A stretch of DNA of 64,000 bases. Source: Candidatus Saelkia tenebricola. GTDB lineage: Bacteria > Omnitrophota > Gorgyraeia > Kaelpiales > Kaelpiaceae. The first letter of the stretch is position 1, and the number at the start of each line of letters is the position of its first letter. Where the stretch lies: the NCBI GenBank assembly GCA_030765145.1, contig JAVCDA010000082.1, positions 27,152 to 91,151 of the forward strand. Direction: 5' to 3'. Shown here one piece after another: positions 1 through 64,000 of this stretch. Both the position numbers and the translations under genes were made by a program. A model generated the notes under the pieces. The model was not told where the DNA came from. It worked only from the letters and a program-made list of their open reading frames with translations, and did not search any database.

Positions 1-44
1 AACAATTAACAGAAAAGAAATAACTATTACCCTTGTTACCCCCA

Positions 45-263
45 TCAGTTCAAACTTCTAGTCAGTCTAATTTTTATTGTTAAAAGCTCCTCATAAACCT
101 GATCAAGCTTCTTAAGCACTTGCTCTTGTTTTAAAATAAGACCGTCTATTTTGTCTCCCAGAGTAAGCTTGCCAGCTGCTACTGCAGTACCGGTTAAATT
201 ATAGAAAACACCAATCATGAATATAACCGCTAATATGAACAATATAACTTTAAATTTTCTCAT
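45..263 (-). CDS. small hypothetical membrane protein (one TM helix plus a coiled-coil tail)
   Basis: 72-aa ORF with a hydrophobic N-terminus (ILFILAVIFMIGVF) followed by a charged helical tail; overlaps the GH57 stop by 14 nt; no recognisable family. Confidence 0.3.
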   Translation of the reverse strand: MRKFKVILFILAVIFMIGVFYNLTGTAVAAGKLTLGDKIDGLILKQEQVLKKLDQVYEELLTIKIRLTRSLN

Positions 264-1863
264 TCGCTATAACCTCCTTTTTTTCGGAGTACATTCTGAA
301 GTTTATATTAGGGAAAATATTGTCTTTTTGCTCCACGAATTCTAAATATTTCTCATCTATGTGACCTTGCGTTACCTGCTGCCAAAGCCGGGAAAATCTA
401 GAAAGATGTTCTGTTATTCTTTTTTCGGCGTAGTCAACATGAGTTCCTGTCTTCATAATAAACGCCCAATCGCTGGATTGAGCAAGCAAAAGCTCTCTAG
501 CCATCTGATTCAGAGCCCTTTCCATTACCCCATAAGCATTTTGATTGCCAGCCACTATATCTACCATTCTATCAGCTGCCTTGTGTAAATGCCTATAAAC
601 CCAATCATTTGCTCCATTGAGCCAAAATTCGCTGTACCCTTTCCAACCCCAGCTGGAAAATGACGGTGTGATAACCTGATTTTTAGGATATCTTTTTAAA
701 TAATCCCCCGGAGTTATAAGTGTAACGGTATTCTGATCAAAATGTATTTTCTTAATCAAAAATTCCAGAAATTGCGGACCTTCAAACCACCAATGTCCGA
801 ACAACTCTGCATCATAAGGGGCTAACACCATTGGTTCTCTATCCATTTTCGAGGATAAAAACTCTATTTGCTTTTCTCTGTTAAACATAAAATTTCCAGC
901 ATGAGATGCAGTTTTTTCACGCGCTTTATTAAAATCATAGGGCTGTTTATGAGGAGTCTTTCCTGTTATACGATAATATTTAATACCTGTATTACACCTG
1001 GTGCCATCGGAATTTATATAAGGTTTTATATAGTCATAATCTAAGTCGTATCCTATATCTCTGTAAAACTCTCGGTAATCATGATCTCCAGGATAACCCT
1101 GCACCGCACTCCAAACAGATTTAGAGCTTTCTATATCCCTTCCGAAACAAGCTACACCGGATTTACAAAAATATCCGGAATAAACTCCATAGCGAGGCCT
1201 GGGTGTTGCAAAAAGAACTCCATGTGTATCGAGAATAAAATATCTTATACCTTCCTCTTTCAATATCAAATCATCGCCCGGATTATAACCGCACTCTGGA
1301 AGCCATATCCCCTGAGGAGACCTGTCGAATATTTCGCGATAAGTTTCAACCCCCGTCCTTACCTGAGCTCTAACTGATGCACGGTTTTTCATTAAAGGCA
1401 AAAATCCATGCGTAGCCCCGCAAGTTATAATTTCAAGATACCCTTTATCCTGAAATTCTTTAAAAGCACGTAAAATATTTTTTTGGTATTTATTTAAAAA
1501 CACTTCTTTAGCTCTTATAAACTGACCATAATACTCTTTTGCTAAACTATTAAATTCCGGCATAAATCTTGTCCTATCAACCTCTTTTTGAGCAAGCTCA
1601 ATCAATTTATCTAAATGACGTAAATATCTATCCTGCAGTAATTCATCTCTAAGCATGCTTGCTAAAGTAGGAGTGATTGACATTGTAATCCTAAAACTTA
1701 CTCCTTCATTTACAAGATTCTGAAACATCTCAATCAAAGGGATATATGTTTCAGTAATAGCTTCGTATAGCCAGCGTTCTTCTAAAAACTCATCATACTC
1801 CGGGTGTCTTACAAAAGGTAAATGAGCATGTAGAACAATCGAAAGATATCCTTTTTTCTGCAT
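250..1863 (-). CDS. glycoside hydrolase family 57 protein, 1,4-alpha-glucan branching enzyme-like
   Basis: N-terminus GYLSIVLHAHLPFVRHPEY matches the GH57 catalytic-domain start; its 537 aa is typical of GH57 branching enzymes. Confidence 0.85.
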   Translation of the reverse strand: MQKKGYLSIVLHAHLPFVRHPEYDEFLEERWLYEAITETYIPLIEMFQNLVNEGVSFRITMSITPTLASMLRDELLQDRYLRHLDKLIELAQKEVDRTRFMPEFNSLAKEYYGQFIRAKEVFLNKYQKNILRAFKEFQDKGYLEIITCGATHGFLPLMKNRASVRAQVRTGVETYREIFDRSPQGIWLPECGYNPGDDLILKEEGIRYFILDTHGVLFATPRPRYGVYSGYFCKSGVACFGRDIESSKSVWSAVQGYPGDHDYREFYRDIGYDLDYDYIKPYINSDGTRCNTGIKYYRITGKTPHKQPYDFNKAREKTASHAGNFMFNREKQIEFLSSKMDREPMVLAPYDAELFGHWWFEGPQFLEFLIKKIHFDQNTVTLITPGDYLKRYPKNQVITPSFSSWGWKGYSEFWLNGANDWVYRHLHKAADRMVDIVAGNQNAYGVMERALNQMARELLLAQSSDWAFIMKTGTHVDYAEKRITEHLSRFSRLWQQVTQGHIDEKYLEFVEQKDNIFPNINFRMYSEKKEVIANEKI

Positions 1864-3087
1864 TTATGCCTCTTTGGTTGTACTTCTGTTAACTTTAATA
1901 TCAATTTTTCTTTTATCCACACCATCACTAGATGTAGCATAAATTGGTATATCTTGTGAACCATCAGGAAGAGCAAATCGTAAACTAAAACTTCCATCAG
2001 AATTCAATTTTACAACTTCACCCCGTACAGTTACTTTTGCATCCGGTTTTGTAGCTCCGTAAATTATCAGTTCTGCATCTGCAACGAGCCAAAATCCTCT
2101 TCTGCTTTCTTCCTGCTGCATCCAACTAGAAATGCTACCTGAAAATCCTGAGGAAATAATTTCTTCAAACCGTTTTTTAAACAACTCTTGTATCTCCTGA
2201 GATCCTTTACCTATTCCATATCCACCTGCAAGACCAAACATTTTCCAGTACTCTTCTTCTGAAATCATCCACTCTTCATCCGTAATATCCGACATACCAT
2301 AACGAGGAGTTGCAACTGTATTAGAACGAATTAAGGAGTAGAATTTACCCTTTAATGTTCTTAATCCTATTTCAGCACAAAAACTCCTCCCAGGCTGATT
2401 TACATGAAGATACCAATTCTTAATAAAAGGGGCCAATTCAATATCAAAGAAGCTGTTAGCATTATTTCCATTAAAATCTGCAATATCAGTAATATCATAA
2501 ACTCTCAAAACTTCCTTTGCCATTTTATCTGAAACCTGAGACCTAACATAATCCCATCTTTCAGATGTAATCTCCCAGTAACCATACAACCACCAGGGGT
2601 CTCTGACCAAAAGAACAAAACCATCTTCTTCATACCTTTGAGGAATTTCTATTACTTCTTGACTTTGAACAGCTACACTTTGCGTTTGAGACTCTGGAGA
2701 ATGCTTCCCAGAACCCGTATCAAATTTAGTGGCTTCTACATACTCCTGCTCAAAAACAATAGCAGCTTTATCGACAGATTTCTTTTTGCGAACAACAGGT
2801 TTTTTCTTCAAGATAGATATTTTAGATTTTGTTTTAGCTTTGGTTTTAGTTTTAGCTTCTGCTGTAATTTTAGTTTTAACTTTTGCTTTATTACTACCAG
2901 ATTTCGCTATAGTTTTTTTAACTGTAGAAACCTTTTTTTTATCTGCCTTTTTGACAGATTTAAGAAGCACACTTATCAGTTCTTCTTTTTTCATACCGGT
3001 TGTTTTTGAAATACGTTCCTTTTTGGCTAAGGCTAAAAGATCTTCTTTTTTTAATTTCTGAAGTTCTTTTTTATCCATTTTAAACAC
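1864..3087 (-). CDS. DUF4912 domain protein with an N-terminal Rho_N/SAP-like domain and a Lys-rich linker
   Basis: N-terminus KKELQKLKKEDLLALAKKERISKTTGMKKEELISVLL resembles the Rho termination factor N-terminal domain. A KTK/KAK low-complexity linker follows. The C-terminus LLVRDPWWLYGYWEI is typical of DUF4912, which is commonly encoded next to GH57 genes. Confidence 0.65.
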   Translation of the reverse strand: MFKMDKKELQKLKKEDLLALAKKERISKTTGMKKEELISVLLKSVKKADKKKVSTVKKTIAKSGSNKAKVKTKITAEAKTKTKAKTKSKISILKKKPVVRKKKSVDKAAIVFEQEYVEATKFDTGSGKHSPESQTQSVAVQSQEVIEIPQRYEEDGFVLLVRDPWWLYGYWEITSERWDYVRSQVSDKMAKEVLRVYDITDIADFNGNNANSFFDIELAPFIKNWYLHVNQPGRSFCAEIGLRTLKGKFYSLIRSNTVATPRYGMSDITDEEWMISEEEYWKMFGLAGGYGIGKGSQEIQELFKKRFEEIISSGFSGSISSWMQQEESRRGFWLVADAELIIYGATKPDAKVTVRGEVVKLNSDGSFSLRFALPDGSQDIPIYATSSDGVDKRKIDIKVNRSTTKEA

Positions 3088-3090
3088 CTC

Positions 3091-4101
3091 CTATATCCTT
3101 AAATCTTTTAAGATATCTCTATCTTTAGATTTGGTTTTTAAGATTGATTCTCCATTCCTCGATACAACTTTAATATCCACTTGTTCTATATTACCTACTT
3201 TACAGTAAGAAACAACTATTTCAGATAAATTTAGTATTCTATCTTCAAAACCAATTCCCACCGCAAGAGCTGATGGCCCAGGGATATTTAAAGGCATTAA
3301 AAATACATCTAAATCCTTATTGAAAAACTGCTCTAAATTATTATTTTCTGTTTCATCTCTACCTACTATAAATTTTAAACTCTCTGACATCCTAAAATGT
3401 CTTCCTAATTTAAGTAAAGATATGTCCCGAAGAGTAAAATCAGGTTTGTATTCCATCAAATCTTTTAACCGCCTGCTAAACCCAGGGTCTGTAAGCAAAC
3501 ACCCTCCACTAGGGGTAGGATAATCAACTATTTCGTACTCAGATGCCAGCTCCATCTGTTTCTTCCTAGAGCGACCCTGAATACTAAAGAGTTTATCTCT
3601 ATCAACCCAGCCTTCTTTTTCAGGATGAGTTTCAGGCATCAGTTTTGCAGAAAGCGGACGTAAAATACTGCCTTCAAGATCAGACTCTTTTTCTATCAAA
3701 TCTAGCGCTCCCCTATTCTGCGACATCGGCCTTTCACCCAATACTTCGCCCGTTACTAAGTATGCCGCATTAAATTTTGACATATATTTTTTGGCCTCTT
3801 TAAACATAAAAACTTTACAATCTATACATGGATTCATGTTTTTACCATATCCATGCTTAGGATTTTTTAAAATAGGTAAATAATCCTCTTTGACTTCTAT
3901 AATACGAAGCACACTATTAAACACTTCAGCTGTAATTTGTCCTAACTTTGACTTCATTTTACATTCTAAATCTTTATCTATGCAAGTGCAAAATGGTATA
4001 TGGAAATAAATTATCTCCAACGGAACCCCTGCATTATGAAGAACTTTCCCCGCCAGAATTGAATCTAACCCGGATATAAGTAGCAAACCTTTTTCTTTCA
4101 T
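3091..4101 (-). CDS. PP-loop ATP pyrophosphatase superfamily protein (LarE/ThiI/MnmA-like putative sulfurtransferase)
   Basis: N-terminal LLISGLDS is a degenerate SGGxDS PP-loop; downstream NPCIDCK is a Cys pair in the position of the catalytic or Fe-S cysteines of LarE/MnmA-type thiolases; 336 aa. Confidence 0.45.
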   Translation of the reverse strand: MKEKGLLLISGLDSILAGKVLHNAGVPLEIIYFHIPFCTCIDKDLECKMKSKLGQITAEVFNSVLRIIEVKEDYLPILKNPKHGYGKNMNPCIDCKVFMFKEAKKYMSKFNAAYLVTGEVLGERPMSQNRGALDLIEKESDLEGSILRPLSAKLMPETHPEKEGWVDRDKLFSIQGRSRKKQMELASEYEIVDYPTPSGGCLLTDPGFSRRLKDLMEYKPDFTLRDISLLKLGRHFRMSESLKFIVGRDETENNNLEQFFNKDLDVFLMPLNIPGPSALAVGIGFEDRILNLSEIVVSYCKVGNIEQVDIKVVSRNGESILKTKSKDRDILKDLRI

Positions 4102-4136
4102 AGAGTTATTTTAGATTGAAACCTCCAAAAAGAACA

Positions 4137-4706
4137 CTATTTTATCTGAAGCTTTTTGTTGAGATTCACTTCCACATATTCAGACAAAACTTCTTGAACT
4201 TTGGCTGGAGGCAATATAACAAAATAATGGCTAACAATCACCTGAGCCATTTCATGAGCCAAAATACCCGGCTTTAAGCCTTCCTTGGTAATATATATCG
4301 TATTTTCCTCATTATGATAAAACGACTCTGTCTCAAGCTCTTGATCAAATCGCTCCGAAAACACTTTTTCTAATTCCTCTTTATTAGAGCAAATCTTTAT
4401 ATCACCGTGGTAACTGTAAAGATGTATGTCTAAAATATCCGATACCTCAGTAAAAAGATCATCTACATTTTCAGCCAAAATATCTTCCGGATCACCGCCC
4501 GGAACTATAGATTTGTTTGCATCTTGATAGAGATAAAAAACACCTCCAATTTGAATATCATAGGCAATACCCAGGGGATCTACCCCATCTTGATAGTATA
4601 TGGTGAAATAATCGCTATCACATCTATGAGGAAAATCCATAGGGTAGGCACGGCATAGAGGAGTTAAAAAAAACAACGGCAAAACTAAAAGCGTTATTTT
4701 CCTCAT
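4137..4706 (-). CDS. hypothetical secreted protein or lipoprotein
   Basis: Cleavable-looking signal peptide MRKITLLVLPLFFLTPLCRA; no recognisable catalytic motif (HEMAQ is not an HExxH site). Confidence 0.45.
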   Translation of the reverse strand: MRKITLLVLPLFFLTPLCRAYPMDFPHRCDSDYFTIYYQDGVDPLGIAYDIQIGGVFYLYQDANKSIVPGGDPEDILAENVDDLFTEVSDILDIHLYSYHGDIKICSNKEELEKVFSERFDQELETESFYHNEENTIYITKEGLKPGILAHEMAQVIVSHYFVILPPAKVQEVLSEYVEVNLNKKLQIK

Positions 4707-4718
4707 GAAAACTTAAAG

Positions 4719-5294
4719 TTAGACATTAAAACGGCTGAGATTCTCTTTTATTTTTTTAACTTTCTCTTCTAGCACATCTTGCCCATCTTGACTTAAATCA
4801 CCCTTAGAAATCACATCTTCAAGTTCATCAAGACTGGATTTAAGTTCTGTAATATAAAATCTCAGTTTTGCTTTCATGCGCCTCAGAGAATCAGCGATAT
4901 TTTGCAGCTGATCTTTACCTCTAAGTTTAAAATCCGAACTTAAATCACCTTCTTCAATCATTTCAAACTCCTTTTTCAACCTGTACAAAGGCCCGGCAAT
5001 TTTGTGAGAAATAAAGAGAGTAAGCATGATTGAAAAAAAACTAATTAGAACAGTTACAATGATTACAGTCTGAATAAGTATCGGTCTAATAAAATCCGCA
5101 GTTGTCTTAACTACTGCTTTTGTGTTCTCAAACCCAACAGTTGTCGTACGCGATGCCGTAATATAAAGCAATGATACAGTAATCAAAGAACCTACAATTA
5201 CAAGTAAACAAAATTTGACTATAAACTGAGTCTGAAATTTTTTGTCTATGAAATAGATACGCCTCTTGTTACCTGCCATATCAACACCTCCCAA
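4719..5294 (-). CDS. HAMP-domain membrane protein
   Basis: Two TM helices followed by a HAMP-like amphipathic segment (AGPLYRLKKEFEMIEEGDLS...) and a coiled coil; no output domain. Confidence 0.45.
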   Translation of the reverse strand: MGGVDMAGNKRRIYFIDKKFQTQFIVKFCLLVIVGSLITVSLLYITASRTTTVGFENTKAVVKTTADFIRPILIQTVIIVTVLISFFSIMLTLFISHKIAGPLYRLKKEFEMIEEGDLSSDFKLRGKDQLQNIADSLRRMKAKLRFYITELKSSLDELEDVISKGDLSQDGQDVLEEKVKKIKENLSRFNV

Positions 5295-5415
5295 TGAACA
5301 TTAGACATTATTCGTTTGCGAACTATCCCCTCTGATTCGCAAAGCAAACCAAATATACGGGGATACATTACCATTATCCCCATCAGGGATTACCGCATAA
5401 TCAATAAGCATATTG

Positions 5416-5997
5416 CTATTTGTTCAACAATAACTCTTGATCAATATTGATTACTGATTCCTCTCTAACCTCTTGAAGCCAGTCGTTTAAAACTTGGGCC
5501 TGCTTTTTACGCAATATCTGCCACTGAATCTGACTATAGGTTTCAGTCAAAGGCTTATCGCTAAGACCTTCTGCGATCATCTGATTATATTTATCGTTAA
5601 TTTCCTGTTCACTAACTTTAACCCGAGATGCAAGTTCTTTAGATTTTAAATCAATAATAAGTTTAAAAAGCAGCTGTTCATAGTAATGCTGAAGAGAATT
5701 CAAAAATTCTTTGCTCTTATGCAATCCTACCTTCTCGGCCTCTTGCAATACAAGCTTTTTGCTCACCAACGCTTCTAACACCCCTTCTCTCACATCAACA
5801 TTATCTTCTCGGCCCACATTCATCTCTTGGAAATAGTCCTCGAACTCTTCTTTCGTCATAGTAAAATTGTTGATTTGCATAGCAAATTCTTCCTTAACAA
5901 AATAACCCTTGCCAAGATAAAACCCGACAACCAAAACCACTAAAACCAGCATAATGATAATTATATTCTTCATTTTACCCATCCTTTTTCTTTTCAA
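5416..5997 (-). CDS. SurA N-terminal-domain-like periplasmic chaperone protein
   Basis: Signal-anchor N-terminus followed by a helical domain resembling the SurA_N / PpiD N-terminal chaperone module; 193 aa, no PPIase domain. Confidence 0.4.
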   Translation of the reverse strand: MKRKRMGKMKNIIIIMLVLVVLVVGFYLGKGYFVKEEFAMQINNFTMTKEEFEDYFQEMNVGREDNVDVREGVLEALVSKKLVLQEAEKVGLHKSKEFLNSLQHYYEQLLFKLIIDLKSKELASRVKVSEQEINDKYNQMIAEGLSDKPLTETYSQIQWQILRKKQAQVLNDWLQEVREESVINIDQELLLNK

Positions 5998-6093
5998 TAT
6001 ATAGCTTTTTATTGACTTTTACCACTAAAAAACATCTGGTCAAATCTCCAACACTTATATATACTTAGATGCTCGATTATAATTTACTATTTG

Positions 6094-6122
6094 TTGACTT
6101 CAAGAAACATTTATTGTAAATT
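6094..6122 (+). promoter_or_regulatory. candidate sigma70 promoter for tRNA-Ala
   Basis: TTGACT (6094-6099), 17-nt spacer, TAAATT (6117-6122), ending 10 nt upstream of the tRNA 5' end. Confidence 0.35.
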
Positions 6123-6132
6123 TTAAACAATC

Positions 6133-6204
6133 GGGGCTGTAGCTCAGTGGGAGAGCACTACGCTGGCAGCGTAGTGGCCGAGGGTTCGAATCCCTCCAGC
6201 TCCA
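6133..6204 (+). tRNA. tRNA-Ala (anticodon GGC)
   Basis: Cloverleaf with acceptor stem GGGGCUG/CAGCUCC including the G3:U70 Ala identity pair; anticodon loop CUGGCAG; T-loop GGTTCGAATCC; no encoded CCA. Confidence 0.85.
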
Positions 6205-6215
6205 TAAAAAAAGAT

Positions 6216-7613
6216 ATGAAAAAAATCGGCTTTCTTCTTTTAGCTATTCTATCTCTCTTTGGTTCTAATTTATTTGCCGAAGAGATTTTAATCCTTCCTA
6301 TTCAGGGTGTAATTGATTTAGGTCTTTCCACATTCGTTAAAAGAGCAATTAAAGATGCAGAGGCTCAAAATATTTCAACAATAATATTAGAGATGGATAC
6401 TCCCGGGGGCAGAGTCGATGCAGCGGATATTATCTGTGAGGCTTTATTAGAATTCAAAGGTAAAACCGTAACTTTCATATTAAACCAAGCCTGGTCTGCA
6501 GGGAGTATGATTTCTTTTGCAACTGATGAGATTATAATGCGTCCGGCATCAAGTATCGGTTCTGCCGAGCCAAGAATGGGCTTATCAAACCAGGAAATTA
6601 AAGATGAAAAAATAGTCTCCGCTTTAAGAGCACGGTTTAAAGCGATTGCCGAGGAAAAAAACCACAACCCCGCATTAGCTCAGGCAATGGTAGATAAGGA
6701 TTTGGTTGTAAAACAGGTTTTAGTTAAAAATAAAGAATTCATCCTTACACAGCAAGATATGGATGAAATCATGGCAAGGAAAGGAAAAAGAAATATTAAA
6801 ATAATTTCAGTTATATCTGAGGAAGGAAAGCTTCTGAATTTAACTGCGAAAGACAGCCAAAAATACGGCTTATCTAAAGCGATTTGCCAGGATAGAGAAA
6901 CAATGCTGGCTTATTTAGAAAAAGAAGGTGCAAAATTAATCGAAAAAAGTCCAACCTGGTCAGAAAATATTGTTCGACTTATAACCCACCCTGTAGCTTC
7001 ATCGCTACTTTTAGGAATCGGGTTCTGGGCAATTATTTTAGCACTACGAATTCCCGGTTTAGGGCTTCCTGAAATCGTAGGCGTTTCATTTATTTTGCTT
7101 TTTTTCTGGGGACATAAACTTGCAGGATTAGCCCAATGGCTGGATTTATTCTTAATCATGATAGGAGTGATACTTATTTTCATTGAAATATTTGTTCTGC
7201 CCGGCTTTGGTATTACAGGAGGCTTAGGCATAACATGCCTTTTAGGCGGAATCATCCTAATTATGGTAAGGCATCCTATTTATCCTCCAATACAGGAGCT
7301 AAACAACGCAGGGAAAATTCTTTTTTCATCGTTTATCATTACAGCAATACTATTTTTAATGAGCTTTAAATTTCTTTCCAAATCAAAAGCATGGAAAAAT
7401 ATAGTTCTGGAACACAGAAGTGAAGCTAAGTTAGAACCTCAAGAAGTCACAGAAGATAGTGGCGTTGCGATTTCTGATTTACATCCTGCAGGAAAAGCTC
7501 AATTCGGAAATAAAATTTATGACGTCCAAACAGATGGAGAATATATTGATAGTGGAAAAAAAATAAAGATAATATCACATTTTGGTAATATAATAAAAGT
7601 GAGGCAATCATGA
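6216..7613 (+). CDS. NfeD-family membrane-bound ClpP-class serine protease (long form: protease domain, TM region, C-terminal OB domain)
   Basis: The ORF-track start at 6147 overlaps the tRNA; the first plausible start is ATG 6216 (MKKIGFLLLAIL signal). The N-terminal domain (ILPIQGVIDLG...ILEMDTPGGRVDAADIICEAL) matches NfeD/ClpP-like proteases. Multi-TM middle; C-terminal GVAISDLHPAGKAQFGNKIYDV is the NfeD OB-fold. Confidence 0.8.
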   Translation: MKKIGFLLLAILSLFGSNLFAEEILILPIQGVIDLGLSTFVKRAIKDAEAQNISTIILEMDTPGGRVDAADIICEALLEFKGKTVTFILNQAWSAGSMISFATDEIIMRPASSIGSAEPRMGLSNQEIKDEKIVSALRARFKAIAEEKNHNPALAQAMVDKDLVVKQVLVKNKEFILTQQDMDEIMARKGKRNIKIISVISEEGKLLNLTAKDSQKYGLSKAICQDRETMLAYLEKEGAKLIEKSPTWSENIVRLITHPVASSLLLGIGFWAIILALRIPGLGLPEIVGVSFILLFFWGHKLAGLAQWLDLFLIMIGVILIFIEIFVLPGFGITGGLGITCLLGGIILIMVRHPIYPPIQELNNAGKILFSSFIITAILFLMSFKFLSKSKAWKNIVLEHRSEAKLEPQEVTEDSGVAISDLHPAGKAQFGNKIYDVQTDGEYIDSGKKIKIISHFGNIIKVRQS

Positions 7614-8113
7614 CTATTTTAAGCGATATTTTCTCGATAATTTTAGGGCTACTAGGAGCAATATTTTTCTTTGCTATGGAATTGTTCGTAATCCCGGGTT
7701 TTGGAGTTATGGGGGTTTTGGGTGTTATTTTAATTGCAGCCACAACTTTTACAGCTTACAAAAATTTTGGCATTGAAGCAGGTTTTTATACTATTTTGGC
7801 CGGACTTTTACTCACCGGATTGGCATTTTATTATTTTACTAAAAAGAAACTATTTAAAAGAGCAACCCTTCAATATAGATTATCTAAAGAAGACGGATTT
7901 GCCATCAGGCAGCTCTTGCTTGAAGAATACATGGACAAAGAAGGCATAGCTTTAACAACCTTAAGACCTATCGGTATCGTTAAAATAGAGGATGAGAGAT
8001 TAGACGCAGTAGTTGAAGGATCTCTCTTTATAAAGAAAGATACTAAAGTCAAAGTTACAGACATTGACGGCAATAAACTAGTAGTTAAAAACTTAGAGGA
8101 GGTGGGAAAATGA
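7610..8113 (+). CDS. NfeD-family protein, short form (TM plus OB-fold only)
   Basis: Two TM helices followed by an NfeD beta-barrel signature ([32 protein letters not shown]); 4-nt overlap with the upstream gene. Confidence 0.7.
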
Positions 8114-9099
8114 GTATGTTCATATTGTTTTTAATCATCTTTGGCGGTTTTTTCTTATTCGGATATTTAATTCCGGTAAGATTATGGATTGCAGCATTAG
8201 CAGCGGGAGTCAAAATCGGACTTTTCTCTCTTATCGGAATGAGGCTTAGGAAAGTCGACCCTAATACAATTGTACCTTCTTTGATTATGACTTATAAAGC
8301 AGGGCTTTCGGTAAACTCCAATCAGATGGAAGCTCATTTTTTAGCAGGCGGAAAGGTTTTAAATGTAATAAAAGCTCTTATTTCAGCAGATAAAGCAAAT
8401 ATCCCTTTGAGCTTTGAAAGAGCAGCTGCAATTGATTTAGCAGGAAGAGATGTTTTAGATGCTGTAAAAACATCTGTTAATCCTAAAGTAATCGACGCAC
8501 CAAAAGAAAACATGATTGCAGCAGTTGCAAAAGACGGAATCCAGGTGCTTGCCAAAGCACGGGTAACAGTGCGAGCTAATTTAGAAAGACTGGTTGGAGG
8601 AGCTACTGAAGAAACAATTATAGCAAGGGTTGGAGAAGGAATTGTTACAACAATCGGCTCATCTGCATCTTATAAGAATGTGCTTGAAAATCCGGATTCT
8701 ATTTCCAAAACTGTTTTAGGTAAAGGCTTGGATGCAGGAACTGCTTTTGAAATTTTATCAATTGATATTGCAGATATTGATATCGGTAAAAATATCGGCG
8801 CTCAACTGCAAACCGACCAGGCAGATGCTGATTTAAAGGTTGCTCAAGCTAAAGCAGAAACCCGACGTGCAATGGCCGTAGCGCAGGAACAGGAGATGAA
8901 AGCCCGCGTACAGGAGATGCAAGCAAAAGTTGTCGAAGCAGAAGCTCAAGTTCCTCTGGCAATAGCAGAAGCATTTAAAGCCGGAAATCTAGGGGTGTTT
9001 GACTATTATAAACTAAACAATATTCAGTCTGACACTAAAATGAGAACAAATATCGCAACCGATATAAAGCCGGAAGAAAAAGATAATAAAAAAATCTGA
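8110..9099 (+). CDS. floA: flotillin-like protein FloA (UPF0365/YqfA family, SPFH domain)
   Basis: N-terminus [46 protein letters not shown] and the roughly 330-aa length match the FloA family; 4-nt overlap with the upstream gene. Confidence 0.85.
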
Positions 9100-9458
9100 T
9101 GGACTTACTGATATTACTTTTTATAATTCTGTTCTGGGTTATAAGTCTGGTTTCTAAAATAAAAAAGAACCCGGAGCAAAATCAACTTGGAATACCGGAA
9201 GGATTCCCGATATTCCAGACCCCAATAAAACCGATTTTCATTGAACATACAAAAGTAGAATCTCACAAACAAGAATCTAAAACCACTCAAGAACTGAAAG
9301 AAAAAAAAATGGTAAAAAAAGAGGAAGCAATTTTAATCAAAGAAGTTAATGCAATTCATGCTAGAACAAACTTACAAGATATGTTAAAATTCGGGTCCTC
9401 TTTGAAAAAGGCAGTTGTTTTATCAGAAATACTGGACAAACCAGTTTCTTTACGTTAA
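9099..9458 (+). CDS. small membrane protein, last gene of the NfeD-FloA operon (YqfB-position analogue)
   Basis: N-terminal TM helix followed by a charged Lys/Glu-rich tail; its start codon overlaps the floA stop (TGATG). Confidence 0.4.
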   Translation: MDLLILLFIILFWVISLVSKIKKNPEQNQLGIPEGFPIFQTPIKPIFIEHTKVESHKQESKTTQELKEKKMVKKEEAILIKEVNAIHARTNLQDMLKFGSSLKKAVVLSEILDKPVSLR

Positions 9459-9463
9459 TTCAA

Positions 9464-9546
9464 GCCAGGGTGGCGGAATGGCAGACGCGCGTGATTCAAA
9501 ATCACGTCTCCGTAAGGGGGTGCGGGTTCAAGTCCCGCCTCTGGCA
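9464..9546 (+). tRNA. tRNA-Leu (anticodon CAA), type II with long variable arm
   Basis: Acceptor stem GCCAGGG/CUCUGGC; anticodon stem-loop CGUGA-UUCAAAA-UCACG; long variable arm; T-arm GCGGGTTCAAGTCCCGC. Confidence 0.85.
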
Positions 9547-9566
9547 AATAAATTGTCCTCGAAATA

Positions 9567-9598
9567 AAAAGACCAGATTTAATCTGGTCTATTTTTTA
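9567..9598. terminator. intrinsic (rho-independent) terminator, potentially bidirectional
   Basis: Perfect 8-bp stem GACCAGAT / ATCTGGTC with a TTAA loop, followed by TATTTTTTAA; an A-run on the 5' side gives a T-run on the opposite strand. Confidence 0.7.
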
Positions 9599-9740
9599 AT
9601 TTACCCCCCCACCAATGGCCAAACCCTCTATGTTATATATCGCACATTTTTAATACTTTGTCAAATCTATATAAATTTTTTACTAATCAATGTTACAAAA
9701 GATAAACTATTGGCTATAAAAGAGTTAAATTCTGATATTC

Positions 9741-10415
9741 CTAAAATCCGGACCTGACCAGATAAAAACCGAAAGATATAAGAATTACACCAGCAATAAT
9801 TTCAAAAACTCTAAGATGCTTTCTCACCTTTTCAAACAGCGTTAAAAATAAAGATAACGATACTGCAGAAACCATAAAAGGAACTCCAATACCTAAAGAA
9901 AACATACCTAAAAGCAATCCTCCCCTGGCAGCAGTTGCACCTACACTAGCCATGGTCAGAATAGCAACTAAGATTGGGGTTGCACAAGCAGTAAAACTGA
10001 GTGCAAATACTCCTCCTACAAAAAATGTACCCAATAACCCTGCCGGTTTTATCCGAGGCATAAAACTCTTTGCGCTTAAAAACAATCTGAATTTATTCTG
10101 AAACAAAAGATAACTTCCTAAACCAATAATTATAACTCCACCGATTTTCTGAATCGGTAATTTTAACCTAAAAATATATTCACCTATAACTGAAGCTCCT
10201 AAACCGAGAGAAATAAATAGAAATGAAAATCCCAGCATAAAAAACAAAGCATTAACAATAAGTTTTTTACGCGCTTTTTGAGAATCTGTTTTTAACTCCT
10301 GAAAAGACACCCCGCTGATAAAAGAAAGAAAACTTGGCACAAGCGGCAGAATGCAGGGTGAGAAAAAATATGAAATACCTGATAAAAAGGCTATACCTAA
10401 TGAGAGCTCATTCAT
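9741..10415 (-). CDS. ccdA: cytochrome c-type biogenesis protein CcdA / DsbD transmembrane-domain protein
   Basis: N-terminus AFLSGISYFFSPCILPLVPSFLSF with the conserved Cys in TM1; six-TM topology; 224 aa. Confidence 0.8.
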   Translation of the reverse strand: MNELSLGIAFLSGISYFFSPCILPLVPSFLSFISGVSFQELKTDSQKARKKLIVNALFFMLGFSFLFISLGLGASVIGEYIFRLKLPIQKIGGVIIIGLGSYLLFQNKFRLFLSAKSFMPRIKPAGLLGTFFVGGVFALSFTACATPILVAILTMASVGATAARGGLLLGMFSLGIGVPFMVSAVSLSLFLTLFEKVRKHLRVFEIIAGVILISFGFYLVRSGF

Positions 10416-10962
10416 TTACCAGCCGCTCTAAGTAATCAGCCACATCGCTAGATGACCAGTCCAAAACCCCTTTTACTCCTGCAGATATTTTAAACTTTTT
10501 ATCTATAATAAATGAAGATGGATATACATTTACCCTGTATTTATATGCTGATATACCTATCGGATCCAAATAAACAGGAAATTTTACATCTATTGTTTCT
10601 ATATATTTAGAAATCACCTCTGCAGGTTCACCTTCAAATACAGCAACTAATTCAACAGCATCATTTGCTGCAATTTGAGAATAAAATTCTTCTAATAAAT
10701 CAGCTTCTATTGCGCAAGCGCCACATTTTCTAAACCGTATATTTAAAATTATCACCTTACCTTTAAAATCAGAAAGTTTATACTTATTGCCATCTAAATC
10801 CTGAAAGCTAAAATCTATCGCATCTACTCTTTCTAAAGAAGAAGCGTCTTCCTGCCTTGAAGAAACACCTGGGGTAGCGACTCCAGGCTGTATTACAAAT
10901 TTAAAATAAAAAATAACCCCTATTCCAATTGTTAATAAAAGAATAAGGGCTAATTTTTTCAT
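10408..10962 (-). CDS. TlpA/ResA-like thiol:disulfide oxidoreductase (thioredoxin fold)
   Basis: Signal/anchor N-terminus; CGAC active-site CxxC within a thioredoxin-like region (KVIILNIRFRKCGACAIE); adjacent to and overlapping ccdA by 8 nt. Confidence 0.75.
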   Translation of the reverse strand: MKKLALILLLTIGIGVIFYFKFVIQPGVATPGVSSRQEDASSLERVDAIDFSFQDLDGNKYKLSDFKGKVIILNIRFRKCGACAIEADLLEEFYSQIAANDAVELVAVFEGEPAEVISKYIETIDVKFPVYLDPIGISAYKYRVNVYPSSFIIDKKFKISAGVKGVLDWSSSDVADYLERLVNE

Positions 10963-10971
10963 AATCTATTT

Positions 10972-13377
10972 TTATACACCCATAACAACTTTGACTTTAT
11001 GCTCTTTGGAATCTGAAATAATGGGAAGCAAATTCCCTGTTATTTTATTACCATCCAGATATACCTCTTTAACACCATGAGAAACTTTTTGAGGATTTTC
11101 AACCTCTATATTGTACACAGCACCTCTAAATGTTCTTTTAACTTTAAAACCTTCCCAGCTTGATGGAATACAAGGGTCGATCAAAAGCCCGTCTTCCTGG
11201 GCACGTAAACCTAAAATCCAATTGCTGCTGGCATGGAAATACCAGGCACCGCTTCCTGAATACCAAGACCAACCTCCACGTCCATAATTTTCCGAATCAG
11301 GTCCGTCAACATTACCCGAAGTAACATAAGGTTCGACAAAATATAAATCCGGATCCATTCCCCGTTTAACAGGAGAAAAACGCGAATATACATCATACGC
11401 CTTATCTCCTTTTTTCATTTTACACTCGGCAATAATCGCCCAGCAAGCAGCATGGGTATAGACTCCTCCATTCTCTCTAACCCCCGGAGCATAACGCGAA
11501 AGATAACCTATCATAGGGTCAGGATTCTTGTATGCCGGAGAAAATAATATCGGGCCGTAATTTTTCAACAGATGCTCTTCAGCACTTTCTAAAGCAGTGT
11601 TTTTCCGCTCTTCGGTAGTTGTATCATTTAAAATTGACCATGTCTGAGCATTAAGAAAAATTTTTCCTTCGCTACAGCTCTTGCTTCCCAAGGGATCTCC
11701 ATTATCCTTTGTAGCTCTGATGAACCATTCTCCATCCCAACCGAATTCATTAATGGCTTTCTTAAGTTCTTCTGCACGTTTTAAATAATTACCTGCCTTA
11801 TCTTTATTCCCTTTTTTTTCACAAAGCGGGGCAAATCTTTTTAAAATCCCATAAAGAAAATGCCCCAGCCAAACGCTTTCTCCTTTCCAGTCTAAACCTA
11901 CTGCACTCATGCCATCGTTCCAGTCACCTTCACCTATCAAAGGCAACCCCCGAGGACTAAATCTGGAAAGCACAAGGTCTATTGCTCTTATACAATGCTG
12001 GTATAACTCTTCTTCCTCGCCGTCTACATAAGGTTCTTTCTGATCCAGAATTGCAAAATCTCCGGTTTCATCCAGATAAAAAGATATAATGTAAGGCATC
12101 CAGAGCAAGTCATCTGTCATCTCTGTCTTGGCTCCCAGCTCCGTTAATGGATGCCACCAATGATAAACTGCTCCATCTTTAAACTGATGTCTGGCATGAA
12201 GCAAAATCTGTTTTTTGGTCAATTCCGGCTTAAGAGGCAAAAACGCAAGTGAATCCTGCAGTTGGTCTCTAAATCCATATCCGCCGCTGCATTGATAATA
12301 CGCAGTTCTAGCCCAAATACGAGCTGCTATTGCTTGGTATCTCAACCAATAATTGGTTACAACATCAAATGCTTTATCCGGGGTTTCCACTTGAAGCGGA
12401 GAAATAAACTCATCCCAGAAATCTATCGTCTTTTTAAAAGCTTCTTCAATATTCTCTGGTTTGGAATATTGTTTTATTAGTTGGGAGCTTTTTACTTCAT
12501 TTTCATTATAGCCCAATAAAAACACAACCTCTTTTTCTTCGCCAGGTGCTAAAGTAATATCTACCTGTAAACTTGCTATAGAATCATTCCATTTGCCAAC
12601 TTTATTTTTAAGCTTTCCTTCCTCAATTGCTTCAGGATTAGCAAATGTTTTATAGCGTCCAAAAAAGTTTCTCTTATCACCTTCGAAACCAGCAATAGGA
12701 GCATTCACGCTATGAAACCCGTCACCTGTATATTCTTTTAGCCCTGTAGAGATAAAACCTGGAATAGGAACTTTTCTCTTAGTAGCAAAAATGGCATTTA
12801 ATTCTTTATTGAATGAAGTTTCAATAAATGTTCTCTGAAACTCCCTGTGTATATCTTCGGAATTACCTAAACACCATTCCAGATAACTAAACAAACTCAA
12901 GTTTCTTTTTTTATCGGACTTGTTTATAACTTTTACCTTCCATACTTCAAGCGGAGCATCAGGTGGTACAAACATTGTTATGACGTTTTCTATTCCCTTA
13001 TATTCTGTATGATAAACAGTGTAACCTATGCCATAACGAACCTCAAATTTATCAAATTTAACCTGAGTAGGTTTATAGAATAAAGACCAATACGAATCTT
13101 CATCGTTATCCCTCAAATACAGGAATTTTCCCCATTCTTCCCTCACTAAATCCTGGACCCAGCGGGTCATTCTACACATCTGGGCATTACCCCACCAGCT
13201 AAAACCGCACCCCGTCTGAGACATTACAGTTCCGTAATCAGGATTGGTTAAGACATTCATCCAAGGCATCGGAGTTAAAGGAGTTTTTATTACGTATTCC
13301 CTGCCTCCTGATGCGAAAAATCCATATTTGGTCTCAAAAAGCTTTTCCCCTTGATAATATGTTTCTAATTCTTTCAT
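10972..13377 (-). CDS. glycoside hydrolase family 94 protein (cellobiose/chitobiose phosphorylase-like)
   Basis: 801 aa; N-terminus GFFASGGREYVIKTPLTPMPWMNVLTN matches the cellobiose phosphorylase N-terminal domain; central (alpha/alpha)6 barrel region with conserved acidic residues. Confidence 0.8.
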   Translation of the reverse strand: MKELETYYQGEKLFETKYGFFASGGREYVIKTPLTPMPWMNVLTNPDYGTVMSQTGCGFSWWGNAQMCRMTRWVQDLVREEWGKFLYLRDNDEDSYWSLFYKPTQVKFDKFEVRYGIGYTVYHTEYKGIENVITMFVPPDAPLEVWKVKVINKSDKKRNLSLFSYLEWCLGNSEDIHREFQRTFIETSFNKELNAIFATKRKVPIPGFISTGLKEYTGDGFHSVNAPIAGFEGDKRNFFGRYKTFANPEAIEEGKLKNKVGKWNDSIASLQVDITLAPGEEKEVVFLLGYNENEVKSSQLIKQYSKPENIEEAFKKTIDFWDEFISPLQVETPDKAFDVVTNYWLRYQAIAARIWARTAYYQCSGGYGFRDQLQDSLAFLPLKPELTKKQILLHARHQFKDGAVYHWWHPLTELGAKTEMTDDLLWMPYIISFYLDETGDFAILDQKEPYVDGEEEELYQHCIRAIDLVLSRFSPRGLPLIGEGDWNDGMSAVGLDWKGESVWLGHFLYGILKRFAPLCEKKGNKDKAGNYLKRAEELKKAINEFGWDGEWFIRATKDNGDPLGSKSCSEGKIFLNAQTWSILNDTTTEERKNTALESAEEHLLKNYGPILFSPAYKNPDPMIGYLSRYAPGVRENGGVYTHAACWAIIAECKMKKGDKAYDVYSRFSPVKRGMDPDLYFVEPYVTSGNVDGPDSENYGRGGWSWYSGSGAWYFHASSNWILGLRAQEDGLLIDPCIPSSWEGFKVKRTFRGAVYNIEVENPQKVSHGVKEVYLDGNKITGNLLPIISDSKEHKVKVVMGV

Positions 13378-13405
13378 ACTTTGTATACTCCTCCTTCTTT
13401 TTTAG

Positions 13406-13480
13406 CGGCCCTAACGGGATTTGAACCCGTGTCGCCGGAATGAGAGTCCGATATCCTAGACCGGGCTAGACGATAGGGCC
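13406..13480 (-). tRNA. tRNA-Glu (anticodon CUC)
   Basis: Reverse complement folds as a cloverleaf: acceptor GGCCCUA/UAGGGCC, anticodon loop CUCUCAU (U33, CUC, A37), T-arm ACGGGTTCAAATCCCGT. Confidence 0.8.
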
Positions 13481-13484
13481 GATT

Positions 13485-13530
13485 CTTTTAGTGTCTATAT
13501 ATATTACAAAACGAATTAAATTTCAAGCTA
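13485..13530 (-). promoter_or_regulatory. candidate promoter for tRNA-Glu (and possibly the downstream GH94 gene)
   Basis: On the minus strand, TTGAAA followed about 16 nt later by a TAATAT/TATATA -10-like box, roughly 10 nt before the tRNA 5' end. Confidence 0.3.
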
Positions 13531-13536
13531 TATATG

Positions 13537-14475
13537 TTAAAATTGCAATTTTAACATTCTTAATTGATTTAATGGATGCCTAAAAGAGAAATCTATTTCC
13601 CGCCAACAGGGCCTGATGCATCCTATACAACTACCGATTAATTCTTTTATTTCTTCGTTCTCATTACCTCTGAATTTATGACAGGGAGAAAAAGACCCTT
13701 CAGGCGAAATAGAAAAATAAAGCCTTCCTGCATAACAACGAGGATTCTTAAAAAAGCCTTTAAAGTAATCTTTAGAAGATTCTAAAAATCTATCACTATT
13801 AAATATCACCTTACGTTTCTTGGATAAAACTTCATAAATACTATCAATATCCCCATAATCTTTCTCTTGGAATTTAAACTCAGCTTCTGGATTTTCAATC
13901 GGTACCAATGAAACCATAAAATCATATCCCCTTGCAAATTCAACTATTTGGGGTAATTCTTTTAGATTTAACCGTGACACTACAACATTTAATAACTTAA
14001 TCCTGTTCTTAAAATACCGGCTAACCAATTCTATGGAATTTGAAACACTTTTTAAATAATCATTACCGGTTATAAAAGCATATTTTTCCTCATCAAGAGT
14101 GTCTAAAGATATAGATATTCCATCTAATCCGGCTTTATAGAACTCAACAATTAAATTTTCATTCAATAAAACTGCATTAGTAAGCAATCTTACTTTTATG
14201 CTTTCCTGCTCAAATATCTCTACAACCGTAACAATATCATCTCTCAACAAAGGCTCCCCCCCGCCTATACTGATGTATAAAATGCCCGAATCTGATAAAT
14301 TTTTTGCCATTTTCTTTATCTCGATCACAGAAAGCTCTTTTTCGAATTTATCCTCTGTAACTTTACACATTCGGCAAGCAAGATTACATCTGTGTGTAAT
14401 GCCATAATGGACATATACTGGTCTTGGTCTTCCTAAAACAAAAGATAAAAGACTATAAAATTGAGATATTTTCAT
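13537..14475 (-). CDS. radical SAM protein with a C-terminal SPASM-like Cys cluster
   Basis: CNLACRMC (Cx3Cx2C) near the N-terminus; C-terminal cysteines (SPCHKF...GSCIGCIRPC) resemble a SPASM/twitch auxiliary-cluster domain. Confidence 0.75.
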   Translation of the reverse strand: MKISQFYSLLSFVLGRPRPVYVHYGITHRCNLACRMCKVTEDKFEKELSVIEIKKMAKNLSDSGILYISIGGGEPLLRDDIVTVVEIFEQESIKVRLLTNAVLLNENLIVEFYKAGLDGISISLDTLDEEKYAFITGNDYLKSVSNSIELVSRYFKNRIKLLNVVVSRLNLKELPQIVEFARGYDFMVSLVPIENPEAEFKFQEKDYGDIDSIYEVLSKKRKVIFNSDRFLESSKDYFKGFFKNPRCYAGRLYFSISPEGSFSPCHKFRGNENEEIKELIGSCIGCIRPCWREIDFSFRHPLNQLRMLKLQF

Positions 14476-16049
14476 CTTTTAATACGCTTAAAAATTTTTA
14501 TCTTGCACAATCTATACGTTTCATAGTCCATTGTTATCTCTTTTATGAAAATAAATTCGCCTAACCTTTTTTTAAACTCATCCTGCAGTGCTAATAAATG
14601 CTCCTTTCGATAACCTGGAAAATCACTTTCAAAATCGCTCTCGATATAAAAAATAAAATCTGATTTGTCTATAATATCCGAGGGTAGCATTGCATTATCA
14701 ACTAAAGATAGCAAATCCTCGAATTGTACTCTGCTTGAGATTTTCTTCATTGCACATGCATATTTTATTACATCTATGATAAATGGATTAACGTCACATA
14801 AATTGTCTGGGACAACACCAATTTCTACAGCTTTATCCTTTTCTCTAACTATATTAATTATTTCATCAACATTTCTTATCTTCGACATAGGAAAGACTTT
14901 TCCAATAATAAAATAATTACTAACTGGATTCGACTTACTATGCTTTAATTCAACAAAAGAAACTATAGACAAACTACATGTGAGAATAAACAAAAATTTA
15001 ATGTTTACTTTTTCACCTACCTTGCCAATAGCATAGGTTATTAAAATAGCAACTCCGGGAAGCAAGGGAATAGTATGTTTTGGAAGTAATACTGCAGGGT
15101 GAAAAATCAAGATAAAAAAGGATATAACAACCCATAGAAAAATACATATTAATTCCTTCTTTTTAAACCTGATGATTTCCATAAACGCATAGAGAATACT
15201 TATCAAGCCAACCCAATAGTAGCAAGTGGAAATCTGTAAATATAGAACACCGTAATAAGGAATTAAAAATGTTTTAATCTCATAAATAAATTTAGAAAAT
15301 TGTGAACCTAAATTTTCCGATTGAACACAACGACTGAGATAACTAAAGAACAATTCCCGTGCTGGCTTATCAATCAAAACCGCTAAACACCATATTGCTG
15401 GAATAATAATCATTAACAAGCAAGCTATGAAAAAATTTCTATACGCCGGACTTGACCTTTTTATATTTAAAATATAAAAAAATACACCGGGTATTACAAA
15501 AAAGATAAAGTATGGATGAATTAAAAATCCGATTATATTTATTATTGCCCAAAATAAAGTATATTTTTTATCTTCAAAAAAACGCGAACTAATTAACAAA
15601 TAATGACTCAAAACAACAACTGCCGTTAAAGCAACGCTATGGTGACAAGCTCTTGAAAAACCTATTATTCCTGGAAAACCTAAAAGTATAATTACAGCAA
15701 TTAACCCGTATATCGGGGTTAATAATTTTCTACCCAAAAGATAGGTTGAAATAACAAGCATAATTACCCATAAAAAGTTAACCCCTGCCATTACATCCGT
15801 ATTTTCTCCAAAGAGAACGTAAAATGGAACTGGCAACAATCTTTGCAATGGCGGGATAACATTACTTCTGATTTTTTTAAAAAAATCAGAAGGGTCGCTT
15901 TTTAAAGCATGAAAATATTGGATACTGGCAGAGAAACTCCTATACTCATCATGAACAGGATAAAGCTCATCTTGTTTCAGAAAAATAAAGTGTAAAATCG
16001 CAATAACAACAATTAAAACTGCTAAGAAAATTACAGATTTCTTTTCCAA
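14472..16049 (-). CDS. polytopic membrane protein, GT-C fold-like (ArnT/PMT_2-like putative glycosyltransferase)
   Basis: At least 11 predicted TM helices; the first loop contains PVHDEYRS (DE motif in the position of the ArnT/PMT catalytic Asp-Glu); C-terminal soluble domain of about 150 aa. Confidence 0.5.
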   Translation of the reverse strand: MEKKSVIFLAVLIVVIAILHFIFLKQDELYPVHDEYRSFSASIQYFHALKSDPSDFFKKIRSNVIPPLQRLLPVPFYVLFGENTDVMAGVNFLWVIMLVISTYLLGRKLLTPIYGLIAVIILLGFPGIIGFSRACHHSVALTAVVVLSHYLLISSRFFEDKKYTLFWAIINIIGFLIHPYFIFFVIPGVFFYILNIKRSSPAYRNFFIACLLMIIIPAIWCLAVLIDKPARELFFSYLSRCVQSENLGSQFSKFIYEIKTFLIPYYGVLYLQISTCYYWVGLISILYAFMEIIRFKKKELICIFLWVVISFFILIFHPAVLLPKHTIPLLPGVAILITYAIGKVGEKVNIKFLFILTCSLSIVSFVELKHSKSNPVSNYFIIGKVFPMSKIRNVDEIINIVREKDKAVEIGVVPDNLCDVNPFIIDVIKYACAMKKISSRVQFEDLLSLVDNAMLPSDIIDKSDFIFYIESDFESDFPGYRKEHLLALQDEFKKRLGEFIFIKEITMDYETYRLCKIKIFKRIKR

Positions 16050-17398
16050 AATAATCTTAATCCTTTTTTTATGATTGCGATTCGGAAATAAAATCTTTTA
16101 TAGGCTAATCTTACTAACTGTTGTAACTCTTTTCTACTCAAATTCTCTTCCCAAAACGGAAGTTTGAAATCCTTAGATGGATATGTAATAAAATCTTGCC
16201 AATATTTTGAGGGGATTATTTTCTTATCTACCGCATCGAAATAAAGCTTTGTCTTAGGATATATAGCCAGGATGTTAAACATGCAATAATCGGGATCCAA
16301 TTTAAGGGCAAAATCAATTGTATCTAAAACCTGCACCTTGCTCTTTTCATAAGGAGTCCCGATCAAAAAATAGGCTACAGTTTCAATGCCGTGTTTCTTG
16401 CAAAGTTTAAAAGCATTTGTGATATCTTCAATGTTGGCATTTTTATTAAGCGAGTCTAATCCTTTATCACTGGAAGCCTCAACGCCAAAATGAATTCTGA
16501 CGCAACCACTTTCTCTTAAATCTCTTACCAATGCATCTGTTACCACATTAACCCGGCCTCTAAAACTCCAGGAGATGTTACAACTTTTAATCTGAGAAAT
16601 AAATTCCTGAACCCATTGGATATCAGTATTAAAAGTATCATCCACAAAATATATCTCCTCAAACCCCAGTCTTATACAAGCATCGATTTCCTTAAGTACA
16701 TTATCAACAGAACGTTTCCTGAATTTGAAATTTGGCACCAAACAAAAACTGCAATGAAAAGGGCACCCTCGTGAAGAAACCATGGTAGCAATTCTTCTTT
16801 TCCCGGATAAACGGTAGCTATACTTCTTCCCCAGCATTAAATCCCGGGCCGGAAACTCTATTTTATCTAAATCATCTATTACCGCAGGAGCATACTCCAC
16901 GGGATTTTTATTTTTGAAATAAACCCCTTTTATTTCATTTAGATTTTCTTTTCTCTTGAAATCTAAAACCAGCTCTGTAAATGCCTCTTCCCCGTCTCCT
17001 ACAGTAATTGAATCTACACCATTTAATCCAAGTGCCTCTTGAGGAAAAAGAGTAACATGCGGACCACCTAAATTAACATGAGTATGCAAGGAAATTTTCT
17101 TAATTATTTTAACAACTTTTGAAACAGTCAAAATATTATGGGTGATTGCTAATATTCCAACTATATCAGGCTTATAACTCTTAACATATCTCGAGAGACG
17201 TTTATAATTTATTTTGGCTTCCAAAGAATCCAAAAATTTCAGTTCGATTTCATCGCTATGCCTCTTAAGTGAACTGACTAAATAAAGAAGCCCGAGTTGA
17301 GGCAAGTTGCCAAGATTTTTATTTATCAATAAAGGCAATTCCGTTGTTATCATATCTTCACATGGCGGATTTAATAAAAGTACTTTAACTCGTTTCAT
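16031..17398 (-). CDS. B12-binding-domain radical SAM protein (class B)
   Basis: N-terminal Rossmann-like cobalamin-binding region (VLLLNPP...) followed by SSRGCPFHCSFC; 455 aa. Confidence 0.85.
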   Translation of the reverse strand: MKRVKVLLLNPPCEDMITTELPLLINKNLGNLPQLGLLYLVSSLKRHSDEIELKFLDSLEAKINYKRLSRYVKSYKPDIVGILAITHNILTVSKVVKIIKKISLHTHVNLGGPHVTLFPQEALGLNGVDSITVGDGEEAFTELVLDFKRKENLNEIKGVYFKNKNPVEYAPAVIDDLDKIEFPARDLMLGKKYSYRLSGKRRIATMVSSRGCPFHCSFCLVPNFKFRKRSVDNVLKEIDACIRLGFEEIYFVDDTFNTDIQWVQEFISQIKSCNISWSFRGRVNVVTDALVRDLRESGCVRIHFGVEASSDKGLDSLNKNANIEDITNAFKLCKKHGIETVAYFLIGTPYEKSKVQVLDTIDFALKLDPDYCMFNILAIYPKTKLYFDAVDKKIIPSKYWQDFITYPSKDFKLPFWEENLSRKELQQLVRLAYKRFYFRIAIIKKGLRLFWKRNL

Positions 17399-17447
17399 AA
17401 CTATATAAAGCTCTCCCGCAACAATTGATTTATCCTAAAAATACCTT

Positions 17448-18869
17448 CTATGTTTTTCCTGTAAAATACCATTTCAAATACGCTCCTCCTGCAAAAAACC
17501 AAGAAGTTGCATCTGCACAAGATTTAAAGGAAATTAACCGTCTAAAAACATATTTTGGATTGAGAAAAAATTCTGCTGTCATTTTTTTTTGTAATATTAC
17601 TAAATCTTTTGCTGAGAAATGTTCAGTATGCCACTTTGGAATTCTTCCAAACATCTCAAAATCCTCCCAATCAATATCTTCATGCAACATATCTTTTGCT
17701 TTCATCATCTCATGTATAGCTGTGCCAGGAAAAGGAACAATAATTGCAACTGAAATTATCGTCCAGGGCAAAGAATGAATCATTTCTCTTGTCATTTCAA
17801 TATCTTCCATTGTCTCTGATGGATGTACCCCAATAATAAAATTACCTTCAATATGCTCAATTCCTGCCTCTTTTGCCCAATAAACGGCTTTTTCGATCTG
17901 GGCAAAAGAAAAATTCTTCTCGATTAAATCACGAATTCTTTGACTACCCGACTCTATTCCAAAAGTAACTTTTCTACAACCGCTTTTGACCATCATTTTA
18001 AGTAAATTTTTTGATATTTTATCTACTCTTGTTTCACAATTCCAGGATTTTACACCATGTGAAAGAAAAATATCACAAATCTCCAAAGACCTCTCTTCAT
18101 CTAATCCAAATGTATCATCCGCAACTACTATGTGTTTAACTTTGTTCTGCTCTATGAGCTGCTTAACTTCCTCTTCAATAAATTCTGTCTTTCTAAACCT
18201 AGCCTTTCTTCCAAATGCAGCGGAAACAGCACAAAAAGCACAACTAAATGGACATCCGCGAGAAGTAAAAAGCTCAGCTGAAGAAATTTTATTTGAAAAT
18301 CCCTTTGCTGAATACCCCGGTTGTTTCCTATTTTTAAAAAGATCCCTGGCAGGGAATGGGATCGAGTCTAAATCTTCAATTAAATCCCTCAAAGGATTTT
18401 GAATTATTTTCCCCTCGCTTCTGTAAACCAAACCTTTGATTTCTTCTGTCTTTTTTTCATTTTGAATACAATCACACAATTCAAGTAAAGTAACTTCTCC
18501 TTCTCCGTAAACAAGATAGTCAAAGTCAGAAAATTCATGAAGTGTCTGCTGAGGAAGACAATTAGCATGAGCTCCGCCAACAACAGTAGCTATCTTGGAA
18601 GAAAAAGATTTTACTACAGCACATATTTTGGCTCCGTTTTTTATTGTTGAAGTTGTACAGGAAATTCCTACAATCCCAGGAGAATTTGTTTTTAACTTTT
18701 CAAAAAAAGCAATCTCATTATACATTTCAATCTCATAATCAATAATCTCAACGTTATACCCGAATTTACGTATATATGCTGCTAAATAAGCAAGATTCAT
18801 CGGTTTAGTATGAGGTAAAAGACACAAATGCTGTAACAGGCTAGGCGGACGAATCAATAAAATATTCAC
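17448..18869 (-). CDS. B12-binding-domain radical SAM protein (class B)
   Basis: MNILLIRPP... B12-binding N-terminus followed by SRGCPFSCAFC; 473 aa. Confidence 0.85.
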   Translation of the reverse strand: MNILLIRPPSLLQHLCLLPHTKPMNLAYLAAYIRKFGYNVEIIDYEIEMYNEIAFFEKLKTNSPGIVGISCTTSTIKNGAKICAVVKSFSSKIATVVGGAHANCLPQQTLHEFSDFDYLVYGEGEVTLLELCDCIQNEKKTEEIKGLVYRSEGKIIQNPLRDLIEDLDSIPFPARDLFKNRKQPGYSAKGFSNKISSAELFTSRGCPFSCAFCAVSAAFGRKARFRKTEFIEEEVKQLIEQNKVKHIVVADDTFGLDEERSLEICDIFLSHGVKSWNCETRVDKISKNLLKMMVKSGCRKVTFGIESGSQRIRDLIEKNFSFAQIEKAVYWAKEAGIEHIEGNFIIGVHPSETMEDIEMTREMIHSLPWTIISVAIIVPFPGTAIHEMMKAKDMLHEDIDWEDFEMFGRIPKWHTEHFSAKDLVILQKKMTAEFFLNPKYVFRRLISFKSCADATSWFFAGGAYLKWYFTGKT

Positions 18870-20194
18870 CTAAGATACCTCACGCCATCTTTAAAATCAT
18901 CGATGATTTTACATCCCTCCTTAAGCTGATCATGAATCCATGAATATTTAAATCTACCATTTCGGCCGGACAATTCCAGATTACTGAAATTGTTTAAAAA
19001 ATCAAAAATTTTCTGGATATTTTTTTCACTTTCTATTTCTAAAACAGGATAGGCATATTCTAATCTTTCTACTGTACCGGATAATATTTCTCCCCTTGTT
19101 ATCCACCCTATTTCTATAAGCTTCAAACAAGCTATTTCTATTAGCTCTTCATCCTTCATTTGCCACAACTCGTCTGTTACCTGAGAAGGAATTTCTACCA
19201 TCAGTGAAGTCTTTTCTTCTGGAGACATAGCTTTGCTTCTGTTTTTGGGCTCAGAAATTCTCATAAAAGGAAATTCCAAAGAGGGAAAATAAACTGTACC
19301 ATGTTTAGTTACTATTTTTTTATCCAAAAATAAAACCACCAATATTACGCTGCGAAAATACAGTTTTCTGGCTAAAAGCAAAATTTCTTCCGGCGGAGAA
19401 GGCTCCAAAATCTGCAAAAACATATTGATGGGTATCGTACTTACTAACTTATCTATTTTTACTCCTTTTTTCCCATTAATTTCTACTTCTTGTATCCGTT
19501 TATAGTTATGTAATATTTTACTTACCTTAGCCTCTTTTAAAATATTTTTATTCCCGCAAAACTCTGCTATCTTTTCACAAATTGCACCAATTCCAACTCG
19601 CGGATAATAAAAAGTGCCTTCTAAATGTTGGGCAGAAACATTCTTTCTTAAAAAGCTATTTAAATTTAAACCTCCTAGTCTTTCCCCATGGACATTCAAC
19701 GAAAGCTTATCGCAAGATATACCCCATAATTTTTTAGAATAATTTAATAAAAAAAGCCCTGCAATAGTCTTTCCATATCGCTGTAAAACAAAATCTTCAA
19801 AATTATTACTGCTCTTCCTCAGCCTTGAAAACAAAACTTCAATTAAAGCTTTTCCAAACATAGTAAATCCTATATTTTTTATTAAATTTAGCGGCGAGAG
19901 TGGAAAATCGATTAATTTTCCTTGATGATAGATACAACTAGGAATAGTTATTTTTTCTAACTCTTCTCCTAACAAGCCTTTTGCCATTTCTGTGACATAA
20001 ACATCTTTATTGTGAAAACGATGTGCTCCTGAATCAAAAAGAAAATCTTGATGACTAAATGTTGTGCTCAAACCACCTACTCGATTTCTAGCCTCATAGA
20101 TTGTAAAAGACATGCCTTCTTTCTTCGCATAATAGCCGACAGCTAACCCCGCGGTACCCGCACCTAAAATAGTAATGTGTAAGGGCTTATTCAT
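18866..20194 (-). CDS. FAD-dependent oxidoreductase (amine oxidase / UDP-galactopyranose mutase-like fold)
   Basis: N-terminal dinucleotide-binding motif ILGAGTAGLAVGYYAKKEGMSFTIYEARNRVGGL; GAHRFH and YHQGKLIDFPL motifs resemble UGM / protoporphyrinogen-oxidase-like flavoenzymes. Confidence 0.7.
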   Translation of the reverse strand: MNKPLHITILGAGTAGLAVGYYAKKEGMSFTIYEARNRVGGLSTTFSHQDFLFDSGAHRFHNKDVYVTEMAKGLLGEELEKITIPSCIYHQGKLIDFPLSPLNLIKNIGFTMFGKALIEVLFSRLRKSSNNFEDFVLQRYGKTIAGLFLLNYSKKLWGISCDKLSLNVHGERLGGLNLNSFLRKNVSAQHLEGTFYYPRVGIGAICEKIAEFCGNKNILKEAKVSKILHNYKRIQEVEINGKKGVKIDKLVSTIPINMFLQILEPSPPEEILLLARKLYFRSVILVVLFLDKKIVTKHGTVYFPSLEFPFMRISEPKNRSKAMSPEEKTSLMVEIPSQVTDELWQMKDEELIEIACLKLIEIGWITRGEILSGTVERLEYAYPVLEIESEKNIQKIFDFLNNFSNLELSGRNGRFKYSWIHDQLKEGCKIIDDFKDGVRYLR

Positions 20195-20204
20195 ATATCT
20201 GCGA

Positions 20205-22109
20205 TTATTTTAAATATTGTTTAAAATCTTTATTTACGATATACATATCGTGCCAGATTAAAAACATCAATAATGCCCAGAGAAAACGCCCGTTATCCTG
20301 TTTTTTATTCAAGTGCTGCTTCCATTTAAACGCTATAAATTCAAAGTTAAAAAGACCTGTTTTTTCAATATTCTTTTTGGAAAAATATTTTTCCCCCAAA
20401 GTTTTAAACTCTTTTAAAAACCAAATTGAATAAGGCAATTCAATACCGAAATTCTTACGTCGGATAATCTCTTTTGGCAGGTAAGATTTCATTGCCTGCT
20501 TTTGAAAATATCGACGGCGGAAATAATAAATCTTATATTTTGTCGGAATTTTACTTGTAAAATCCACCACATTTCTATCCAGATACGGGAACCTTGCCTC
20601 AACAGAATGCGCCATTAACATACGGTCATTCTTCAGCATTAAATTTCCAATAAGAAAATATTTGAAATCAATCAACCCGATTTTATTAAGCTCATCAGCA
20701 AAATTGTTATTTTCAAATAACTCTCTAAATAGCTCTTCGCTTTCTTTAAACCGATGATGAAGTAAAAAAGATGCTTTCTCCTTTGTATTTAAAACATGGC
20801 GCCAAAAATAATGAGCAGCAGGCACATCTTTTTCACATCCTTCAGTAAAACGTTTGGCCAAAAAATCAAAACTCAACTTACTATATGAAACAGGCAAAAG
20901 GGAACAGCATTCTTGAACAAGTCGTCTTAAAAACACGGGAGTAAAATGACGATATGATTTGGCAATCTTATAGGCAAGATGCGTTTCATATGCATTAGAC
21001 ACTTCATCCCCGCCTTCTCCTGATAAAATCACTTTTACGTATTTTTTAGCTTCTTTGCTTAATAAGAAATTAGGAATTGTTGAACCATCATTAATTGGCT
21101 CATCCAAATAAGCCATATGTTTAAAAATGTTTTCTAAAATATCATTTGGATTGACAATAATTTCATGGTGAATTGAACCGGCGTAGGATGCCATTATTTT
21201 TTGGTATTTAGATTCATCGAAACTGGGATTGTTTATTCTTAAAGAAAACGTATGCAGCTTACTACTGTGCCCTAACATTTTAGCTAAACCTAAGATCGTA
21301 CTGCTATCCATCCCCCCGGAAAGAGTTACTCCTACCGGACAATCAGCAATGAGATTATTCTCTACAGACTGTACCATAACATTAAAAAAACCATCAATCG
21401 CTTCTTTCTTACTCATTGTATAATCAGACTGAAAATTAATTTTAAAATATTCACGCAAAATAACCGTCTGTTCTTTAAAATCAACCTCGAGTAAATGGCC
21501 GCCATCAATTTCCTTAATTCCAGAAAATGCAGTCATAGTCCCAGGAATATAACCTAAAGAAAAATAATGATATATTGCTTCATGGTTTACGCGAGGCGTA
21601 AACCAATCCAGCGCAAAAAAAGATTTTATTTCTGAAGAAAAGTATACACATTCGCCTTTTTGCATAAAAAATAAGGGCCTCGTGCCATAATGATCCCGTA
21701 CAATGTATGCTTTCCCTTCTTTTTTATCATAAAGGCAAAACGCAAACATCCCTGATAATTTGTGAATAAAATCAATACCTATTTGATCATAGAGATAAAG
21801 AAGAACCTCTGTATCTGAGCAGGTAATAAGTTCTTCTTTAAACTGCTTCCTGAGTTCCTGAAAATTAGTCACTTCTCCGTTATAGGTTAACCAAACATTC
21901 CCCTTTGCATTACTCATCGGCATATTGGACCTATCATCAGGATCAATCACCTTAAGCCTGGAATTTCCTAAAAAACATCTTCCATCATGAAAGCTTCCCT
22001 GATAATCCGGACCTCGATGATTTAAAAGCAAACTCATTTCATTGCCTTCTTTGTAATCATGCTCATTTAAGTTATTCTTTAAACTTAAAATCCCGCTAAT
22101 GCCACACAT
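20205..22109 (-). CDS. asnB: asparagine synthetase B-type glutamine-dependent amidotransferase
   Basis: N-terminal MCGI nucleophile Cys2 of the Ntn glutaminase domain; SGGMDSS PP-loop in the synthetase domain; 634 aa. Confidence 0.9.
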   Translation of the reverse strand: MCGISGILSLKNNLNEHDYKEGNEMSLLLNHRGPDYQGSFHDGRCFLGNSRLKVIDPDDRSNMPMSNAKGNVWLTYNGEVTNFQELRKQFKEELITCSDTEVLLYLYDQIGIDFIHKLSGMFAFCLYDKKEGKAYIVRDHYGTRPLFFMQKGECVYFSSEIKSFFALDWFTPRVNHEAIYHYFSLGYIPGTMTAFSGIKEIDGGHLLEVDFKEQTVILREYFKINFQSDYTMSKKEAIDGFFNVMVQSVENNLIADCPVGVTLSGGMDSSTILGLAKMLGHSSKLHTFSLRINNPSFDESKYQKIMASYAGSIHHEIIVNPNDILENIFKHMAYLDEPINDGSTIPNFLLSKEAKKYVKVILSGEGGDEVSNAYETHLAYKIAKSYRHFTPVFLRRLVQECCSLLPVSYSKLSFDFLAKRFTEGCEKDVPAAHYFWRHVLNTKEKASFLLHHRFKESEELFRELFENNNFADELNKIGLIDFKYFLIGNLMLKNDRMLMAHSVEARFPYLDRNVVDFTSKIPTKYKIYYFRRRYFQKQAMKSYLPKEIIRRKNFGIELPYSIWFLKEFKTLGEKYFSKKNIEKTGLFNFEFIAFKWKQHLNKKQDNGRFLWALLMFLIWHDMYIVNKDFKQYLK

Positions 22110-22196
22110 TTATTATCGCCTCTTTTTTGAAATCATTTCTATACACATAATTATTTTATCACCATCTTCTTTTTCTTTTAAGAGATAGATTTCTTA

Positions 22197-22230
22197 TTGA
22201 CAAAATCAAATGTTTTCGCTTCAATAAATA
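22197..22230 (+). promoter_or_regulatory. candidate promoter in the divergent asnB / membrane-protein intergenic region
   Basis: Perfect TTGACA at 22197-22202; several AT-rich -10-like boxes (TAAATA, TATACT) downstream, but spacing is not ideal. Confidence 0.3.
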
Positions 22231-22249
22231 TACTCATTTTAAAACATTT

Positions 22250-24076
22250 ATGCAAACCACGAAATCTATTTATCAATGTATACTTATTGCAACCTTGTAC
22301 ATATTATTAATTATTTCGTTCTGTCTGCCTTTTAGATTATTGTTTCCACCCAATATTTTAGGAACCCATATTGATTTAGATGCGTTATGCTGGGATCAAT
22401 GGTTTACCAAAAAATGTATCACCGAATTGAATTTTTCCCAACTTTGGCATACCGACTTTATCGCTTATCCTCATGGTACAAATTTATTTCTTGATCACGG
22501 ACCTCCGTTTTGGGAATGCATATCAATCCCCTTCCAGCTCATCTTACCTTTTCCTAGTAGCCATACGTTTTTAGTCATTTTTATCTTGCTTCTTAACGCC
22601 TTTTCATTCTTCATTCTTGCCAAATATCTCTATAAACATATTCCGCTTGCCTTTCTTGCTGGAATACTGGGAAGCATTAATCCTTATACCATATATCACA
22701 TAAACGCCGGCCGCCCACAACAAATAGCTATATTCTGGGCCCCTTTATTTATGTTGTATCTCCTTAAAACTAAACAACAACCAAACATAAAAAACACTAT
22801 TATTACATCTGTCATATTAATTCTAACAGCTCTTTCTTACTGGTATTATAGCATGTTTCTGATTATATTTATGATCCTTTTCCTCTTCTATTCTTACTTT
22901 CTGCATGCTACTAAAAGAGAGAAATTAATTCTTACTAAAAACATTTGTTTAGTACTGTTCTTTTTTGGTCTTAGCATACTGCTTTTATTTGGTTATCCTG
23001 TTATCGTAAAAGGCCTTTATCCTCAAGGCTATAGCGCTATTAGACCTTTCCCATCTTTTCAAGAAATCGTCTCTAAAAATACTTCTGTCTGTTTTTCGCA
23101 TATGCTCTTATGCACATCATTCGGTGCTTATTATCCTTTGCTATTAATATTAATTATCAACATTATCTCCTTCCTAAATTTAAAATTTTTCAAAAAAAAT
23201 ATACTCTGGATTACTGCTGCTGACCTTTTTTACATCCTATCTCTTGGCCCTTATGTAGGCATTTTTAATAAAATCATCCCTTCCCCACTCTTTATGGCAT
23301 GCTATTATCTGCCTACTTTCTCTCGTTTCTGGTGGCCAATCAATTACTTTATCCTCAGTACAACCTGTTCTATTGTTATTATTATATCTTTTATTTATGA
23401 CTTGTCTCATTACAAAAGATTGAGAACAATAGTATCTATCTTTCTCTCATTTAGCTACCTTGTATTATTTTATAACATCCAATACAACTCGCCCCCCTCT
23501 TTGCAACCTCTCCCTCCAAGCAAACATCCAAAATTCAATTTTTCAAGCTTAAAAATACCGCAACTAAGAATTGGATTTCGCTTCTCACGATTAAGAGTAC
23601 CGCATCCGGTATATATTTATCTTAAAGACCAAGAAAACGGTGCAGTTATTGAACTACCGTTTGAATTGGAAAAAGTTCTCTTTCTTAATAACCAAAGAAC
23701 TCACAAAAAAAATACTTTTAACCACCCTGGATATGGACATGATGAAGAAAGTCTTCTCTGGCCAGAAGAACAGATACAACTACTTAAAAATAACCTCTTC
23801 TTACGTTATGTTGATGAAGTATGCAAACATTATTCCCGCACAACAGCCAAAAAAATAACCCCGAGACAATACACTCCTCAAGGGATAAAAAAAGCACTTG
23901 AGGAATTACATAACCTGGGATTTAATTATATTGTCGTCAATCCCGCATATACCTCCCGTTATTTTGAAGAAAATAGCCTACTTGAAAATTTAGTTAAATT
24001 TCTTCCCGCTCCCTTTAAAGAGTATCCTGATAACCTGAAGTTATACCGTATTGATAATCTAATTGAAGTTAATTAA
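22250..24076 (+). CDS. polytopic membrane protein with C-terminal soluble domain (putative GT-C-like glycosyltransferase), tandem paralog 1
   Basis: About 13 TM helices; N-terminal loop motif CWDQWF...FIAYPHG shared with four other paralogs in the window; C-terminal domain of about 180 aa; 14-nt overlap with the next gene. Confidence 0.55.
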   Translation: MQTTKSIYQCILIATLYILLIISFCLPFRLLFPPNILGTHIDLDALCWDQWFTKKCITELNFSQLWHTDFIAYPHGTNLFLDHGPPFWECISIPFQLILPFPSSHTFLVIFILLLNAFSFFILAKYLYKHIPLAFLAGILGSINPYTIYHINAGRPQQIAIFWAPLFMLYLLKTKQQPNIKNTIITSVILILTALSYWYYSMFLIIFMILFLFYSYFLHATKREKLILTKNICLVLFFFGLSILLLFGYPVIVKGLYPQGYSAIRPFPSFQEIVSKNTSVCFSHMLLCTSFGAYYPLLLILIINIISFLNLKFFKKNILWITAADLFYILSLGPYVGIFNKIIPSPLFMACYYLPTFSRFWWPINYFILSTTCSIVIIISFIYDLSHYKRLRTIVSIFLSFSYLVLFYNIQYNSPPSLQPLPPSKHPKFNFSSLKIPQLRIGFRFSRLRVPHPVYIYLKDQENGAVIELPFELEKVLFLNNQRTHKKNTFNHPGYGHDEESLLWPEEQIQLLKNNLFLRYVDEVCKHYSRTTAKKITPRQYTPQGIKKALEELHNLGFNYIVVNPAYTSRYFEENSLLENLVKFLPAPFKEYPDNLKLYRIDNLIEVN

Positions 24077-25865
24077 AACTAATGTACAAAAAATTGCTCG
24101 ATATATCCTTATCATTGTTTTATACTTAGCATTTATTACTTCGTTCTGCCTACCATTTAAATTATTATCCTATCCCCATATTCTAGGGATAGGGATGGAA
24201 AATCCTGATTTAAGCGGGTCGTATTGGATTCAATGGTTTATCAAAAAATGTATTACTGAATTAAATTTTTCCCAACTTTGGCATACCGACTTTGTTGCTT
24301 ATCCTCATGGCATGGATCTGCTCTCTGATTTCGGACCTCCGTTTTGGGAATGCATATCAATCCCCTTCCAGCTCATCTTACCTTTTCCAACCAGCTATAC
24401 AGTTTTAGTTTTGTTTATCTTGTTTCTTAATGCCTTCTTATTTTTCCTTTTTGCTAAGTTTCTTTATAAAAACACTTCACTTGCCTTCCTTGCTGGAATA
24501 TTGGGAAGCATCAATCCTTATACAATACACCACGTAAATGCTGGTCGCCTACAGCAAATGGCTATATTCTGGATCCCTTTATTTATGTTGTATCTCCTTA
24601 AAACTAAACAACAACCAAACATAAAAAACACTATTATTACATCTATACTATTAATTCTAACAACTCTTTCTTACTGGTATTATGGCATGTTTCTAATTAT
24701 ATTTATGTTCCTTTTCCTCTTCTATTCTTACTTTCTGCATGCTACTAAAAGAGAAAAACTGATTCTTACTAAAAACATTTGTTTAGTACTTTTCTTTTTT
24801 GGTCTTAGCATACTGCTTTTATTTGGTTATCCTGTTATCGTAAAAGGCCTTTATCCTCGAGGCTATAGCGCTATTAGACCTTTCCCATCTTTTCAAGAGA
24901 TCGTTTCTAAAAATACTCCTAACTATTTTTCTTTTATGATTAGTGGAACATCCTTGAAAAGACTTGTCAATTCTTCATTAATAATAGCAATAACTAATCT
25001 CCTTTTTCTGTTTAACATAAAATCTCTTAAAAAAAATCTTCTCTGGATTATCAGTGCAAATATTTTCTATCTCCTGTCCCTTGGTCCCTATTTAAATATT
25101 TTTGGTACAATTGTTCCTTCTTTTACTTTCATCTTTTTTTATTATCTTCCCACATTTTTACGTTTATGGTGGCCTATTAATTACTTCTCCATGAGTATCA
25201 GCTGCTCTATTATCATTCTGATATCGTTCATCAATGGATTAACTTATCACAAACGGATAAAAACAATTCTTTCCTCTTTCATATCGCTCGTATTCATTTT
25301 GTTGACTTATGGTAATCAGCATGAATTCTTACCTTCTTCAACGCTTTCTTTTGAAAATTTACGATTCCGTTTCTCGCAAATAAAAGAACCTCATTCGGCA
25401 TATTGTTATCTTAAAAACCAAGAAGCTACTGCAATAATTGAATTGCCGCTTAATTGGGGCTCCACATTATTCCTTGATAATCAGATGGTCCATCAGAAAA
25501 GAACTTTTAATTTCCCTGGATATGGATTCGGCGAAGAGATATTTATTTGGCCAGAAAAACAAGTGCAATTACTTAAAGAGAATCTCTTTTTGCGTTATGT
25601 TGATGAGGCATGCAAACATTATTCTCACACTCCAGTCAAAAAAGTAATCTCGCAACAATACACTCCTCAAGGGATAAAAAAAGCACTCGAGGAATTACAT
25701 AACCTGGGATTTAATTATATTGTCGTCAATCCCGAATATACCTTCCGTTATCTTGGAAAAGAAAACCTGCTTATAGATTTAATTAGATTTTTCCCTGTTC
25801 CTTTTAAAGAGTATTACGATGGTCTAAAATTATATCGTATTGACAATCTAATCGAAGACAGTTAA
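24063..25865 (+). CDS. polytopic membrane protein with C-terminal soluble domain (putative GT-C-like glycosyltransferase), tandem paralog 2
   Basis: Long, nearly identical N-terminal and C-terminal stretches shared with the upstream paralog (overall about 60-70%), with a divergent middle segment. Confidence 0.55.
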   Translation: MKLIKTNVQKIARYILIIVLYLAFITSFCLPFKLLSYPHILGIGMENPDLSGSYWIQWFIKKCITELNFSQLWHTDFVAYPHGMDLLSDFGPPFWECISIPFQLILPFPTSYTVLVLFILFLNAFLFFLFAKFLYKNTSLAFLAGILGSINPYTIHHVNAGRLQQMAIFWIPLFMLYLLKTKQQPNIKNTIITSILLILTTLSYWYYGMFLIIFMFLFLFYSYFLHATKREKLILTKNICLVLFFFGLSILLLFGYPVIVKGLYPRGYSAIRPFPSFQEIVSKNTPNYFSFMISGTSLKRLVNSSLIIAITNLLFLFNIKSLKKNLLWIISANIFYLLSLGPYLNIFGTIVPSFTFIFFYYLPTFLRLWWPINYFSMSISCSIIILISFINGLTYHKRIKTILSSFISLVFILLTYGNQHEFLPSSTLSFENLRFRFSQIKEPHSAYCYLKNQEATAIIELPLNWGSTLFLDNQMVHQKRTFNFPGYGFGEEIFIWPEKQVQLLKENLFLRYVDEACKHYSHTPVKKVISQQYTPQGIKKALEELHNLGFNYIVVNPEYTFRYLGKENLLIDLIRFFPVPFKEYYDGLKLYRIDNLIEDS

Positions 25866-25898
25866 AAAATCCACTCAATTGCAAAAATATTTCTACTC

Positions 25899-26495
25899 CT
25901 AATAAATTTTACAACTATGCAAATACATGTCTTTTTTAAACAATCTGAAAAACTTTTCCTTTTTAAAACCCATTTTTCTTAACAACGAGTTAACTGCAAT
26001 ATTTTTGATAGAAGTAGAAACTTTTACTTTTTTTATTTTGTTTCTATTCATTACACTAAGTACACTGCCTATTAAATTAATAGCATTATTTTCTCCACGC
26101 GATTGGGGATTAATTGATATAAATAAAAGCTCTGCATTTACACTTCTAATGTATGACTTGAATGGATAAAAAGGTAACTCTAAAATTTGCAAAAAACAAA
26201 TTGGATTAATAAGCAATTGCTTAAAATAGATTAAAAATAATTTCCAATCACTCAGTAATTCCGAAAATAATTTTTTGCTGTTCAATGCTGCCATAATAAA
26301 ACCGGCAACGTTTTTATCTTCTACAACTAAGCTGATACAATTTTTAGATTTTATAATTAACCCTAAATATCGCCTTATGAAATTACATCCGAACTTTAGA
26401 AGATATGAATCAAACATATAATCGACATAAAGCTGAAAAATTACATCTAAATCTCCCGGGGATGCATCTCTGATTATTTTCTGTGTTTCCACCAT
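25899..26495 (-). CDS. putative GNAT-family N-acetyltransferase
   Basis: 198 aa; N-terminal IRDASPGDLDVIFQLY and a central QSRGENNAINLIGSVL segment resembling the GNAT acetyl-CoA-binding motif; weak. Confidence 0.4.
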   Translation of the reverse strand: MVETQKIIRDASPGDLDVIFQLYVDYMFDSYLLKFGCNFIRRYLGLIIKSKNCISLVVEDKNVAGFIMAALNSKKLFSELLSDWKLFLIYFKQLLINPICFLQILELPFYPFKSYIRSVNAELLFISINPQSRGENNAINLIGSVLSVMNRNKIKKVKVSTSIKNIAVNSLLRKMGFKKEKFFRLFKKDMYLHSCKIY

Positions 26496-27904
26496 AGAAT
26501 TATAAAAAAAAGCAAAATCTTTATGCCCTTAAAATATTTTGTTACATCAGATAAAGTTTTTATCTTTACCATATGCCTATACCAAATTTTAGGCTGTAAA
26601 TAAAACTTGCAATAAAATTTTCTATAATAATACAGCAATTCATTGTGACTCAAACTTTTAGGAACAAATACAGGCTCCCACAAATTATGCTTAGACAAAT
26701 CTTTAGTGATCATCTTGCCGTATTTCTCAACTAGTGAATATTGAAAAGTATTTTTTAAAGGGGTATTAATTTGAACAGTTATATCTTCTAAAGGCAAGCT
26801 ACAGGCAAAATCTATCGTTTCTTTTATGGTCTCCTTGGTATCAACAAGATGGCCAAGCATAAAAAAAGCTTTTGGTTCTAAATCCAGTTCATATGCCCAT
26901 TGAGCAACACGCCTAACTTGATATTTTATCAAGCCTTTTTTTATAAACTTCAACACATCTTCGTTGCCGGATTCAACACCAATCCGCACTCTCCAACAAC
27001 CAGCAGATTTCATTTCACTTAACAATTCTTTATCTAATACATCAGCTCTTACAGAACAAGTCCAGGTCAAATCCATATTAGCCTTCTTTATTTCTTTCGT
27101 AATTTTATACACTCTATTTTTATTGGGCGTAAAAGTTGAATCTACAAATGCAATGTCTCGCGCCCCAAAATTATCAACCAATTGAGTCATTTCCCGAATC
27201 ATATACTCGGGACTAAAAGTGCGATACTTATTACCAAATACACTCTTGTCACAAAATATACACGAATACGGACAACCTCTACTTGTAATCATACTTAATT
27301 TAGGCAATCTCTTTTGGTCATTAGGCTGAGGTTTATATTTATAAATCGGTACTAAATCTCGAGCTGGGAATGGCAAAATATCCAGATCAGCTATGTATTC
27401 TCTTGGAGGTGAGAAAAAAAGTTCATCCTGCATCGCATAAGCAACACCTTCTACATTTTCAACGACATCTCCTCGTTCCATCACAGATATTAGCTCTTTA
27501 AATGTAACTTCTCCTTCTCCAATTACTGCCAAATCGATTTCCTTATGCCTTAACAAATCCTCGGGATTAGAATTAATGTGCGGCCCTCCGGCTATAATCT
27601 TTATTCCTGGAAGCTTACTTTTTATTTTTTTCGCTAACTCATAACAAGAATAAATCGAAACAGTAAAAGTTGTTAAACCAATTAAATCGGGTTTAAATTT
27701 AACTACTTCCCTTACCGCTTCATCCATAGACAGACCTTCTACAGGCACATCAATAATTTTTACACTTTGACCATCTTTTCTCAAAACTGCGCCAAGATAA
27801 CAAAGACCTAAAGGGGGAGAATTATAAAACAGGCTTCTAACAACAGGACCCAAATTTCTTACTGTCTTAGGAGATAAAGGAGGATTTATTAAAATTACCT
27901 TCAT
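26474..27904 (-). CDS. B12-binding-domain radical SAM protein (class B)
   Basis: MKVILINPP... B12-binding N-terminus; SRGCPYSCIFC; 476 aa. Confidence 0.85.
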   Translation of the reverse strand: MKVILINPPLSPKTVRNLGPVVRSLFYNSPPLGLCYLGAVLRKDGQSVKIIDVPVEGLSMDEAVREVVKFKPDLIGLTTFTVSIYSCYELAKKIKSKLPGIKIIAGGPHINSNPEDLLRHKEIDLAVIGEGEVTFKELISVMERGDVVENVEGVAYAMQDELFFSPPREYIADLDILPFPARDLVPIYKYKPQPNDQKRLPKLSMITSRGCPYSCIFCDKSVFGNKYRTFSPEYMIREMTQLVDNFGARDIAFVDSTFTPNKNRVYKITKEIKKANMDLTWTCSVRADVLDKELLSEMKSAGCWRVRIGVESGNEDVLKFIKKGLIKYQVRRVAQWAYELDLEPKAFFMLGHLVDTKETIKETIDFACSLPLEDITVQINTPLKNTFQYSLVEKYGKMITKDLSKHNLWEPVFVPKSLSHNELLYYYRKFYCKFYLQPKIWYRHMVKIKTLSDVTKYFKGIKILLFFIILWWKHRK

Positions 27905-29415
27905 TGAATTAACAACCTCTTTGGTGAACCATACTCTTTAAACTTCCAAACACTTAAAACCCCTTGCATAATCATCTTTAACCCTACATGAAAAAGCTTG
28001 ATAAAATTAGAGGCTTGCGCGATTAATTTTATCAAAAAAAGATGCTTTTTTAAAAAAACACTGCGAGCTAATAACCTTATTACATTTTTAGGAATGAATG
28101 ATTTTGATATCAGAGAAACTATAGCTACAGCAAATAACTCATCTTCACTCCTTGGATATGAAAAACCAAGTCTAAATTGATAAAAAGACTTATTTGCCCT
28201 ACCTTCTATATCATCTGGGGTAATAATTTTCTTCTCAAGAAAAATTTTACTTAATTCTGTCCCTGGAAACACCGTAAGTGAATAGAGGAACAAGCTGAAC
28301 GGCCTTGGTAAATCAAGCAATAGTGTTATTAATTCTTTTTTATTCTCAGGAGTAGATAATGGATTATCAAATATTAAATCATATACTACATCAAGATTGA
28401 TTTTTTTTGCTTCTTGAGCAAATTTTTTAATCACATCTACTTCTAGCTTTCTATTATAAACCTGCTCTGATTCCTGTACTGATCCGGTTTGAATCCCAAT
28501 TTGAATTCTCTTTAAACCTGCACATTTTAGCTTTTTTAAATTACTTTTATCCAGACATTGAGCATTAAATAGAATTTCAAACGGTAATTTAACACGTTGT
28601 CGATATTTTTTACAAAATTCATCTATCCAATACGCTGGAAAAATAAACGTATCGTCATCAAACTTTATCTTCTTAATTTTTTTAAACCGGCTTAATCCAA
28701 CTTCAATCTCAGATAAAACTTTTTCAACACTACCTATACGATAATATCGTTGATTTTGATATAGAGCCCTGTAAATGCTATTATAGCAATAACTGCAATT
28801 AAAAGGGCAACCGCGAGATGCAAAAACCCGTAACTCCTTTGCACTAACCAAGGGATCGATATTTTTTAAATCTTTGTCTATAAAGAACTTGTTTACACCC
28901 CCGTAATCTTGAGGAGGTAAAATATCTAAATCTTGGATTAAAGGTCTTAGATCCTCAAAAATTACTTTATCATCTTTTTTATAACAAAGATTTTTGATCC
29001 CTTCTAACGTCCATCTTCCAGCCAGAGCTCTAGCAAGATCAAGCATTACATGCTCCCCTTCCCCTCTGCAGATAAAATCACAATACTCTAAAGATTCTCG
29101 AGGCTCAACTGTTGCATGTATGCCTCCCCAAGCTATTTTAATATCCAATGAAGATTTCATTTGCATTGTAAGATCTTGGGCAATTTTTAAAAAAGGTGAA
29201 GTAAAGCTTATTCCTACAAGATCAATCTCTAGTTCTTTACACAATGACACTAGATGTCTTTTTTCTTTTTCACTTGGGTAATGCATATCATTATTTAACC
29301 ATCTCTTGAAAAAGATAAGATAAACATTGAATCCATTCTGTTTTAAAAACGAGGAAATCGACCTTATACCGTTATTTTCAACACCATATAATGAAATTAA
29401 GGCTATATTAAGCAT
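27901..29415 (-). CDS. B12-binding-domain radical SAM protein (class B)
   Basis: N-terminal B12-binding-like domain; SRGCPFNCSYC; 504 aa. Confidence 0.85.
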   Translation of the reverse strand: MLNIALISLYGVENNGIRSISSFLKQNGFNVYLIFFKRWLNNDMHYPSEKEKRHLVSLCKELEIDLVGISFTSPFLKIAQDLTMQMKSSLDIKIAWGGIHATVEPRESLEYCDFICRGEGEHVMLDLARALAGRWTLEGIKNLCYKKDDKVIFEDLRPLIQDLDILPPQDYGGVNKFFIDKDLKNIDPLVSAKELRVFASRGCPFNCSYCYNSIYRALYQNQRYYRIGSVEKVLSEIEVGLSRFKKIKKIKFDDDTFIFPAYWIDEFCKKYRQRVKLPFEILFNAQCLDKSNLKKLKCAGLKRIQIGIQTGSVQESEQVYNRKLEVDVIKKFAQEAKKINLDVVYDLIFDNPLSTPENKKELITLLLDLPRPFSLFLYSLTVFPGTELSKIFLEKKIITPDDIEGRANKSFYQFRLGFSYPRSEDELFAVAIVSLISKSFIPKNVIRLLARSVFLKKHLFLIKLIAQASNFIKLFHVGLKMIMQGVLSVWKFKEYGSPKRLLIQ

Positions 29416-30219
29416 TTAAATCGGTATTTCTGGTTGAAATACAATTCTATCAATCCCCAATTCACCTAAATTAGAGGGCAGTTTATCCCAATATAAAAAA
29501 TATGTATTGCCCTTCAAAATTAAATCTCCGGGAATAGATTTATGTCTCAGCTTAAAATTGCAAATTCTACATTCAGCTTTGCAATCTTCGATCAAACGCA
29601 ATCTAAAATTTTGCCTAAAAGCCTTATTTGTAGGACAAAGTCTTGTAGTGGAGATATAAACAAATGGATAATATATAGAAGCTTTTATTTTAGACATCGA
29701 AGGCCGACCTATCCCAAGAGGAAGATTATCAAGCTCTATTCTTTCTATTCCTAACTCCGACAATAATAAAATAACTTCTTCTCTATCTAAATATGTTGAT
29801 GAGAAATGCTCTATTAAATCAGCGGGTAATTTATTTAGTATATTAGCTAAACGCGGACCTCTTTTTTGCCGATTTAGAAGTCTGCCTAAAACTAATTTAA
29901 AATCATATTTTTTATTTCTTATTAATTCTAACACCCCAAAATCATTTACAATTACCTCTCCTTTAAATCCCAAAGAATTTAAGAATTCGAATACCACCAA
30001 TAATCGTTTAATACCAAGATCTGTAACATAAGGAGTCAGATAACTTAGTTTAATATTCCTTTCTTTACACAACTTTATCATCTGTGATGTTTCATTGATT
30101 CCAGGAATAAGATGTTCACAGAATTCATTGCCAAAATAAATTCTTGTTTCATCCAAACACCTCGGAAAATCTTTTGGAAGATTATTATAATATATAGCTT
30201 TTTCTATCTCTGATAACAT
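29416..30219 (-). CDS. U32-family protein, short form (UbiV-like, putative Fe-S subunit of an O2-independent hydroxylase)
   Basis: 267 aa; TRIYFGNEFCEHL resembles the U32 core; C-terminal four-Cys cluster CPTNK...CKAECRIC in the position of the UbiV [4Fe-4S] ligands; directly downstream of a canonical U32 gene. Confidence 0.5.
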   Translation of the reverse strand: MLSEIEKAIYYNNLPKDFPRCLDETRIYFGNEFCEHLIPGINETSQMIKLCKERNIKLSYLTPYVTDLGIKRLLVVFEFLNSLGFKGEVIVNDFGVLELIRNKKYDFKLVLGRLLNRQKRGPRLANILNKLPADLIEHFSSTYLDREEVILLLSELGIERIELDNLPLGIGRPSMSKIKASIYYPFVYISTTRLCPTNKAFRQNFRLRLIEDCKAECRICNFKLRHKSIPGDLILKGNTYFLYWDKLPSNLGELGIDRIVFQPEIPI

Positions 30220-31259
30220 ATTTCAGCACAAGGATAGTTATAAATTTCTTTAAATAATTCCCTAACAGTTGTTTCATATCCTTCATAAGTACTGTCTTGA
30301 GCAAGTTCAATCGCCGCTTTTAAAAATTTTATATCTTTTACCTTCTTTACAGTTTGGTAATTTCTTCCTACAATTTTAAAAACCTCAATACCGGATTTTA
30401 TTAATTCAAAAACCTCACACACCCGGCAAGGATCAATCCCTGTATCAAGAGAAAAATATTTTCTAATATTACTTTTTATTTTTGATAACTGCTTTTCTTC
30501 AACATCAGCTTGAATTTCAATCTTATAATCCAATATACAAGCGCTATCAACCCCCTTAATCAATTTGTTCAGTCCAAGTAAAAAGGGATATTTCCTCTGT
30601 TTCTCGAGGATTTTTAGATCCAGATTAGCTTTTTTCAAAATGTTCCATAGAAATGGGAGCGTATGCTCGCTAACACCATGATGGAAAGTGCAAAATCCAT
30701 CTATATTTTTGCAACCACTGTTTAAAACAAACACTTCCAAATCCATATCAGAATGATTCGCTTTGATATTTCTTATCTCTTCCAATGTTAACTGCCGGGG
30801 TAAAGTTATTCTAAAAGGTGAAAATCTTTTGTAAAACTCTATACTCCAAGAATTAAAACTAGTCGCACACGTACTAACTATTAGTTTCTGCTTTTTGAAT
30901 TCCTCTCTACTTTTCAAATAATCCATGATTCCTAAATCAGCGACAATAAAACCATCTACTCCTGCATCATGAGCATTTTGAATCTCTTGTTTTATAATTT
31001 CTTCTTGATTTCTGGTATAAAATGCATTCAGCGTCATCCAGACAGAAACACCAGATTCATGAGCAATATTAACAATCTTTTTCAATTCTCGATAATCGCC
31101 TAGATTAGCCGAGCTCCACTCTCTTCTATTGGGAGAACCGATATTAGTGTATTTCTCTCTCCAGCTTTTAGTTATAACTCCGCAATATAGTTCATCTGCT
31201 CCTGCTGATATAAGAGAAGAGACTTCATTCGCACTATTAGTCGGGGCAAGAATCTTCAT
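30204..31259 (-). CDS. peptidase U32 family protein (UbiU/RlhA/TrhP-like)
   Basis: N-terminus MKILAPTNSANEVSSLISAGADELYCGV matches the U32 family start (ELLAPAG...AGADAVY.G); 351 aa. Confidence 0.75.
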   Translation of the reverse strand: MKILAPTNSANEVSSLISAGADELYCGVITKSWREKYTNIGSPNRREWSSANLGDYRELKKIVNIAHESGVSVWMTLNAFYTRNQEEIIKQEIQNAHDAGVDGFIVADLGIMDYLKSREEFKKQKLIVSTCATSFNSWSIEFYKRFSPFRITLPRQLTLEEIRNIKANHSDMDLEVFVLNSGCKNIDGFCTFHHGVSEHTLPFLWNILKKANLDLKILEKQRKYPFLLGLNKLIKGVDSACILDYKIEIQADVEEKQLSKIKSNIRKYFSLDTGIDPCRVCEVFELIKSGIEVFKIVGRNYQTVKKVKDIKFLKAAIELAQDSTYEGYETTVRELFKEIYNYPCAEICYQR

Positions 31260-32577
31260 CCCAAAATTTCTCCCGCATTATGTTATCTCTTGCACCAACT
31301 TCGGTTATTCCCAATTCTACGGTCATAGCCCCTTTACCGCAATTCATAGCTATTTGTTCATCGAAACTAAACCTGTCACAGGCAGAAATGAAACCTAACA
31401 ACAAAAAATCTTTTGGAACTAACGATACATTGAACCCATTCTTTAATAAACTTCCGAGCTTAACAAATTTTAATAAATACTTGATTGTTCTAAAATTGAT
31501 AACACCCAGTACAATTTTAAAAATAACGATAATTGGCACAATTTGCTTAGCACTATCTGCCATTTTATCAATTTTTCTTTCGGCGAAATTCAGATTGACT
31601 ATATCACTTATCGACTTATTATTATCTCTAAGAATTAAATAATGCTGATTGTAAAAACACTTCCGGGAGGAAAAAAACCATAGTAAGAGATAGTATAATT
31701 TTTCAAATTTAAGAATTTCATCCCTTTTTATTAACTCAGGACTTTGTGCTTCTAAGGCATCAATCAGCTCATCAGGCATATAGAAAGAATCGGAAGAAAT
31801 TTCTCTGCCCTTGCCTAAAAACCTACAACCTAAAAAAAACACCTCTTTTATATTGCTATGTTTTAAGGCAAATTCTAAAATCCCAGCCATTTCTTTTTCA
31901 TTTACTCCTTTTACAATAGTTGCTTTTAAATCTACACTCAATCCGAGTTTTTTTAAATTATCAAGCGCTTTAAGTTTAATATTAAGTAGCTTCTTGCCTC
32001 TGATTTTCAGATATACTTCATCGCTAAAACCGTCAAACTGTAAATGCACCTCTTTTAAACCTGCTTGTTTAAGCTTCTTTATATAATCAAAATCGGCGAT
32101 TTTGATTCCATTTGTATGGAGTTCGGCAATATTCCCAGATTCAGAAACTAATTTTATAATTTCCGGCAAATCCCCCCTCATAGTAGGCTCTGCCCCCATA
32201 AGACCAATTTTGTAATTCTTTTTACCCCGTAAAAATTCTTTCAATTTTGAGAGTGGATAATCCTGCAGCTTGCTAACATTTGCATTAGCCAAACACATAC
32301 TACAGTTAAGATTACACTTTGAGGTAAGATGTACTAAAAAATCCCGCTGGGGGAAACTTTTTTTTATTAAATAAAAATAAACTTTTTGTAATTGCTTATA
32401 ATAATAGGGGTGGTTTGATATTAAAAGCCGGAAATCTCCATGAGTAGGACAATTTTTTTTTAGGAAAATCTTATTATCTTCCTCAATAATTTCAGCTTCT
32501 ATTTTATTTAAACATTCCGGACAAAGCGATTTTGTTTTTCTTAGTATTTTACTCATTTCTTTAGCGCCATTAACCAT
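31237..32577 (-). CDS. radical SAM protein with N-terminal zinc-ribbon
   Basis: CPECLNK...CPTHG N-terminal Cys4/His-type ribbon, followed by SKCNLNCSMC (Cx3Cx2C); 446 aa. Confidence 0.75.
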   Translation of the reverse strand: MVNGAKEMSKILRKTKSLCPECLNKIEAEIIEEDNKIFLKKNCPTHGDFRLLISNHPYYYKQLQKVYFYLIKKSFPQRDFLVHLTSKCNLNCSMCLANANVSKLQDYPLSKLKEFLRGKKNYKIGLMGAEPTMRGDLPEIIKLVSESGNIAELHTNGIKIADFDYIKKLKQAGLKEVHLQFDGFSDEVYLKIRGKKLLNIKLKALDNLKKLGLSVDLKATIVKGVNEKEMAGILEFALKHSNIKEVFFLGCRFLGKGREISSDSFYMPDELIDALEAQSPELIKRDEILKFEKLYYLLLWFFSSRKCFYNQHYLILRDNNKSISDIVNLNFAERKIDKMADSAKQIVPIIVIFKIVLGVINFRTIKYLLKFVKLGSLLKNGFNVSLVPKDFLLLGFISACDRFSFDEQIAMNCGKGAMTVELGITEVGARDNIMREKFWDEDSCPD

Positions 32578-33572
32578 TCAAATAATGTGTAAGGATTTAA
32601 AGCAAATAGATGATTATATTCCACATAACAGGACGCAGCACAAGCCTTACAAGGGGCAATAGTCATTGAATTAAATGCAGGTTGAAATCCATTTTCTAAT
32701 ATATTAGGCCCATATATCTTATCTACCAACAGCGAACAGGGAAATAAAGAACCATCTGTATCTATATTACAGAATAACTTCCCCGCCAAGCAATTTATCC
32801 CTCCTTTTTCATAATCTAAAGTCGGAACTTTATAATCCGGCCATTCTAAAAGATAATTAAGATAATTAAAGGAAGAAGCAATAGGAGCTTTTTGTTTTTT
32901 AAAATCAATTATTTTTTTAATAGCTTCCCTCAATTCATCATCAGAAGGATAAAGATGTTCATGATTCCTAGATAAATATTCGTTATGGTGAAGTATCTGG
33001 AACGTGGTTTTAAATCCATATCTCATAGCATAATTTATTATTTCTTCTATATACATAATATTAAATTTTGTAAGAACTGTTATTGTCCAGAACGGAATAT
33101 TATTATTTCTTAAGCATTCAAATGCCCGGATAGCTTTTTTAAAATTATCCTTTCCTCTAAGTTTGTCATGTGCTTCCTGGGGCCCATCAAATCCAATGTT
33201 TACATGATCTATTTTTTTAATATCCCGTAATTTCTCAGGCAACAATTGTCCATTTGTATCTAAAGTAACAAAAAATCCTTTTCTCTTAGAATAGCGGATA
33301 ATTTCTCCAATATCACTTCTTAAAAGAGGTTCTCCACCCCAGATACCTAGACGCTCACACCCGGCATGTTTTAGCTGGTCCAATATGTTAATAATATCAC
33401 TTGTTGTGAGCTCTACTTTTTCTCTTTCGGGAATAGCACAATAGAGACAATTAGAAGTACATCGATCTGTTACCGAAAACATAACATTTAAAGGCTTACG
33501 CCGATTTAAAACTTTATATCCTAAACTACCTAATCCCATTTTAAAAATATTTTTAGCTTTCATATTTACCAA
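32553..33572 (-). CDS. radical SAM / SPASM-domain protein
   Basis: DRCTSNCLYC near the N-terminus; C-terminal Cys-rich region (CLAGKLFCNIDTDGSLFPC...CKACAASC) typical of SPASM auxiliary clusters; 339 aa. Confidence 0.8.
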   Translation of the reverse strand: MVNMKAKNIFKMGLGSLGYKVLNRRKPLNVMFSVTDRCTSNCLYCAIPEREKVELTTSDIINILDQLKHAGCERLGIWGGEPLLRSDIGEIIRYSKRKGFFVTLDTNGQLLPEKLRDIKKIDHVNIGFDGPQEAHDKLRGKDNFKKAIRAFECLRNNNIPFWTITVLTKFNIMYIEEIINYAMRYGFKTTFQILHHNEYLSRNHEHLYPSDDELREAIKKIIDFKKQKAPIASSFNYLNYLLEWPDYKVPTLDYEKGGINCLAGKLFCNIDTDGSLFPCSLLVDKIYGPNILENGFQPAFNSMTIAPCKACAASCYVEYNHLFALNPYTLFEWLMALKK

Positions 33573-34770
33573 AATAGTCTTTTAATACCCCCACCATATA
33601 TTCTATATCTACTTTACTTAACTTATGATGAATAGGCAGGTGAAGGATATTTTGCTCTATAAATTCAGCATTAGGACAACTAAAATTTTGTTCTCTAAAA
33701 GGATCTAACAGATGACAGGCTTTAAGAAAACCAATCGTGGAATCAACTCCTTTTTGAAGTAAATATCTTTTAAGATTTTCCCTGTTTTTAACCAGAACCG
33801 GAAAACTTAAATACACAGGATTTGATTTTGCATAAGGATGAGGATAAACTAAATGATTTTTAAAATCATTTAACAATAGAGACATATATTGTCCATTTTC
33901 TCTCCTTTGGTCATTCATTTCTTTAAGTACATTCAGTTGGCTCAGACCAAGACTTGCTTTTATAAATGAAGGATACTTGATCTCGTTGTCAAGCCCATCG
34001 CTTAATAAGATATTTTCTTTAAAAATTGTTTCCAGCAAATCATTTTTCCTAAACGCAAGTAACAGCGGATATAAAAATAGTGAAAAAATAACAGGATTGG
34101 AAAAAAGAACAAATAAGAAAGCTTTAATTATCTCAGCTACTACTTCCTTGTCTTCTCTTATCACCTCTTGACACATTGATTTTAAACCTTCATCGTCGGT
34201 AACAAGCATGCCTCCAGAAAGTGTTGTAAAATTTTTAGTAATGGAAAAGGAATAAAATGAAGCATGGCCAAAGCTTCCCGATAATTTATTTTCATACATT
34301 GCCCCCAAAGACTGAGCACAATCTTCTATTAGATACATCGTGTTATCTTGGGCAAATTTTATTATTTTATTCATATCAGCACTAAGTCCAAAAAGATTTG
34401 CTGATACAACAGCTAGGCAATCATTATATTTTTTAGAATCTTCTACTTCTAAAAGAAAACTTTCTCTTCCAACATCGAAAAAGATCGGCTTAAGATTTAA
34501 CTTTGATATCATAAGCGGAACTGATGGATGCGTAAAAGATGGCATAATAACTTTTTTTCTTTTATCTTGATAAGCTAAATTTTGCAGTATTAATTGGAGA
34601 GCACACCTTCCTGATGGAGTAAATATTGCATATTTTCTATTTAAAAAAGAAGCAAATTGTTCTTCAAATCTATTTATAATATTTGGAACATCTGCTTTCT
34701 TAAAAAAAACGCTAAAATCATCTAATTTAATAGCAGGGGAAAATCGTGGTATTATTTTAAACTTTTTCAT
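33553..34770 (-). CDS. DegT/DnrJ/EryC1/StrS-family PLP-dependent sugar aminotransferase/dehydratase
   Basis: 405 aa; family-typical N-terminus (spacer ...FEEQFASFLNRKYAIFTPSGRCALQL); SITKNFT places a Lys in the Schiff-base position. Confidence 0.85.
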   Translation of the reverse strand: MKKFKIIPRFSPAIKLDDFSVFFKKADVPNIINRFEEQFASFLNRKYAIFTPSGRCALQLILQNLAYQDKRKKVIMPSFTHPSVPLMISKLNLKPIFFDVGRESFLLEVEDSKKYNDCLAVVSANLFGLSADMNKIIKFAQDNTMYLIEDCAQSLGAMYENKLSGSFGHASFYSFSITKNFTTLSGGMLVTDDEGLKSMCQEVIREDKEVVAEIIKAFLFVLFSNPVIFSLFLYPLLLAFRKNDLLETIFKENILLSDGLDNEIKYPSFIKASLGLSQLNVLKEMNDQRRENGQYMSLLLNDFKNHLVYPHPYAKSNPVYLSFPVLVKNRENLKRYLLQKGVDSTIGFLKACHLLDPFREQNFSCPNAEFIEQNILHLPIHHKLSKVDIEYMVGVLKDYFGKYES

Positions 34771-34777
34771 TACGAAA

Positions 34778-36118
34778 TCAAATTAGAGGGTTAATTCCTT
34801 CTGCTACCTCTAATGCATTTTCAATACACTCATCCATGTTATTATACCAGAAAAGCCCCTGCCTCCCGGCAAGTTTTATATTCTTGAAAACTTTTAAATA
34901 ATCAAGGAAATCGTCCTTCTTTTCTACAAAATCTAGAGTATATACTGGATAAGCATTGTCTATTCTCTTAATTAGAATGTCTTGAATCTGAGCTGTTTTA
35001 TTAACAACCCTTATTTCTTTTAAATCGTTGAGGATTTTTTCTTTTAACTCTAAAGGAGAAAGTGAATATTCATCGCTTTTGTCATAACTTCTTTCTATTA
35101 TTATCGATGCCTTACCCGGCATCGCAAGATTACTCGAGAAACAAGATGGAATAGATAAACGATGGAATGATATATTTTTATCACTATAGTAACACCATTG
35201 AAATTTCTTGAGCAGATCTTGCTCTTCAAATAAGAGAAAAAATACTTGCAAGGGGTGATAAATCAACTTTAATTCTTTATAATTTAAAATCCTGGCTAAA
35301 ATAGTCAGAGGCGCTGTCCAGATAACCTGAGAAGGCAGAATAGCTTCATTCTTTAGAATAACTTTTGTAAGCTGTTTATCCTTAATCTCAATGTCGATTA
35401 CCTCTTCACTGGTCTTAATTACACCACCTTTGTCTTTTATAAGAGACATTAAAGTATCTGCAAACATCCCTACACCGTTTATGGGATAAAAATAATTTTT
35501 TGTAAACTTTTTTGATCTAAAAAGCATTAATGCTACATCTTTTAAGTTGCGGGAATATATCCTTTCATCTATGACAGCTTTTTCAATTCCAGCTTTTGCC
35601 CAAATCCAATGAATTTTATCTGCTGAACAGGACAAAAATTTATCTGATAAATTTTTGAAAAAAATATTATATATTGTTTTACCGTATCTATCTTTTATAT
35701 AACTTGCATAATTCACTTCTGGTTCAATGGAAACAATTTTAATATTAAAAACAAAATCTCTTAAAATCAAAAACAGTGTTTTAAAACGCAAATTGAAAAT
35801 ATCGATAAAAGACAACGGCCAATTAAAATATCTGCCCTGACAATAAATTAAACTAGACCTTTTGATTTCCTTAAGATTACTACCTAAAATTTGATAAATA
35901 TAATCAACAATTTCTTCGTTATTACTATAGAATCTATGAGGACCGATATCGAATTTCATCCCGTTATAATTGAGTGTTCTCCCTAATCCACCTACCTGAT
36001 TTTCTTTTTCTATGACAATTACAGACAAACCTTTTTTGATCAACTCATGAGCAACTACAAGACCTGTTAATCCTGCTCCTACAACTACAATCGGTTTTTT
36101 TATTATTTTATCTCCCAT
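34778..36118 (-). CDS. FAD-dependent oxidoreductase (UGM / amine-oxidase-like), paralog 2
   Basis: VVVGAGLTGLVVAHELIKKGLSVIVIEKENQVGGL dinucleotide-binding motif; GPHRFY and IYCQGRYFNWPL motifs parallel the 18866 and 42406 paralogs. Confidence 0.7.
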   Translation of the reverse strand: MGDKIIKKPIVVVGAGLTGLVVAHELIKKGLSVIVIEKENQVGGLGRTLNYNGMKFDIGPHRFYSNNEEIVDYIYQILGSNLKEIKRSSLIYCQGRYFNWPLSFIDIFNLRFKTLFLILRDFVFNIKIVSIEPEVNYASYIKDRYGKTIYNIFFKNLSDKFLSCSADKIHWIWAKAGIEKAVIDERIYSRNLKDVALMLFRSKKFTKNYFYPINGVGMFADTLMSLIKDKGGVIKTSEEVIDIEIKDKQLTKVILKNEAILPSQVIWTAPLTILARILNYKELKLIYHPLQVFFLLFEEQDLLKKFQWCYYSDKNISFHRLSIPSCFSSNLAMPGKASIIIERSYDKSDEYSLSPLELKEKILNDLKEIRVVNKTAQIQDILIKRIDNAYPVYTLDFVEKKDDFLDYLKVFKNIKLAGRQGLFWYNNMDECIENALEVAEGINPLI

Positions 36119-36119
36119 T

Positions 36120-37538
36120 TTACACTCTTGTTAACGAACGATATATATAAGGCAAAAATTTTATAGTGAAAACAGGATTTTTAACGAAATTTATTAACCC
36201 TGAATTATTTATAATAGACCAAATCACTCCGGATCTAAAATAAAACTCCCGATATGCCTTCCTCTTTAGCTTATATAAATCCTTCTCTTTTAAATCATTA
36301 GGAATAAAATATGGCCGTGTATTTAAAATATTATTCTTTGTGTATTCTTTCCAGTAATCAACAGGAAAATATCTCTCATCAAGCGCCCGCCTATAAATCT
36401 CTGTTTTTGGCAATCCTATTGTAATTGTAAAGCTCGCCCAATCCAACGGTAAAGTTTTTGCAAAATCAATGGTTTTTAAAATGCTTTCATATGTTTCCCC
36501 TGGATAAGCAAGCATAAAATAACTTCTCAACTCAAATCCATTTTTTTTTGCAAGCCTTGTTTTTTCCCGGATTTCTTTTAAATCTAATCCTTTATTCATT
36601 TCATCTAATGTGCTTTGGTTACCTGATTCAATTCCAAGATTTAATCTATAGCATCCAGCACTTCTAAGAGCTCTAAGGATATCTTTATCCAACAAATCGA
36701 CCCTGGTTCTTATATTCCAGATAAATTTTAATTTCCTTTTTGCTATGAGATCACATATTTTAAATACCCTTTCTTTCTCAATTGCAAATGTTTCATCAAA
36801 AATAATAAGCTCTTTTATCCCGTATTTATTAATAAGTATATCCATCTCTTCTACAACATTTTCAGCACTACGAGCCCGATACTTACCTAAATAACCCTGG
36901 AAACAAAAATTACATTTATAAGGACACCCGCGAGACGTGATCATTGTAAAAAATGGATATTTTACAGTTAGTGCAAGATATTTTTTATAAGACAATAAAT
37001 CTATAGCTGGGAAAGGGATACCATCTAAATTCTCTATCTCAACTCTGGGAGAATTTATAATTACTTTGCCATTTTCTTTAAATATGCACCCATCGACATT
37101 AATTAATCCCTGTTTTTGATTAATCCTCTTAAGTGTTTCTATAATTGTATGCTCTCCTTCACCAAAGATGCCAAAATCAATTGCATCTGCTTGCAATGAT
37201 TCTTTTGGATATACTGACAGCTGTGGCCCTCCTACACCGATAATGATATCAGGCAACGTTTTTTTTACGATTCTTGCTATAGCAACAACATCTTGCCATA
37301 GCAATGTTGTAGCAGTAATTAGTAAAATATCGGGGGCAATTTTTTTTACAAATTTCTCAAAAACATTTATATTAAAAAAGTATGTTTCTAAATCTAAAAT
37401 TTTAACGTTGTTACCGCTATCTCTTAGCACCGAAGCAATATATGCCAATCCTAAAGGAGGATAAATCCCGGTAATATTTGTTTGTAAAAAAGTTCCATTT
37501 TTTCTGGTTTCCTGCGGTTTAATTAAAAGTACGTTCAT
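36120..37538 (-). CDS. B12-binding-domain radical SAM protein (class B)
   Basis: MNVLLIKPQ... B12-binding N-terminus; SRGCPYKCNFC; 472 aa; first gene of a roughly 10-gene minus-strand run preceded by a 370-bp leader. Confidence 0.85.
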   Translation of the reverse strand: MNVLLIKPQETRKNGTFLQTNITGIYPPLGLAYIASVLRDSGNNVKILDLETYFFNINVFEKFVKKIAPDILLITATTLLWQDVVAIARIVKKTLPDIIIGVGGPQLSVYPKESLQADAIDFGIFGEGEHTIIETLKRINQKQGLINVDGCIFKENGKVIINSPRVEIENLDGIPFPAIDLLSYKKYLALTVKYPFFTMITSRGCPYKCNFCFQGYLGKYRARSAENVVEEMDILINKYGIKELIIFDETFAIEKERVFKICDLIAKRKLKFIWNIRTRVDLLDKDILRALRSAGCYRLNLGIESGNQSTLDEMNKGLDLKEIREKTRLAKKNGFELRSYFMLAYPGETYESILKTIDFAKTLPLDWASFTITIGLPKTEIYRRALDERYFPVDYWKEYTKNNILNTRPYFIPNDLKEKDLYKLKRKAYREFYFRSGVIWSIINNSGLINFVKNPVFTIKFLPYIYRSLTRV

Positions 37539-37629
37539 TCCTATTGATAAACAAATAATACTTATATATATGTAACATTAAACTTCTCAAGCTTTAAATA
37601 GTCCTGTTTTCATTACCCCCATCTATATC

Positions 37630-37644
37630 GATGCAGATTGCATC
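37630..37644. promoter_or_regulatory. 6-3-6 palindrome GATGCA-gat-TGCATC in the operon leader (candidate operator)
   Basis: Perfect inverted hexamers separated by 3 bp, about 95 bp upstream of the 36120..37538 start codon in a 370-bp non-coding region. Confidence 0.3.
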
Positions 37645-37910
37645 TTGCGGGTAAAAATCAACGTAACGCTTTTAAGTACTCCCATACAGTTAGTGGCCTT
37701 TCTCTATAACAGTAACAATTAAATGCATTGCTTCAATTTAAATAGTAAAACAGCTGATGTCATCACACTGCTTAACCATTGCATATATCTACCTTAGAAA
37801 TAAACCTACTTAGACAAATATCAAACATTATTTTTGAAGCTTTTTTACTAATCAAAAATATTGCCGATTTCTATTTGTCTGTAATTATTTTTTATAACAA
37901 CACATACATA

Positions 37911-38765
37911 TTATTCTTCTTGATATACCCCTACAAAGTTTGGATATAAAATCTGATCTTTTATTGACTCAAATTCCTTTTGATCTAAAAGAGTAGTATC
38001 AACAACTTTTACATTCTCTGGAGCTAAACAATCAAACATATTATCTAAAACCTCAATGTTAATTTGAATATTCTTGATGTCATACGCATATATAAGTTGA
38101 TCGTTAGTATAAATCTTAATTGCTGATAGTAACCCATTATCTGCATCAATCCAAATTTTCCCAATAAACTCAGTAATACCTTGGGATGAAGCTATTACCC
38201 CTTCATCCACCCTTGGCAGATGTTCTCGATGAATATCAACAACATAATATTGTTTATTATCGTTGCTTTCTATTTTAAATGCAATGGGGTTAAACTCAAT
38301 GAGTTCCTGAAAAATACAAGGTTTTGTAAGCACGCTGTTTTCCATAGGGTCAAATAAAACTACATGTTTTTCCCCAATTGCTAATCTTAATTGATCCAAA
38401 TTGCTTTCTTCCATTACTCCCTGAAATTTATCATAAAACACCATAATACCATTTTTGATTGTCAATATACTGAGATTTACACCGCCATATTCTTTTGGAA
38501 TATTTACTTCAATCTTTAACCCAACGTCTTTTTTATAAACACATTTGCCCTCTAATTTCGTGACACCTCTTGAATTTATTCTGGTCTCTGCAAAATCTGC
38601 TTTATAACTATCAACCTGTTTTGATTTTTGATAAAGTAACCTTATTAAATCAACAAACTCTTCTTCTCCATTTTCCGCCGCTCTAACTGAAAAAGGCAGA
38701 TAGAACATAATACTCATAGCAATACCCACAATCAATAGCACCTTCACATTTATCTTACTAAGCAT
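37911..38765 (-). CDS. secreted hypothetical protein (possible LolA-like lipid-binding fold)
   Basis: Signal peptide MLSKINVKVLLIVGIAMSIMFYLPFSVRA; beta-rich sequence with no catalytic motifs; GGGAGG RBS 7 nt upstream of the start codon. Confidence 0.45.
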   Translation of the reverse strand: MLSKINVKVLLIVGIAMSIMFYLPFSVRAAENGEEEFVDLIRLLYQKSKQVDSYKADFAETRINSRGVTKLEGKCVYKKDVGLKIEVNIPKEYGGVNLSILTIKNGIMVFYDKFQGVMEESNLDQLRLAIGEKHVVLFDPMENSVLTKPCIFQELIEFNPIAFKIESNDNKQYYVVDIHREHLPRVDEGVIASSQGITEFIGKIWIDADNGLLSAIKIYTNDQLIYAYDIKNIQINIEVLDNMFDCLAPENVKVVDTTLLDQKEFESIKDQILYPNFVGVYQEE

Positions 38766-38833
38766 AATTTCGCCTCCCTTTATACTTATTACATTATTTT
38801 TATTTCTACTCCATTACACTTCTTTCCTTCATT

Positions 38834-38864
38834 ATTATACACCTGGGAACCGATTCTTTGCCAA
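38834..38864 (-). promoter_or_regulatory. candidate sigma70 promoter for the 37911..38765 gene
   Basis: Minus-strand TTGGCA (38859-38864), 19-nt spacer, TG-TATAAT (38834-38839), about 60 nt upstream of the RBS. Confidence 0.35.
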
Positions 38865-38930
38865 GCTTTTTATTTACCTTAAAGTTCACACTTATCCTAA
38901 CATTCTGAGCCCGCCCCTTGCTTGAATAGA

Positions 38931-40775
38931 TTAAAAATCCTTAAATGTATACACTACCTCTTTATCCGATACCCAATATGGTTTTCCCATATGTTGTTGT
39001 AAAAAATAAATCAACAATGCTCCGGATTGCTTGGACAGTAAATCTTTATACACCACTAAATGTGTAAAAGAATGCTTTTTTAAATCTTCAATTTCATGAA
39101 TAATTTTTATATAAGCTTCTGTCCCTTCAGTAGTTATGTTTTCATACTCATCAGTCATAAATATTTCTGCTGCTAAAGTTTCCTCTATTCCTGCATTAAA
39201 ACCGCTATCCTTGATTAAATCTAACCGACTAAATTTATCAAGATAATTGATAAATAAATTATTTTTTAATGAAGGAGAAATGCCCTCAAATGCATCCAAA
39301 CTATAGATAACCTTTTTTTTATGATATGTTTGATAATAGAGACCTGGACGCAATAAGCGATAAATAAAATGGTTAATTGGAATTTCAATAATTGCTGCCC
39401 CAGGCTGATTTTTTAAGTCTATAACAAAATCCGGAACTGTAATAATGCAACGCCTAAAAGGATACGGCACAGGAGCAATTAGAAGATACTCCAATACAGT
39501 AGCTGTGACTATAAATAGAGCCAATATCGGCTTATGCCTTATTTTAATCTTTTTTAAGACATTAGCCAATCCAATACCCGCAAGTATAAATAAACTTAAA
39601 TACATCAATATGCTAAAACGGAAAGGCAAAGAAACATACGAAGAAAGAGGCAAAATATGATCTATTATGGAATAGGGCAGCATTTTTAAAAACAACATAT
39701 TCTTTATTTCTAAACCATTTATGCGAGGATACGGACCTAACGACAAGAGAAAGAAAAACACTGCGCAGATTGCCCAAAAAATTCTAATTGGATTCCCATG
39801 CCTACTAATTAATCCTATAATAGCTAATATTAAAACAATCCACCCTATATAAGTACTATGGACAAAATAGCCATCCTGTGATTCCGGGAGAACCAAAGAG
39901 TTGTATTCTGAACTTCTATCTTCACTCCTTTCTCGAAATTGATTAATTTTAAAACAGCCATTTAAATCTGTAAAATTTATATTTTTAAGAGCCCATTTAA
40001 CAGATTTTTCGTTTTTTATACCTACAACCTTTTTTTCATTTGTAACCGATTTAAAAAATACCCAATAAAATGGTGTACATAATGCTACGGCTATTATTGA
40101 AATAAATGCAATTCTCTTTAGAATAGCTTTCTTGTTCCCAATATCATTTTGGATAACTGCATTGTAAATCAGAAAAAAAATAGTAAATATTCCCAAAGAA
40201 AAACCTATATACCAAGAAGAAACCGTTGCTAAAAATAAAAATAAAATTCCCGATAAAATTACACCTAAATTGTTTTTTTCTTTTGCTCTAAATAATGATA
40301 GAACGTAATACGGCACCCAGCATACCCCTAAAAATTCATCCGTACCGTTATGAATAGTGCTAATAATAACCGGTGAAATAGAATAGCAAAGCCCTGCATA
40401 GAAAGCAGCGCTTTTGCTTTTCACTATATACCCCGCTAATTTATACATACCTAATGCTGCAATTAACATTAGCGCCATTATCATAAGATTATAAGAAACC
40501 GGTAATGGCAAAAATAAATAAAGCGGTAAAATCAAGATTGCGTTAATTAAGTTTATAGGATAAAAATACCCTCCCTGAGGATAAAAAATATTATCAGTAA
40601 AAAAAAGAGCGGTTCCATTTAAAATGCTATCTTTAACAAAACATATCCCCCATAAAGCATTCCAGGTATCTGTATATTGAGACCCTAAAACTGTTTTATT
40701 TAACCCTACAATAGTCGGAAATGTTATCGCTAAAATTAAAATAACATACAATAACAATACTAAACTTGTGGTCAT
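38931..40775 (-). CDS. polytopic membrane protein, paralog of the 22250/24063/43767/45605 family (putative GT-C-like)
   Basis: N-terminal motif TDTWNALW...NIFYPQGG matches the family signature; at least 12 TM helices and a C-terminal soluble domain. The ORF-track start at 40862 overlaps the upstream gene by 53 nt, so the in-frame Met at 40775 (MTTSLVLLL) is preferred. Confidence 0.5.
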   Translation of the reverse strand: MTTSLVLLLYVILILAITFPTIVGLNKTVLGSQYTDTWNALWGICFVKDSILNGTALFFTDNIFYPQGGYFYPINLINAILILPLYLFLPLPVSYNLMIMALMLIAALGMYKLAGYIVKSKSAAFYAGLCYSISPVIISTIHNGTDEFLGVCWVPYYVLSLFRAKEKNNLGVILSGILFLFLATVSSWYIGFSLGIFTIFFLIYNAVIQNDIGNKKAILKRIAFISIIAVALCTPFYWVFFKSVTNEKKVVGIKNEKSVKWALKNINFTDLNGCFKINQFRERSEDRSSEYNSLVLPESQDGYFVHSTYIGWIVLILAIIGLISRHGNPIRIFWAICAVFFFLLSLGPYPRINGLEIKNMLFLKMLPYSIIDHILPLSSYVSLPFRFSILMYLSLFILAGIGLANVLKKIKIRHKPILALFIVTATVLEYLLIAPVPYPFRRCIITVPDFVIDLKNQPGAAIIEIPINHFIYRLLRPGLYYQTYHKKKVIYSLDAFEGISPSLKNNLFINYLDKFSRLDLIKDSGFNAGIEETLAAEIFMTDEYENITTEGTEAYIKIIHEIEDLKKHSFTHLVVYKDLLSKQSGALLIYFLQQHMGKPYWVSDKEVVYTFKDF

Positions 40776-40809
40776 ACTAAACCAGGATTTTTCTTTTGTA
40801 ATCGAACTT

Positions 40810-42342
40810 TTACATTTTTTCATAGAAAAATACTTTTGCCCCTTTAAATTTTTTCGATTCAATAATTTTAAAGTATTTATCTATCTGCTTTAAAAGCATA
40901 CGATCTTGAGGACTTTCTTCTACTATTTCAAATTCAAAAGAAGAAAGAATCAACCAAAAATTTTTTTTATCTTTTAATGCATAGTAGCCCGGTTTGTCAT
41001 GGTATCTTTCATAGCTATCAACTTCCGAAAATATTATCCTATCTGTTTCTTGAAAAGACGCCGCTAAGCAAACATTATTTTCTTTTAACCGGGCAATTTC
41101 CCCCTTTGACCTATTTGCATAGTATATGAAAGGATAAATCGTATTACGGCATGTGTGATATACAGCATCCCCTTCTTCATAATTTTTACCAATATACCGT
41201 ACTATTCCCCGGTGATCTTTCTTCCTCTGAATCCAAACATGCTCTTTATCAGAATAAGGAAGAATATTATTATAATAATTAACTAACGTTATTGTTGATA
41301 AAAAAGCTATACAAAACATACTTAAAACCAGCTTTTTATTGTTCAAACCAGACAAACCAGAAGCCACAATTAAATAATAGAACAATGCACTGGAAATAAA
41401 ATATCTATCTACATACATCGACTTAAACTTGGATGTTATAAAAATAGCCCCGACAGGCAAAATTAAACAAAGTAAGCTAAGTATCAAAGATTTATCTTTT
41501 TTAAACTTCATAACACCTTGGATGAAGAAAAAAACAAATATAGCAACAGTACACAAAGAAACCAAATACACAGCGTGATAACCTATGCTAAAAGTCTTAA
41601 GGGTTAAAAATAAAGATTTTAAAGAAACTGCCGGCGCCCAAAAATATTTATACGTAGATGTGGATTTTTTTATATTTTCTAATGCATTGTAACTTAATAC
41701 TAACCAGGGAGAAGATAGTAAAAAAATTAAAATATTGCCTATAAAACATCTTTTTTTTATTTTTTTACTTAATTTTCTAAAAATTACGGAAATAAAAATT
41801 ATTTCGGCTATCCAAAAAAATACTCCTATATAATGAGTATACATATTAAGCAAAGTAATTATTACAAAACCTATCCAGAAACCATTTGTTTCATTTTTTA
41901 AAGATCTGATAAAAAGATATGCAGAAGATAAAGTAAGCAATGTAATTAAAGAATACATCCTTGCTTCTTGAGAATAATAAATCTGAAATGGAGAAATCGC
42001 TAATAAAAAAGCGCCAATTAATCCTACTTTATCTGTGAAAAGCGCTTTTCCTACAAGAAATATCATTAAAATAGAGATCGAACCAAAAATTGCCGAAGGA
42101 AATCTTAAGCCAAATTCAGAATCAGTAATTTGCATCCAAAATTTCATAAACAAACCATATAAAGGAGGAGTAAAATCTTTTGGTGATATCTGCTCTGCAT
42201 CTTGAACCTGTATAACAGAAAGGGCTTCGTCATACCAAAGACTATAATTACTTAAATTATAGAACCTTAGACTTAATCCTAATAATACAATTAAAACCAG
42301 TAGAGACATAATTGATTTTCTTTTATAAAAAATTACACCCAT
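40810..42342 (-). CDS. glycosyltransferase family 39/83-like protein (ArnT / PMT_2-type GT-C mannosyl/aminoarabinosyl transferase family)
   Basis: N-terminus LLVLIVLLGLSLRFYNLSNYSLWYDEALS has the YxxxLWxDEA signature of ArnT/PMT GT-C enzymes; about 11 TM helices; C-terminal soluble domain. Confidence 0.7.
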   Translation of the reverse strand: MGVIFYKRKSIMSLLVLIVLLGLSLRFYNLSNYSLWYDEALSVIQVQDAEQISPKDFTPPLYGLFMKFWMQITDSEFGLRFPSAIFGSISILMIFLVGKALFTDKVGLIGAFLLAISPFQIYYSQEARMYSLITLLTLSSAYLFIRSLKNETNGFWIGFVIITLLNMYTHYIGVFFWIAEIIFISVIFRKLSKKIKKRCFIGNILIFLLSSPWLVLSYNALENIKKSTSTYKYFWAPAVSLKSLFLTLKTFSIGYHAVYLVSLCTVAIFVFFFIQGVMKFKKDKSLILSLLCLILPVGAIFITSKFKSMYVDRYFISSALFYYLIVASGLSGLNNKKLVLSMFCIAFLSTITLVNYYNNILPYSDKEHVWIQRKKDHRGIVRYIGKNYEEGDAVYHTCRNTIYPFIYYANRSKGEIARLKENNVCLAASFQETDRIIFSEVDSYERYHDKPGYYALKDKKNFWLILSSFEFEIVEESPQDRMLLKQIDKYFKIIESKKFKGAKVFFYEKM

Positions 42343-42405
42343 TATATATTCTGTTTTTTATTTTTTTTATTTTGTAACCAATTTATTTGAATATTAAAAT
42401 CATTC

Positions 42406-43770
42406 CTAAACATATTCAGATATACTTTTAGCAGATTCTATGCCCATTTTGATAGCTTCATCCATATTAGCATATTTGAATTGCCCTTGACGACCAGTTG
42501 AAGACAAATTCTCTATACGCTGTAAAACATCTCCTGCTTCAGATAAAATTTGTTTATAATTTAAGGAATATATAGGATAGGCATTCTCTATACTACTACT
42601 AAAACAATCAATTATTTCTTTCTCACTTATATTTAATCCAATTTTTTTTAATCCTTTTAAAGATGATTTCAATATTACACTATCTTCTGCAGACCAAATT
42701 TCATCCCCCTTACTACAGGAAATCTCTAAAGATATCGAGGCATATCCTGTAGGCGTATTATTAGGGTGCCAATTTTTGGGTTCTTGAAGTCGGAAAAAAA
42801 TTATTTCTTTGCTGGGAATATATATCCAAGTGTAATCAGTTACTTTCTCTCTTCTTAGCATGAGATTTAATATTTTTACAGACCTATATTTTAATACCTC
42901 ATCAACTTTTAAAGAATCTATACCTAAAGGAGGATTTAAAACCTTTATTAACTTATTAATCGGAATGGTAGAAATAATATATTTTGGACAGAAAATAATC
43001 TTATTATTACCTTGAAGACAATCTATTTTCAACACCTTTAGCTTATCATGATGAATGGCCAGAATATTTGTATCAAAAATAAATTCTGCCCCTTTTTTTT
43101 CTGCAATATTTTTAAACTCCTCGGCTATTTGTCCAATACCACCCTGCTGAGGGTAATAAAAATCATCATATAAGCTTTTAGAAGAGGTTAATCTTTTGAA
43201 AAAAACATTAAGAATTATCTGTTTATAGTCTAAATTAGGAATTCTTTCAACCGCCCAATCAGATGACATCATAGAAGGAGATATTCCCCATAATTTTTCG
43301 TTGTATTGTTTAAAAAAACTTTGATATAAATAAAATCCAAATTTACTAATTAAATATTGTTCCAAATTTATATCCTTTTCTCTCCCTACTAACCTGCTGG
43401 TCATTTCATACATTAATGACTTAAAAATACCTATTTTATCTGTCAATCGCAGATTAAAATTTAAATCATGCATGTTTAAAGGATACCCAAAGTATCTTTC
43501 CTTCCAATAAACCATACTTTTGCGTGGACGTTTTACTAAATCTTCTCCCATTATTTTTTTTACTAACTGTAATATTTCCACATGTTTTGTTAAAAATCTA
43601 TGTCCCCCTAGATCAAATAAAAACCCGTCTTTATGTAATGTCCTACACATACCTCCTGCATTTGGTTCTTTCTCTAACACGATAACTTTAACGCCTTTTT
43701 GTGTTAAATAATGTGCTGCAGCAAGACCGGATATGCCCGCCCCTATTATTAAAACATCGGTCTTAATCAT
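42406..43770 (-). CDS. FAD-dependent oxidoreductase (UGM / amine-oxidase-like), paralog 3
   Basis: VLIIGAGISGLAAAHYLTQKGVKVIVLEKEPNAGGM; GGHRFL; VYWKERYFGYPL motifs. Confidence 0.7.
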   Translation of the reverse strand: MIKTDVLIIGAGISGLAAAHYLTQKGVKVIVLEKEPNAGGMCRTLHKDGFLFDLGGHRFLTKHVEILQLVKKIMGEDLVKRPRKSMVYWKERYFGYPLNMHDLNFNLRLTDKIGIFKSLMYEMTSRLVGREKDINLEQYLISKFGFYLYQSFFKQYNEKLWGISPSMMSSDWAVERIPNLDYKQIILNVFFKRLTSSKSLYDDFYYPQQGGIGQIAEEFKNIAEKKGAEFIFDTNILAIHHDKLKVLKIDCLQGNNKIIFCPKYIISTIPINKLIKVLNPPLGIDSLKVDEVLKYRSVKILNLMLRREKVTDYTWIYIPSKEIIFFRLQEPKNWHPNNTPTGYASISLEISCSKGDEIWSAEDSVILKSSLKGLKKIGLNISEKEIIDCFSSSIENAYPIYSLNYKQILSEAGDVLQRIENLSSTGRQGQFKYANMDEAIKMGIESAKSISEYV

Positions 43771-45608
43771 ATGTTGTGTATTTCATAAATAATAATTTCA
43801 TCATTAGTGGAACAATCCTCCTCAGGATTTACTAAAATCTGATTAAGTATTAATCTAATCTCATCATAGTTTTCTTCGCTCGGCAAATCTTTTTTGTGTA
43901 CTAGAATGTACTTGTAATTATATTTCATAAGTATATTTATACTTTGCTGTAATTTTTGATTATCTATAACGCAGTTAGAAACAGAAATCTTCTCGTTGCT
44001 TAAATCCTCGAGTATATTCAGCAAATAATTATTTTCTATATCAGGGGGATAATTTCGAGAGACAATATGTGCCGGGACATGACCATTTAACCTTTTTTTA
44101 TTATGTATTACCTGATAATAACTATATTTATAACTTTTTTGTGGCAATCTATCTAATATATTCGAATTTCTTGTAAAGGGGACTTCAATAATAGCAAAAT
44201 CAGCACAATTCTGGGCAAATTTTAAATAAACTTCAGGCACAACTATAGGATTATGCGGTAATACAAAATGAAACTGCGTTGAAAAAATAAACAATAAAAA
44301 CACAATAACAGTAAACAATACCTTCTGTCTTTGCTGTAACTTATATTTATTAAAAATTACATCCATTCCATGCCCCGATAGCATGGCCAGACTTAGGATA
44401 GAAATTATACAAAATCTCAAGGGAAATTGAACCCTTCCCAATCCTGGAATAAAACGCGAACACACCGTATAAGGCATTATGTTGATCGTTTTTACTAATA
44501 AACGCTCACCTATTATCAAGCAAGGACCAAAAGCTAAAGACGTAAAAAATAAAAAACAGAAAATGTAGAACAAAACCTGTCTGTTTTTAAACCTCAATAA
44601 CGCTATTCCTGATAAAAAAAATGGAATAATCCAAAGCTTAAAGTAAAAAGGCCTATGCCAATCCACTTTTGAATCATGTATAAGGCTTTTAGCATCAAGT
44701 GAAGATTCAAATTTAATCTGGAACCAGGCTCCATAATAGTTTTCTTTTACATTGGAATATAGTGCTTCCAACATAACATTTTCATTATTAATTTCTGAAA
44801 TATTGTTTAAAAATTTTCTATCTATTTCTGATATTTGTTCCTCCTGAGAGCTATAATCTATACTTCTATATACTAAAAAAAGAAAGCTTCCGATTATTAA
44901 AACCCATAAAATTACTTTAGGAATAAAAATAGATGGCTTATTTAAAACACCCTTATAGTCCAAATTAAATACAAAATACACGATTGTAAAAAGTAATAAT
45001 ATGTAGCCAACATACCAGCACCATGCCGCTGTCATAATAAACCAGAAACAGGAAAGCAGGGTATATTTTACTGTCTTTGATTCAAACATTTTGCATAAAT
45101 AAAGTATATATAAAAACCCCCATCCTAAATTAACAAACTCTAAAAACCCATGTTTTATATGAAAATTAATAAGGGGATTAAATGCTAGCATGTACCCGGT
45201 AAAAAAACCTATCAATTTACTCTTGAATAAATAACTGGTTAATAAATATCCTCCCAAACAACTAAAAAGTAGTGAAAATAAAATTGTAAGATTATATGTA
45301 ATGTTATGATTATTAAATACAATCTGGATAGGAATTGTAAAATACGACAGTAGAAAACCACTATTGCCATTCCATATATCGATACCATCCGGATAGCAAA
45401 TATATTCGGTAAAATAGAACCCTTTGTGCAAATCTATTAAAGATTTCTTTGCCCACCAAAAATCCCAGTAGTGAATGTATTTATCCACAACATTTAACCC
45501 AATACCCTCTTTGTCAAAATAGAAAGTCAAAGGAACAGTTGCAGTTGCAATTAAAATAAGGGTTATATAAGCAAAAACTATTACTATACTTGTGAATTTG
45601 GCTTTCAT
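43767..45608 (-). CDS. polytopic membrane protein, paralog family (putative GT-C-like)
   Basis: N-terminal motif HYWDFWW...ICYPDGIDIW; multi-TM; C-terminal soluble domain; 4-nt overlaps with both neighbours. Confidence 0.5.
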   Translation of the reverse strand: MKAKFTSIVIVFAYITLILIATATVPLTFYFDKEGIGLNVVDKYIHYWDFWWAKKSLIDLHKGFYFTEYICYPDGIDIWNGNSGFLLSYFTIPIQIVFNNHNITYNLTILFSLLFSCLGGYLLTSYLFKSKLIGFFTGYMLAFNPLINFHIKHGFLEFVNLGWGFLYILYLCKMFESKTVKYTLLSCFWFIMTAAWCWYVGYILLLFTIVYFVFNLDYKGVLNKPSIFIPKVILWVLIIGSFLFLVYRSIDYSSQEEQISEIDRKFLNNISEINNENVMLEALYSNVKENYYGAWFQIKFESSLDAKSLIHDSKVDWHRPFYFKLWIIPFFLSGIALLRFKNRQVLFYIFCFLFFTSLAFGPCLIIGERLLVKTINIMPYTVCSRFIPGLGRVQFPLRFCIISILSLAMLSGHGMDVIFNKYKLQQRQKVLFTVIVFLLFIFSTQFHFVLPHNPIVVPEVYLKFAQNCADFAIIEVPFTRNSNILDRLPQKSYKYSYYQVIHNKKRLNGHVPAHIVSRNYPPDIENNYLLNILEDLSNEKISVSNCVIDNQKLQQSINILMKYNYKYILVHKKDLPSEENYDEIRLILNQILVNPEEDCSTNDEIIIYEIHNI

Positions 45609-47299
45609 TTTAACTTATACATGCTTATTCGTTCATCGGAGTTATCTATTAAAATACAGCTTTCTAACAACAACCGTTCAAGCGCTTTTTTTGTACCTTC
45701 GTTTAAAAACTCATTATGAAGTAAAAGATAGAGAAATCCGTCTTTTTTAAGCTCAGAGCAAGATTGAACTAAAATTTCGATTTCGGATTTAGACATATAT
45801 ATAACGTTACCTAGATTGAACAAAATTAAATTTAAAAAAGGATTTTCTTCTATGTAATCCCAATGCTTTATATTTTTGGCACTGGGAGAAAGATAACTTA
45901 CCGCATAAGGAATAGATTTCTCATGTAATGTTTGGTAATACATATACTTGCCACAAAGTAGATGATTGTAAAGATCAAAAGGAATATCAATAATTGCATA
46001 ATCATTTTTATCTTTGGCCAATTCCTGATAAATGGCTGGTATCTGCATATCGGTTACTGGTAAAGGATACGGCCCGGGAGATACCAATAAAACCTCAGCA
46101 ATTATTGTTATTGCAGTGATTGAAACTAATAATTTATTACGCCTATCTCTATTTATTATTTCCACAAGAAAGAGCATTCCATAACCTGATATTACAGCAA
46201 TAATCAATAAGCATACAGCAAATGCACGATATGTGTTGATAACAGGTAAAAATTTACTGGGCAAATAAAAATTATAAAAAACATGCTCAAATAATGAAAG
46301 ACGACAACCCAATGTTAAAATCAAAAAAAATATCCCTAAAAAACACCATTTTACTACCTCTTTTCTATGCCTTGAAACAACTGCAAGCAAAGATAACGAT
46401 AAACAACTGAATCCAATGTAAGTAGATTTCATAAAATGCCTTACTGTTGAATCAAAAACTAATTTCCCGGGCGTAAAAAAATCTTTTATATCTACTATAA
46501 AATCAAGCTGACTTTTATAAATATCTATGGAGGTTTTAAAAAAAATGAACCGCGTAATAAGAACATACGCCATAGGGGCAATAAAAATTGCATATAAAAC
46601 TAATACCCAAAAACAAGATAATAACGTTTTTTTATAACAGACAAATTTAGCTCTCATAACAATAATTATAAAAATATAAAGCAGAGTAAAGAATAAAAGA
46701 TAAAGCCCGTAATACCAACAAGATAACGTGGTAAATAACAACAACAACCCCGACATAAAAATATATCTTCTACGGTTTGTATTTATTAATTTTAAAAACA
46801 TAAGGATGTACAGGGGTAAAAACACCAAGTTAATGGTTTCCAAAGCCCCATTATAAATTTGTCCAAACACATATGCATTTATTCCATATATTATTCCGGA
46901 TATAAAACTTGCATATCCATTATGTGTTAAATATTTTGCGAGAAAAAACATGGCAACACAATTTAAAAAAATTAGCATCATAACCAAAAAATTATAACTA
47001 GTAGTAATGTTGAATAGAAAAGTAAACGGAATTGCTAAAAAATCCGTAAACAGAATCGGGATATGACGATGAACATTAACTCCGGCAGGATAAAAAATTT
47101 TATCTGTATAAAAATCTGCTTTTAAAATTTGATTAAAAGCTGTCTGATCCCACCATATATGCCAACAACTGACCCAAACATCATTAAACTTATCTCCCAA
47201 CACATGAGTCGATATGTCAGGAAACAGAAAATAAAATATTCCTATCACAATTAATAAAAATAAAACCACCGCAATCCAATTGCTATTTATTTTCATCAT
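45605..47299 (-). CDS. polytopic membrane protein, paralog family (putative GT-C-like)
   Basis: N-terminal motif DVWVSCWHIWWDQ...IFYPAGVNVH; multi-TM; 564 aa. Confidence 0.5.
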   Translation of the reverse strand: MMKINSNWIAVVLFLLIVIGIFYFLFPDISTHVLGDKFNDVWVSCWHIWWDQTAFNQILKADFYTDKIFYPAGVNVHRHIPILFTDFLAIPFTFLFNITTSYNFLVMMLIFLNCVAMFFLAKYLTHNGYASFISGIIYGINAYVFGQIYNGALETINLVFLPLYILMFLKLINTNRRRYIFMSGLLLLFTTLSCWYYGLYLLFFTLLYIFIIIVMRAKFVCYKKTLLSCFWVLVLYAIFIAPMAYVLITRFIFFKTSIDIYKSQLDFIVDIKDFFTPGKLVFDSTVRHFMKSTYIGFSCLSLSLLAVVSRHRKEVVKWCFLGIFFLILTLGCRLSLFEHVFYNFYLPSKFLPVINTYRAFAVCLLIIAVISGYGMLFLVEIINRDRRNKLLVSITAITIIAEVLLVSPGPYPLPVTDMQIPAIYQELAKDKNDYAIIDIPFDLYNHLLCGKYMYYQTLHEKSIPYAVSYLSPSAKNIKHWDYIEENPFLNLILFNLGNVIYMSKSEIEILVQSCSELKKDGFLYLLLHNEFLNEGTKKALERLLLESCILIDNSDERISMYKLK

Positions 47300-47337
47300 C
47301 TAAAATCATTAACGTAACAAAGTAAAAATACATTACT

Positions 47338-48873
47338 TTATTGAGTAATCAAAGATTTAAAATTTAACCACCTTTTAATTATCTTCAAATTTATTTCGCC
47401 TTTTAATAAACCTGAAGACACAATGAAAATCATCTTTAATAAATTAACAAACTGTGCAAAACATTTAATAATGTATGGATTTTTTTTCAAATATTGACTT
47501 TTAGAAACAGCTTTTAAAAATTCAATAGGAATAAATCTTTTAGAAGCTAAAACCAATAGACTAGTCCAGAATATATCTTCCTTAGACCTTTTAAAGTTTA
47601 AATCTACTCTATATTGATAAAATATCTTCTTAATAACTTCAAGCTGCTCGCTATACTTAATGTAGCCATCCGATATTAATTTTTTTGCCAAAGGGGTATT
47701 AGGATAAATGGTTAAAGAAAATAAATACAGCTCATATGGCCGGGGCAAGGAACAAATTAGTTTAAATAATTCATTTTTATCATTAGAAGTAGATACCGGG
47801 TCATCTAAAATCACCTGGTAACAACTTTTTAACCCGAGGGACCTGAGAACATTGGCAGCAGCAATCACTTGATCATTATTCTGATGCCGGCTATAAAGAA
47901 CTTTGTTTATTCTTTCTGTATTCTGAACTCCGACTAATACTGTATCTAAACCTGCTTTTTTTAATAACAATAAACTCTCTTTGTTAATTACTGATGGATG
48001 GGTTAAAATATCAAACGGTAACGCAATATGTTTTTTATATTCTTTACTGAAATTTCGAAGCCAATTTTTATCTGCAATAAATAGTTCGTCATCAAACCTT
48101 ATCCTCTTTAATTTGGGGAAAAATTTCTTTGCCTCCAATAGCTCCTGAATTATATTATCTACACTTCGACAGCGATAAAGATAGCTCCCGTAATTTTTAT
48201 ATATATCTTTCAATAAAGAAATCATGCAAAAAGAACACTGATACAGACATCCTCTGGAGGCATTAATCAGATAGATTCTGTCATTTAAACAAGGGTCCCC
48301 TTTTGCTACAGACTTTTTATCTATAAAATATTTATCTTGACTCATGAAATCTCTAAACGGGATGGAATTTAAATCGGCAACCACCGGTCGAAGCGGATTT
48401 CTAGAAATAATTTTATCTTTGTTCCGCCATATATTTAAAATGTTATCCAGTCTTTCATTTTGAAAAAATTTATTTACAAATTCAATGAATGCCTCTTCTG
48501 CCTCTCCTATGCATATAAAATCAACTACCTTGATACATTCTTCAGGCATAGAAGTTGGATGCATTCCACCCCAAATAACAGGTAAGTTTAATTCTTCCTT
48601 TATCTGGTTTGTAATATTGCTCGCTATATTCATAAACCCGGACGTTCTTACACTCACCCCTAAAAGATCCGCATCATATTGTTTTAAAATTTTTATGACA
48701 CTATTAATCTCATATTCATTAGGTAGTTCAAGACAATTATTTTTCCAATCTTTAAGATAAATTTCTATCACCCGATAACCATTTTCCCTTAAAATAGAAG
48801 ACAAAACTCTTAAACCATTATTTTCAACAGTATAAAGTGACATTAAACCAACTGTTTGATTCTTCTTATTCAT
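47338..48873 (-). CDS. B12-binding-domain radical SAM protein (class B)
   Basis: N-terminal B12-binding-like domain; SRGCLYQCSFC; 511 aa. Confidence 0.85.
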   Translation of the reverse strand: MNKKNQTVGLMSLYTVENNGLRVLSSILRENGYRVIEIYLKDWKNNCLELPNEYEINSVIKILKQYDADLLGVSVRTSGFMNIASNITNQIKEELNLPVIWGGMHPTSMPEECIKVVDFICIGEAEEAFIEFVNKFFQNERLDNILNIWRNKDKIISRNPLRPVVADLNSIPFRDFMSQDKYFIDKKSVAKGDPCLNDRIYLINASRGCLYQCSFCMISLLKDIYKNYGSYLYRCRSVDNIIQELLEAKKFFPKLKRIRFDDELFIADKNWLRNFSKEYKKHIALPFDILTHPSVINKESLLLLKKAGLDTVLVGVQNTERINKVLYSRHQNNDQVIAAANVLRSLGLKSCYQVILDDPVSTSNDKNELFKLICSLPRPYELYLFSLTIYPNTPLAKKLISDGYIKYSEQLEVIKKIFYQYRVDLNFKRSKEDIFWTSLLVLASKRFIPIEFLKAVSKSQYLKKNPYIIKCFAQFVNLLKMIFIVSSGLLKGEINLKIIKRWLNFKSLITQ

Positions 48874-48896
48874 TGCAATACAAAAATCATTACCTG

Positions 48897-49919
48897 TTAT
48901 AAAAATTTATAAATTTTACTTCCCAGCTTGATGCTTTTCTGCATACACCCGGAACAATTTTGAATTTGCCTACAATGTTTTTCCATTCCTTTGCTGAACC
49001 AAATATCTTTAAAGGTTTCTTCAAGCAGATTTGAAATCTTTTGCTGCCTCAAACCACAGGTTACAAGATCTCCATTGGGTAAAATATACATCAAGTCTCT
49101 CAGTTCTCCGCAGTCAAATTGAATTCTATCAGCTGATTCATGTTTCAAAAATGTTTTATTCAAAAAATTGCTCACAAATGATTCTACGGGTTTTCTTCTG
49201 GGTTTCTGGAGATACATGAATCTTTTATACTTTTTTAAAACATTATCCTCAATGGCCATGACGTTTCTGCGGGAACTAAAATCTGCATTTTCCAAAAAAG
49301 GTTTAATAGGATACCCCATGATTAAACCTATATTGTGCTTTATACAAATCCCAAATATTTCCTCTAAGAATGGCATTGTCTCATCTCGTAAGCCATAATT
49401 TATACCCAGATGAAAAGAACGTTTTTTTTTCAAATCTATCAAAGCCAAAATTGTCTCTTGAACTTTTTCATAACACCCATCAACACCTCTAATTTTATCG
49501 TGAATATCGTTCATTCCATCAAGAGAAATCCTTAAGCTTAATCCAGGAAAATGAACCTGTTTTACAGTTTCGATTATTCTTTCTGTATATGTACCATTGG
49601 TTGTTATCTGAATAATGTAAGGATTAATCTTGCTTCTAATTTCAGTAATTATACCCACAATATCATCTCTGATAAACGGTTCTCCTCCTGTGATTTTAAT
49701 TACATCTAAAAAATTAAGTTGATCTATAATTCTAAGAAGAGAAGCTGTATCTAATTCAGACGTTTCATCTTTTTGCCAGTTATTGCATTCTCTACATCGC
49801 AAATTACACCGCCAAGTAATAAAAAAGTGAGCAAAACGTGGATAAGTTCGAATTCTCAATAAATTAGAAAAATTATTTTTTAAAATATTAGAATATGCCT
49901 TAAACCTAGTGCTTTTCAT
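48897..49919 (-). CDS. radical SAM / SPASM-domain protein
   Basis: TWRCNLRCREC; C-terminal CGELRDLMYILPNGDLVTCG...CSGCMQ Cys cluster; 340 aa. Confidence 0.8.
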   Translation of the reverse strand: MKSTRFKAYSNILKNNFSNLLRIRTYPRFAHFFITWRCNLRCRECNNWQKDETSELDTASLLRIIDQLNFLDVIKITGGEPFIRDDIVGIITEIRSKINPYIIQITTNGTYTERIIETVKQVHFPGLSLRISLDGMNDIHDKIRGVDGCYEKVQETILALIDLKKKRSFHLGINYGLRDETMPFLEEIFGICIKHNIGLIMGYPIKPFLENADFSSRRNVMAIEDNVLKKYKRFMYLQKPRRKPVESFVSNFLNKTFLKHESADRIQFDCGELRDLMYILPNGDLVTCGLRQQKISNLLEETFKDIWFSKGMEKHCRQIQNCSGCMQKSIKLGSKIYKFL

Positions 49920-50736
49920 TATATTCCAAATAAGTCTTATTACATGCCATCAATTTTTCTTTAGCAGATTCCAGAGGAATAGAACTGTTTTCAAAATAAT
50001 CGTTAATTATTTTATTCATTATCGGAATTTTCATTTTTATAAAATCAAACACTTTTTCATTATCATAAATTGGATGAATACCAAAAAACACATCCTTCCA
50101 ATGTTGCAGAAATCCTGGAATACATACTGGTTGCACTCCAAGAGTCCCTTTGCCGACTACTAATCCTGGCCATATCCCCCATTGCCTAAGCTGTTCCTTT
50201 TCATCCGGTTTTAAAATATTAAGATCGAGCAAGGGGGTAGAAAACATGATGCCAAAAGATGCATAAAATTCTCTCATCGCATTGACTGTAACAGGAATTG
50301 ACATTACAGCAAACTCATGCCCCCCTACTGAACTACAGAGAAAACATTTTGGAATAGAATGAATCAAATTATAGATAATCATATGAGTATGTACCGAAAG
50401 AATGCATCCTAAACACCAGATAAAGTTACTCCGATATCTTTTATAATCCTCCTCTAGAGAACTTACCAAAATTTGATTAAAAGTGTCTTTGATATTAATA
50501 AATTGATGATAAACTCTTTTCTCCCCTAACAACATTTCTATGTCTCGAATATGCCTGTTGCGAAACCCAGGGAAAAGATTGCCGTAACCGTGATCAGCTG
50601 TGACAAGATGGACATCTCTTTTATATTCTAATCCTAAATAACATGCAACAAATGTAGAGTCAATTCCGCCAGAAAAACAGACAGAAAAATCACTCTCTTT
50701 TTGATAGAAATTAGAACCTTGGGTTGGTATTAACAT
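49906..50736 (-). CDS. PP-loop (N-type ATP pyrophosphatase) family protein
   Basis: SVCFSGGIDSTFVACYLG = SGGxDS PP-loop; no glutaminase domain; 276 aa; first gene (most upstream) of the minus-strand island. Confidence 0.6.
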   Translation of the reverse strand: MLIPTQGSNFYQKESDFSVCFSGGIDSTFVACYLGLEYKRDVHLVTADHGYGNLFPGFRNRHIRDIEMLLGEKRVYHQFINIKDTFNQILVSSLEEDYKRYRSNFIWCLGCILSVHTHMIIYNLIHSIPKCFLCSSVGGHEFAVMSIPVTVNAMREFYASFGIMFSTPLLDLNILKPDEKEQLRQWGIWPGLVVGKGTLGVQPVCIPGFLQHWKDVFFGIHPIYDNEKVFDFIKMKIPIMNKIINDYFENSSIPLESAKEKLMACNKTYLEYNEKH

Positions 50737-50904
50737 TTTGTGTCAGATTCTTAACATCTGAGGCTTGATTTTATCAAAAATAGGCATAAAATTAAACAAT
50801 TTTAGATAGAAACCTGATTTTTAAAAATCGATTTAATAAATGACAAATAAAGAACCATGAATTTAATCTTGATTGACTACTTAATTTCAGGTATTTTAGA
50901 TACT

Positions 50905-52746
50905 ATGAAAAAATACTTGTTTCTGATGCTATTAGTTCTGATTTTCATTATTGGCACAGGCTATTTTATAGCTCAAAGATATCTATTACCTATAGTAATC
51001 TCAAAATTGGAAGAAAATATTACCAAAAATACATTATTTAAAGCTAAAATAGATCAGCCCATATTCAAATTAACAACCGTTATAATTCCACAGATAGAAG
51101 CAGGTTATGACGAAAAATTGTTTTTTATAAAGAATTTGCAATTAAACCCTAGCCTACTCTCAATTGCCCAAAGAGGAATCAGAATCAAAGGTAAAGGAAT
51201 TATCGTTGTAGAAAAAAATGAATTACATTTTGAAATTAAAAATTTTCTATATAAACAAAAAACCAATGAATTGAAACTTCAGATTTATTTTCCTTCAACC
51301 CAAGCAAAATCTTACTTCGATGCCGCTGCCTATATGGGCAACGTTAATTTAAAAAACTTGAAAGATATAACTGGTGAGGCAACATTGCTTTTGGATTTTA
51401 TGAAAATTGCACAACCCGAATTAAAATTAATTCTTACAACTGACAATATTTCCCTGAATTATCAAGGAAACCACATTAATATACCAATTTTGAAAACCAG
51501 CTACCAGAAATTCAATGCCACACAAGAATTACAAATAATGGCTGAGGACTGTTCTTTAAAACTGCCTTATAAAGATGATCATATTTTAGAACAATGCTCA
51601 TTTGTTCTTCAAAGCGATTTTAAAAAAATATCCTTTGATAAATTCAAAGCAAAAACAAATAATTTTATCTGGGAAGGAAATTTAGAAATTTCTGACTTAA
51701 AAAATAACCCCACTGGTTCATTTAACTTAAGATCAGAATTATGTAACGCGCGGGGTAAAATTAACCGAATAAAAAATATCTTCAACTTTGATGCCAATTT
51801 GTCTAAAGAAAAAACCAGCCTTTATCTAAAAGGCAACTATAATTTAGAAAATCAAATGCTTAGTGCATCAGGTACTGGTAATACAGACATTAAAACAGTG
51901 GCTTCTTATTTTAACCCTCCAGAAGAATCTTTATTAAATGCTTTGGATGCTGATTTAAAAATTGAAAATTATAACCTTAGTTACGAAAAAAACAAAAACT
52001 CGCTTTCAGGCCATCTTGATGTTGATATCAACCGATTAACAATAGATCAATACCTCTTCGCAGACAAAGGCACATTAACCGTGGAAATTCAAAATAAAAA
52101 CCTGGAACTAAAAAATCTCTCCTTAATAAGCAACTATGGCAACATTCAAAGCAAAGGGAACCTAATTCTACAAAACAAAAATTCTTTCCAGGCTGAAATA
52201 TATCTTAAAAATTACGAATTTAAAAAACTAACCCAACCTTTCCTGGGAAAAGATATAGGAAATGCCTTGGTCACTGCTAACTGTTCTATCCAAGGCAATC
52301 TTAAAGAACAGGATTCTATTTTAGGAATCTGCAAGTGGGAATTTATAAAAGGCAATGTTGGAAAGTTGAAATTTCTCTCTCAGATTGCACGTTTAATCAA
52401 CAGACCAGAATTAGAAGAGATTTCATTCAATCAAGGCCAAGGCGCAATTACTTTTAAAAACAATACTTTTAATACACCTGACTCAACATTGGTTTCTCCA
52501 CATCTAAATTTGGCTATTGTAGGCTCAATGCATACAAATGGAAACTTAAACATTACATTGACTACAGAATTCCCGCAAAAAGAACCTGCTACAAAGAGCG
52601 ATTCACTATTTGGAAAATTTGAAGAAATATTATCCGCCAGTACAGGAGAATCTTTCTACAAAATTCAAATTACAGGTAACATTGAAAAACCTAAATATAC
52701 GATTGTTCCAAACATAAATAAAATCTTTCAAAAAATACTGCAATAA
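50905..52746 (+). CDS. large membrane-anchored periplasmic protein (possibly AsmA-like)
   Basis: Signal anchor MKKYLFLMLLVLIFIIGTGYF (an upstream Met at 50857 is also possible); about 600-aa beta-rich, Asn/Lys-rich body without catalytic motifs; the AsmA-like assignment is a weak guess. Confidence 0.3.
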   Translation: MKKYLFLMLLVLIFIIGTGYFIAQRYLLPIVISKLEENITKNTLFKAKIDQPIFKLTTVIIPQIEAGYDEKLFFIKNLQLNPSLLSIAQRGIRIKGKGIIVVEKNELHFEIKNFLYKQKTNELKLQIYFPSTQAKSYFDAAAYMGNVNLKNLKDITGEATLLLDFMKIAQPELKLILTTDNISLNYQGNHINIPILKTSYQKFNATQELQIMAEDCSLKLPYKDDHILEQCSFVLQSDFKKISFDKFKAKTNNFIWEGNLEISDLKNNPTGSFNLRSELCNARGKINRIKNIFNFDANLSKEKTSLYLKGNYNLENQMLSASGTGNTDIKTVASYFNPPEESLLNALDADLKIENYNLSYEKNKNSLSGHLDVDINRLTIDQYLFADKGTLTVEIQNKNLELKNLSLISNYGNIQSKGNLILQNKNSFQAEIYLKNYEFKKLTQPFLGKDIGNALVTANCSIQGNLKEQDSILGICKWEFIKGNVGKLKFLSQIARLINRPELEEISFNQGQGAITFKNNTFNTPDSTLVSPHLNLAIVGSMHTNGNLNITLTTEFPQKEPATKSDSLFGKFEEILSASTGESFYKIQITGNIEKPKYTIVPNINKIFQKILQ

Positions 52747-52757
52747 AGTTATTCCAA

Positions 52758-53711
52758 CTACTTTTGCTTTTTGATAACAGCGATAAAAAAACCTTCCATT
52801 ACCTCATTTGGAATAATTCGAACAGAATTTTTGATATCTTTAGGAAAAATAACATCATTCCATTTCGTAAGTCCTGTTAATTTGTTTTTAATATTTAAAT
52901 TTATTTTTTCTACATGCGCACTTTGAGGAAATTTCTTCAGAAGATAACTGACTACAAATTCATTCTCTTCCGGCGAGAAAGTGCAGGTTGAGTACAGCAT
53001 CTTCCCACCCGGCTTTAAACACTTAAATGCTGTTGTAATTAAACCTTTCTGTTTTTTAGCCATTCTTTTAATTTTGAGTTGATTCCAATAAAGATATGTC
53101 TTTTTTCGTAAAGTAGTAAATCGGCCTTCGGCTGTACAGGGAGCATCCAATAAGACCTTATCAAATACCTCGAAATAATCCCGCCAAATACCTAATCCAT
53201 CTCTATTATATGCTTCAACATTAGATACACCCTGAAACCTTAAATTTGCCAACAGCTTCTGGTATCTTACTTCATCTTTTTCTATTGCTATAATTTTACC
53301 CTTATTGTCCATCAAAGATGCTAATTGTGTCGTCTTGCTTCCCGGAGCAGCAGTTAAATCTAAAATTAAATCTTTTGATTCCGGTTTTAGAATTAAAGCG
53401 GGAAGCATGCTGGAAAGATTCTGAACATATATTTTTCCATTTTGGTAAAGATCTGTCTTAGCAAAACAATTTAAATCCGGACTAATAAGTGTAAAAGCAT
53501 CAGGACACCATGTGACTTCTCTTACCTTAATGTTATTCTTTCTAAATTCGTAATAGGCCTCGCGTCTTGTAATCTTTATGCGATTAAGCCTGAAAGTTAC
53601 AAACCTTTTTACTGAAAAAGCAGCCCAAACTTGATTAGTAACTTGAGGGGGAAAAATCTTCCTTAGTTTCTCTAAAAACTTCGGCGGCAGTTTATTTAAA
53701 TCTTTTTTCAT
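52758..53711 (-). CDS. RsmB/RsmF-type (NOL1/NOP2/Sun) RNA cytosine-C5 methyltransferase
   Basis: SAM-binding motif LDLTAAPGSKTTQLA; catalytic DAPCTAEG (motif IV Pro-Cys) and the downstream TC Cys motif (LYSTCTFSPEENE). Confidence 0.8.
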   Translation of the reverse strand: MKKDLNKLPPKFLEKLRKIFPPQVTNQVWAAFSVKRFVTFRLNRIKITRREAYYEFRKNNIKVREVTWCPDAFTLISPDLNCFAKTDLYQNGKIYVQNLSSMLPALILKPESKDLILDLTAAPGSKTTQLASLMDNKGKIIAIEKDEVRYQKLLANLRFQGVSNVEAYNRDGLGIWRDYFEVFDKVLLDAPCTAEGRFTTLRKKTYLYWNQLKIKRMAKKQKGLITTAFKCLKPGGKMLYSTCTFSPEENEFVVSYLLKKFPQSAHVEKINLNIKNKLTGLTKWNDVIFPKDIKNSVRIIPNEVMEGFFIAVIKKQK

Positions 53712-54331
53712 AGGGAATAGAATTGCTTTTTAGAAATAAACTTATTGCCCTTGATAAAAAATCGCCAGGGATAATCTTTTGCACATTGAGCATAATCAAT
53801 ATTTATCCTGGGAGCTAGAGCTATTTCTTTTGAAGAGACCTTTTCACCTTCTAAAAAATACAGCCGGTTATTTTCAACACTCCTACCATAAAATTCCTTG
53901 TTTAGACCTAAAGCCTGAGCAATTTTTGAAGGACCATTAGCAAGATGTAAGAAATTAAAATTATTCATATTTCTGTTTTTTTTTAATATTTCAACTCCTT
54001 CTAAAGGCTCTGCAGCTCTAATAAAAACCGCTTGGGGAATATTTTTTTTATTTGTAACCACATTAAGACAATAATAGATGCCATAAATACTATAGATATA
54101 AAACACCCCTCCGTTTTCATACATTACTTTATTTCTGTCCGTTAAGCGTCCCCTATAGGAATGAGAAGCATCATCATCTACACCCATATATGCTTCTGTT
54201 TCGACAATTTTTAACACACACTTACCTTCTGAAGTCTCTCTAACCAAATATTTGCCAAGCATATTTCGGGCAACTTTAAGAGCTGATTTTTGAAAAAATT
54301 CCCTCTTTATCTTTTTCATATCAGGCTTCAT
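53708..54331 (-). CDS. mpg: DNA-3-methyladenine glycosylase (Mpg/AAG family)
   Basis: ALKVARNMLGKYLVRE...IVETEAYMG...DDASHSYRGRLTDRNKVMYENGGVFYIY matches the AAG/Mpg fold; 207 aa. Confidence 0.85.
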   Translation of the reverse strand: MKPDMKKIKREFFQKSALKVARNMLGKYLVRETSEGKCVLKIVETEAYMGVDDDASHSYRGRLTDRNKVMYENGGVFYIYSIYGIYYCLNVVTNKKNIPQAVFIRAAEPLEGVEILKKNRNMNNFNFLHLANGPSKIAQALGLNKEFYGRSVENNRLYFLEGEKVSSKEIALAPRINIDYAQCAKDYPWRFFIKGNKFISKKQFYSL

Positions 54332-54373
54332 TATAACGTGCAGAGTTTATTAATAAAAGTTATAATGCTAACT

Positions 54374-55471
54374 ATGAACATATTACTCCTAACCAAACAT
54401 TTAAATTTGGGAGGCATTCCCAGATATGTTATAGATCTCGGGGATATTCTCATAAAAAAAGGACATAAAGTCTGGATAGCGAGTTCTGGAGGAACACTTT
54501 TAAAAGAAATTGAAGGAACCAATATCACCCATATCTATATCCCTATAAAAACCAAATCTATTCTAAGTCCTAAAATTATTTTGAGCTGGATGATTTTAAG
54601 GAAAAAACTTAAGACTCACAAAATAGATATTATTCACAGCCATACAAGAGTAACTTCTGTAATCGCTTATTTGCTTTCTAAATCTTTAAATATTAAATAC
54701 CTCACTACAACCCATGGCTTATACAAAAAGAGCGTTTTAAGAAATATTTTCTCTTTCTTAGGATATTGTACTATAGCCATAAGCAGCCAAACTTCTGAAA
54801 GATTAATCACATGGATGGGGTTAAATCCCCGTAAAATTCAAATAATACCTAACGGAATAAATGTTCAAAAGTTCTCTGACTATGATTTAACTAAATCCGA
54901 AGCCAGGCAAAAAATAAACATTCCTCTGGAGAGCTTTGTAATCGGGAATATTTCCCGAATTGAAAAAATAAAAGGACAAGAAATCATAATCAGAGCCGTA
55001 TTCCGTTTAAAAGACAAGATACCAAATTTAAAGCTTCTCTTAGTAGGTGATGGAAAATATAGACATATACTCATTAAGTTGGTTGCTGAGTTAAAATTGA
55101 ACGATAAAGTAATAATTCTACCGGCATCAGAAAATATCAGGCCTGCTCTAAGGGCAATGGATTTATTCTGTTTTACGCCTTATGAAGAACCTTTTGGGCT
55201 TGTTCTTTTAGAAGCAATGGCTATGGAAGTACCCATTATAGCAAGTGATGTCTCAGAGATTCCTGAAATTTTAAACTTTGGCAATTGCGGAGTACTAATC
55301 CAAGCAGGAAATGAAAAAAGTCTTCAGGAAGCAACGGAACAAGTCTATAAAAACAAAATTCCGCTTAAAGATATAACAGGCAAAGCTTTGAAAAGGGTGC
55401 AGGAAAAATACTCCCGGGAAAATATGGTTGATAAAACAATTCAAGTCTATACAGATATTTTAGAAAAATGA
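54374..55471 (+). CDS. glycosyltransferase family 4 (GT-B, RfaG/WaaG-like)
   Basis: MNILLLTKHLNLGGIPRYVIDL N-terminus; C-terminal EPFGLVLLEAMA (E-x7-E motif); start taken at the in-frame ATG 54374, because the ORF-track start at 54290 overlaps mpg. Confidence 0.8.
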   Translation: MNILLLTKHLNLGGIPRYVIDLGDILIKKGHKVWIASSGGTLLKEIEGTNITHIYIPIKTKSILSPKIILSWMILRKKLKTHKIDIIHSHTRVTSVIAYLLSKSLNIKYLTTTHGLYKKSVLRNIFSFLGYCTIAISSQTSERLITWMGLNPRKIQIIPNGINVQKFSDYDLTKSEARQKINIPLESFVIGNISRIEKIKGQEIIIRAVFRLKDKIPNLKLLLVGDGKYRHILIKLVAELKLNDKVIILPASENIRPALRAMDLFCFTPYEEPFGLVLLEAMAMEVPIIASDVSEIPEILNFGNCGVLIQAGNEKSLQEATEQVYKNKIPLKDITGKALKRVQEKYSRENMVDKTIQVYTDILEK

Positions 55472-56526
55472 AGAAAATAGTTGTAGTCGGGGTAAATTGG
55501 ATAGGAGATGCTTTATTTATTATTCCAGCCTTAAAAGCAATTAAAAATTCATTTCCCGATTCTTATTTAACTGTGGCTTTACCAAAGAGGGCAAGCAGAA
55601 TCCTGAAACATAATCCTATAATAGATGAAATAATAATATTTGATGAAAAAGATTCTCAAAGATCTCTTGTAAAAAAAATAAAATTCATATCGATAATCAG
55701 GAAAAAACATTTTGATAAAGTTATTTTCTTCCACCGCTCTTTTACCAGAACTCTTATTTTCAGCCTGGGAAGAATCCCGGAAAGAGAAGGTTATTGTAGA
55801 GGAAAAACAAAATTATTGCTAACTAAATGCGCCCCTAAATTAAATAAAGACAGCGTACATAAAGCAGAATTTTTCTTAGAACTGGTAAAACAGCTAGGTT
55901 ATTCACCTCTTGAGTTAAGCTACCAATTCTATGTAACACCTGAAGATATCAGCCAAGGAAAAACGATATTAAGTTCATTCAAAATAAACCCTCAAGAAAA
56001 AATCATTTCTCTGCATCCAGGAGCAAACTGGGCACCTAAAAGATGGCCTTTACACCATTATATAAAACTAATTGAATTAATTTTAAATTGGGATAATACA
56101 AAAAGAATTTTAATATTAGGAAGTTTAAAAGATAAGCATTTAGCGTTAAAGATAAAATCTGGTTTTAAAAACTCAAAAAATATTTTTGATTTAACCGGGC
56201 TTACTTCTTTAGGCTCATTAGGCGCGATTTCCCTGTTTTCAGATATCTTTATATCCGGAGATTCAGGACCTCTCCATATTGCCTGCGCCTCTATCCCTCT
56301 ATTTCAAACTGATGAATACACAAACGCTTTCTCAATCGGATTGTACGGAGCAACATCCCAGGAATTAACCGGCCCTTTAAATGGAAATTTCGTTACGTTC
56401 GCTGGGGAAAGAAAAAAATCATGTCAATTACCCTGCCATGATTTTAATTGTACAGATTATACATGCATGAAATCAATAATTCCTGAAAAAATATTTGAAA
56501 TTATAAAAAATAAATTATCCACTTAA
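55468..56526 (+). CDS. glycosyltransferase family 9 (LPS heptosyltransferase RfaF/WaaC family)
   Basis: MKKIVVVGVNWIGDALFIIPALKAIKNSFP and GDSGPLHIACA motifs; 352 aa. Confidence 0.85.
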   Translation: MKKIVVVGVNWIGDALFIIPALKAIKNSFPDSYLTVALPKRASRILKHNPIIDEIIIFDEKDSQRSLVKKIKFISIIRKKHFDKVIFFHRSFTRTLIFSLGRIPEREGYCRGKTKLLLTKCAPKLNKDSVHKAEFFLELVKQLGYSPLELSYQFYVTPEDISQGKTILSSFKINPQEKIISLHPGANWAPKRWPLHHYIKLIELILNWDNTKRILILGSLKDKHLALKIKSGFKNSKNIFDLTGLTSLGSLGAISLFSDIFISGDSGPLHIACASIPLFQTDEYTNAFSIGLYGATSQELTGPLNGNFVTFAGERKKSCQLPCHDFNCTDYTCMKSIIPEKIFEIIKNKLST

Positions 56527-58653
56527 AGTATTGATTTTATCTTTCATAATTTCTAAAATTTTATTTAATACTTCTTCTACAGTTATCAATTGCATACATT
56601 CTTTTTGCTTTTTACATTCAGCCCTATAGCAAGGAGCGCAATCTAATTTTTTCCAAATATAATAAACATTTTCCCCTAAAGGTAAATGTCTACCGGGATC
56701 TGTAGGCCCAAAAATAGCCAACACAGGAGTTTTAACTGCTGCGGCAATATGTAACGGCGCACTGTCAGGAGTAAAAAACAAATCACATTTTTTAATCAAT
56801 GCTATCAAATCCGGAATGCCTGTTTTACCGACAGCATTGATAGGTTTATTTTTACATATATTCATAATTCCCCTTGCATCCTCTTCATCTTCTTTAACAC
56901 CAGTGATAAGACATCTGATATTGTATGCGCCAAGCTCATCAATTAATTCTACGATTCTTTTTAATGGCCACCTTTTGGAACTCCACCTGTTAGATGCACC
57001 TACATTTATTCCGACTAAAGCCTGCTTTTTGCTCAACCAATGCGTTTCTAAAAATTCTTCTGACTTTCTGATCTGAGCATCTTCGACCCAAAGCTCCAAC
57101 TCTTTATCTATGCTTCTAATGCCCAGCTTGGATAATAAAACCATTTGATGATCAACCGGACTTAAAACTTCTTGAGACAATCTCTGCCCTTTATTGAGCA
57201 AAACAGAAAACTTACCGTTTAAAAAACCGTATCTTTGATAAATGCCAGACAAATAAGCTATTAATCTGCTGAGTTTATTATGCTGTAAATCTATGGAAAT
57301 TTCAGGCGCAATTTTCCTTATCTGTTTTACACAGCGAACTAATCCTTGATATTTTAAATTGAAACTTGGATAAATTAATAGCTTATCAATATAAGGACAA
57401 TTTTTAAAAACAGGTGCCACATTAGCTGAAGTTAAAAGAAAAATACGAGCTCTCGGAAACTTTTCCCTTATGGCCCGTGTACTCGGAATGGCTAAAACAG
57501 CATCGCCTAAAGCTCCAAACTTGATAATTAAAACTGATAAATCCGAACCCGCTTTTTTATAAGCTTCTATTATACTCTTATTTACTTTATCTAAACTATA
57601 CAACTTCTCTACCCGTTCTCTTGCAGATATTGCCATATCATCGCAAAAAGAAATATTCTTAACCGCCTTAATAAGCGTCTGAGCCAAACATTTTCCATCT
57701 CCAGGAGGCACAAGAAACCCTGTTTTATTATTTTCTATAATCTCCTTATAGCCGCCTAAAGAAGTTGCCACAACCGGAACCCCTGCTGCCTGAGCTTCTA
57801 TAATAACCCTTCCAAAAGATTCTGGAATCCTGGAAGGCTGAACTAATATATTTATTTTTTTCAAAAGATCTGTAATATCATACCTGGTCCCCATAAAATC
57901 CACGGTATTTTCAAGACCGTATCTTTTAACCAATATTTCCAATTCCCTAAAATATTCCTCTTTACCGGGAGAAGGCGAACCTATAATCCAGGCACGAGAA
58001 AACGGCTTAATCTTCAATAGCTCACGGAATGCCTTGATAAATTCAGGATGCCCTTTAATGGGAGAAAGCCTGGCAATAATGGCAACGATAGGATGTTTCC
58101 AATCTTTTTCAGAAGGCAATATAAAATCATACTCGCTGATGTTAACCCCCCTGGGTATAACGTGAATTTTACTCAACGAAACATTGAAATCTTCCATCAT
58201 GTGTTTTGCTATCACTTGACTCGGACAAATTACCAACTTACCTTTTGCCATAATTTTGCTAAAAATATGCTTACTATAATAGCCGTGAGCTGTAGTAATA
58301 AAAGAAGGACTAAATTGTAAAAACTCTGCAATATTAATATCTCTGATGTATTTGCTAAAAGCCAAATATCCTAAAATAGCAGGTACGCGAGAGCGGGCAT
58401 GCAAAATATCGATATGTTCTTTCTTTAAGATCTTCAAAATCTTAGGCACCAGCCTTATTGAAAACAATGATTTCTTGTGCACCGGCAATTTATAATGTTT
58501 AATGCCAAATTCTTGCAATTCTCTTTCCAGCTTTCCGCCGTTAGAAATCACAATTGGATAATGCCCATTAAGCGCTAAATATTTAGACAGCTCAATAGTT
58601 CCCTTTTCAACCCCTCCTAAATTTAGTTCCGGTAAAATTTGTAATATCCTCAT
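56515..58653 (-). CDS. bifunctional glycosyltransferase: N-terminal GT4 domain fused to C-terminal GT9 heptosyltransferase-like domain
   Basis: N-terminal half RILQILPELNLGGVEKGTIEL...ESFGRVIIEAQAAG (GT4); C-terminal half VLIIKFGALGDAVLAIPSTRAI...DSAPLHIAAA (GT9); 712 aa. Confidence 0.8.
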   Translation of the reverse strand: MRILQILPELNLGGVEKGTIELSKYLALNGHYPIVISNGGKLERELQEFGIKHYKLPVHKKSLFSIRLVPKILKILKKEHIDILHARSRVPAILGYLAFSKYIRDINIAEFLQFSPSFITTAHGYYSKHIFSKIMAKGKLVICPSQVIAKHMMEDFNVSLSKIHVIPRGVNISEYDFILPSEKDWKHPIVAIIARLSPIKGHPEFIKAFRELLKIKPFSRAWIIGSPSPGKEEYFRELEILVKRYGLENTVDFMGTRYDITDLLKKINILVQPSRIPESFGRVIIEAQAAGVPVVATSLGGYKEIIENNKTGFLVPPGDGKCLAQTLIKAVKNISFCDDMAISARERVEKLYSLDKVNKSIIEAYKKAGSDLSVLIIKFGALGDAVLAIPSTRAIREKFPRARIFLLTSANVAPVFKNCPYIDKLLIYPSFNLKYQGLVRCVKQIRKIAPEISIDLQHNKLSRLIAYLSGIYQRYGFLNGKFSVLLNKGQRLSQEVLSPVDHQMVLLSKLGIRSIDKELELWVEDAQIRKSEEFLETHWLSKKQALVGINVGASNRWSSKRWPLKRIVELIDELGAYNIRCLITGVKEDEEDARGIMNICKNKPINAVGKTGIPDLIALIKKCDLFFTPDSAPLHIAAAVKTPVLAIFGPTDPGRHLPLGENVYYIWKKLDCAPCYRAECKKQKECMQLITVEEVLNKILEIMKDKINTLSG

Positions 58654-60581
58654 AGTATATTCATCAATGCTTCATTTATATTCTCTTTATTATTAAAAAA
58701 TCTACGCACAGGTTCTTTGCTAAGTATAAAACTTTTTTCTAAATTCTTATCGGTTATCACATCAAGTAACCCTTCTTGAAATAATTGTCCAATAAATTTT
58801 TCGTTTTTCAAGGCAATGCTACCGGTTTTAAAAACATAAACTCTCTTCCCCCATTTAAGAGCCTCAGCTATCATCGAAATGCTGTCTGAGGTTGTAACAA
58901 CAACATCGGATATAGAAAGCAGCGCATCAAATGCCCCTGGTGGATTATTTTCGCCGGCTATGATTAAAAATCTGCTATATGCTTTATTCGCAAGATGATT
59001 TTTAATTAAACGCTCAATTTGATATGGCGTTCTACGGGAAGTTGTAACTAAAAGATTTATGTCCTCTTTTTTAGACATAGTATCAATGTAAGAGAATAAT
59101 TTTTTGATTGAATCCATATTCATTTTATATTTTTTGGAACTCCCGCCTATTAAAACACCTATTTTAAAAGCATCATTATCGAGTTTGATATTGTTTGAGG
59201 ACTTAAAATCCTCTGCTTTATTAGTATCTTTTATAGAAAGAGCACCTTTATACAAAATCACGTTTTTACCTCTTAAGGAATCATGTTGTGGTGAAAATAT
59301 TAAATGGAATTTATTTTTATATATACCGGGATTTAAAATGTTTATATTGACTGCCCTGTTTTCATAACCTAAGATTGCATTCAAAGGCAATAAAGATGAC
59401 CCTGCACTTATGATATAATCAAACTTATGAGATAAAAGATCCTTATAGCTTTCGCTATCAAGCGCCCACTTCAAAATTTTTAAATGCCCCTGAGACATTT
59501 TAGAAGATAAGAGACCGAGAGAATAAAGAATTTTTTTTCTTAAAATATTCCTCCAGCCAACTTTTATTTCATGCACCCTGATCAAATCCTGTTCATCCAA
59601 ACCCCATTCCTGTTGCTGCTTCTTCAACAACAGACTCTTTAACTCACGAGCAACTACTTCAGATTGCTTGTAATGTCCCGGTTTACCATCTGAAATAATC
59701 AAAATATCTTTGTTTGCAGAATGTTTCCATCTTTTATGAAACCAAAGCCATTGTTCTGGATTTTTCCTAATATACCTCTCTAAAATATTGTTATAATCCG
59801 CGAGTATTTCATTGTTGGATTTGTTTAAATCAAGCTGGGGATAAAAAGTCAGCTTATGTTTTATTAATCCTACCCTCCGTAAAAATAATGGCACTACTAT
59901 TGAATTCGTTGTTCTGGCCAACGAAATAAACCCCGGGTTGGTAGATGCATACCTATCGAATAATTTAACTTGGATACCATTTTTCCCGGCATTTTGATCA
60001 GCAAGAATACCTATACACTTACCTTCCCTTAGCATCTTAATAACTGTTTTCAAGCTAAATCCTTTTGCTACAACAACACAGCCCCATTTACTTCTGGACC
60101 TGTTTAAAAGATTATTAAGACGGCGATATTTCTGTTCTCGGGCAATAACGAAACTGGGATATCCCAATACCGCACCAATAGATGAAAGCAGCTCCCAGCT
60201 GTTATAATGCGCTGTCAAAAAGATTATCCCCTTACCTGATAAAGCTTCTGTATTTAGCACTGCTTGTCCATTTATATCCACAACCCCAAGAATTCCTTCT
60301 TTATCTAACTTAGACGAAAGTACAAATTCCATAACAGAAAGTGCTAGATTAAAAATAGACCTTCTCATTAACCGTTTAATTGCAGCAGGACTTTTTTTGG
60401 GAAAAGCATATTTTAAATTAATATACGCTATATCCGCTCTACGAGTGTATAAAAACGATAATAAATATATGCTCCCCGCACCTAAAACAACTCCTGCCCG
60501 ATAAGGGAAGAGTTCAAAAAAACCTTTAACCGTTAAGGCGAGCCAATAAAATATCCAGTCTTCCAAATAACGCTTCCGCAT
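58650..60581 (-). CDS. lpxL: lipid A biosynthesis late acyltransferase (LpxL/HtrB family) fused to a C-terminal ELM1/DUF1022-like domain
   Basis: N-terminal TM WIFYWLALTVKGFFELFPY and an LpxL-type body aligning to E. coli LpxL (its catalytic HxxxxD motif was not located here); the C-terminal roughly 340 aa (DILIISDGKPGHYKQSEVVA...) resembles the ELM1-like family. ORF overlaps lpxK by 56 nt. Confidence 0.7.
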   Translation of the reverse strand: MRKRYLEDWIFYWLALTVKGFFELFPYRAGVVLGAGSIYLLSFLYTRRADIAYINLKYAFPKKSPAAIKRLMRRSIFNLALSVMEFVLSSKLDKEGILGVVDINGQAVLNTEALSGKGIIFLTAHYNSWELLSSIGAVLGYPSFVIAREQKYRRLNNLLNRSRSKWGCVVVAKGFSLKTVIKMLREGKCIGILADQNAGKNGIQVKLFDRYASTNPGFISLARTTNSIVVPLFLRRVGLIKHKLTFYPQLDLNKSNNEILADYNNILERYIRKNPEQWLWFHKRWKHSANKDILIISDGKPGHYKQSEVVARELKSLLLKKQQQEWGLDEQDLIRVHEIKVGWRNILRKKILYSLGLLSSKMSQGHLKILKWALDSESYKDLLSHKFDYIISAGSSLLPLNAILGYENRAVNINILNPGIYKNKFHLIFSPQHDSLRGKNVILYKGALSIKDTNKAEDFKSSNNIKLDNDAFKIGVLIGGSSKKYKMNMDSIKKLFSYIDTMSKKEDINLLVTTSRRTPYQIERLIKNHLANKAYSRFLIIAGENNPPGAFDALLSISDVVVTTSDSISMIAEALKWGKRVYVFKTGSIALKNEKFIGQLFQEGLLDVITDKNLEKSFILSKEPVRRFFNNKENINEALMNIL

Positions 60582-61581
60582 TTTTTAAAAACTCCAAATT
60601 TATTTTAATTAAAAACACCTTGTTCCCTGAAAAAGCTTTTTTTACAATATCTATCTTGTCTTTGATTTTGATATAATCTTTCTCGGTAATAAATATATTT
60701 TTTATCTCTCTATCCAGATCAGCAGCGACTTTAAACAGATCCTCCTTAGAAAAATCATGATGATCAGGGAAAAGAAACGATTGTTTTACATCTGCCCCCA
60801 AAACACGTAATGTATTAATCACAGAATCAGGATCTGCTACTGCTGTTAAAACAGCTCCTTCCATATTTCTAAGCACATCCAAGTCTATTGCTGTTCCATC
60901 TAATATATCTATTGCCTCTTTAACTTTGTAGCGGCTGAATATTATCGGAGCCTGAGAATTATATTGTTTTACATCCTCCGTAAGCATGTTTTCTTCACTA
61001 TAATTATCCGCCTTGTTAAAAACTATTATATCCGCTCTTTTGATAGCTGTAATTTCCTCTCTAAGATTCCCTCGTGGAATCAAAAACCCATTTCCAAAAG
61101 GCAGTTTATAATTAAGGCAAAGCACCTCGATTTCTTTTTTAATTCCCCATTGCTGATAACCATCATCCAATATGATAACATCAACTACCTTACTGCTAAC
61201 CGCTTTCTCAATTGAAACCCGTTTAGTTTTCTCCTGGAAAACCGGGATATCTCCCAGCTTATCCGCCATCATTTTAACCTCATCCTGATAAGACCTGCCA
61301 TGATGAACTATGGCAACCTCTACATTTCGTTCTTTGAGATATCTTGCGATTTCAATTACAAAAGGCGTCTTGCCTGTTCCTCCCCAGGTAATATTGCCTA
61401 TAGAAATTATCGGAACTTTATAACTGATTTGCTTTTTAGTTCTAATCAATCTTAAAACTTTAATTACGCACAGATAAACATAGGAGAGCACACCAAGAAT
61501 AAAAAGAATCACTAAAATAAAAAAATTCCGGCTTTCACTGTTTATTAAATTGGAATATGCTTTTTCAATACCTATATTCAT
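60526..61581 (-). CDS. lpxK: tetraacyldisaccharide 4'-kinase
   Basis: N-terminal TM, then ISIGNITWGGTGKTPFVIEIARYL P-loop characteristic of LpxK; 351 aa. Confidence 0.85.
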   Translation of the reverse strand: MNIGIEKAYSNLINSESRNFFILVILFILGVLSYVYLCVIKVLRLIRTKKQISYKVPIISIGNITWGGTGKTPFVIEIARYLKERNVEVAIVHHGRSYQDEVKMMADKLGDIPVFQEKTKRVSIEKAVSSKVVDVIILDDGYQQWGIKKEIEVLCLNYKLPFGNGFLIPRGNLREEITAIKRADIIVFNKADNYSEENMLTEDVKQYNSQAPIIFSRYKVKEAIDILDGTAIDLDVLRNMEGAVLTAVADPDSVINTLRVLGADVKQSFLFPDHHDFSKEDLFKVAADLDREIKNIFITEKDYIKIKDKIDIVKKAFSGNKVFLIKINLEFLKNAEALFGRLDILLARLNG

Positions 61582-62870
61582 CTTAATCTTGAAAATATTG
61601 CATCCGCGGTTTTATCTAACACCCCTTTGTTTTTTAATGCCACCTGATATGCTCTTTCACCAAGAGAGGCTTTTAGCCGACTATCTTTAATAATCATCCT
61701 CAAAGAATCTTCAATATTGTTTTTTTCAGATACTAATATCGCATTGTCTTTTAAAAACTCTAGAACAATTTCTTCAAAATTATAAAAATAAGGCCCGATG
61801 AGAATTGCTTTTCTAAAAAGCGCAGGTTCTATTATGTTATGCCCTCCAAAAGGCAAAAGGCTTCCGCCTATAAATACAAAATCTGCCATTTTATACAAAG
61901 ATGCCAAAAAACCTGTTTCATCAATAAGAAATATACTCTGAGAGGATGAAAATTTAAAACCAGAGGAGAATAAATCTATGCCGAACCCTGATTGTTTTAC
62001 ATAGTTCGTAAATCTTTCCAGCCCCTTTAAGTGCCGGGGTGCAATGAGAAATTTTAAATCCGGATAGCTTTTAACTATATTCTGGTAGGCTTTAAAAATC
62101 ATAATATCTTCACCTCTATGAGTACTTCCAGCTATGAAAAGAGGGTGATTATTCTCCTTCAAAAAACATTCTAACTGTTCAATACGCCTGTCTTCCCTTA
62201 CCTTAAGAGTCATAAGGTCAAATTTCAACGTCCCTTGAGAAACGATTCTTTCATCTTCCAGACCCAGAGATTTTAATCTGCCTGATGCAACCTCTCCGCT
62301 TGAACAGACAAAATCAAAAATATTTAAAATTCTTCTTGTTAACGGCTTTAAGATTTTATACTTAGGATACGATTGTTTAGAAATCCGTGCATTGACCAGA
62401 CCAACTAAAGCATTGCATCTTTTAGCCTCAATTATCAAATGAGGCCAAATTTCTGTCTCTATAATCAAGACCATTTTAACACTTATTTTAGAGAAAATAT
62501 GCCTTATTAAAAAAGAAAAGTCTAAAGGCAAATACGCTACATAATCAGATAAAGCTACGTGTGCTTTTAGAAATTCCTCCCCTACAGGAGTAACTACCGT
62601 AAGAAGATATTTAAATTGACTGAACTCCGGCCTTAGTTTTTCGTATAGCAGCACTGCCAGTCTTGCCTCTCCGAGACTTACCGCATGAATCCATATAAGA
62701 GGCCTCTTTTCTTTTAATATTCTCCGCCATCTCATAAGACATATTCTCTCCAACCAGCCAGAATGATATTTTCTTTTTAAAACATAAAGCATCAAAATAG
62801 CCGGTAGGAATAAACCGTAAACTATATCAAGTATTATTTTAAAACTAAGCCCGGGGATGAGTTTTTTCAT
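61578..62870 (-). CDS. waaA: 3-deoxy-D-manno-octulosonic acid (Kdo) transferase, GT30
   Basis: N-terminal membrane anchor; HAVSLGEARLAVLLYEKL and C-terminal GGSLLPFGGHNIIEPA motifs of KdtA/WaaA; 430 aa. Confidence 0.85.
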   Translation of the reverse strand: MKKLIPGLSFKIILDIVYGLFLPAILMLYVLKRKYHSGWLERICLMRWRRILKEKRPLIWIHAVSLGEARLAVLLYEKLRPEFSQFKYLLTVVTPVGEEFLKAHVALSDYVAYLPLDFSFLIRHIFSKISVKMVLIIETEIWPHLIIEAKRCNALVGLVNARISKQSYPKYKILKPLTRRILNIFDFVCSSGEVASGRLKSLGLEDERIVSQGTLKFDLMTLKVREDRRIEQLECFLKENNHPLFIAGSTHRGEDIMIFKAYQNIVKSYPDLKFLIAPRHLKGLERFTNYVKQSGFGIDLFSSGFKFSSSQSIFLIDETGFLASLYKMADFVFIGGSLLPFGGHNIIEPALFRKAILIGPYFYNFEEIVLEFLKDNAILVSEKNNIEDSLRMIIKDSRLKASLGERAYQVALKNKGVLDKTADAIFSRLR

Positions 62871-63717
62871 AGATTCTTTTCAATCCCTCTAAAGTTAAAT
62901 GCGTATAAATCTGGGTTGTGGAAAGGCTGGCATGACCTAAAAGTTCCTGAACACTCCTTAGGTCTGCGCCTCTATCTAAAAGATGTGTTGCAAAAGAATG
63001 CCTTAATGTATGAGGCGAAACATCTATTTTTAGCCCTGCTATTAAAGCATGTTTTTTTATAATCCTATTAATGCTTCTCTCTGTAATTCTGCTTCCAAAC
63101 TTGTTTAAGAAAAGCGCACTTTTATTCCCATAACCCAATGTTTTTCTGATCTCAAGATAGATTTTGACAGCACGAAGAGCCTTGCCTCCTATCGGTAAAA
63201 TTCTTTCCTTCTTACCTTTACCATAAACTTTTACTAATTGAGAGATAAAATCCAAATCCTGAAAATTCAAGTTTACTAGTTCGCTAACTCTTATCCCTGT
63301 TGAATACATGGTTTCCATAATAGCCTGGTCTCTTAATGAAAAATAATTCGGTTTTGGTGAAATATCCAGTAGTTGACTCACCTCTGAATAGGAAAGGAAT
63401 TTTGGTAAAGGTTTATCAAGTTTTACACCGCTTATGGACAGGCACGGATTCTTCTTGATATAACCTTCCCGCATTAAAAACTTAAAGAAACTCCTCAAAC
63501 AAGACAACCTTCTTGAAATAGTTCTTTTGGAATCACTCCTCGTTCTTAAATAAGCAATAAACCTTCTAAGATCCAAATGGTTAACACTTTTGATATCTTT
63601 AGTGCCTAAAAATTCTTGGAATATGATTAAATCCTCGGTATAGCTTTTTATAGTATAAAACGAAACTTCTTTCTCTATCTTCAGATATCTTAAAAACTTT
63701 TCTTTTTCCTTAAACAT
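62845..63717 (-). CDS. xerD: tyrosine recombinase XerC/XerD family
   Basis: N-terminal SAM-like domain (YTIKSYTEDL); C-terminal catalytic HTLRHSFATHLLDRGADLRSVQELLGHASLSTTQIYTH (R..H-R-H...Y). Confidence 0.85.
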   Translation of the reverse strand: MFKEKEKFLRYLKIEKEVSFYTIKSYTEDLIIFQEFLGTKDIKSVNHLDLRRFIAYLRTRSDSKRTISRRLSCLRSFFKFLMREGYIKKNPCLSISGVKLDKPLPKFLSYSEVSQLLDISPKPNYFSLRDQAIMETMYSTGIRVSELVNLNFQDLDFISQLVKVYGKGKKERILPIGGKALRAVKIYLEIRKTLGYGNKSALFLNKFGSRITERSINRIIKKHALIAGLKIDVSPHTLRHSFATHLLDRGADLRSVQELLGHASLSTTQIYTHLTLEGLKRIYEKTHPRA

Positions 63718-63748
63718 CAGTTTGATTTATATTTTAAATCCAAAAGAA

Positions 63749-64000
63749 TTATTCAGGCAGCTTGCTGGTAGTAAACCTGCATTCGGGATAATTTGAACAG
63801 CCGTAAAAAACTCTTCCTTTCCCGCTCTTCTTTTTAACAAGCTCTCCCCCACAGCCTTCTTCGGTACAGCTTATTCCGGTTGTAATAGCTTTTGAATTTT
63901 TACAATCCGGATATCCAGAGCAACCTAAAAACCTGCCATTTCTACCCCATTTTATAAGCATATTCTTACCGCACAATTCACATATTTGATCGGTTTCTTG
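63749..64000 (-). CDS. topA: DNA topoisomerase I, C-terminal zinc-finger region (5'-truncated by the window edge)
   Basis: Two Topo-I-type C4 zinc ribbons (CGKNM...GCSGYPDC; CTEEGCGG...GCSNYPEC); the ORF runs off the window end. Confidence 0.6.
   Translation of the reverse strand, partial: QETDQICELCGKNMLIKWGRNGRFLGCSGYPDCKNSKAITTGISCTEEGCGGELVKKKSGKGRVFYGCSNYPECRFTTSKLPE

Follow-up and report, generated by a model that had tools for sequence, protein, structure and literature searches.

Radical SAM (rSAM) enzymes tailor both the tails of lipids and lipid-bound sugar head groups, as described for Tes, Mss, Gms, Grs, Gmm, Cds, HpnH, HpnJ, HpnP and HpnR (PMC13459092, PMC11214058). A gene cluster with ten rSAM genes is present in the metagenome-assembled genome (MAG) of 'Candidatus Saelkia tenebricola' (Omnitrophota), an uncultured organism from an Antarctic lake, within the window (the whole stretch of 64,000 nucleotides that was analysed). 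No described pathway corresponds to it, in line with the preliminary description, which had recognised none. The NCBIfam equivalog cut-offs were missed throughout, with the exception of that for the generic asparagine synthase, and the models for HpnJ, BchE, HpnR, HpnH, the ladderane B12-rSAM, Tes, UbiU and UGM were all matched well below cut-off. No description of this combination of genes was found in full-text literature searches.

The 37-kb cluster is real and chromosomally encoded. As first described, it comprises some 27 genes almost entirely on one strand: between 13537 and 50736 the ORF listing contains 27 ORFs with a length of 198 aa or more (Table 1), of which 25 lie on the minus strand and the other two, 22250 and 24063, on the plus strand. 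The long minus-strand run begins with gene 49906, and a tRNA-Glu(CTC) is located at 13405-13480. Ten rSAM genes among 27 ORFs is far above chance, and the same combination was seen again in unrelated MAGs. The term "island" does not hold if it is read as mobile, since flanking direct repeats and an adjacent integrase are lacking; no mobile-island signature was found at 13537-50736 (repeats, integrase and GC examined) and the GC dip across the cluster is modest only. When every ORF of the cluster was scanned against Pfam and NCBIfam, the result agreed with the reported absence of hallmark genes: squalene-hopene cyclase, fab/ACP, PKS/NRPS, nucleotide-sugar synthase, flippase and ABC exporter genes were not found. 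For the six ORFs that match no Pfam family, this holds only as far as the profile libraries reach. The lipid A and core-LPS genes reported as neighbours are indeed present at 54.3-62.9 kb (GT4, GT9, an LpxL-Elm1 fusion, LpxK and KdtA), but three unrelated genes intervene and the link is based on proximity only; such proximity was seen again in one other locus (L001).

Table 1. ORFs of the cluster, named in the text by their first coordinate. The last column gives the number of loci, out of 34 long loci, with the gene or its orthologue; bits in brackets are cut-offs.
Position	Strand	aa	Assignment	Evidence	Loci
13537..14475	-	312	rSAM, MoaA-like core; cassette	PF04055 88 bits	22
14472..16049	-	525	polytopic GT-C, PMT_2, ~9 TM	PF13231 30.7 bits (26.1)	
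16031..17398	-	455	class-B rSAM; cassette	PF02310 + PF04055	23
17448..18869	-	473	class-B rSAM, lineage-variable paralogue	PF02310 + PF04055; HpnJ 179 bits (578)	3
18866..20194	-	442	FAD protein, PRK07208/UGM-like	Amino_oxidase, NAD_binding_8, GLF; NF005548 275 bits (389)	
20205..22109	-	634	AsnB, glutamine-hydrolysing asparagine-synthase-type amidotransferase	TIGR01536 407 bits (267); PF00733 263 bits	
22250..24076	+	608	GT-C-like, DUF2079-like paralogue	related to 38931, 43767, 45605	
24063..25865	+	600	GT-C-like, DUF2079-like paralogue	paralogue comparison	
25899..26495	-	198	small GNAT-like protein (weak call)	Acetyltransf_1 E 0.26, RimI E 5e-4	8
26474..27904	-	476	class-B rSAM; cassette	PF02310 90 bits, PF04055 87 bits	23
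27901..29415	-	504	class-B rSAM; cassette	PF02310 + PF04055; paralogue of 47338	19
29416..30219	-	267	U32-partner protein, remote U32-like	hhalign vs U32 family, 70.6%, E 3.9e-5	
30204..31259	-	351	Peptidase-U32-family protein, UbiU/TrhP-like	PF01136 103 bits; UbiU 102 bits (440)	13
31237..32577	-	446	zinc-ribbon rSAM, Tes/GDGT-MAS superfamily; cassette anchor	PF23545 + PF04055	
32553..33572	-	339	rSAM, SPASM/twitch-like C-terminus; cassette	PF04055 102 bits; PTO1314 family 111 bits (306)	22
33553..34770	-	405	DegT/DnrJ/EryC1-type PLP aminotransferase	PF01041 203 bits	11
34778..36118	-	446	FAD oxidoreductase; cassette	Amino_oxidase, NAD_binding_8	25
36120..37538	-	472	class-B rSAM; cassette	PF02310 + PF04055; HpnJ 214 bits (578), BchE 200 bits (481)	15
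37911..38765	-	284	secreted protein, weakly LolA/GerS-like	lolA E 8e-4, GerS-related E 3e-4	
38931..40862	-	643	GT-C-fold glycosyltransferase-like membrane protein, DUF2079	PF09852 34.5 bits	
40810..42342	-	510	GT-C membrane protein, PMT_2	PF13231 59 bits	
42406..43770	-	454	FAD protein, PRK07208-type	NF005548 347 bits (389)	
43767..45608	-	613	GT-C-like, DUF2079-like paralogue	paralogue comparison	
45605..47299	-	564	GT-C-like, DUF2079-like paralogue	27% identity/601 aa to 38931, E 1.6e-37	
47338..48873	-	511	class-B rSAM, hydrophobic C-terminal tail	PF02310 + PF04055; 34% identical to 27901	
48897..49919	-	340	rSAM/SPASM	PF04055 64 bits; PF13186 26.9 bits (21.5)	
49906..50736	-	276	PP-loop ATP-pyrophosphatase-like protein	SGGIDS motif	

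The cluster is a composite, in which a cassette found across phyla adjoins lineage-specific genes. The cassette consists of eight genes, encoding the Tes-like rSAM 31237, the rSAMs 32553 and 13537, the B12-rSAMs 36120, 26474, 27901 and 16031, and the FAD enzyme 34778. The neighbourhood search proposed earlier showed that this module co-occurs in MAGs of uncultured anaerobes with at least seven phylum-level labels, including Omnitrophota, Acidobacteriota, Myxococcales, Elusimicrobia, Kiritimatiellia and Gemmatimonadota; no cultured organism carrying it was found among the recurrences. Both 32553 and 34778 usually adjoin the Tes-like gene, and 26474 is the best-conserved B12 member (44-53% identity). 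Lineage-specific here are AsnB, the PP-loop protein, two more B12-rSAMs, the SPASM rSAM, two UGM-like FAD proteins and seven GT-C proteins.

The anchor 31237 is of the zinc-ribbon, Tes-like type rather than SPASM-like. It matches PDB 7tol in sequence (E 5e-51), and its AF2 model (pLDDT 89.7) was matched by Foldseek to 7tom/7tol with a TM of 0.78 (E 7e-32, 27% identity over ~490 aligned columns), the next-best match being MoaA with a TM of 0.38. As judged from this model, the protein is related in structure, over its whole length, to the archaeal tetraether lipid synthase Tes/GDGT-MAS. The rubredoxin-like Cys3His site and the rSAM cluster cysteines are invariant, and a hydrophobic segment is present at about residues 350-390 in members of the Tes-like family.

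The other rSAM assignments were borne out as well. Each of the ten proteins has exactly one CX3CX2C motif, at the expected position, and passes PF04055, including the four outside class B (13537, 31237, 32553 and 48897); the six B12-binding class-B proteins exceed the Pfam gathering scores for both PF02310 and PF04055. Three SPASM-like clusters had been proposed: 48897 alone reaches the Pfam SPASM model, and the other two are found as C-terminal Cys motifs, in 13537 a twitch/SPASM-like CX2CX3C (C283-x2-C286-x3-C290) and in 32553 C308-x2-C311-x3-C315. Every NCBIfam match of 13537 is below cut-off, 32553 matches DUF3463 weakly, and the top matches of 16031, BchE and HpnJ, are far under cut-off. 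The C-terminal tails in the families of 47338 and 27901 are often hydrophobic (67% of the members in the former).

The seven GT-C-like membrane proteins could be divided into two PMT_2 proteins (14472 and 40810, the latter with weak Agl23 and mannosyltransferase matches) and one DUF2079-like paralogue family of five (38931, 22250, 24063, 43767 and 45605). The AF2 model of 38931 (pLDDT 81, pTM 0.86) matched STT3 (STT3A), PglB, AglB, DPY19, AftD, AftA and ArnT in Foldseek, which confirmed, at the level of the predicted structure, an oligosaccharyltransferase/AftD/ArnT-like GT-C fold; a weak AftD GT-C profile match was also obtained, and Asp65 is invariant. Sequence similarity suggests the same fold for its four paralogues. 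Among these, 22250 is the first of a tandem pair (66% identical to 24063-25865, with nucleotide repeats D1/D2 of 80-82% identity) and has no Pfam match of its own, 43767 has no match in Pfam or NCBIfam, and 45605 has relatives in L001 and L060.

The three FAD paralogues share 26-31% identity and match Amino_oxidase, NAD_binding_8 and PRK07208-type models, as anticipated. Similarity to the eukaryote-type UDP-galactopyranose mutase is full-length in 42406 (PDB 4dsg, E 8.7e-33, residues 5-447), and in 34778 UGM likeness is limited to the N-terminal region. Of the presumed U32 pair, 30204 is a clear member, with eight invariant Cys, and is a candidate O2-independent hydroxylase subunit, but its partner 29416 is only remotely U32-like. 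The partner has no Pfam match and has conserved Cys34, 195, 213 and 217. Of the 13 U32-bearing loci, 11 contain it too, and in all those with a listed gene order it immediately follows the U32 gene. Together with the DegT and GNAT genes these two form an optional module; the GNAT loci all carry U32 (8/8) and DegT is present in 9/13 U32 loci, which fits a module leading from hydroxylation to amination. The DegT and AsnB calls are clear, although DegT reaches no NCBIfam equivalog. The PP-loop protein (SGGIDS at residue 22) matches Asn_synthase, QueC and LarE weakly and has relatives in L001, L016 and L027. The GNAT-like and LolA-like proteins are both there, but their family matches are weak; the latter has a hydrophobic N-terminus as signal or anchor, and no relatives of it were found in other loci (34 compared).

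We propose that the cluster serves to tailor a membrane lipid or glycolipid anaerobically, with glycosylation in the periplasm as the next step, and give this reading a probability of about 0.45. The original suggestion of anaerobic tailoring of a membrane glycoconjugate or lipid is thereby strengthened, by the Tes fold, the GT-C fold and the oxygen independence of all the redox chemistry (rSAM, U32), rather than proven. The main alternative is a polyprenyl-phosphate-linked surface glycan with rSAM-modified sugars. Loci for surface polysaccharides typically encode DegT, GNAT, AsnB, PP-loop, UGM-like FAD and GT-C proteins; in L059 and L060, GT2, GT4 and Wzx-type genes adjoin the core, and lipid-synthesis genes (fab, ACP, pls, prenyl synthase) were not found in the cluster. 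The cassette is intact, however, in six loci that lack any sugar-activating or tailoring gene (L026, L030, L034, L036, L038 and L041), which points to a ubiquitous substrate, e.g. a membrane lipid. The neighbours that recur are membrane or lipid proteins, among them a PEMT/ICMT/ERG4-24-like membrane methyltransferase (9 loci), a single-TM peptide of 29-32 aa (3 loci) and polytopic proteins of 8-10 TM (20/34 long loci, in a rough count from ORFs and hydropathy). A UbiA prenyltransferase is found beside the cassette in L003, and two enoyl-CoA hydratases and a KASIII/chalcone-synthase-like enzyme in L005.

In the lipid-tailoring reading, for which we infer the substrate, each reaction, the step order and the cellular destination, the composite cluster would produce an envelope lipid or glycolipid without oxygen. 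With archaeal Tes, Gms, Grs and Gmm and hopanoid HpnH, HpnJ, HpnP and HpnR as models, the cytoplasmic cassette would modify unactivated carbons in a hydrocarbon embedded in the membrane, or in its head group. C-C coupling or cross-linking, C-methylation, the formation or contraction of rings, and the introduction or removal of double bonds may be expected. The optional module (30204, 29416, 33553 and 25899) could introduce a hydroxyl independently of O2, and oxidation, transamination and N-acylation would follow; the lineage-specific AsnB and PP-loop enzyme would carry out amidation. The GT-C proteins would transfer sugars from polyprenyl-phosphate donors to the product, or to an acceptor in the envelope, at the periplasmic face, and the secreted, weakly LolA-like protein may carry a hydrophobic product outward. 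No evidence joins the window's three sub-operons to one product.

Finally, the closest structural and profile relatives of the B12-rSAMs, AprD4 (the closest PDB match of 26474, E 1.9e-26) and HpnJ, act on sugars and not on hydrocarbon tails, in favour of the surface glycan. The anchor 31237, on the other hand, matches the whole four-domain shape of GDGT-MAS/Tes, an enzyme that couples lipid tails through C-C bonds. It is ruled out as a Tes equivalog, since its score of 170 bits is far under the cut-off of 450 (TrsS: 205 bits, cut-off 490). Moreover, Tes has two auxiliary clusters, whereas 31237 has kept the ligands for at most one; this difference and the low score suggest that its chemistry may differ from that of Tes.

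An eight-gene cassette built around 31237, a Tes-like radical SAM (rSAM) gene, is conserved across metagenome-assembled genomes (MAGs) that carry at least seven phylum-level labels (ORFs of the window are named here by their start coordinates). The other members are two rSAM genes (32553 and 13537), four genes for B12-binding rSAM enzymes (36120, 26474, 27901 and 16031) and one for an FAD enzyme (34778). Orthologues were counted by tblastn searches with every island protein (counts in the table); the 34 non-redundant loci searched are each at least 15 kb long and contain a member of the 31237 family as anchor. The exact set of four B12-rSAM, three rSAM and one FAD gene was found in six loci (L026, L030, L034, L036, L038 and L041), in which U32, DegT and sugar genes were all absent. 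The observation is real and non-random, and the co-occurrence of the module in other MAGs, raised in the preliminary description, was indeed found, in uncultured organisms only.

The source MAG, Candidatus Saelkia tenebricola (Omnitrophota), originates from the anoxic Ace Lake, and the paper describing it mentions neither rSAM genes nor this cluster; no description of the cassette was found within the searchable literature. Among the matches listed, the 120 homologues of 31237 (37-78% identity) include none with the name of a cultured organism, the named ones all being MAGs. A pattern-based search through 185,579 species genomes yielded 52 loci, each from a MAG or a single-cell genome, and none from an isolate, cultured brGDGT-producing Acidobacteria included, although divergent members may escape the pattern. 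The labels of the loci are Omnitrophota, Thermoanaerobaculales/Holophagae/Acidobacteriota, Myxococcales/Kofleriaceae, Elusimicrobia, Kiritimatiellia, Gemmatimonadota and Deltaproteobacteria; the automated labels 'Planctomycetia' and 'Rickettsiales' were not trusted. The family occupies at least two genomic contexts, since members of a sub-group with 42-49% identity to 31237 stand by themselves in L020, L023, L024, L058 and L063, where the cassette is missing. In L058 and L063 the lone gene has GGDEF/HDOD signalling genes on one side and a ClC channel gene on the other.

Several genes recur beside the cassette: nine loci encode a PEMT/ICMT/ERG4-24-like membrane methyltransferase and seven a PP-loop protein, while 2-oxoacid:ferredoxin oxidoreductase subunits are found in 4-5 loci and an aldo-keto reductase carrying ferredoxin domains in three. 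The 2-oxoacid:ferredoxin oxidoreductase, absent from the window, could provide low-potential electrons for the rSAMs, or acyl-CoA primers; in several Omnitrophota loci its POR/IOR-like alpha and gamma genes are found at the cassette's upstream end or close to it. Near the cassette in L005 are two enoyl-CoA hydratases and a KASIII/chalcone-synthase-like enzyme. Three loci encode a hydrophobic peptide of 29-32 amino acids (MKE[FL]G[LM]Y...), which looks like a single-TM micro-protein; its gene adjoins the PEMT-like gene in L005 and L062 and is absent from the window. L060 holds a classic lipid-modification set 3 kb upstream of its core of FAD, Tes-like, U32 and U32-partner genes. In L030, from a high-GC MAG labelled Rickettsiales, an open frame starts inside the 3' part of the Tes-like match; this could represent a giant gene or else a shadow-ORF artefact of ORF calling.

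Positions of the features discussed in the window and in related loci, with the number of loci holding an orthologue
Sequence	Position	Strand	Feature	Loci with orthologue (of 34)
Window	6133-6204	+	tRNA-Ala(GGC)	
Window	6147-7613	+	NfeD-like ORF, from listed GTG start	
Window	13405-13480		tRNA-Glu(CTC)	
Window	13537-50736		Island	
Window	13537 (start)	-	rSAM, cassette	22
Window	16031 (start)	-	B12-rSAM, cassette	23
Window	22250-25865	+	Tandem duplication of DUF2079-like GT-C gene	
Window	25899 (start)	-	GNAT-like	8
Window	26474 (start)	-	B12-rSAM, cassette	23
Window	27901 (start)	-	B12-rSAM, cassette	19
Window	29416 (start)	-	U32 partner	11
Window	30204 (start)	-	U32	13
Window	31237 (start)	-	Tes-like rSAM, cassette anchor	
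Window	32553 (start)	-	rSAM, cassette	22
Window	33553 (start)	-	DegT	11
Window	34778 (start)	-	FAD enzyme, cassette	25
Window	36120 (start)	-	B12-rSAM, cassette	15
Window	37539-37910		Intergenic gap, 372 bp	
Window	50857-52746	+	ORF of 629 aa	
Window	56515-58653	-	GT4-GT9 (heptosyltransferase-like) fusion, 712 aa	
Window	58650-60581	-	Lipid A late acyltransferase + ELM1-like domain fusion, 643 aa	
Window	62845-63717		Tyrosine recombinase	
L001	5193-7490		POR/IOR-like alpha + gamma genes	
L014	82-684		POR/IOR-like alpha + gamma genes	
L016	1151-2902		POR/IOR-like alpha + gamma genes	
L005	12851-12949	-	Hydrophobic peptide	
L042	7617-7706	+	Hydrophobic peptide	
L062	12914-13012	+	Hydrophobic peptide	
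L030	11376-21794	+	Open frame of ~3,470 codons	
L060	2662-5897	+	Amine-oxidase, DUF1365, cyclopropane-fatty-acid-synthase-like trio	

The only characterised relative of 31237 is GDGT-MAS/Tes, an enzyme whose hydrophobic pockets accommodate two membrane lipids and which couples unactivated terminal carbons. 31237 consists of a PF23545 zinc ribbon and an rSAM domain, and its sequence matches GDGT-MAS (PDB 7TOL) with an E-value of 5e-51, over residues 10-259 only. An AlphaFold2 model made from 21 sequences (pLDDT 89.7) has the multi-domain fold of Tes, i.e. a rubredoxin-like domain, an rSAM core and a C-terminal domain; in Foldseek it aligns with 7TOM/7TOL over 488-498 columns (E 7e-32, 27% identity, TM 0.78 on the query and 0.71 on the target), the next-best fold match being MoaA (TM 0.38). 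Across 21 members of the family C19, C22 and C43 are invariant and H46 is at least 90% conserved, forming the rubredoxin-like Cys3His site, and the rSAM cysteines C88, C92 and C95 are likewise invariant. The only further conserved residues, C251, C307, H312, C400 and C413, would suffice for one auxiliary cluster, whereas Tes has two auxiliary [4Fe-4S] clusters (PMC13459092), an N-terminal Cys3His and a C-terminal Cys3Met one. The score against the Tes model NF045702 was 170.5 bits, far from the equivalog cut-off of 450. Since the Tes fold is kept while the Tes score is low and the conserved residues would suffice for at most one auxiliary cluster, 31237 is a distinct branch of the Tes superfamily and not Tes itself. 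The TrsS model scored higher (204.8 bits); that identity was rejected, as the score is below the cut-off of 490 and TrsS comes from an unrelated selenoprotein/organometallic context. Bacterial Tes homologues proposed for brGDGT synthesis in Koribacter and Solibacter are 40-42% identical to archaeal Tes (PMC8941075), and are much closer to it than is the 31237 family. The deposited 31237 protein begins seven residues later than the ORF listed for the window.

Scans with Pfam and NCBIfam confirmed the gene inventory of the preliminary description, the GNAT (E 0.26) and LolA (E 8e-4) assignments being weak. All six B12-rSAMs (17448 and 47338 in addition to those of the cassette) exceed the gathering score for both PF02310 and PF04055, and an rSAM domain is present in the four further rSAMs (13537, 31237, 32553 and 48897). 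The suspicion that their Cx3Cx2C motifs might be fortuitous does not hold: each of the ten has a PF04055 domain and a single CX3CX2C motif at the expected site (residues 203-212 in the six B12-rSAMs). As for the three SPASM-like proteins, 48897 alone reaches the Pfam SPASM family, and 13537 and 32553 show C-terminal CX2CX3C-type motifs. The three FAD proteins 18866 (FAD442), 34778 (FAD446) and 42406 (FAD454) are mutually paralogous (26-31% identity). The assignment is clear for AsnB (20205), whose 407 bits exceed the cut-off, and for DegT, with 203 bits, and the PP-loop protein (49906) has SGGIDS at residue 22.

As had been supposed, no characterised pathway fits the island. The NCBIfam run covered 26 of the 27 island ORFs together with ORF 50857 (24063, a 66% paralogue of 22250, being scanned with Pfam only), and the sole cut-off passed was that of a generic AsnB model; identities as hopanoid, ladderane, BchE, phosphonate, RiPP, UbiU or UGM equivalogs were discarded, as none reaches its cut-off. 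Among the characterised class-B rSAM equivalogs (HpnJ, BchE, HpnR, PhpK and the ladderane-type TIGR04072) the best score was 214 bits for HpnJ, against a cut-off of 578, the others being lower relative to theirs; the class-B models BzaD, AprD4 and MCR Gln methyltransferase were likewise not reached by any protein. Below these cut-offs HpnJ is the top profile match of five of the six B12-rSAMs, and 26474 (B12_476) is closest to the sugar 3'-dehydratase AprD4. The FAD proteins score 40-72 bits with the UGM model TIGR00031 (cut-off 304). FAD454 aligns over its full length with T. cruzi UGM (E 8.7e-33); the cassette enzyme FAD446 does so mainly in the FAD-binding N-terminus (E 1e-9). Neither Pfam nor NCBIfam revealed a squalene-hopene cyclase, amxACP/FabF or PKS/NRPS modules in the 27 ORFs, which bears out the lack of cyclase and PKS/NRPS scaffold genes reported before.

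We favour, with a probability of roughly 45%, an oxygen-independent tailoring of a membrane lipid or a lipid-bound head group. This reading is preferred because of the lipid-joining relative of the anchor, the enzyme classes that accompany it, the complete cassette free of sugar genes and the membrane and lipid genes in the neighbourhood. Twitch/SPASM rSAMs, B12-rSAMs and an FAD enzyme are the classes that cross-link, cyclise, methylate and ring-contract archaeal tetraethers and hopanoids (PMC13459092, PMC11214058). The cassette would carry out this tailoring of lipid or head group without O2. In lineages with the optional module of U32, partner, DegT and GNAT-like genes, the U32 enzyme may hydroxylate, DegT aminate and GNAT acylate the product. 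Lineage-specific GT-C enzymes may glycosylate it on the periplasmic face. Within the module, U32 is present in all eight GNAT-bearing loci and DegT in nine of the 13 with U32.

The GT-C enzymes bring in the strongest competitor. All-against-all BLAST divided the membrane proteins of the island into two families: two PMT_2 proteins (14472 and 40810), which pass the gathering score, and five DUF2079-like paralogues (38931, 43767, 45605 plus 22250 and 24063, a tandem pair with 66% mutual identity), of which the other four are tied to 38931 by BLAST alone. A profile of the DUF2079-like family matched nothing among PDB sequences, and a literature search on DUF2079 found nothing. The AlphaFold2 model of 38931 (20 sequences; pLDDT 81, pTM 0.86) matches STT3A, PglB, AglB, DPY19, AftD, AftA and ArnT in Foldseek (E 5e-8 to 6e-3, TM 0.36-0.50), and Asp65 near its N-terminus is invariant in the 20 sequences, in line with the polytopic GT-C fold and the conserved acidic residue in the first extracytoplasmic loop by which GT-C enzymes are defined. 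The description of seven GT-C-like proteins therefore stands, given the PMT_2 matches, the DUF2079-like paralogy and the GT-C fold of 38931. The tandem pair, on the strand opposite to the rest of the island, shares 300-nt stretches at 80-82% nucleotide identity; a similar opposite-strand pair (600 and 604 aa) adjoins the U32 partner gene in L060. Elsewhere, polytopic proteins (450-700 aa) whose size and TM count are GT-C-like lie beside the cassette in L001, L003 (PMT_2), L005, L027, L040, L053, L059 (YfhO) and L060, which belong to several phylum-level groups.

It is possible, though somewhat doubtful, that the product is instead a polyprenyl-phosphate-linked surface glycan (LPS-core/O-antigen-like, or a protein or cell-wall glycan) with rSAM-modified sugars. 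The rSAMs would then C-methylate or deoxygenate sugars or form carbocycles or higher-carbon sugars, the UGM-like enzymes would yield furanoses, DegT, GNAT, AsnB and PP-loop proteins would provide acetamido or amidated sugars, and the seven GT-C enzymes would polymerise or transfer them in the periplasm. The number of these enzymes and the OST/AftD/ArnT-like model of 38931 fit such a glycan, as does the toolkit of clear DegT and AsnB completed by PP-loop and GNAT, the full-length UGM likeness of FAD454 and the nearness of B12-rSAMs to AprD4 and HpnJ. Genes for lipid A and core are found at a distance of 3.5 kb, a lipid A acyltransferase is found near the cluster in L001, and in L059 and L060 the core is flanked by GT2, GT4 and a Polysacc_synt (Wzx-type) flippase. 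However, profile scans of the window found no nucleotide-sugar synthase, polyprenyl-phosphate GT2 or flippase, the complete cassette occurs in six loci without glycan genes, the anchor has the fold of a lipid-binding enzyme, and the UGM likeness of the cassette FAD enzyme is confined to its FAD-binding N-terminus. If the product is a glycan, ten rSAMs in one surface-polysaccharide locus would appear unusual; none such was found in the literature searched.

The layout of the island bears on whether it is one system. Of its 27 ORFs 25 are on the minus strand and the majority overlap or abut; this run starts just past the divergent gap at ~50.8 kb and ends adjoining the tRNA-Glu gene found by the tRNA scan. 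A chance alignment on one strand of two or three independent envelope loci (rSAM cassette, GT-C/FAD glycosylation and AsnB) is improbable. It would explain why AsnB, FAD442, FAD454, the LolA-like protein (37911), the SPASM rSAM and most GT-C paralogues are seldom or never seen outside the window in the 34 loci, and would agree with the 372-bp gap, with the convergent plus-strand pair and with the splitting of the cassette into 13537/16031 and 25899-37538. Against it, 13537 and 16031 are interleaved with PMT_2, AsnB and FAD genes, most genes overlap or abut as in an operon, and polytopic GT-C-like proteins accompany the cassette in unrelated phyla (L001, L003, L005, L027, L040, L053 and L060). 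Operon boundaries could not be drawn from promoter and terminator scans, because the counts were no different from those in shuffled sequence; an Rfam scan for riboswitches returned only three tRNAs in the window.

The island was also considered as an integrative element and rejected as such, the marks of one (integrase, tRNA-derived direct repeat, atypical composition) not being found. There is no integrase in or beside it, the only tyrosine recombinase of the window being 12 kb away; no direct repeat of the tRNA-Glu end was detected, the only long repeats being the tandem GT-C genes; and GC content, 0.29-0.37 across the window, shows a mild dip to 0.29-0.34 in the island against 0.35-0.37 in the flanks. 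One flank carries GH57, GH94, an NfeD/FloA operon and a DsbD/thioredoxin pair, the other an RsmB-like methyltransferase, MPG, GT4, GT9, an LpxL-Elm1 fusion, LpxK, KdtA and a XerC-like recombinase. Two fusions in the LPS region, GT4-GT9 and acyltransferase-ELM1, are unusual. The tRNA-Ala gene overlaps the start listed for the NfeD-like ORF, which must therefore begin further downstream. ORF 50857, divergent from the island, encodes a single TM segment at the N-terminus and, after it, an extended stretch that appears beta-rich; it has no Pfam match even at E 5 and only a faint C-terminal GspN-like one (E 0.025). With its single TM segment the product is not a GT-C protein, and could be a periplasm-spanning envelope protein.

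The U32 protein 30204 (PF01136, 103 bits) has eight invariant cysteines, and its best NCBIfam model is UbiU, at 102 bits against a cut-off of 440. Its neighbour 29416 matched no family in profile scans even at E 5, has four conserved cysteines and, as a 15-sequence alignment, relates to the U32 family with an hhalign probability of 70.6% (E 3.9e-5). An orthologue is found in 11 of the 13 U32-bearing loci, directly 3' of the U32 gene wherever gene order is listed. Judged from sequence, the two are compatible with a UbiU/UbiV-like two-subunit enzyme. A prenylated aromatic or quinone-like product, or a tetrapyrrole-type cofactor, made by U32 ring hydroxylation as in UbiU/UbiV and BchE-like methylation or cyclisation by B12-rSAMs, is very unlikely: 30204 scores best with UbiU, four B12-rSAMs have BchE as their first or second profile match and UbiA adjoins the cassette in L003, but every score is far below cut-off, chorismate, futalosine, Ubi, Men and tetrapyrrole genes are absent from the window, only 13 of the 34 cassette loci contain U32, and seven GT-C enzymes would have no place. 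A proteusin-like ribosomal peptide (RiPP) bearing numerous C-methylations and cross-links is exceedingly improbable, for although multiple B12-rSAMs and SPASM rSAMs, AsnB-like enzymes that can be lasso/macrolactam cyclases (weak sub-threshold matches) and sub-threshold ApyD and rSAM_ocin_1 matches point that way, no precursor-like ORF lies in the island's intergenic gaps, the 372-bp gap included, genes of the protease, transporter, RiPP-recognition and YcaO/LanM types are all missing, the TIGR03975 score falls far short of the cut-off, and the small conserved peptide of three other loci is a plain TM helix not found in the window. The loci in which Elusimicrobia and Myxococcales combine nitrogenase paralogues with rSAMs (Méheust et al.) represent another system, since the island has no Nif-like gene.

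To our knowledge, archaeal tetraethers and bacterial hopanoids provide most of the known examples of membrane lipids tailored by rSAMs, and the bacterial routes to branched or bridged tetraethers, like their makers in anoxic settings, are incompletely known; these lipids are widely used palaeoclimate proxies. In the most far-reaching interpretation, the cassette might be the machinery for orphan membrane-spanning lipids that are heavily C-methylated, cross-linked or cyclised, or for glycolipids built on them, in uncultured anaerobes, which we consider unlikely. Omnitrophota, Thermoanaerobaculia/Holophagae and Myxococcota-like lineages would be among the candidate producers, the cassette would be a genetic marker for the anaerobes behind sedimentary biomarkers, of which overly branched or bridged brGDGT-type lipids are examples, and the U32/DegT/GNAT module would be a new O2-independent route to lipid amination. 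The conserved, modular and rSAM-rich cassette with its Tes-like anchor, from uncultured anaerobes only, offers a defined gene set and a testable target. Omnitrophota are, as far as we know, ultra-small bacteria of which there are no pure cultures, and both the coupling of U32-type O2-independent hydroxylases with a sugar-type aminotransferase and the unusual GT-C expansion could reveal new envelope chemistry in them.

Among known systems, the Tes-like anchor resembles GDGT-MAS in its zinc-ribbon/rubredoxin-like domain, rSAM core and C-terminal domain (TM 0.78, 27% identity). The anchor's company of a twitch/SPASM rSAM and several B12-rSAMs recalls the archaeal tetraether enzymes Gms, Grs and Gmm (PMC13459092, PMC11214058), and an FAD enzyme adjoins the Tes-like gene here as GGR lies near tes in Methanosarcina (PMC8941075). 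The island differs in that 31237 is bacterial, is no Tes equivalog and has ligands for at most one auxiliary cluster, whereas bona fide bacterial Tes homologues, such as that of Koribacter (42% identical to archaeal Tes), are much closer. In addition, the U32, DegT and GT-C genes linked here are not carried by the archaeal Tes/Gms/Grs/Gmm/Cds or the proposed bacterial Tes/Mss systems.

Hopanoid (hpn) synthesis shares the oxygen-independent elaboration of a membrane lipid by rSAMs and a later amination step. Of its B12-domain rSAMs, HpnP and HpnR methylate the lipid and HpnJ contracts the sugar head group to a cyclitol; its aminotransferase HpnO is of class III, whereas the island has a DegT-type enzyme, lacks squalene-hopene cyclase, HpnG, HpnI and HpnK, and scores far below the cut-offs of the hpn models. 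With Arn lipid A aminoarabinosylation (ArnB/ArnT) and the mycobacterial GT-C systems (AftA-D/Emb) it shares a DegT-family aminotransferase and PMT_2/ArnT-like and AftD-like GT-C proteins, the nearness to lipid A genes, and the pairing of UGM-like flavoenzymes with GT-C proteins that is seen in the synthesis of furanose-based cell walls. It lacks ArnA, ArnC, ArnD, DprE, UbiA and a GT2 for a polyprenyl-phosphate sugar donor, matches the ArnB model with only 98 bits (cut-off 631), and has ten rSAMs without counterpart there.

The U32 pair resembles UbiU/UbiV (and TrhP, RlhA) in its invariant U32 cysteines, its adjoining smaller four-Cys partner and its anaerobic host, but the partner is only remotely U32-like, UbiU is below cut-off and ubiquinone genes are absent. 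Finally, the predicted ladderane cluster of anammox bacteria, proposed to cyclise lipids anaerobically, combines B12-rSAMs with a phytoene-desaturase/amine-oxidase-type FAD enzyme (PMC13459092). The same pairing is seen in the island, which lacks amxACP, FabF and FabZ, scores 62-138 bits with TIGR04072 (cut-off 360) and belongs to other phyla. Systems in which rSAMs tailor an envelope lipid or glycoconjugate anaerobically are known in kind; the ensemble of the island and its Tes-like anchor family are new forms of such a system.

Follow-up and report, generated by a model that had tools for sequence, protein, structure and literature searches.

A mosaic radical SAM and GT-C gene island in Candidatus Saelkia tenebricola with a probable role in cell-envelope glycan tailoring

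The uncultured Omnitrophota bacterium Candidatus Saelkia tenebricola carries a 37-kb island in which several enzyme families occur repeatedly, raising the question of whether the island grew by duplication of a gene module or was put together from parts of separate ancestry. Within the window, i.e. the whole 64,000-nt stretch analysed here, the island is placed between a tRNA-Glu gene and genes for LPS core and lipid A (Table 1). The initial annotation had recognised an island, but its limits of 16031-47299 were too narrow; we found it to span 13537-50736. It comprises three flavoenzymes resembling UDP-galactopyranose mutase (UGM), seven GT-C membrane glycosyltransferases and ten radical SAM enzymes, six of them B12-binding (B12-rSAMs) and four others. 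Its G+C content of 29-34% compares with 35-37% in the flank at low coordinates and 33-35% towards the LPS genes. The organism assignment is backed by two of its NCBI proteins, P0001 and P0391, at 100% identity.

Table 1. Features of the island and its flanks (genes are named in the text by their first coordinate)
Feature	Coordinates	Strand	Evidence and remarks
tRNA-Glu(ctc)	13405..13480	-	Low-coordinate island boundary; ARAGORN and Rfam
Radical SAM enzyme without B12 domain, MoaA/PqqE-like	13537..14475	-	Pfam Radical_SAM E 1e-24; NCBIfam all below cut-off
GT-C glycosyltransferase, PMT_2 family	14472..16049	-	Pfam PMT_2 E 4e-7, above gathering score
B12-rSAM, type I	16031..17398	-	Pfam B12-binding + Radical_SAM
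B12-rSAM, type I	17448..18869	-	Pfam; 4-nt overlap with end of flavoenzyme 18866
UGM-like FAD enzyme, paralogue 1	18866..20194	-	Best PDB: A. fumigatus/T. cruzi UGM, E 2e-16; UGM residues conserved
Glutamine-dependent amidotransferase (AsnB)	20205..22109	-	Pfam Asn_synthase E 7e-78; TIGR01536 above cut-off
GT-C-like membrane protein, first tandem copy	22250..24076	+	Homologous to 38931/45605
GT-C-like membrane protein, second tandem copy	24063..25865	+	66% aa identity to 22250
Probable GNAT acetyltransferase	25899..26495	-	No Pfam match of its own; 42% L086 orthologue carries Acetyltransf_1
B12-rSAM, type I	26474..27904	-	Pfam; 63% orthologue in L086; clade 200/200
B12-rSAM, type II	27901..29415	-	Pfam; 62-63% orthologues in L001, L086; 200/200
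Cys-rich protein, conserved partner of U32 gene	29416..30219	-	57% orthologue adjoins U32 gene in L001
U32-family protein, UbiU/TrhP-like	30204..31259	-	Pfam Peptidase_U32 E 1.5e-29; NCBIfam UbiU E 4e-29, below cut-off
Radical SAM enzyme with HMPTM-type zinc ribbon, TrsS/Tes-like	31237..32577	-	Pfam
Radical SAM enzyme, SPASM/twitch-like	32553..33572	-	Pfam Radical_SAM E 7e-29; 67% orthologue in L001
DegT/DnrJ/EryC1 sugar aminotransferase	33553..34770	-	Pfam E 1e-59; 59-73% orthologues in L001, L085
UGM-like FAD enzyme, paralogue 2	34778..36118	-	Most divergent; AF2 model, orthologues in L085 and L001
B12-rSAM, type I	36120..37538	-	Pfam; >35 clusters at 50-65% identity
Secreted protein, weakly LolA/GerS-like	37911..38765	-	N-terminal signal-like sequence; NCBIfam E 3e-4 to 8e-4
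GT-C glycosyltransferase, DUF2079/AftD-like	38931..40862	-	Pfam DUF2079 E 1.6e-8, GT-C_AftD E 1e-4
GT-C glycosyltransferase, PMT_2 family	40810..42342	-	Pfam PMT_2 E 8e-16
UGM-like FAD enzyme, paralogue 3	42406..43770	-	T. cruzi UGM E 9e-33, full length; L001 orthologue
GT-C-like membrane protein	43767..45608	-	Homologous to 38931 and 45605
GT-C glycosyltransferase of unnamed family	45605..47299	-	AF2 model + Foldseek
B12-rSAM, type II	47338..48873	-	Pfam
Radical SAM/SPASM enzyme	48897..49919	-	Pfam Radical_SAM + SPASM
PP-loop (SGGxDS) ATP-pyrophosphatase-like protein	49906..50736	-	First island gene; weak Asn_synthase match over PP-loop; SGGIDS motif
TamB-like protein	50857..52746	+	Flanks island; 62% orthologue in L085 with faint TamB_N match
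LPS core/lipid A genes	54290..62870	.	GT4, GT9, GT4-GT9 fusion, LpxL-like acyltransferase, LpxK, WaaA; Pfam

Enzyme families of the island

All open reading frames named in the initial annotation exist where it had placed them, and its FAD enzymes 18866, 34778 and 42406 carry Amino_oxidase/NAD_binding_8 domains with a weak GLF match, as well as a match to NCBIfam PRK07208 below its cut-off. In sequence and structure comparisons with the PDB, UGMs are the best solved relatives of all three. The equivalents of AfUGM residues H63, R182, Y317, R327, Y419, R447 and Y453 are kept in each paralogue and in most of 20 aligned family members. The AF2 model of 34778 (pLDDT 90) has UGMs of the eukaryotic type as its 32 best PDB matches (TM 0.82-0.84), with protoporphyrinogen oxidases nearly as close structurally (TM 0.76-0.79). 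Since catalytic and diphosphate-binding residues of UGM are retained, the flavoenzymes fit ring contraction, an activity that had been put forward as an example and is plausible on these grounds. Of the two motifs described as shared, G(A/P/G)HRF occurs in all three flavoenzymes and is the counterpart of the UGM histidine loop, while (Y/W)xxG(K/R)xxxFPL is loose, its variants being YHQGKLIDFPL, YCQGRYFNWPL and YWKERYFGYPL. Some homologues of the flavoenzymes are also found in non-glycan settings, namely in Vibrio, beside an FTR1 permease and cytochromes, and in locus L088.

The B12-binding and Radical_SAM domains of 16031, 17448, 36120 and 47338 were confirmed by Pfam, which places them in 26474 and 27901 too. 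Enzyme 47338 shares 34% identity with 27901 and about 24% with the type-I enzymes. The GT-C nature of 14472, 43767 and 45605 is borne out by a PMT_2 match, by homology to 38931 and by the model fold, respectively. Neither 43767 nor 45605 has a Pfam match, and both are homologous to 38931. The AF2 model of 45605 (pLDDT 92; 5427 representative relatives) has a GT-C fold and is matched by Foldseek to STT3, PglB, AglB, DPY19, AftD, AftA and ArnT with probability 1.0. BLAST at E 1e-3 revealed no link between the DUF2079-like and PMT_2 GT-Cs of the island; 14472 and 40810 share 27% identity. Profile searches gave no family match for 29416, and similarity to its neighbour 30204, a candidate O2-independent hydroxylase, was not detectable.

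Module duplication and the age of the paralogues

The initial annotation had seen the same triad of B12-rSAM, flavoenzyme and GT-C three times. The three families are indeed each present in multiple copies in a single island, as would suit an ancestral triad that was duplicated twice and whose copies act sequentially, each providing one modified sugar. The triads, however, come from reading the gene order selectively: even as originally listed, the second module lacks a GT-C, module A (around 42406) combines a type-II B12-rSAM with DUF2079-like GT-Cs and module C (around 18866) type-I B12-rSAMs with a PMT_2 GT-C, while the B12-rSAMs 26474 and 27901 and the GT-Cs 22250, 24063, 38931 and 40810 belong to no triad. 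Duplication could also account for the B12-rSAM and GT-C found at most three genes from each flavoenzyme, but when the 27 genes of the island were shuffled, this proximity arose for every flavoenzyme in 32% of the orders, and at least two flavoenzymes had an adjacent B12-rSAM in 35%. Such proximity being common by chance, what exceeds expectation is that the three families are concentrated in one island, not that they are arranged in triads.

The paralogues themselves are only 23-34% identical (26-31% among the flavoenzymes), in contrast to 48-67% for orthologues in other genomes: 57% for 42406 (in L001; clade support 200/200), 67% and 48% for 34778 (in L085 and L001; 200/200) and up to 64% for 18866, whose best 120 listed clusters lie at 49-64%. 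In neighbour-joining trees (200 bootstraps) of flavoenzymes and B12-rSAMs with sequences from other genomes, no two island members were sisters in any bootstrap, 17448 included; with some exceptions, support for grouping each with homologues outside this genome is 199-200/200, and 16031 falls with Patescibacteria-type sequences apart from its island paralogues. The only island paralogues ever found as sisters (200/200) are the GT-Cs 22250 and 24063, a genuine tandem duplicate outside all triads; its nucleotide repeats of 80-82% are the only ones in the island, and no module is repeated at the DNA level. Pairwise distances are likewise incongruent, 42406 being the most central flavoenzyme and its supposed partner 47338 the outlier among the B12-rSAMs. 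Thus, the paralogy is ancient, and every copy has orthologues of its own elsewhere.

Close relatives also break the modules, with members missing or swapped. In L085 the flanking genes are 62-78% identical, while the 13-kb block 37911-50736 is absent and the TamB-like gene directly abuts the orthologue of 36120, followed by those of 34778 and DegT. L001 keeps orthologues of 43767 (49%, upstream of the flavoenzyme), 42406, 37911 (37%) and the run 34778...27901, lacks 40810, 38931 and 36120, and has a PMT_2-like gene at the place of the latter. In L086 the orthologues of 36120, 27901, 26474 and 25899 are contiguous; the flavoenzyme-DegT-rSAM-U32 cassette is missing, and the orthologue of 36120 directly adjoins those of 27901 and 26474. 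Because the paralogues resemble homologues from other genomes more than one another and the partner trees disagree, module duplication fails by the test that the initial annotation had itself set for it; we consider twofold duplication of a triad highly improbable. Nothing found supports an ordered, assembly-line-like action of three modules.

Conserved cassettes in other phyla

The order PMT_2 - (Sulf_transp) - flavoenzyme - B12-rSAM is kept in Thermodesulfovibrionales, Nitrospirae, Desulfobulbaceae, Desulfobacterales and an alphaproteobacterial MAG. Compared with L031, the B12-rSAMs are 63-77% identical, the flavoenzymes 39-61% and the PMT_2 proteins 36-50%, and in L031 and L015 this cassette adjoins GT9 heptosyltransferases. 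Owing to this conservation across phyla, the three families probably cooperate. They are also combined in L003/L004, while L091 shows the order AsnB-flavoenzyme-B12-B12 as in the window; in L087, too, the 18866 orthologue has AsnB upstream. Taken together, these loci would be compatible with a recurrent unit for the synthesis and transfer of one radical-tailored sugar, of which the island collected several non-orthologous versions horizontally. However, the island genes are only about 31-36% identical to the cross-phylum cassette and not its orthologues, and orthologues of island members often occur alone, such as B12-rSAMs without a flavoenzyme in L086 or the flavoenzyme without 36120 in L001. 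Among 48 metagenome loci with orthologues of 18866 and at least 4 kb of flank, a B12-rSAM was nearby in only 6 and PMT_2 in only 6, and for 68 of the 80 genome loci there was no B12-rSAM within 10 kb. A recurrent unit seems possible, though rather doubtful.

A putative glycan-tailoring pathway for anoxic conditions

The best reading is an island for tailoring envelope glycans by chemistry suited to anoxic conditions. We propose, with some confidence, that 13537-50736 is a mosaic, strain-variable island that builds and tailors a cell-envelope glycoconjugate in this anaerobe and consists of separately inherited cassettes instead of module copies. Evidence for a glycan context comes from the flanking LPS core and lipid A genes and from L087, where a 64% orthologue of 18866 lies among Wzy, MurJ-type flippase, GT2, GT4, AsnB and GT-C genes. 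The data show enzyme families and folds, the great age of the paralogues, mosaic synteny and the nearby LPS genes; substrates, step order and acceptor of the pathway we infer as follows. Each of the three flavoenzymes may isomerise a different sugar diphosphate, probably from the pyranose to the furanose form. The DegT aminotransferase, AsnB and the GNAT protein would supply amino, amide and acetyl groups, and the six B12-rSAMs, the four other radical SAM enzymes and the U32-type enzyme could perform oxygen-independent C-methylation, rearrangement or hydroxylation. At the periplasmic side, the seven GT-Cs would then take these products from polyprenyl-phosphate carriers and attach them to LPS or to a different acceptor in the envelope. 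Against an envelope glycan speak the structural closeness of protoporphyrinogen oxidases, the non-glycan settings of some flavoenzyme homologues and the genes that profile searches did not find in 13537-50736: nucleotide-sugar synthesis, Wzx/Wzy, GT-A or GT-B transferases and a polyprenyl-phosphate glycosyltransferase (GT2). The seven GT-Cs must rely on donors produced elsewhere.

Two further readings start from NCBIfam searches, in which the flavoenzymes and radical SAM enzymes stayed under the curated cut-offs throughout. HpnJ, BchE and rSAM_ladder_B12 are the best names for the B12-rSAMs, 31237 matches TrsS (205 bits) and the tetraether synthase Tes (170 bits), the flavoenzymes match HpnE/CrtI weakly, and 37911 is weakly LolA-like, which could indicate tailoring of isoprenoid or acyl chains by HpnE/CrtI-type flavoenzymes, HpnJ/HpnP/ladderane-type B12-rSAMs and a Tes-like radical SAM enzyme, with GT-Cs glycosylating the lipid. 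These matches, however, are far under the cut-offs and confined to generic domains, whereas the similarity to UGMs extends over the full length of the flavoenzymes, with the diphosphate-binding Arg/Tyr set kept. Furthermore, a cyclase, prenyl synthase or acyl-lipid gene is missing from the island, sugar tailoring is typical of DegT and AsnB enzymes, and the L087 orthologue sits in a glycan locus, which makes a lipid pathway unlikely. Weak matches to a RiPP C-methyltransferase family, ApyD and a lasso cyclase would point to B12-rSAM C-methyltransferases, SPASM maturases and an AsnB-like cyclase acting on a precursor peptide. Such a RiPP cluster is hardly credible, as AsnB instead scores above the threshold set for true asparagine synthases, the intergenic stretches of 37530-38940 showed no plausible precursor ORF, protease and exporter genes are absent, and seven GT-Cs, three UGM-like enzymes and DegT fit poorly.

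As for the acceptor of the proposed glycan, radical-SAM-rich loci of a similar kind also occur in Patescibacteria (L059). Since Patescibacteria lack LPS, the acceptor need not be LPS.

Setting and gene content of the island

The window belongs to Candidatus Saelkia tenebricola (Omnitrophota), to whose NCBI entries two of its proteins are 100% identical. Its island consists of 27 tightly packed genes, which lie on the minus strand throughout except for the pair 22250/24063 (genes are named by their lower window coordinate). Profile searches assigned three FAD enzymes, six cobalamin-binding radical SAM enzymes (B12-rSAMs) and further tailoring enzymes, and seven large polytopic membrane proteins were counted. 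We consider the island most likely to be a variable locus for tailoring of an envelope glycoconjugate, attached to the LPS gene region. On the high-coordinate side it is followed by a TamB-like gene and then by LPS core and lipid A genes (GT4, GT9, an LpxL-like acyltransferase, LpxK and WaaA). The low-coordinate end coincides with a tRNA-Glu gene, the kind of site at which variable or acquired islands are classically found. Beside this tRNA gene there is no integrase gene, the sole integrase-family gene of the window lying 12 kb past the opposite end of the island. The island has 29-34% G+C, compared with 35-37% for the low-coordinate flank and 33-35% towards the LPS genes.

Inside the island there is no initiating transferase, flippase/polymerase, ABC exporter or nucleotide-sugar synthesis gene, and also no GT-A or GT-B transferase and no GT2 carrier-loading enzyme. 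The search for riboswitches and other RNAs in the window returned three tRNAs and nothing else, and promoter and terminator scans gave uninformative signals at shuffle level. In the low-coordinate flank lie genes of glucan metabolism (GH57 branching enzyme, GH94 phosphorylase), an NfeD-NfeD-flotillin FloA operon, CcdA together with a thioredoxin-like protein, and tRNAs for Ala and Leu; none of these genes is related to the island.

Features of the window and of compared loci (L numbers) from other genomes or metagenomes
Feature	Position	Basis or remark
Island	13537-50736	
tRNA-Glu(ctc)	13405-13480	directly at the island's low-coordinate end
FAD enzymes (3)	18866, 34778, 42406	profile searches
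B12-binding radical SAM enzymes (6)	16031, 17448, 26474, 27901, 36120, 47338	profile searches
Other radical SAM enzymes (4)	13537, 31237, 32553, 48897	profile searches
Radical SAM enzyme with zinc ribbon	31237-32577	
Polytopic membrane proteins, PMT_2	14472, 40810	profile match
Polytopic membrane protein, DUF2079/AftD	38931-40862	profile match
Large polytopic membrane proteins	22250, 24063, 43767, 45605	no family match; homologous to 38931
Tandem pair 22250/24063	22250-25865	plus strand
AsnB amidotransferase, DegT aminotransferase, probable GNAT, PP-loop protein		profile searches
U32-family protein and conserved unknown, Cys-rich partner	29416-31259	
Secreted, weakly LolA-like protein		
Block absent from L085	37911-50736	
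Low-coordinate flank	250-13377	
Integrase-family gene, Xer-like	62845-63717	
Gap in place of the block	L085 8462-8662	
B12-rSAM/GT2 fusion	L087 20820-21332	
Cross-phylum cassette	L031 6692-12820	
Vibrio flavoenzyme locus	L058 9171-16524	

Relationships of the repeated families

The initial annotation had read the island as a triad of B12-rSAM, FAD oxidoreductase and GT-C protein (the membrane glycosyltransferase fold class), iterated three times by module duplication (module A, 47338/45605/43767/42406; module B, 36120/34778; module C, 18866/17448/16031/14472). Every test of this idea was negative. Pairwise alignment and phylogeny, the comparison suggested with it, showed that the paralogues are more similar to homologues in other genomes than to one another, with 23-34% identity in the island as against 48-67% for orthologues elsewhere. 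Within the island, the flavoenzymes are 26-31% identical, the type I B12-rSAMs (16031, 17448, 26474, 36120) 27-34%, the two of type II (27901, 47338) 34%, both types to each other ~24-26%, and the DUF2079-like GT-Cs 23-30% except for 22250/24063; between the PMT_2 and the DUF2079-like GT-C groups no BLAST link was found at E 1e-3. Elsewhere, 42406 has a 57% orthologue and ~95 among the clusters listed outscore its island paralogues, while 34778 has orthologues of 67% and 48%, and 26474 and 27901 have orthologues of 63%. The best 120 clusters listed for 18866 are 49-64% identical, more than 35 clusters match 36120 at 50-65%, and four representatives match 45605 at 37-54%.

In agreement with this, neighbour-joining trees (200 bootstraps) never recovered a flavoenzyme pair or a B12-rSAM pair of the island as sister or monophyletic (0/200), and clades with other genomes appeared in 199-200/200 for 42406, 34778, 36120, 26474 and 27901. 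In the tree sampled around 42406, 18866 joined its nearest sampled sequence in 58/200 only; its orthologues, the clusters of 49-64% identity, emerged in a later search beyond that sampling. The GT-C tree contained 22250/24063 as the only island sisters and placed 45605 with outside sequences in 198/200. The partners within a module are also not congruent, since among the flavoenzymes 42406 is the central one (it scores 196-202 bits with 18866 and 34778, and these two score only 137 bits with each other), whereas its proposed partner 47338 is the outlier of the B12-rSAMs (72-74 bits to the others versus 215 for 36120/17448), and the GT-C families differ by module, being DUF2079-like in A and PMT_2 in C.

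Long DNA repeats were sought in 13-51 kb, and only two 300-nt stretches of 80-82% nucleotide identity were found, both in 22250/24063. This pair, on the strand opposite to all other island genes, consists of tandem duplicates (66% amino acid identity, sisters in 200/200) and is the sole recent duplication in the island. When the gene order was shuffled, each flavoenzyme again had a B12-rSAM and a GT-C as near as observed in 32% of the shuffles, and the observed adjacency recurred in 35%; therefore the triad arrangement is no more than the composition of the island predicts. Repeated domain families within one island thus do not imply module duplication.

Comparison with related loci showed that the proposed modules are not inherited as units either, as L085, L001 and L086 each keep some members without others. 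In L085 (GCA_964562345.1) the flanking LPS, MPG, RsmB and TamB-like genes are 62-78% identical to those of the window, and the TamB-like gene leads directly into orthologues of 36120, 34778 and DegT. A 200-bp gap takes the place of a 13-kb block of nine genes with all of module A; among the nine are genes for a flavoenzyme, a B12-rSAM, four GT-Cs, the PP-loop protein and a radical SAM enzyme of SPASM type. L001 holds, in this order, orthologues of 43767, 42406 and 37911, a PMT_2-like gene and then the 34778 orthologue, followed by those of DegT, 32553, 31237, U32, 29416 and 27901; 40810, 38931 and 36120 are absent, so that the partner in module B is replaced by a GT-C. In L086, orthologues of 36120, 27901, 26474 and 25899 stand in a row, with no flavoenzyme-DegT-rSAM-U32 cassette among them. 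In L087 a 64% orthologue of 18866 has the neighbours typical of a glycan locus, namely Wzy, a MurJ-type flippase, GT2, GT4, AsnB, methyltransferases, and membrane proteins of the PTPS_related and PMT_2 families, and its nearest B12-rSAM lies 9 kb off as a GT2 fusion. Metagenome relatives of 18866 were found with an alignment query, the sequence alone having given none; among the 48 such loci with an orthologue and at least 4 kb of flank, a B12-rSAM occurs within 6 kb in 6 and PMT_2 likewise in 6, and only L091 keeps the window order AsnB-flavoenzyme-B12-B12. These gains and losses make the island a mosaic, its cassettes being as changeable as those of surface-polysaccharide loci.

Enzyme families of the island

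The best solved relatives of the three flavoenzymes are UDP-galactopyranose mutases (UGMs), with E values against PDB sequences of 9e-33 for 42406 (full length), 2e-16 for 18866 and 1e-9 for 34778, and their family domains match NAD_binding_8, Amino_oxidase and, weakly, GLF. For 34778, the most divergent paralogue, the 32 best PDB matches of the predicted structure (pLDDT 90) were all UGMs of eukaryote type (TM 0.82-0.84). Protoporphyrinogen oxidases came next (TM 0.76-0.79), so close behind that the fold alone does not discriminate. Mapped by HMMER alignment to Aspergillus fumigatus UGM (AfUGM) numbering, equivalents of H63 (histidine loop), R182 and R327 (diphosphate-binding arginines), Y317, Y419, R447 and Y453 are present in all three paralogues (H57, R176, R327, Y317, Y398, R427 and Y433 in 42406) and also in most of 20 aligned family members. 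The G(A/P/G)HRF motif by which the initial annotation had linked the three enzymes is indeed the UGM histidine loop; the second motif named there matches the UGM Y104/Q107 strand but is only loosely shared.

The assignment as UGM-like is therefore well supported, and the enzymes nevertheless differ from known UGMs. They share only ~20% identity with eukaryote-type UGMs (A. fumigatus 3UTE/3UKH, T. cruzi 4DSG), are shorter (442-454 aa versus ~510), and, unlike known UGMs, often have linked genes for GT-C and B12-rSAM enzymes. They score 40-72 bits against the UDP-GALP_mutase equivalog TIGR00031 of NCBIfam, below its cut-off of 303.75, and are placed in the uncharacterised PRK07208 group, likewise below cut-off. 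The equivalents of AfUGM F66, Q107 and N207 differ, and N457 is replaced by W in 18866. Since these sugar-contacting residues differ, a substrate other than UDP-galactose is likely.

All six B12-rSAMs exceed both Pfam gathering scores, with a B12-binding domain followed by the radical SAM core, and the CxxxCxxC motif is visible, e.g. CPYKCNFC in 36120. This N-terminal B12-binding domain with a CxxxCxxC core is common to the class B radical SAM enzymes HpnJ, BchE, PhpK and GenK, compared with which the island holds two distinct subfamilies. None reaches an NCBIfam equivalog cut-off; the best names are HpnJ (at best 214 bits, versus a cut-off of 578) and BchE, all below cut-off. HpnJ and BchE are not methylases. 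By sequence, methylation is not separable from ring contraction or other radical chemistry in these enzymes. In L087 one polypeptide unites a GT2 domain with B12-binding and radical SAM domains (784 aa, its gene running off the locus), which is a direct physical link of cobalamin radical SAM chemistry with glycosyl transfer.

Among the membrane proteins, 38931, 14472 and 40810 are GT-Cs by Pfam match to PMT_2 or DUF2079/AftD. The proteins 43767, 45605, 22250 and 24063 form an unnamed family. Its profile found only noise among PDB sequences and 40810 alone found no match there, so that a fold search was needed. The model of 45605, built from 40 homologues (pLDDT 92), matched STT3, PglB, AglB, DPY19, AftD, AftA, ALG12 and ArnT with a Foldseek probability of 1.0, and by this predicted structure 45605 is a GT-C enzyme, with a membrane domain of many helices followed by a periplasmic C-terminal domain; 43767, 22250 and 24063 were assigned through homology only. 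Residue D40 of 45605, just past helix 1 and at least 90% conserved among the 40 family members, would be the catalytic acidic residue of the first extracytoplasmic loop. With known GT-Cs (ArnT, PMT, PglB/STT3, AftD/AftA/Emb) three of the island proteins share profile matches, and 45605 shares the fold and has a near-invariant Asp after the first membrane helix, but there is no sequence-level PDB match. From the TTG start listed for 38931, the gene would run over the last 53 nt of 40810 and its product would gain a lysine-rich N-terminus; translation probably begins instead at one of the Met codons downstream, just before the first membrane helix.

The U32-family protein is UbiU/TrhP-like, below cut-off, and is retained together with the 267-aa product of 29416 in L001 at 57-60% identity. 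Together the two might hydroxylate a glycan intermediate without oxygen. As a UbiV-like U32 partner 29416 had to be dismissed, having no detectable similarity to 30204, any family or any PDB chain. The radical SAM enzyme 31237 carries an N-terminal HMPTM-type zinc ribbon and is conserved in L001 at 67% identity; its best NCBIfam matches, the selenoprotein TrsS and the archaeal tetraether lipid synthase Tes, are both far below cut-off, and such an enzyme is unexpected among glycan genes.

Proposed function and a cross-phylum cassette

Taking family and fold assignments, evolutionary pattern and context as observed, we infer the substrates, the order of steps and the acceptor. UGM-like flavoenzymes would contract sugar rings, DegT, AsnB and GNAT would aminate, amidate and acetylate sugars, cobalamin and other radical SAM enzymes would add further steps, possibly with U32-type oxygen-independent hydroxylation, and GT-C enzymes would transfer the products in the periplasm from polyprenyl-phosphate donors. 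Chemistry of this kind suits an anaerobe.

Like hypervariable O-antigen and capsule loci, the island is low in G+C, lies beside conserved LPS genes and a tRNA gene, and gains and loses cassettes, its content differing between close relatives as shown by the block missing in L085. Unlike them, it has no Wzx, Wzy, ABC exporter, GT-A or GT-B, and radical SAM chemistry dominates its tailoring; the O-antigen machinery absent here is present around the 18866 orthologue in L087. The missing nucleotide-sugar synthesis genes, GT2 carrier-loading enzyme and flippase are the main gaps in the envelope-glycan reading, together with some flavoenzyme homologues in non-glycan contexts; as similar loci occur in LPS-free Patescibacteria, the acceptor need not be LPS. 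With the mycobacterial arabinogalactan (Glf UGM and GT-C Aft/Emb) and Arn (ArnB, ArnC, ArnT) systems the island shares a furanose-forming flavoenzyme and/or a DegT-type aminotransferase and periplasmic GT-C transfer to an envelope polymer, and it adjoins lipid A/core genes. However, homologues of ArnA/ArnC/ArnD, DprE1/E2, UbiA-type enzymes and GlfT are absent from the island, and neither system has ten radical SAM enzymes, as the island does. To our knowledge, the products of known UGMs are used by cytoplasmic GT-A enzymes and not by GT-Cs.

The below-cut-off names would also fit a lipid or hopanoid cluster, or a RiPP cluster; as these names are all that points to either, we give both a low probability. 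The island is best read as a variable envelope-glycan locus of known type with an unusual enzyme set, and the searchable literature (on the gene combination, Saelkia, and Omnitrophota radical SAM or glycosyltransferase loci) contains no description of such a locus. If the envelope-glycan reading holds, uncultured anaerobes would decorate envelope glycans by reactions seldom associated with glycans, namely ring contraction of the UGM type, cobalamin radical SAM chemistry and oxygen-independent hydroxylation by U32-type enzymes, and GT-C enzymes would make almost all of the deliveries.

Six of the 80 genome loci fetched with the flavoenzyme family contain a PMT_2 - (Sulf_transp) - flavoenzyme - B12-rSAM cassette, in this order in L011, L015, L020, L023 and L031 and rearranged in L034; L064 and L072 hold apparently partial copies cut by contig ends. 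The bearers belong to at least four phyla (Thermodesulfovibrionales, Nitrospirae, an alphaproteobacterial MAG, Desulfobulbaceae and Desulfobacterales). Identity to L031 is 39-61% for the flavoenzyme and 36-50% for PMT_2, and for the B12-rSAM it is unusually high across phyla (63-77%); GT9 heptosyltransferases adjoin the cassette in L031 and L015. This suggests a horizontally spread functional unit, and its conservation speaks independently for an ability of the three families to cooperate. The island genes are not orthologues of this cassette (~31-36% identity). A flavoenzyme with at least four B12-rSAMs occurs in L003/L004 and the Buchananbacteria locus L059, and 68 of the 80 loci have a flavoenzyme without B12-rSAM neighbours.

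The lead that we find most interesting is the cassette of GT-C, UGM-like flavoenzyme and B12-rSAM shared across phyla. It is a speculative and rather unlikely proposal that this cassette represents an undescribed, horizontally mobile unit by which anaerobic diderms produce a sugar tailored by radical chemistry (perhaps a C-methylated furanose) and link it to LPS in the periplasm, with the Saelkia island and similar Omnitrophota and Patescibacteria loci stacking non-orthologous versions of this oxygen-independent glycan tailoring. If true, it would be a glycan-tailoring chemistry without a characterised member.

The flavoenzyme family may have more than one role. In L058 and L088 it stands outside glycan loci, which limits transfer of function by context. 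In L058, from Vibrio sp. 99-8-1, the homologue is flanked by genes for an FTR1 iron permease and a large multihaem/beta-propeller protein. The group comprises hundreds of uncharacterised members in many phyla, of which those of cultured cyanobacteria and Geomonas offer tractable routes to a first biochemical assignment. Homologues are also present in cultured Photobacterium (L037, L047).

What the first reader, a model, noticed from the sequence alone, without database searches (positions are those of the whole stretch)
22250..25865. Tandem membrane-protein paralogs with mosaic DNA identity, members of a 5-gene family with a 'DxWxxW...YPxG' signature
The two plus-strand genes are a tandem duplication. 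Long stretches are about 90-100% identical at the DNA level: the N-terminal loop and TM1-6, and the C-terminal soluble domain, for example the shared block ggacctccgttttgggaatgcatatcaatccccttccagctcatcttaccttttcc. The central TM segments and the linker are strongly diverged. This pattern fits gene conversion or domain shuffling, with diversifying change concentrated in one region.

Three further paralogs share the N-terminal signature, giving a family of five:
- 38931: TDTWNALW...FYPQGG;
- 43767: HYWDFWW...CYPDG;
- 45605: CWHIWWDQ...FYPAGV.

The architecture (about 12-13 TM helices plus a C-terminal periplasmic domain) is GT-C-like, but I could not assign the family.
Basis: seen in the sequence. 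Interest (0 to 1): 0.65.

Follow-up and report, generated by a model that had tools for sequence, protein, structure and literature searches.

The report
Tandem GT-C glycosyltransferase paralogs, gene-converted
Two neighbouring genes in an uncultured Antarctic-lake bacterium encode membrane sugar-transferases of a large but unnamed family; recombination has kept their catalytic halves almost identical while the halves predicted to bind the acceptor stay very different, an interesting but ordinary kind of gene-family evolution.

Summary
Genes A (22250-24076, +) and B (24063-25865, +) are tandem paralogs, 66% identical in protein and 75% in DNA. Their identity is sharply mosaic. Four blocks are 93-100% identical, including the quoted 56-nt block, which occurs exactly twice. 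The remaining stretches are 60-72% identical.

The mosaic also holds at silent sites: pS is 0.00-0.15 in the blocks and 0.7-0.9 in the centre, and 0 of 300 shuffles matched this. That indicates gene conversion between old paralogs, not uneven protein constraint. I found no sign of diversifying selection or of faster evolution in either copy.

The three further paralogs (C, D, E) are real.

An AlphaFold model of A (pLDDT 83.6, pTM 0.87) matches only GT-C enzymes in the PDB: STT3/OST, DPY19, PglB, AftA and ArnT. A nearly invariant Asp sits at the start of the first helix of the first outer loop, where GT-C_A enzymes have their catalytic base.

The converted blocks cover the conserved 7-TM module. 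The diverged block covers the variable module and half of the C-terminal domain.

The family is not rare: about 30,000 representative clusters. It has no curated model, and only C passes Pfam DUF2079.

In Omnitrophota, family members sit in a conserved cluster rich in radical-SAM genes, next to LPS genes.

Verdict: new members of a known kind; moderate interest.

The parts
22250..24076 (+). Gene A: 608-aa GT-C-fold membrane protein (NCBI tag P9M06_07530, 'hypothetical protein', Candidatus Saelkia tenebricola)
   Evidence: ORF. Exact match to P0001. AF2 model pLDDT 83.6, pTM 0.87. Foldseek hits to STT3, DPY19, PglB, AftA and ArnT.
24063..25865 (+). Gene B: 600-aa tandem paralog of A. It starts at TTG 24063 and overlaps A by 14 nt. 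NCBI calls it from Met45 (556 aa), which would remove TM1.
   Evidence: The N-terminal 44 residues align with TM1 of A, including the shared SFCLPF.
22373..22375 (+). Codon for Asp42 of A, the putative catalytic base at the start of the first helix (42-58) of the first extracytoplasmic loop. The equivalent in B is Asp49, codon 24207-24209.
   Evidence: The column is at least 90% conserved in the 19- and 46-sequence alignments and invariant in the 12-sequence A-type alignment. Helix position. Codons checked.
22394..22477 (+). Conversion tract 1 (92.6% identical to B 24228-24311). Lies in the helix region of the first outer loop.
22496..22555 (+). Conversion tract 2 (57 nt, 100% identical to B 24330-24389).
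22646..23083 (+). Conversion tract 3 (438 nt, 93.4% identical to B 24480-24917; the inner part is 96-99%). Covers TM3-TM7 and the loop after TM7, i.e. most of the GT-C conserved module.
   Evidence: pS is 0.00-0.22 in this tract.
23084..23863 (+). Old, unconverted segment (62.9% nt identity to B 24918-25655; silent sites mostly saturated, pS 0.5-0.9). Covers the variable module (four TM helices and an outer loop with a beta-hairpin), the linker (B lacks 16 codons, in two gaps) and the first half of the C-terminal domain.
23864..23962 (+). Conversion tract 4 (96.9% identical to B 25653-25751), inside the C-terminal alpha/beta domain.
   Evidence: pS is 0.05.
38931..40862 (-). Paralog C (longest ORF 643 aa; the likely start is Met at 40823 or 40775). 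The only member that passes a Pfam threshold (DUF2079).
43767..45608 (-). Paralog D (613 aa).
45605..47299 (-). Paralog E (564 aa). It lies immediately upstream of D with a 4-nt overlap, forming a second and much older tandem pair (23% identity).
40810..42342 (-). Separate GT-C gene of the PMT_2 type, directly upstream of C. Not a member of the five-gene family.
   Evidence: Pfam PMT_2, 59 bits. Only a marginal profile similarity to the family. A second PMT_2 gene lies at 14472-16049.

Best explanation
A and B are tandem paralogs of an uncurated family of GT-C_A-fold integral-membrane glycosyltransferases.

Inferred mechanism. Each enzyme has an 11-helix membrane domain. On the periplasmic face it takes a sugar from a polyprenyl-phosphate-linked donor and transfers it to an envelope glycan. 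The Asp at the start of the first outer-loop helix (A Asp42, B Asp49) acts as the catalytic base. A small C-terminal alpha/beta domain sits on the periplasmic side.

Evolution. The duplication is old: silent sites are saturated wherever the copies have not been homogenised, and the protein divergence there is nearly as deep as that to the closest ortholog in another organism. Since then, several non-reciprocal recombination events (gene conversion) between the adjacent copies have overwritten four tracts. Those tracts cover most of the conserved 7-TM catalytic and donor-side module and one piece of the C-terminal domain.

Functional reading. The variable module (TM8-11, its outer loop and the linker) has stayed unconverted. 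In solved GT-C_A enzymes this module makes most of the acceptor-specific contacts. The likeliest reading is therefore that the two enzymes share chemistry and donor but act on different acceptor positions or linkages, and that conversion in the variable module is removed by selection.

Family and setting. C, D and E are far more distant members of the same family (20-30% identity). Together with two PMT_2-type GT-C genes, they belong to a roughly 37-kb cluster rich in radical-SAM genes, next to lipid A and LPS-core genes. The cluster probably builds or decorates an outer-membrane glycoconjugate.

Shown: the paralogy, the silent-site mosaic, the GT-C fold, the conserved Asp and the conserved gene neighbourhood.
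Inferred: the donor type, the periplasmic acceptor, and the same-donor/different-acceptor division of labour.
For: Mosaic at silent sites.
- Sliding Nei-Gojobori pS is 0.00-0.22 in codons 151-285 and 0.05-0.18 in codons 527-586. It is mostly 0.66-0.91 across codons 286-526, dipping to about 0.5 around codons 435-481.
- Permutation tests: 0 of 300 shuffles reached the observed values.
- The quoted block is confirmed.

Concerted evolution against an outgroup.
- In the high-identity blocks A-B is 92%, against 57% and 55% to P0003.
- In the low-identity regions A-B is 54%, against 49% and 46% to P0003.
- A and B are equally distant from nine further relatives.

Synteny. The ortholog loci of P0003 (L005/L006) carry a single copy followed by a GNAT-like gene on the opposite strand, in the position that an unannotated 198-aa minus-strand ORF occupies in the window. 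The other A-type loci examined, L001/L002, L004, L020 and L007, each carry one A-type copy.

Fold.
- AF2 model of A: pLDDT 83.6, pTM 0.87.
- All 18 Foldseek PDB hits with E <= 1e-3 are GT-C enzymes (STT3, DPY19, PglB; TM 0.39-0.50 over more than 600 columns). AftA and ArnT follow.
- The model has TM1, a long outer loop whose first helix begins at Asp42, six more TM helices up to residue 247, then four TM helices and a C-terminal domain.
- This matches the published definition of GT-C_A: a 7-TM conserved module, the catalytic base in the first helix of lumenal loop 1, and a variable module that makes the acceptor contacts (PMC13503287).

Conservation. Asp42 is at least 90% conserved in the alignments and invariant in that. 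B keeps every column that is invariant in the A-type subfamily. Overall dN/dS is about 0.28, so both copies are under purifying selection.

Pfam. C passes DUF2079 (34.5 bits against a cut-off of 28.2) and weakly hits GT-C_AftD. Apart from one TgpA_N hit, relatives hit only PTPS_related, PMT_2, STT3, DUF2079, DUF6541 and PMT.

Context.
- Family members in other Omnitrophota-type contigs sit in the same kind of cluster: B12-radical-SAM genes, a SPASM radical-SAM gene, DegT, PMT_2 and U32. An ABC-2 type exporter is present in L001/L002 and L004, Glycos_transf_4 in L004, and GT9 in L020.
- In the window the cluster is flanked by GT4, GT9, LpxL-like, LpxK and WaaA genes.
Against: - No biochemical evidence exists for any member of the family. 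Every database name found is 'hypothetical protein'.
- A, B, D and E pass no Pfam or NCBIfam model, and a profile search of PDB sequences found nothing. The GT-C assignment therefore rests on a predicted structure plus weak profile links.
- No donor-making enzyme (GtrB/ArnC-type GT2 or UbiA-type synthase) and no donor flippase was recognised in the 64-kb window.
- The TM-scores are moderate (0.4-0.5).
- The pair is known from a single metagenome-assembled contig. No independent assembly was found.
- Selection against conversion in the variable module is an inference. Low sequence identity alone could also block conversion there once the copies had diverged.
- The C-terminal domain has no recognisable structural relative, so its role is unknown.
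Confidence: 0.72

Rival explanations
1. There was no gene conversion. The mosaic only reflects stronger purifying selection on the catalytic module than on the variable module since a single duplication.
For: The high-identity blocks coincide with the module that is most conserved across the whole family.
Against: Constraint on the protein does not protect synonymous sites. pS falls to 0.00-0.15 in the blocks and is 0.7-0.9 in the centre. A run of 36 identical synonymous codons and exact identities of 57-70 nt were never reached in 300 shuffles. In the same blocks A and B are only 55-57% identical to P0003, so the blocks are not unusually constrained between organisms.
Confidence: 0.04
2. The duplication was recent, which explains the near-identical blocks. 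Recombination then replaced the central part and the ends of one copy with a segment from a foreign homolog (a xenologous segment swap), rather than old paralogs being homogenised.
For: This would also give a silent-site mosaic. In the diverged regions A, B and P0003 form almost a trichotomy (54/49/46% identity). B's diverged parts could therefore come from a lineage about as distant as P0003's.
Against: There are four separate high-identity blocks of different ages (100%, 97%, 93% and 93%), separated by short diverged stretches, one of only 21 nt. That fits repeated short conversions better than one replacement. No closer donor for B's central region appears among the 50%-identity representatives: the best relatives are 29-38% identical there to both A and B. 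A and B are still each other's closest relatives in the diverged regions (bootstrap 0.90-0.93).
Confidence: 0.12
3. The proteins have a GT-C fold but are not sugar-adding enzymes acting on a glycan. They could be oligosaccharyltransferases that glycosylate proteins (like STT3/PglB), or non-catalytic or otherwise different membrane proteins.
For: The best structural matches are STT3 and PglB. One relative of the 46 scanned hits Pfam STT3. GT-C-fold proteins without transferase activity exist (general knowledge).
Against: A-E do not hit the STT3 model. The WWDYG-type motif of the STT3/PglB periplasmic domain is absent from the translations. The C-terminal domain is a small alpha/beta domain with no match to the STT3/PglB domain. 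A conserved acidic residue at the catalytic position argues for catalysis. The surrounding genes are for sugar and LPS biosynthesis, not for protein glycosylation.
Confidence: 0.1
4. Assembly artefact: two strain variants of one gene were joined in tandem, or chimeric reads created the identical blocks.
For: The source is a metagenome-assembled genome. Only one contig carries these exact proteins, and no second assembly was found.
Against: The two genes are 34% different in protein and differ by indels. They join through a clean 14-nt stop/start overlap in different frames inside a 97.7-kb contig. The identical runs are at most 70 nt, shorter than typical reads. Strain variants would not be saturated at silent sites. 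Arrays of several copies of this family are common in unrelated genomes.
Confidence: 0.03

Closest known systems
GT-C_A glycosyltransferases with solved structures: STT3/PglB (GT66), DPY19 (GT98), ArnT (GT83), AftA and EmbA-C, ALG3/9/12
   Same: Predicted fold and topology agree: a 7-TM conserved module, a long first outer loop whose first helix starts with a conserved Asp, then a variable module of four TM helices and a C-terminal extracytoplasmic domain, as described for ALG9/ALG12 (PMC13503287).
   Different: There is no significant sequence similarity to any PDB chain and no hit to their Pfam models for A, B, D or E. The WWDYG motif is absent. The C-terminal domain has no structural relative. 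TM-scores are only 0.4-0.5.
Pfam DUF2079 (PF09852) and PTPS_related (PF10131), uncharacterised families; I recall them as members of Pfam's GT-C clan, which was not checked here
   Same: C passes the DUF2079 gathering score. Five of 46 relatives weakly hit PTPS_related and one hits DUF2079.
   Different: The DUF2079 match covers only about 150 residues of the 459-position model. A, B, D and E and most relatives match neither family. NCBIfam has no model for them. The family therefore lies between curated families.
embC-embA-embB, the tandem GT-C arabinosyltransferase paralogs of mycobacteria (general knowledge)
   Same: Adjacent GT-C paralogs in a cell-envelope glycan locus, each presumed to make a different linkage from a lipid-linked donor. 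Several GT-C enzymes work in one pathway.
   Different: The Emb proteins are about 1,100 aa with large carbohydrate-binding C-terminal domains. They show no detectable sequence relationship here and only weak fold hits (E 0.3-4). I know of no comparable conversion mosaic reported for them, and I did not check.
Periplasmic post-polymerisation glycosylation by GT-C enzymes: Gtr systems and the GT136 three-component pentofuranose systems (Kelly et al. 2024, PMC11127046)
   Same: The concept is the same: a GT-C enzyme with a C-terminal periplasmic substrate-binding domain decorates a glycan exported by an ABC transporter. Related loci here carry ABC-2 exporter genes, and one carries a Glycos_transf_4 initiating enzyme.
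   Different: The partner genes that define those systems (a polyprenyl-phosphate sugar synthase and a GtrA- or MATE-type flippase) were not found in the window. In GT136 the C-terminal domain is a CBM, whereas here it is a small alpha/beta domain.
Interlocus gene conversion between tandem bacterial paralogs (a well-known process; general knowledge)
   Same: Short tracts of near identity at silent sites lie within otherwise old paralogs, and the tracts disagree phylogenetically with the rest of the gene.
   Different: Nothing unusual in mechanism. The specific point here is that the tract boundaries follow the module structure of the GT-C fold.

Membership tests
GT-C_A fold glycosyltransferases | Polytopic membrane protein with an N-terminal conserved module of seven TM helices followed by a variable C-terminal module | tested here: met
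   The AF2 model (pLDDT 83.6) has TM helices at 2-23, 103-128, 131-153, 163-176, 180-196, 198-219 and 222-247. Four more TM helices (295-413) and a soluble domain follow. All Foldseek PDB hits with E <= 1e-3 are GT-C enzymes. The definition is from PMC13503287.
GT-C_A fold glycosyltransferases | Catalytic acidic residue in the first alpha-helix of the first extracytoplasmic loop | tested here: met
   Asp42 begins helix 42-58 directly after TM1. The column is invariant in the 12-sequence A-type alignment and at least 90% conserved in the 19- and 46-sequence alignments. B has it as Asp49. Its catalytic role was not tested.
GT-C_A fold glycosyltransferases | Uses a polyprenyl-phosphate(-diphosphate)-linked sugar donor on the extracytoplasmic face | not testable with these tools
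   No donor synthase or flippase was recognised in the window. Biochemistry is needed.
Pfam DUF2079 (PF09852) | Whole-protein score at or above the gathering threshold (28.2 bits) | tested here: inconclusive
   C scores 34.5 bits, above threshold, but over only model positions 51-196 of 459. A, B, D and E give no hit at E <= 1.
STT3/PglB oligosaccharyltransferases (GT66) | Match to the STT3 model, and a WWDYG motif in the C-terminal periplasmic domain | tested here: not met
   A-E do not hit STT3. No WWDYG is visible in the translations. The C-terminal domain does not match the STT3/PglB domains.
PMT_2 / ArnT-type (GT39/GT83) | Match to Pfam PMT_2 or PMT at the gathering threshold | tested here: not met
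   A-E give no hit. The two neighbouring genes, 40810-42342 and 14472-16049, do hit. The profile of the five-gene family against the first of them gives only a marginal local match.
Mycobacterial arabinofuranosyltransferases (Emb/Aft) | Match to the Arabinose_trans or GT-C_AftD models | tested here: not met
   Only C hits GT-C_AftD, at 20.9 bits, below the 26-bit cut-off. The structural hit to AftA has E about 1e-3 and the Emb hits have E 0.3-4.
Gene conversion between paralogs | Significant clustering of identity at synonymous sites along the alignment | tested here: met
   No shuffle of 300 reached the observed run length or the observed chi-square.
Gene conversion between paralogs | Segments disagree on relationships or divergence relative to an outgroup | tested here: met
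   In the high-identity blocks A-B is 92% against 55-57% to P0003. In the low-identity regions the values are 54% against 46-49%.

The most novel reading that the evidence does not exclude
The five genes belong to a very large GT-C family (about 30,000 clusters at 50% identity) that nobody has characterised or curated. In Omnitrophota the family is tied to a conserved cluster of roughly 37 kb. In this window the cluster carries at least seven B12-radical-SAM genes and at least four other radical-SAM genes. It also carries three FAD oxidoreductases, a U32-family enzyme, a sugar aminotransferase, an asparagine synthase and two PMT_2 enzymes. The cluster may make an unknown, heavily radical-modified envelope glycoconjugate or glycolipid. 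The A/B pair would then be a natural experiment: conversion preserves a shared catalytic and donor module, while selection keeps two acceptor-specificity modules apart. That would point directly to the specificity determinants of a new GT family.
Probability: 0.3. Interest if true: 0.6.

Novelty: new member of a known kind. Interest (0 to 1): 0.38.

Why it matters
GT-C enzymes build and decorate cell-envelope glycans: LPS modifications, arabinan, and protein glycosylation.

This work assigns a fold and a probable catalytic residue to a very large family that databases list only as hypothetical proteins.

It also gives a testable hypothesis about which part sets acceptor specificity. The conversion mosaic marks residues 279-538 as the part in which the two enzymes are kept different.

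Finally, it flags a conserved cluster in the uncultured phylum Omnitrophota, rich in radical-SAM genes and lying next to LPS genes, whose product is unknown.

The evolutionary process itself, gene conversion between tandem paralogs, is well known.

Tried and rejected
- Pfam and NCBIfam scans of A-E found nothing for A, B, D or E. Chance-level hits such as hemP and Coa3_cc were ignored.
- An NCBIfam scan of 46 relatives found nothing.
- A profile search of PDB sequences found nothing meaningful.
- The C-terminal domain was modelled alone (pLDDT 86.4) and searched against the PDB. There was no significant match (best E 0.2, TM below 0.3). It is therefore not identified as a CBM or an STT3-like domain.
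- Independent assemblies of the pair were sought with an exact 45-nt junction pattern and with protein B in the metagenome contigs. None was found.
- A homolog search with B's diverged centre returned nothing, not even B itself, so it is uninformative.
The scan with the A-type alignment found only 12 loci, because it works from exact patterns.
- A crude hydropathy count of TM helices was unreliable, so the model's helices were used instead.
- Promoter and terminator scans around the pair gave nothing above chance.
- The 629-aa ORF at 50857-52746 was tested as a possible sixth member. It is not related.
- Look-ups of the contig ends beyond the window failed.
- Literature searches found no description of this family or cluster.
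- NCBIfam gave no above-threshold names for the cluster's radical-SAM, FAD or U32 enzymes.

Full report
**Source.** The exact protein of gene A is NCBI 'hypothetical protein P9M06_07530' of the metagenome-assembled genome Candidatus Saelkia tenebricola, on a 97.7-kb contig. Gene B is P9M06_07535. The organism is an Omnitrophota bacterium described from Ace Lake, Antarctica (PMC8542988). That paper does not discuss this locus.

**The observation.**
- The ORFs 22250-24076 (+, 608 aa) and 24063-25865 (+, 600 aa) are the only plus-strand genes in a long run of minus-strand genes.
- They align end to end at 66% amino-acid identity and 75.4% nucleotide identity.
- A two-state segmentation of the codon alignment gives four high-identity blocks, in A coordinates: 22394-22477 (92.6%), 22496-22555 (100%), 22646-23083 (93.4%, the inner part 96-99%) and 23864-23962 (96.9%).
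- Between and around these blocks, identity is 43-73%. The long central stretch 23084-23866 is 62.9% identical, and there B lacks 16 codons, in two gaps, in the linker.
- The description needs small corrections. TM1 and the extreme N-terminus are diverged, and only about a fifth of the C-terminal domain is near-identical.

**Is the mosaic more than uneven protein constraint?** Yes.
- Sliding Nei-Gojobori estimates show synonymous differences of pS 0.00-0.22 in codons 151-285 and 0.05-0.18 in codons 527-586.
- Across codons 286-526, pS is mostly 0.66-0.91, which is saturated. It dips to about 0.5 around codons 435-481.
- Among 389 codon pairs that encode the same degenerate amino acid, the longest run of identical codons is 36. 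The best segment contrast has a chi-square of 48, against a maximum of 22 in shuffles. Neither value was reached in 300 shuffles.
- Exact identities of 57, 70, 67 and 46 nt occur.
- Protein-level selection cannot hold silent sites identical, so the blocks are recent copies of one gene onto the other: gene conversion.

**Comparison with an outgroup.**
- The closest homolog from another organism is P0003, 52% identical to A. In its two contigs it is a single-copy gene followed by a GNAT-like gene on the opposite strand. An unannotated 198-aa minus-strand ORF occupies that position in the window.
- In the high-identity blocks A-B is 92% identical, while A-P0003 and B-P0003 are 57% and 55%.
- In the low-identity regions the three values are 54%, 49% and 46%. 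This is almost a trichotomy, with A and B weakly closest (bootstrap 0.90-0.93).
- The duplication is therefore old, nearly as old as the split from P0003's lineage. The blocks show concerted evolution.
- In the diverged centre, A and B are equally distant (29-38% identity) from nine further relatives, so neither copy has evolved faster.
- With dS saturated and dN at 0.2-0.6 there, nothing indicates positive or diversifying selection.
- Overall dN/dS is about 0.28. B keeps every residue that is invariant in the A-type subfamily. Both genes look functional.
- NCBI starts B at Met45, which would delete TM1. The upstream 44 codons align with A's TM1, so the TTG at 24063 is the better start.

**The family.**
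- blastp and tblastn confirm that 38931-40862, 43767-45608 and 45605-47299 (all minus strand) are homologs of A and B over most of their length (75-138 bits). The window holds no sixth copy.
- The shared N-terminal signature is D-x5-W-x2-[WFC] followed about 20 residues later by [YF]-P-x-G.
- D and E form a second, much older tandem pair with a 4-nt overlap.
- The word-indexed homolog search found only 8-9 relatives per query.
- A profile of 19 sequences, searched exhaustively, found 30,384 representative clusters at E <= 1e-3 and 5,533 at E <= 1e-30, mostly matching end to end. The family is large and widespread, not rare.
- All source names seen are 'hypothetical protein'.
- Arrays of two to three or more copies occur in unrelated genomes, for example Myxococcota MAGs.

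**What the proteins are.**
- Pfam and NCBIfam give nothing for A, B, D or E. C passes DUF2079 (34.5 bits against a cut-off of 28.2, partial coverage) and weakly hits GT-C_AftD.
- Of 46 relatives, a few hit PTPS_related, PMT_2, STT3, DUF2079, DUF6541 and PMT, and one hits TgpA_N. None hits an NCBIfam model.
- No PDB sequence is similar.
- An AlphaFold2 model of A built on the 19-sequence alignment is confident (pLDDT 83.6, pTM 0.87).
- In a Foldseek search of the PDB, the 18 matches with E <= 1e-3 are all GT-C enzymes: STT3 of yeast and human OST (E down to 4e-8, TM 0.42-0.50 over more than 600 columns), DPY19 and PglB. AftA and ArnT follow. Transporters appear only at E > 1.
- The model has TM1 (2-23), then a long outer loop whose first helix (42-58) begins with the nearly invariant Asp42. 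Six more TM helices run to residue 247 and a low-confidence loop covers 248-279. Four further TM helices (295-413) enclose an outer loop with a beta-hairpin. A linker and a 165-residue alpha/beta domain complete the protein.
- This is the GT-C_A architecture as defined in the literature: a conserved 7-TM module, the catalytic base in the first helix of lumenal loop 1, and a variable module. In ALG9 and ALG12 the variable module is four TM helices plus a lumenal C-terminal domain, and it makes most acceptor-specific contacts (PMC13503287).
- The C-terminal domain modelled alone (pLDDT 86.4) has no significant structural relative. Its conserved E-x-P and Q-x2-H-x-K motifs remain unexplained.

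**How the mosaic maps onto the fold.**
- Tracts 1 and 2 lie in the helices of the first outer loop.
- Tract 3 (codons 133-278) covers TM3-TM7 and the following loop.
- The unconverted stretch (codons 279-538) covers the whole variable module, the linker and the first half of the C-terminal domain.
- Tract 4 lies inside the C-terminal domain.
- The best-supported reading is that A and B share catalytic chemistry and probably the donor but differ in acceptor recognition. Conversion is tolerated in the shared module and is either selected against, or mechanically blocked by low identity, in the specificity module.
- This division of labour is an inference, not shown.

**Context.**
- The five genes lie in a block of about 37 kb (roughly 13537-50736) that is almost entirely on the minus strand.
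- B12-binding radical-SAM genes start at 16031, 17448, 26474, 27901, 36120 and 47338.
- Other radical-SAM genes start at 13537, 31237, 32553 and 48897.
- Three FAD oxidoreductases with weak UDP-galactopyranose-mutase-like matches start at 18866, 34778 and 42406.
- The block also holds an asparagine synthase (20205), a DegT-type sugar aminotransferase (33553), a U32-family protein (30204) and two PMT_2 GT-C genes (14472 and 40810).
- None of these enzymes reaches an NCBIfam cut-off.
- To the right lie GT4 and GT9 glycosyltransferases, an LpxL-like acyltransferase, LpxK and WaaA.
- The same gene set surrounds A-type relatives in other contigs (L001/L002, L004, L020) and a C-type relative (L019). 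An ABC-2 exporter is present in L001/L002 and L004, a Glycos_transf_4 initiating enzyme in L004, and a GT9 gene in L020.
- One C-type relative (L003) sits in an unrelated context.
- This supports a role in making or decorating an outer-membrane glycoconjugate. It resembles periplasmic post-polymerisation glycosylation by GT-C enzymes (PMC11127046) and the multi-GT-C logic of mycobacterial arabinan.
- No donor synthase or flippase was recognised in the window.

**Caveats.**
- The pair is known from one MAG contig, and no independent assembly was found.
- An artefact is unlikely, given the clean 14-nt overlap, the indels, the saturated silent sites and identical runs of at most 70 nt.
- A foreign segment swap remains a minor alternative to repeated conversion. 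The last homolog search, meant to test it, returned nothing at all, not even B itself, and is uninformative.

**Verdict.** These are new, uncurated members of a known kind of enzyme, shaped by a well-known evolutionary process. The added value is the fold and catalytic-residue assignment for a large family of hypothetical proteins, a specific hypothesis about the specificity module, and the conserved radical-SAM-rich cluster of unknown product.

Noticed in passing
window 13537-50736 (also L001/L002, L004, L019, L020): A conserved cluster of about 37 kb with at least six B12-binding radical-SAM genes and four other radical-SAM genes. One of those has an HMPTM zinc ribbon and sub-threshold similarity to TrsS and Tes. 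The cluster also holds three FAD oxidoreductases, a U32-family protein, a DegT aminotransferase, AsnB and seven GT-C genes. The same gene set recurs in other metagenomic contigs, some with an ABC-2 exporter and one with Glycos_transf_4. The product is unknown, and no NCBIfam model passes its cut-off.
   Followed up: partly
window 24063-24197: NCBI annotates gene B from Met45 (556 aa). The 44 upstream codons, starting from a TTG that overlaps gene A by 14 nt, align with TM1 of A. The deposited start probably truncates the protein.
   Followed up: partly
window 43767-47299 (-): Paralogs E and D form a second tandem pair with a 4-nt overlap but only about 23% identity. This is an ancient duplication with no sign of conversion.
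   Followed up: partly
window 54290-62870: Lipid A and LPS-core genes lie directly beside the cluster: GT4, GT9, a fused GT4+GT9 protein of 712 aa, an LpxL-like acyltransferase fused to an ELM1-like domain (643 aa), LpxK and WaaA. A XerC/D-type integrase gene follows at 62845-63717.
   Followed up: no
window 23567-24073 (A residues 440-608) and equivalents in B-E: The C-terminal periplasmic alpha/beta domain carries family-wide conserved motifs: (A/G)-I-I-E-x-P and Q-x2-H-x-K. It is modelled confidently but has no significant structural match in the PDB.
   Followed up: yes
window 50857-52746 (+): A 629-aa ORF at the edge of the cluster has no Pfam hit and no relationship to the GT-C family (hhalign probability 0.2%).
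   Followed up: partly
L007 (contig CAZDCH010000064.1, 7.6 kb): An A-type homolog (38-40% identity) and a second, divergent family member lie on a contig binned as an 'uncultured Thermoplasmatales archaeon'. This is either mis-binning or transfer across domains.
   Followed up: no
window 250-1863, 10972-13377: A GH57 branching enzyme and a GH94 (cellobiose/chitobiose phosphorylase-type) gene lie to the left of the cluster. This fits the sugar-fermenting, glycogen-making lifestyle described for this MAG.
   Followed up: no
tool behaviour: The word-indexed homolog search with the 246-aa central fragment of B returned no hit, not even the full-length B protein (P0002) that an earlier search had returned. 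Negative results from that tool with TM-rich fragments should not be trusted.
   Followed up: partly
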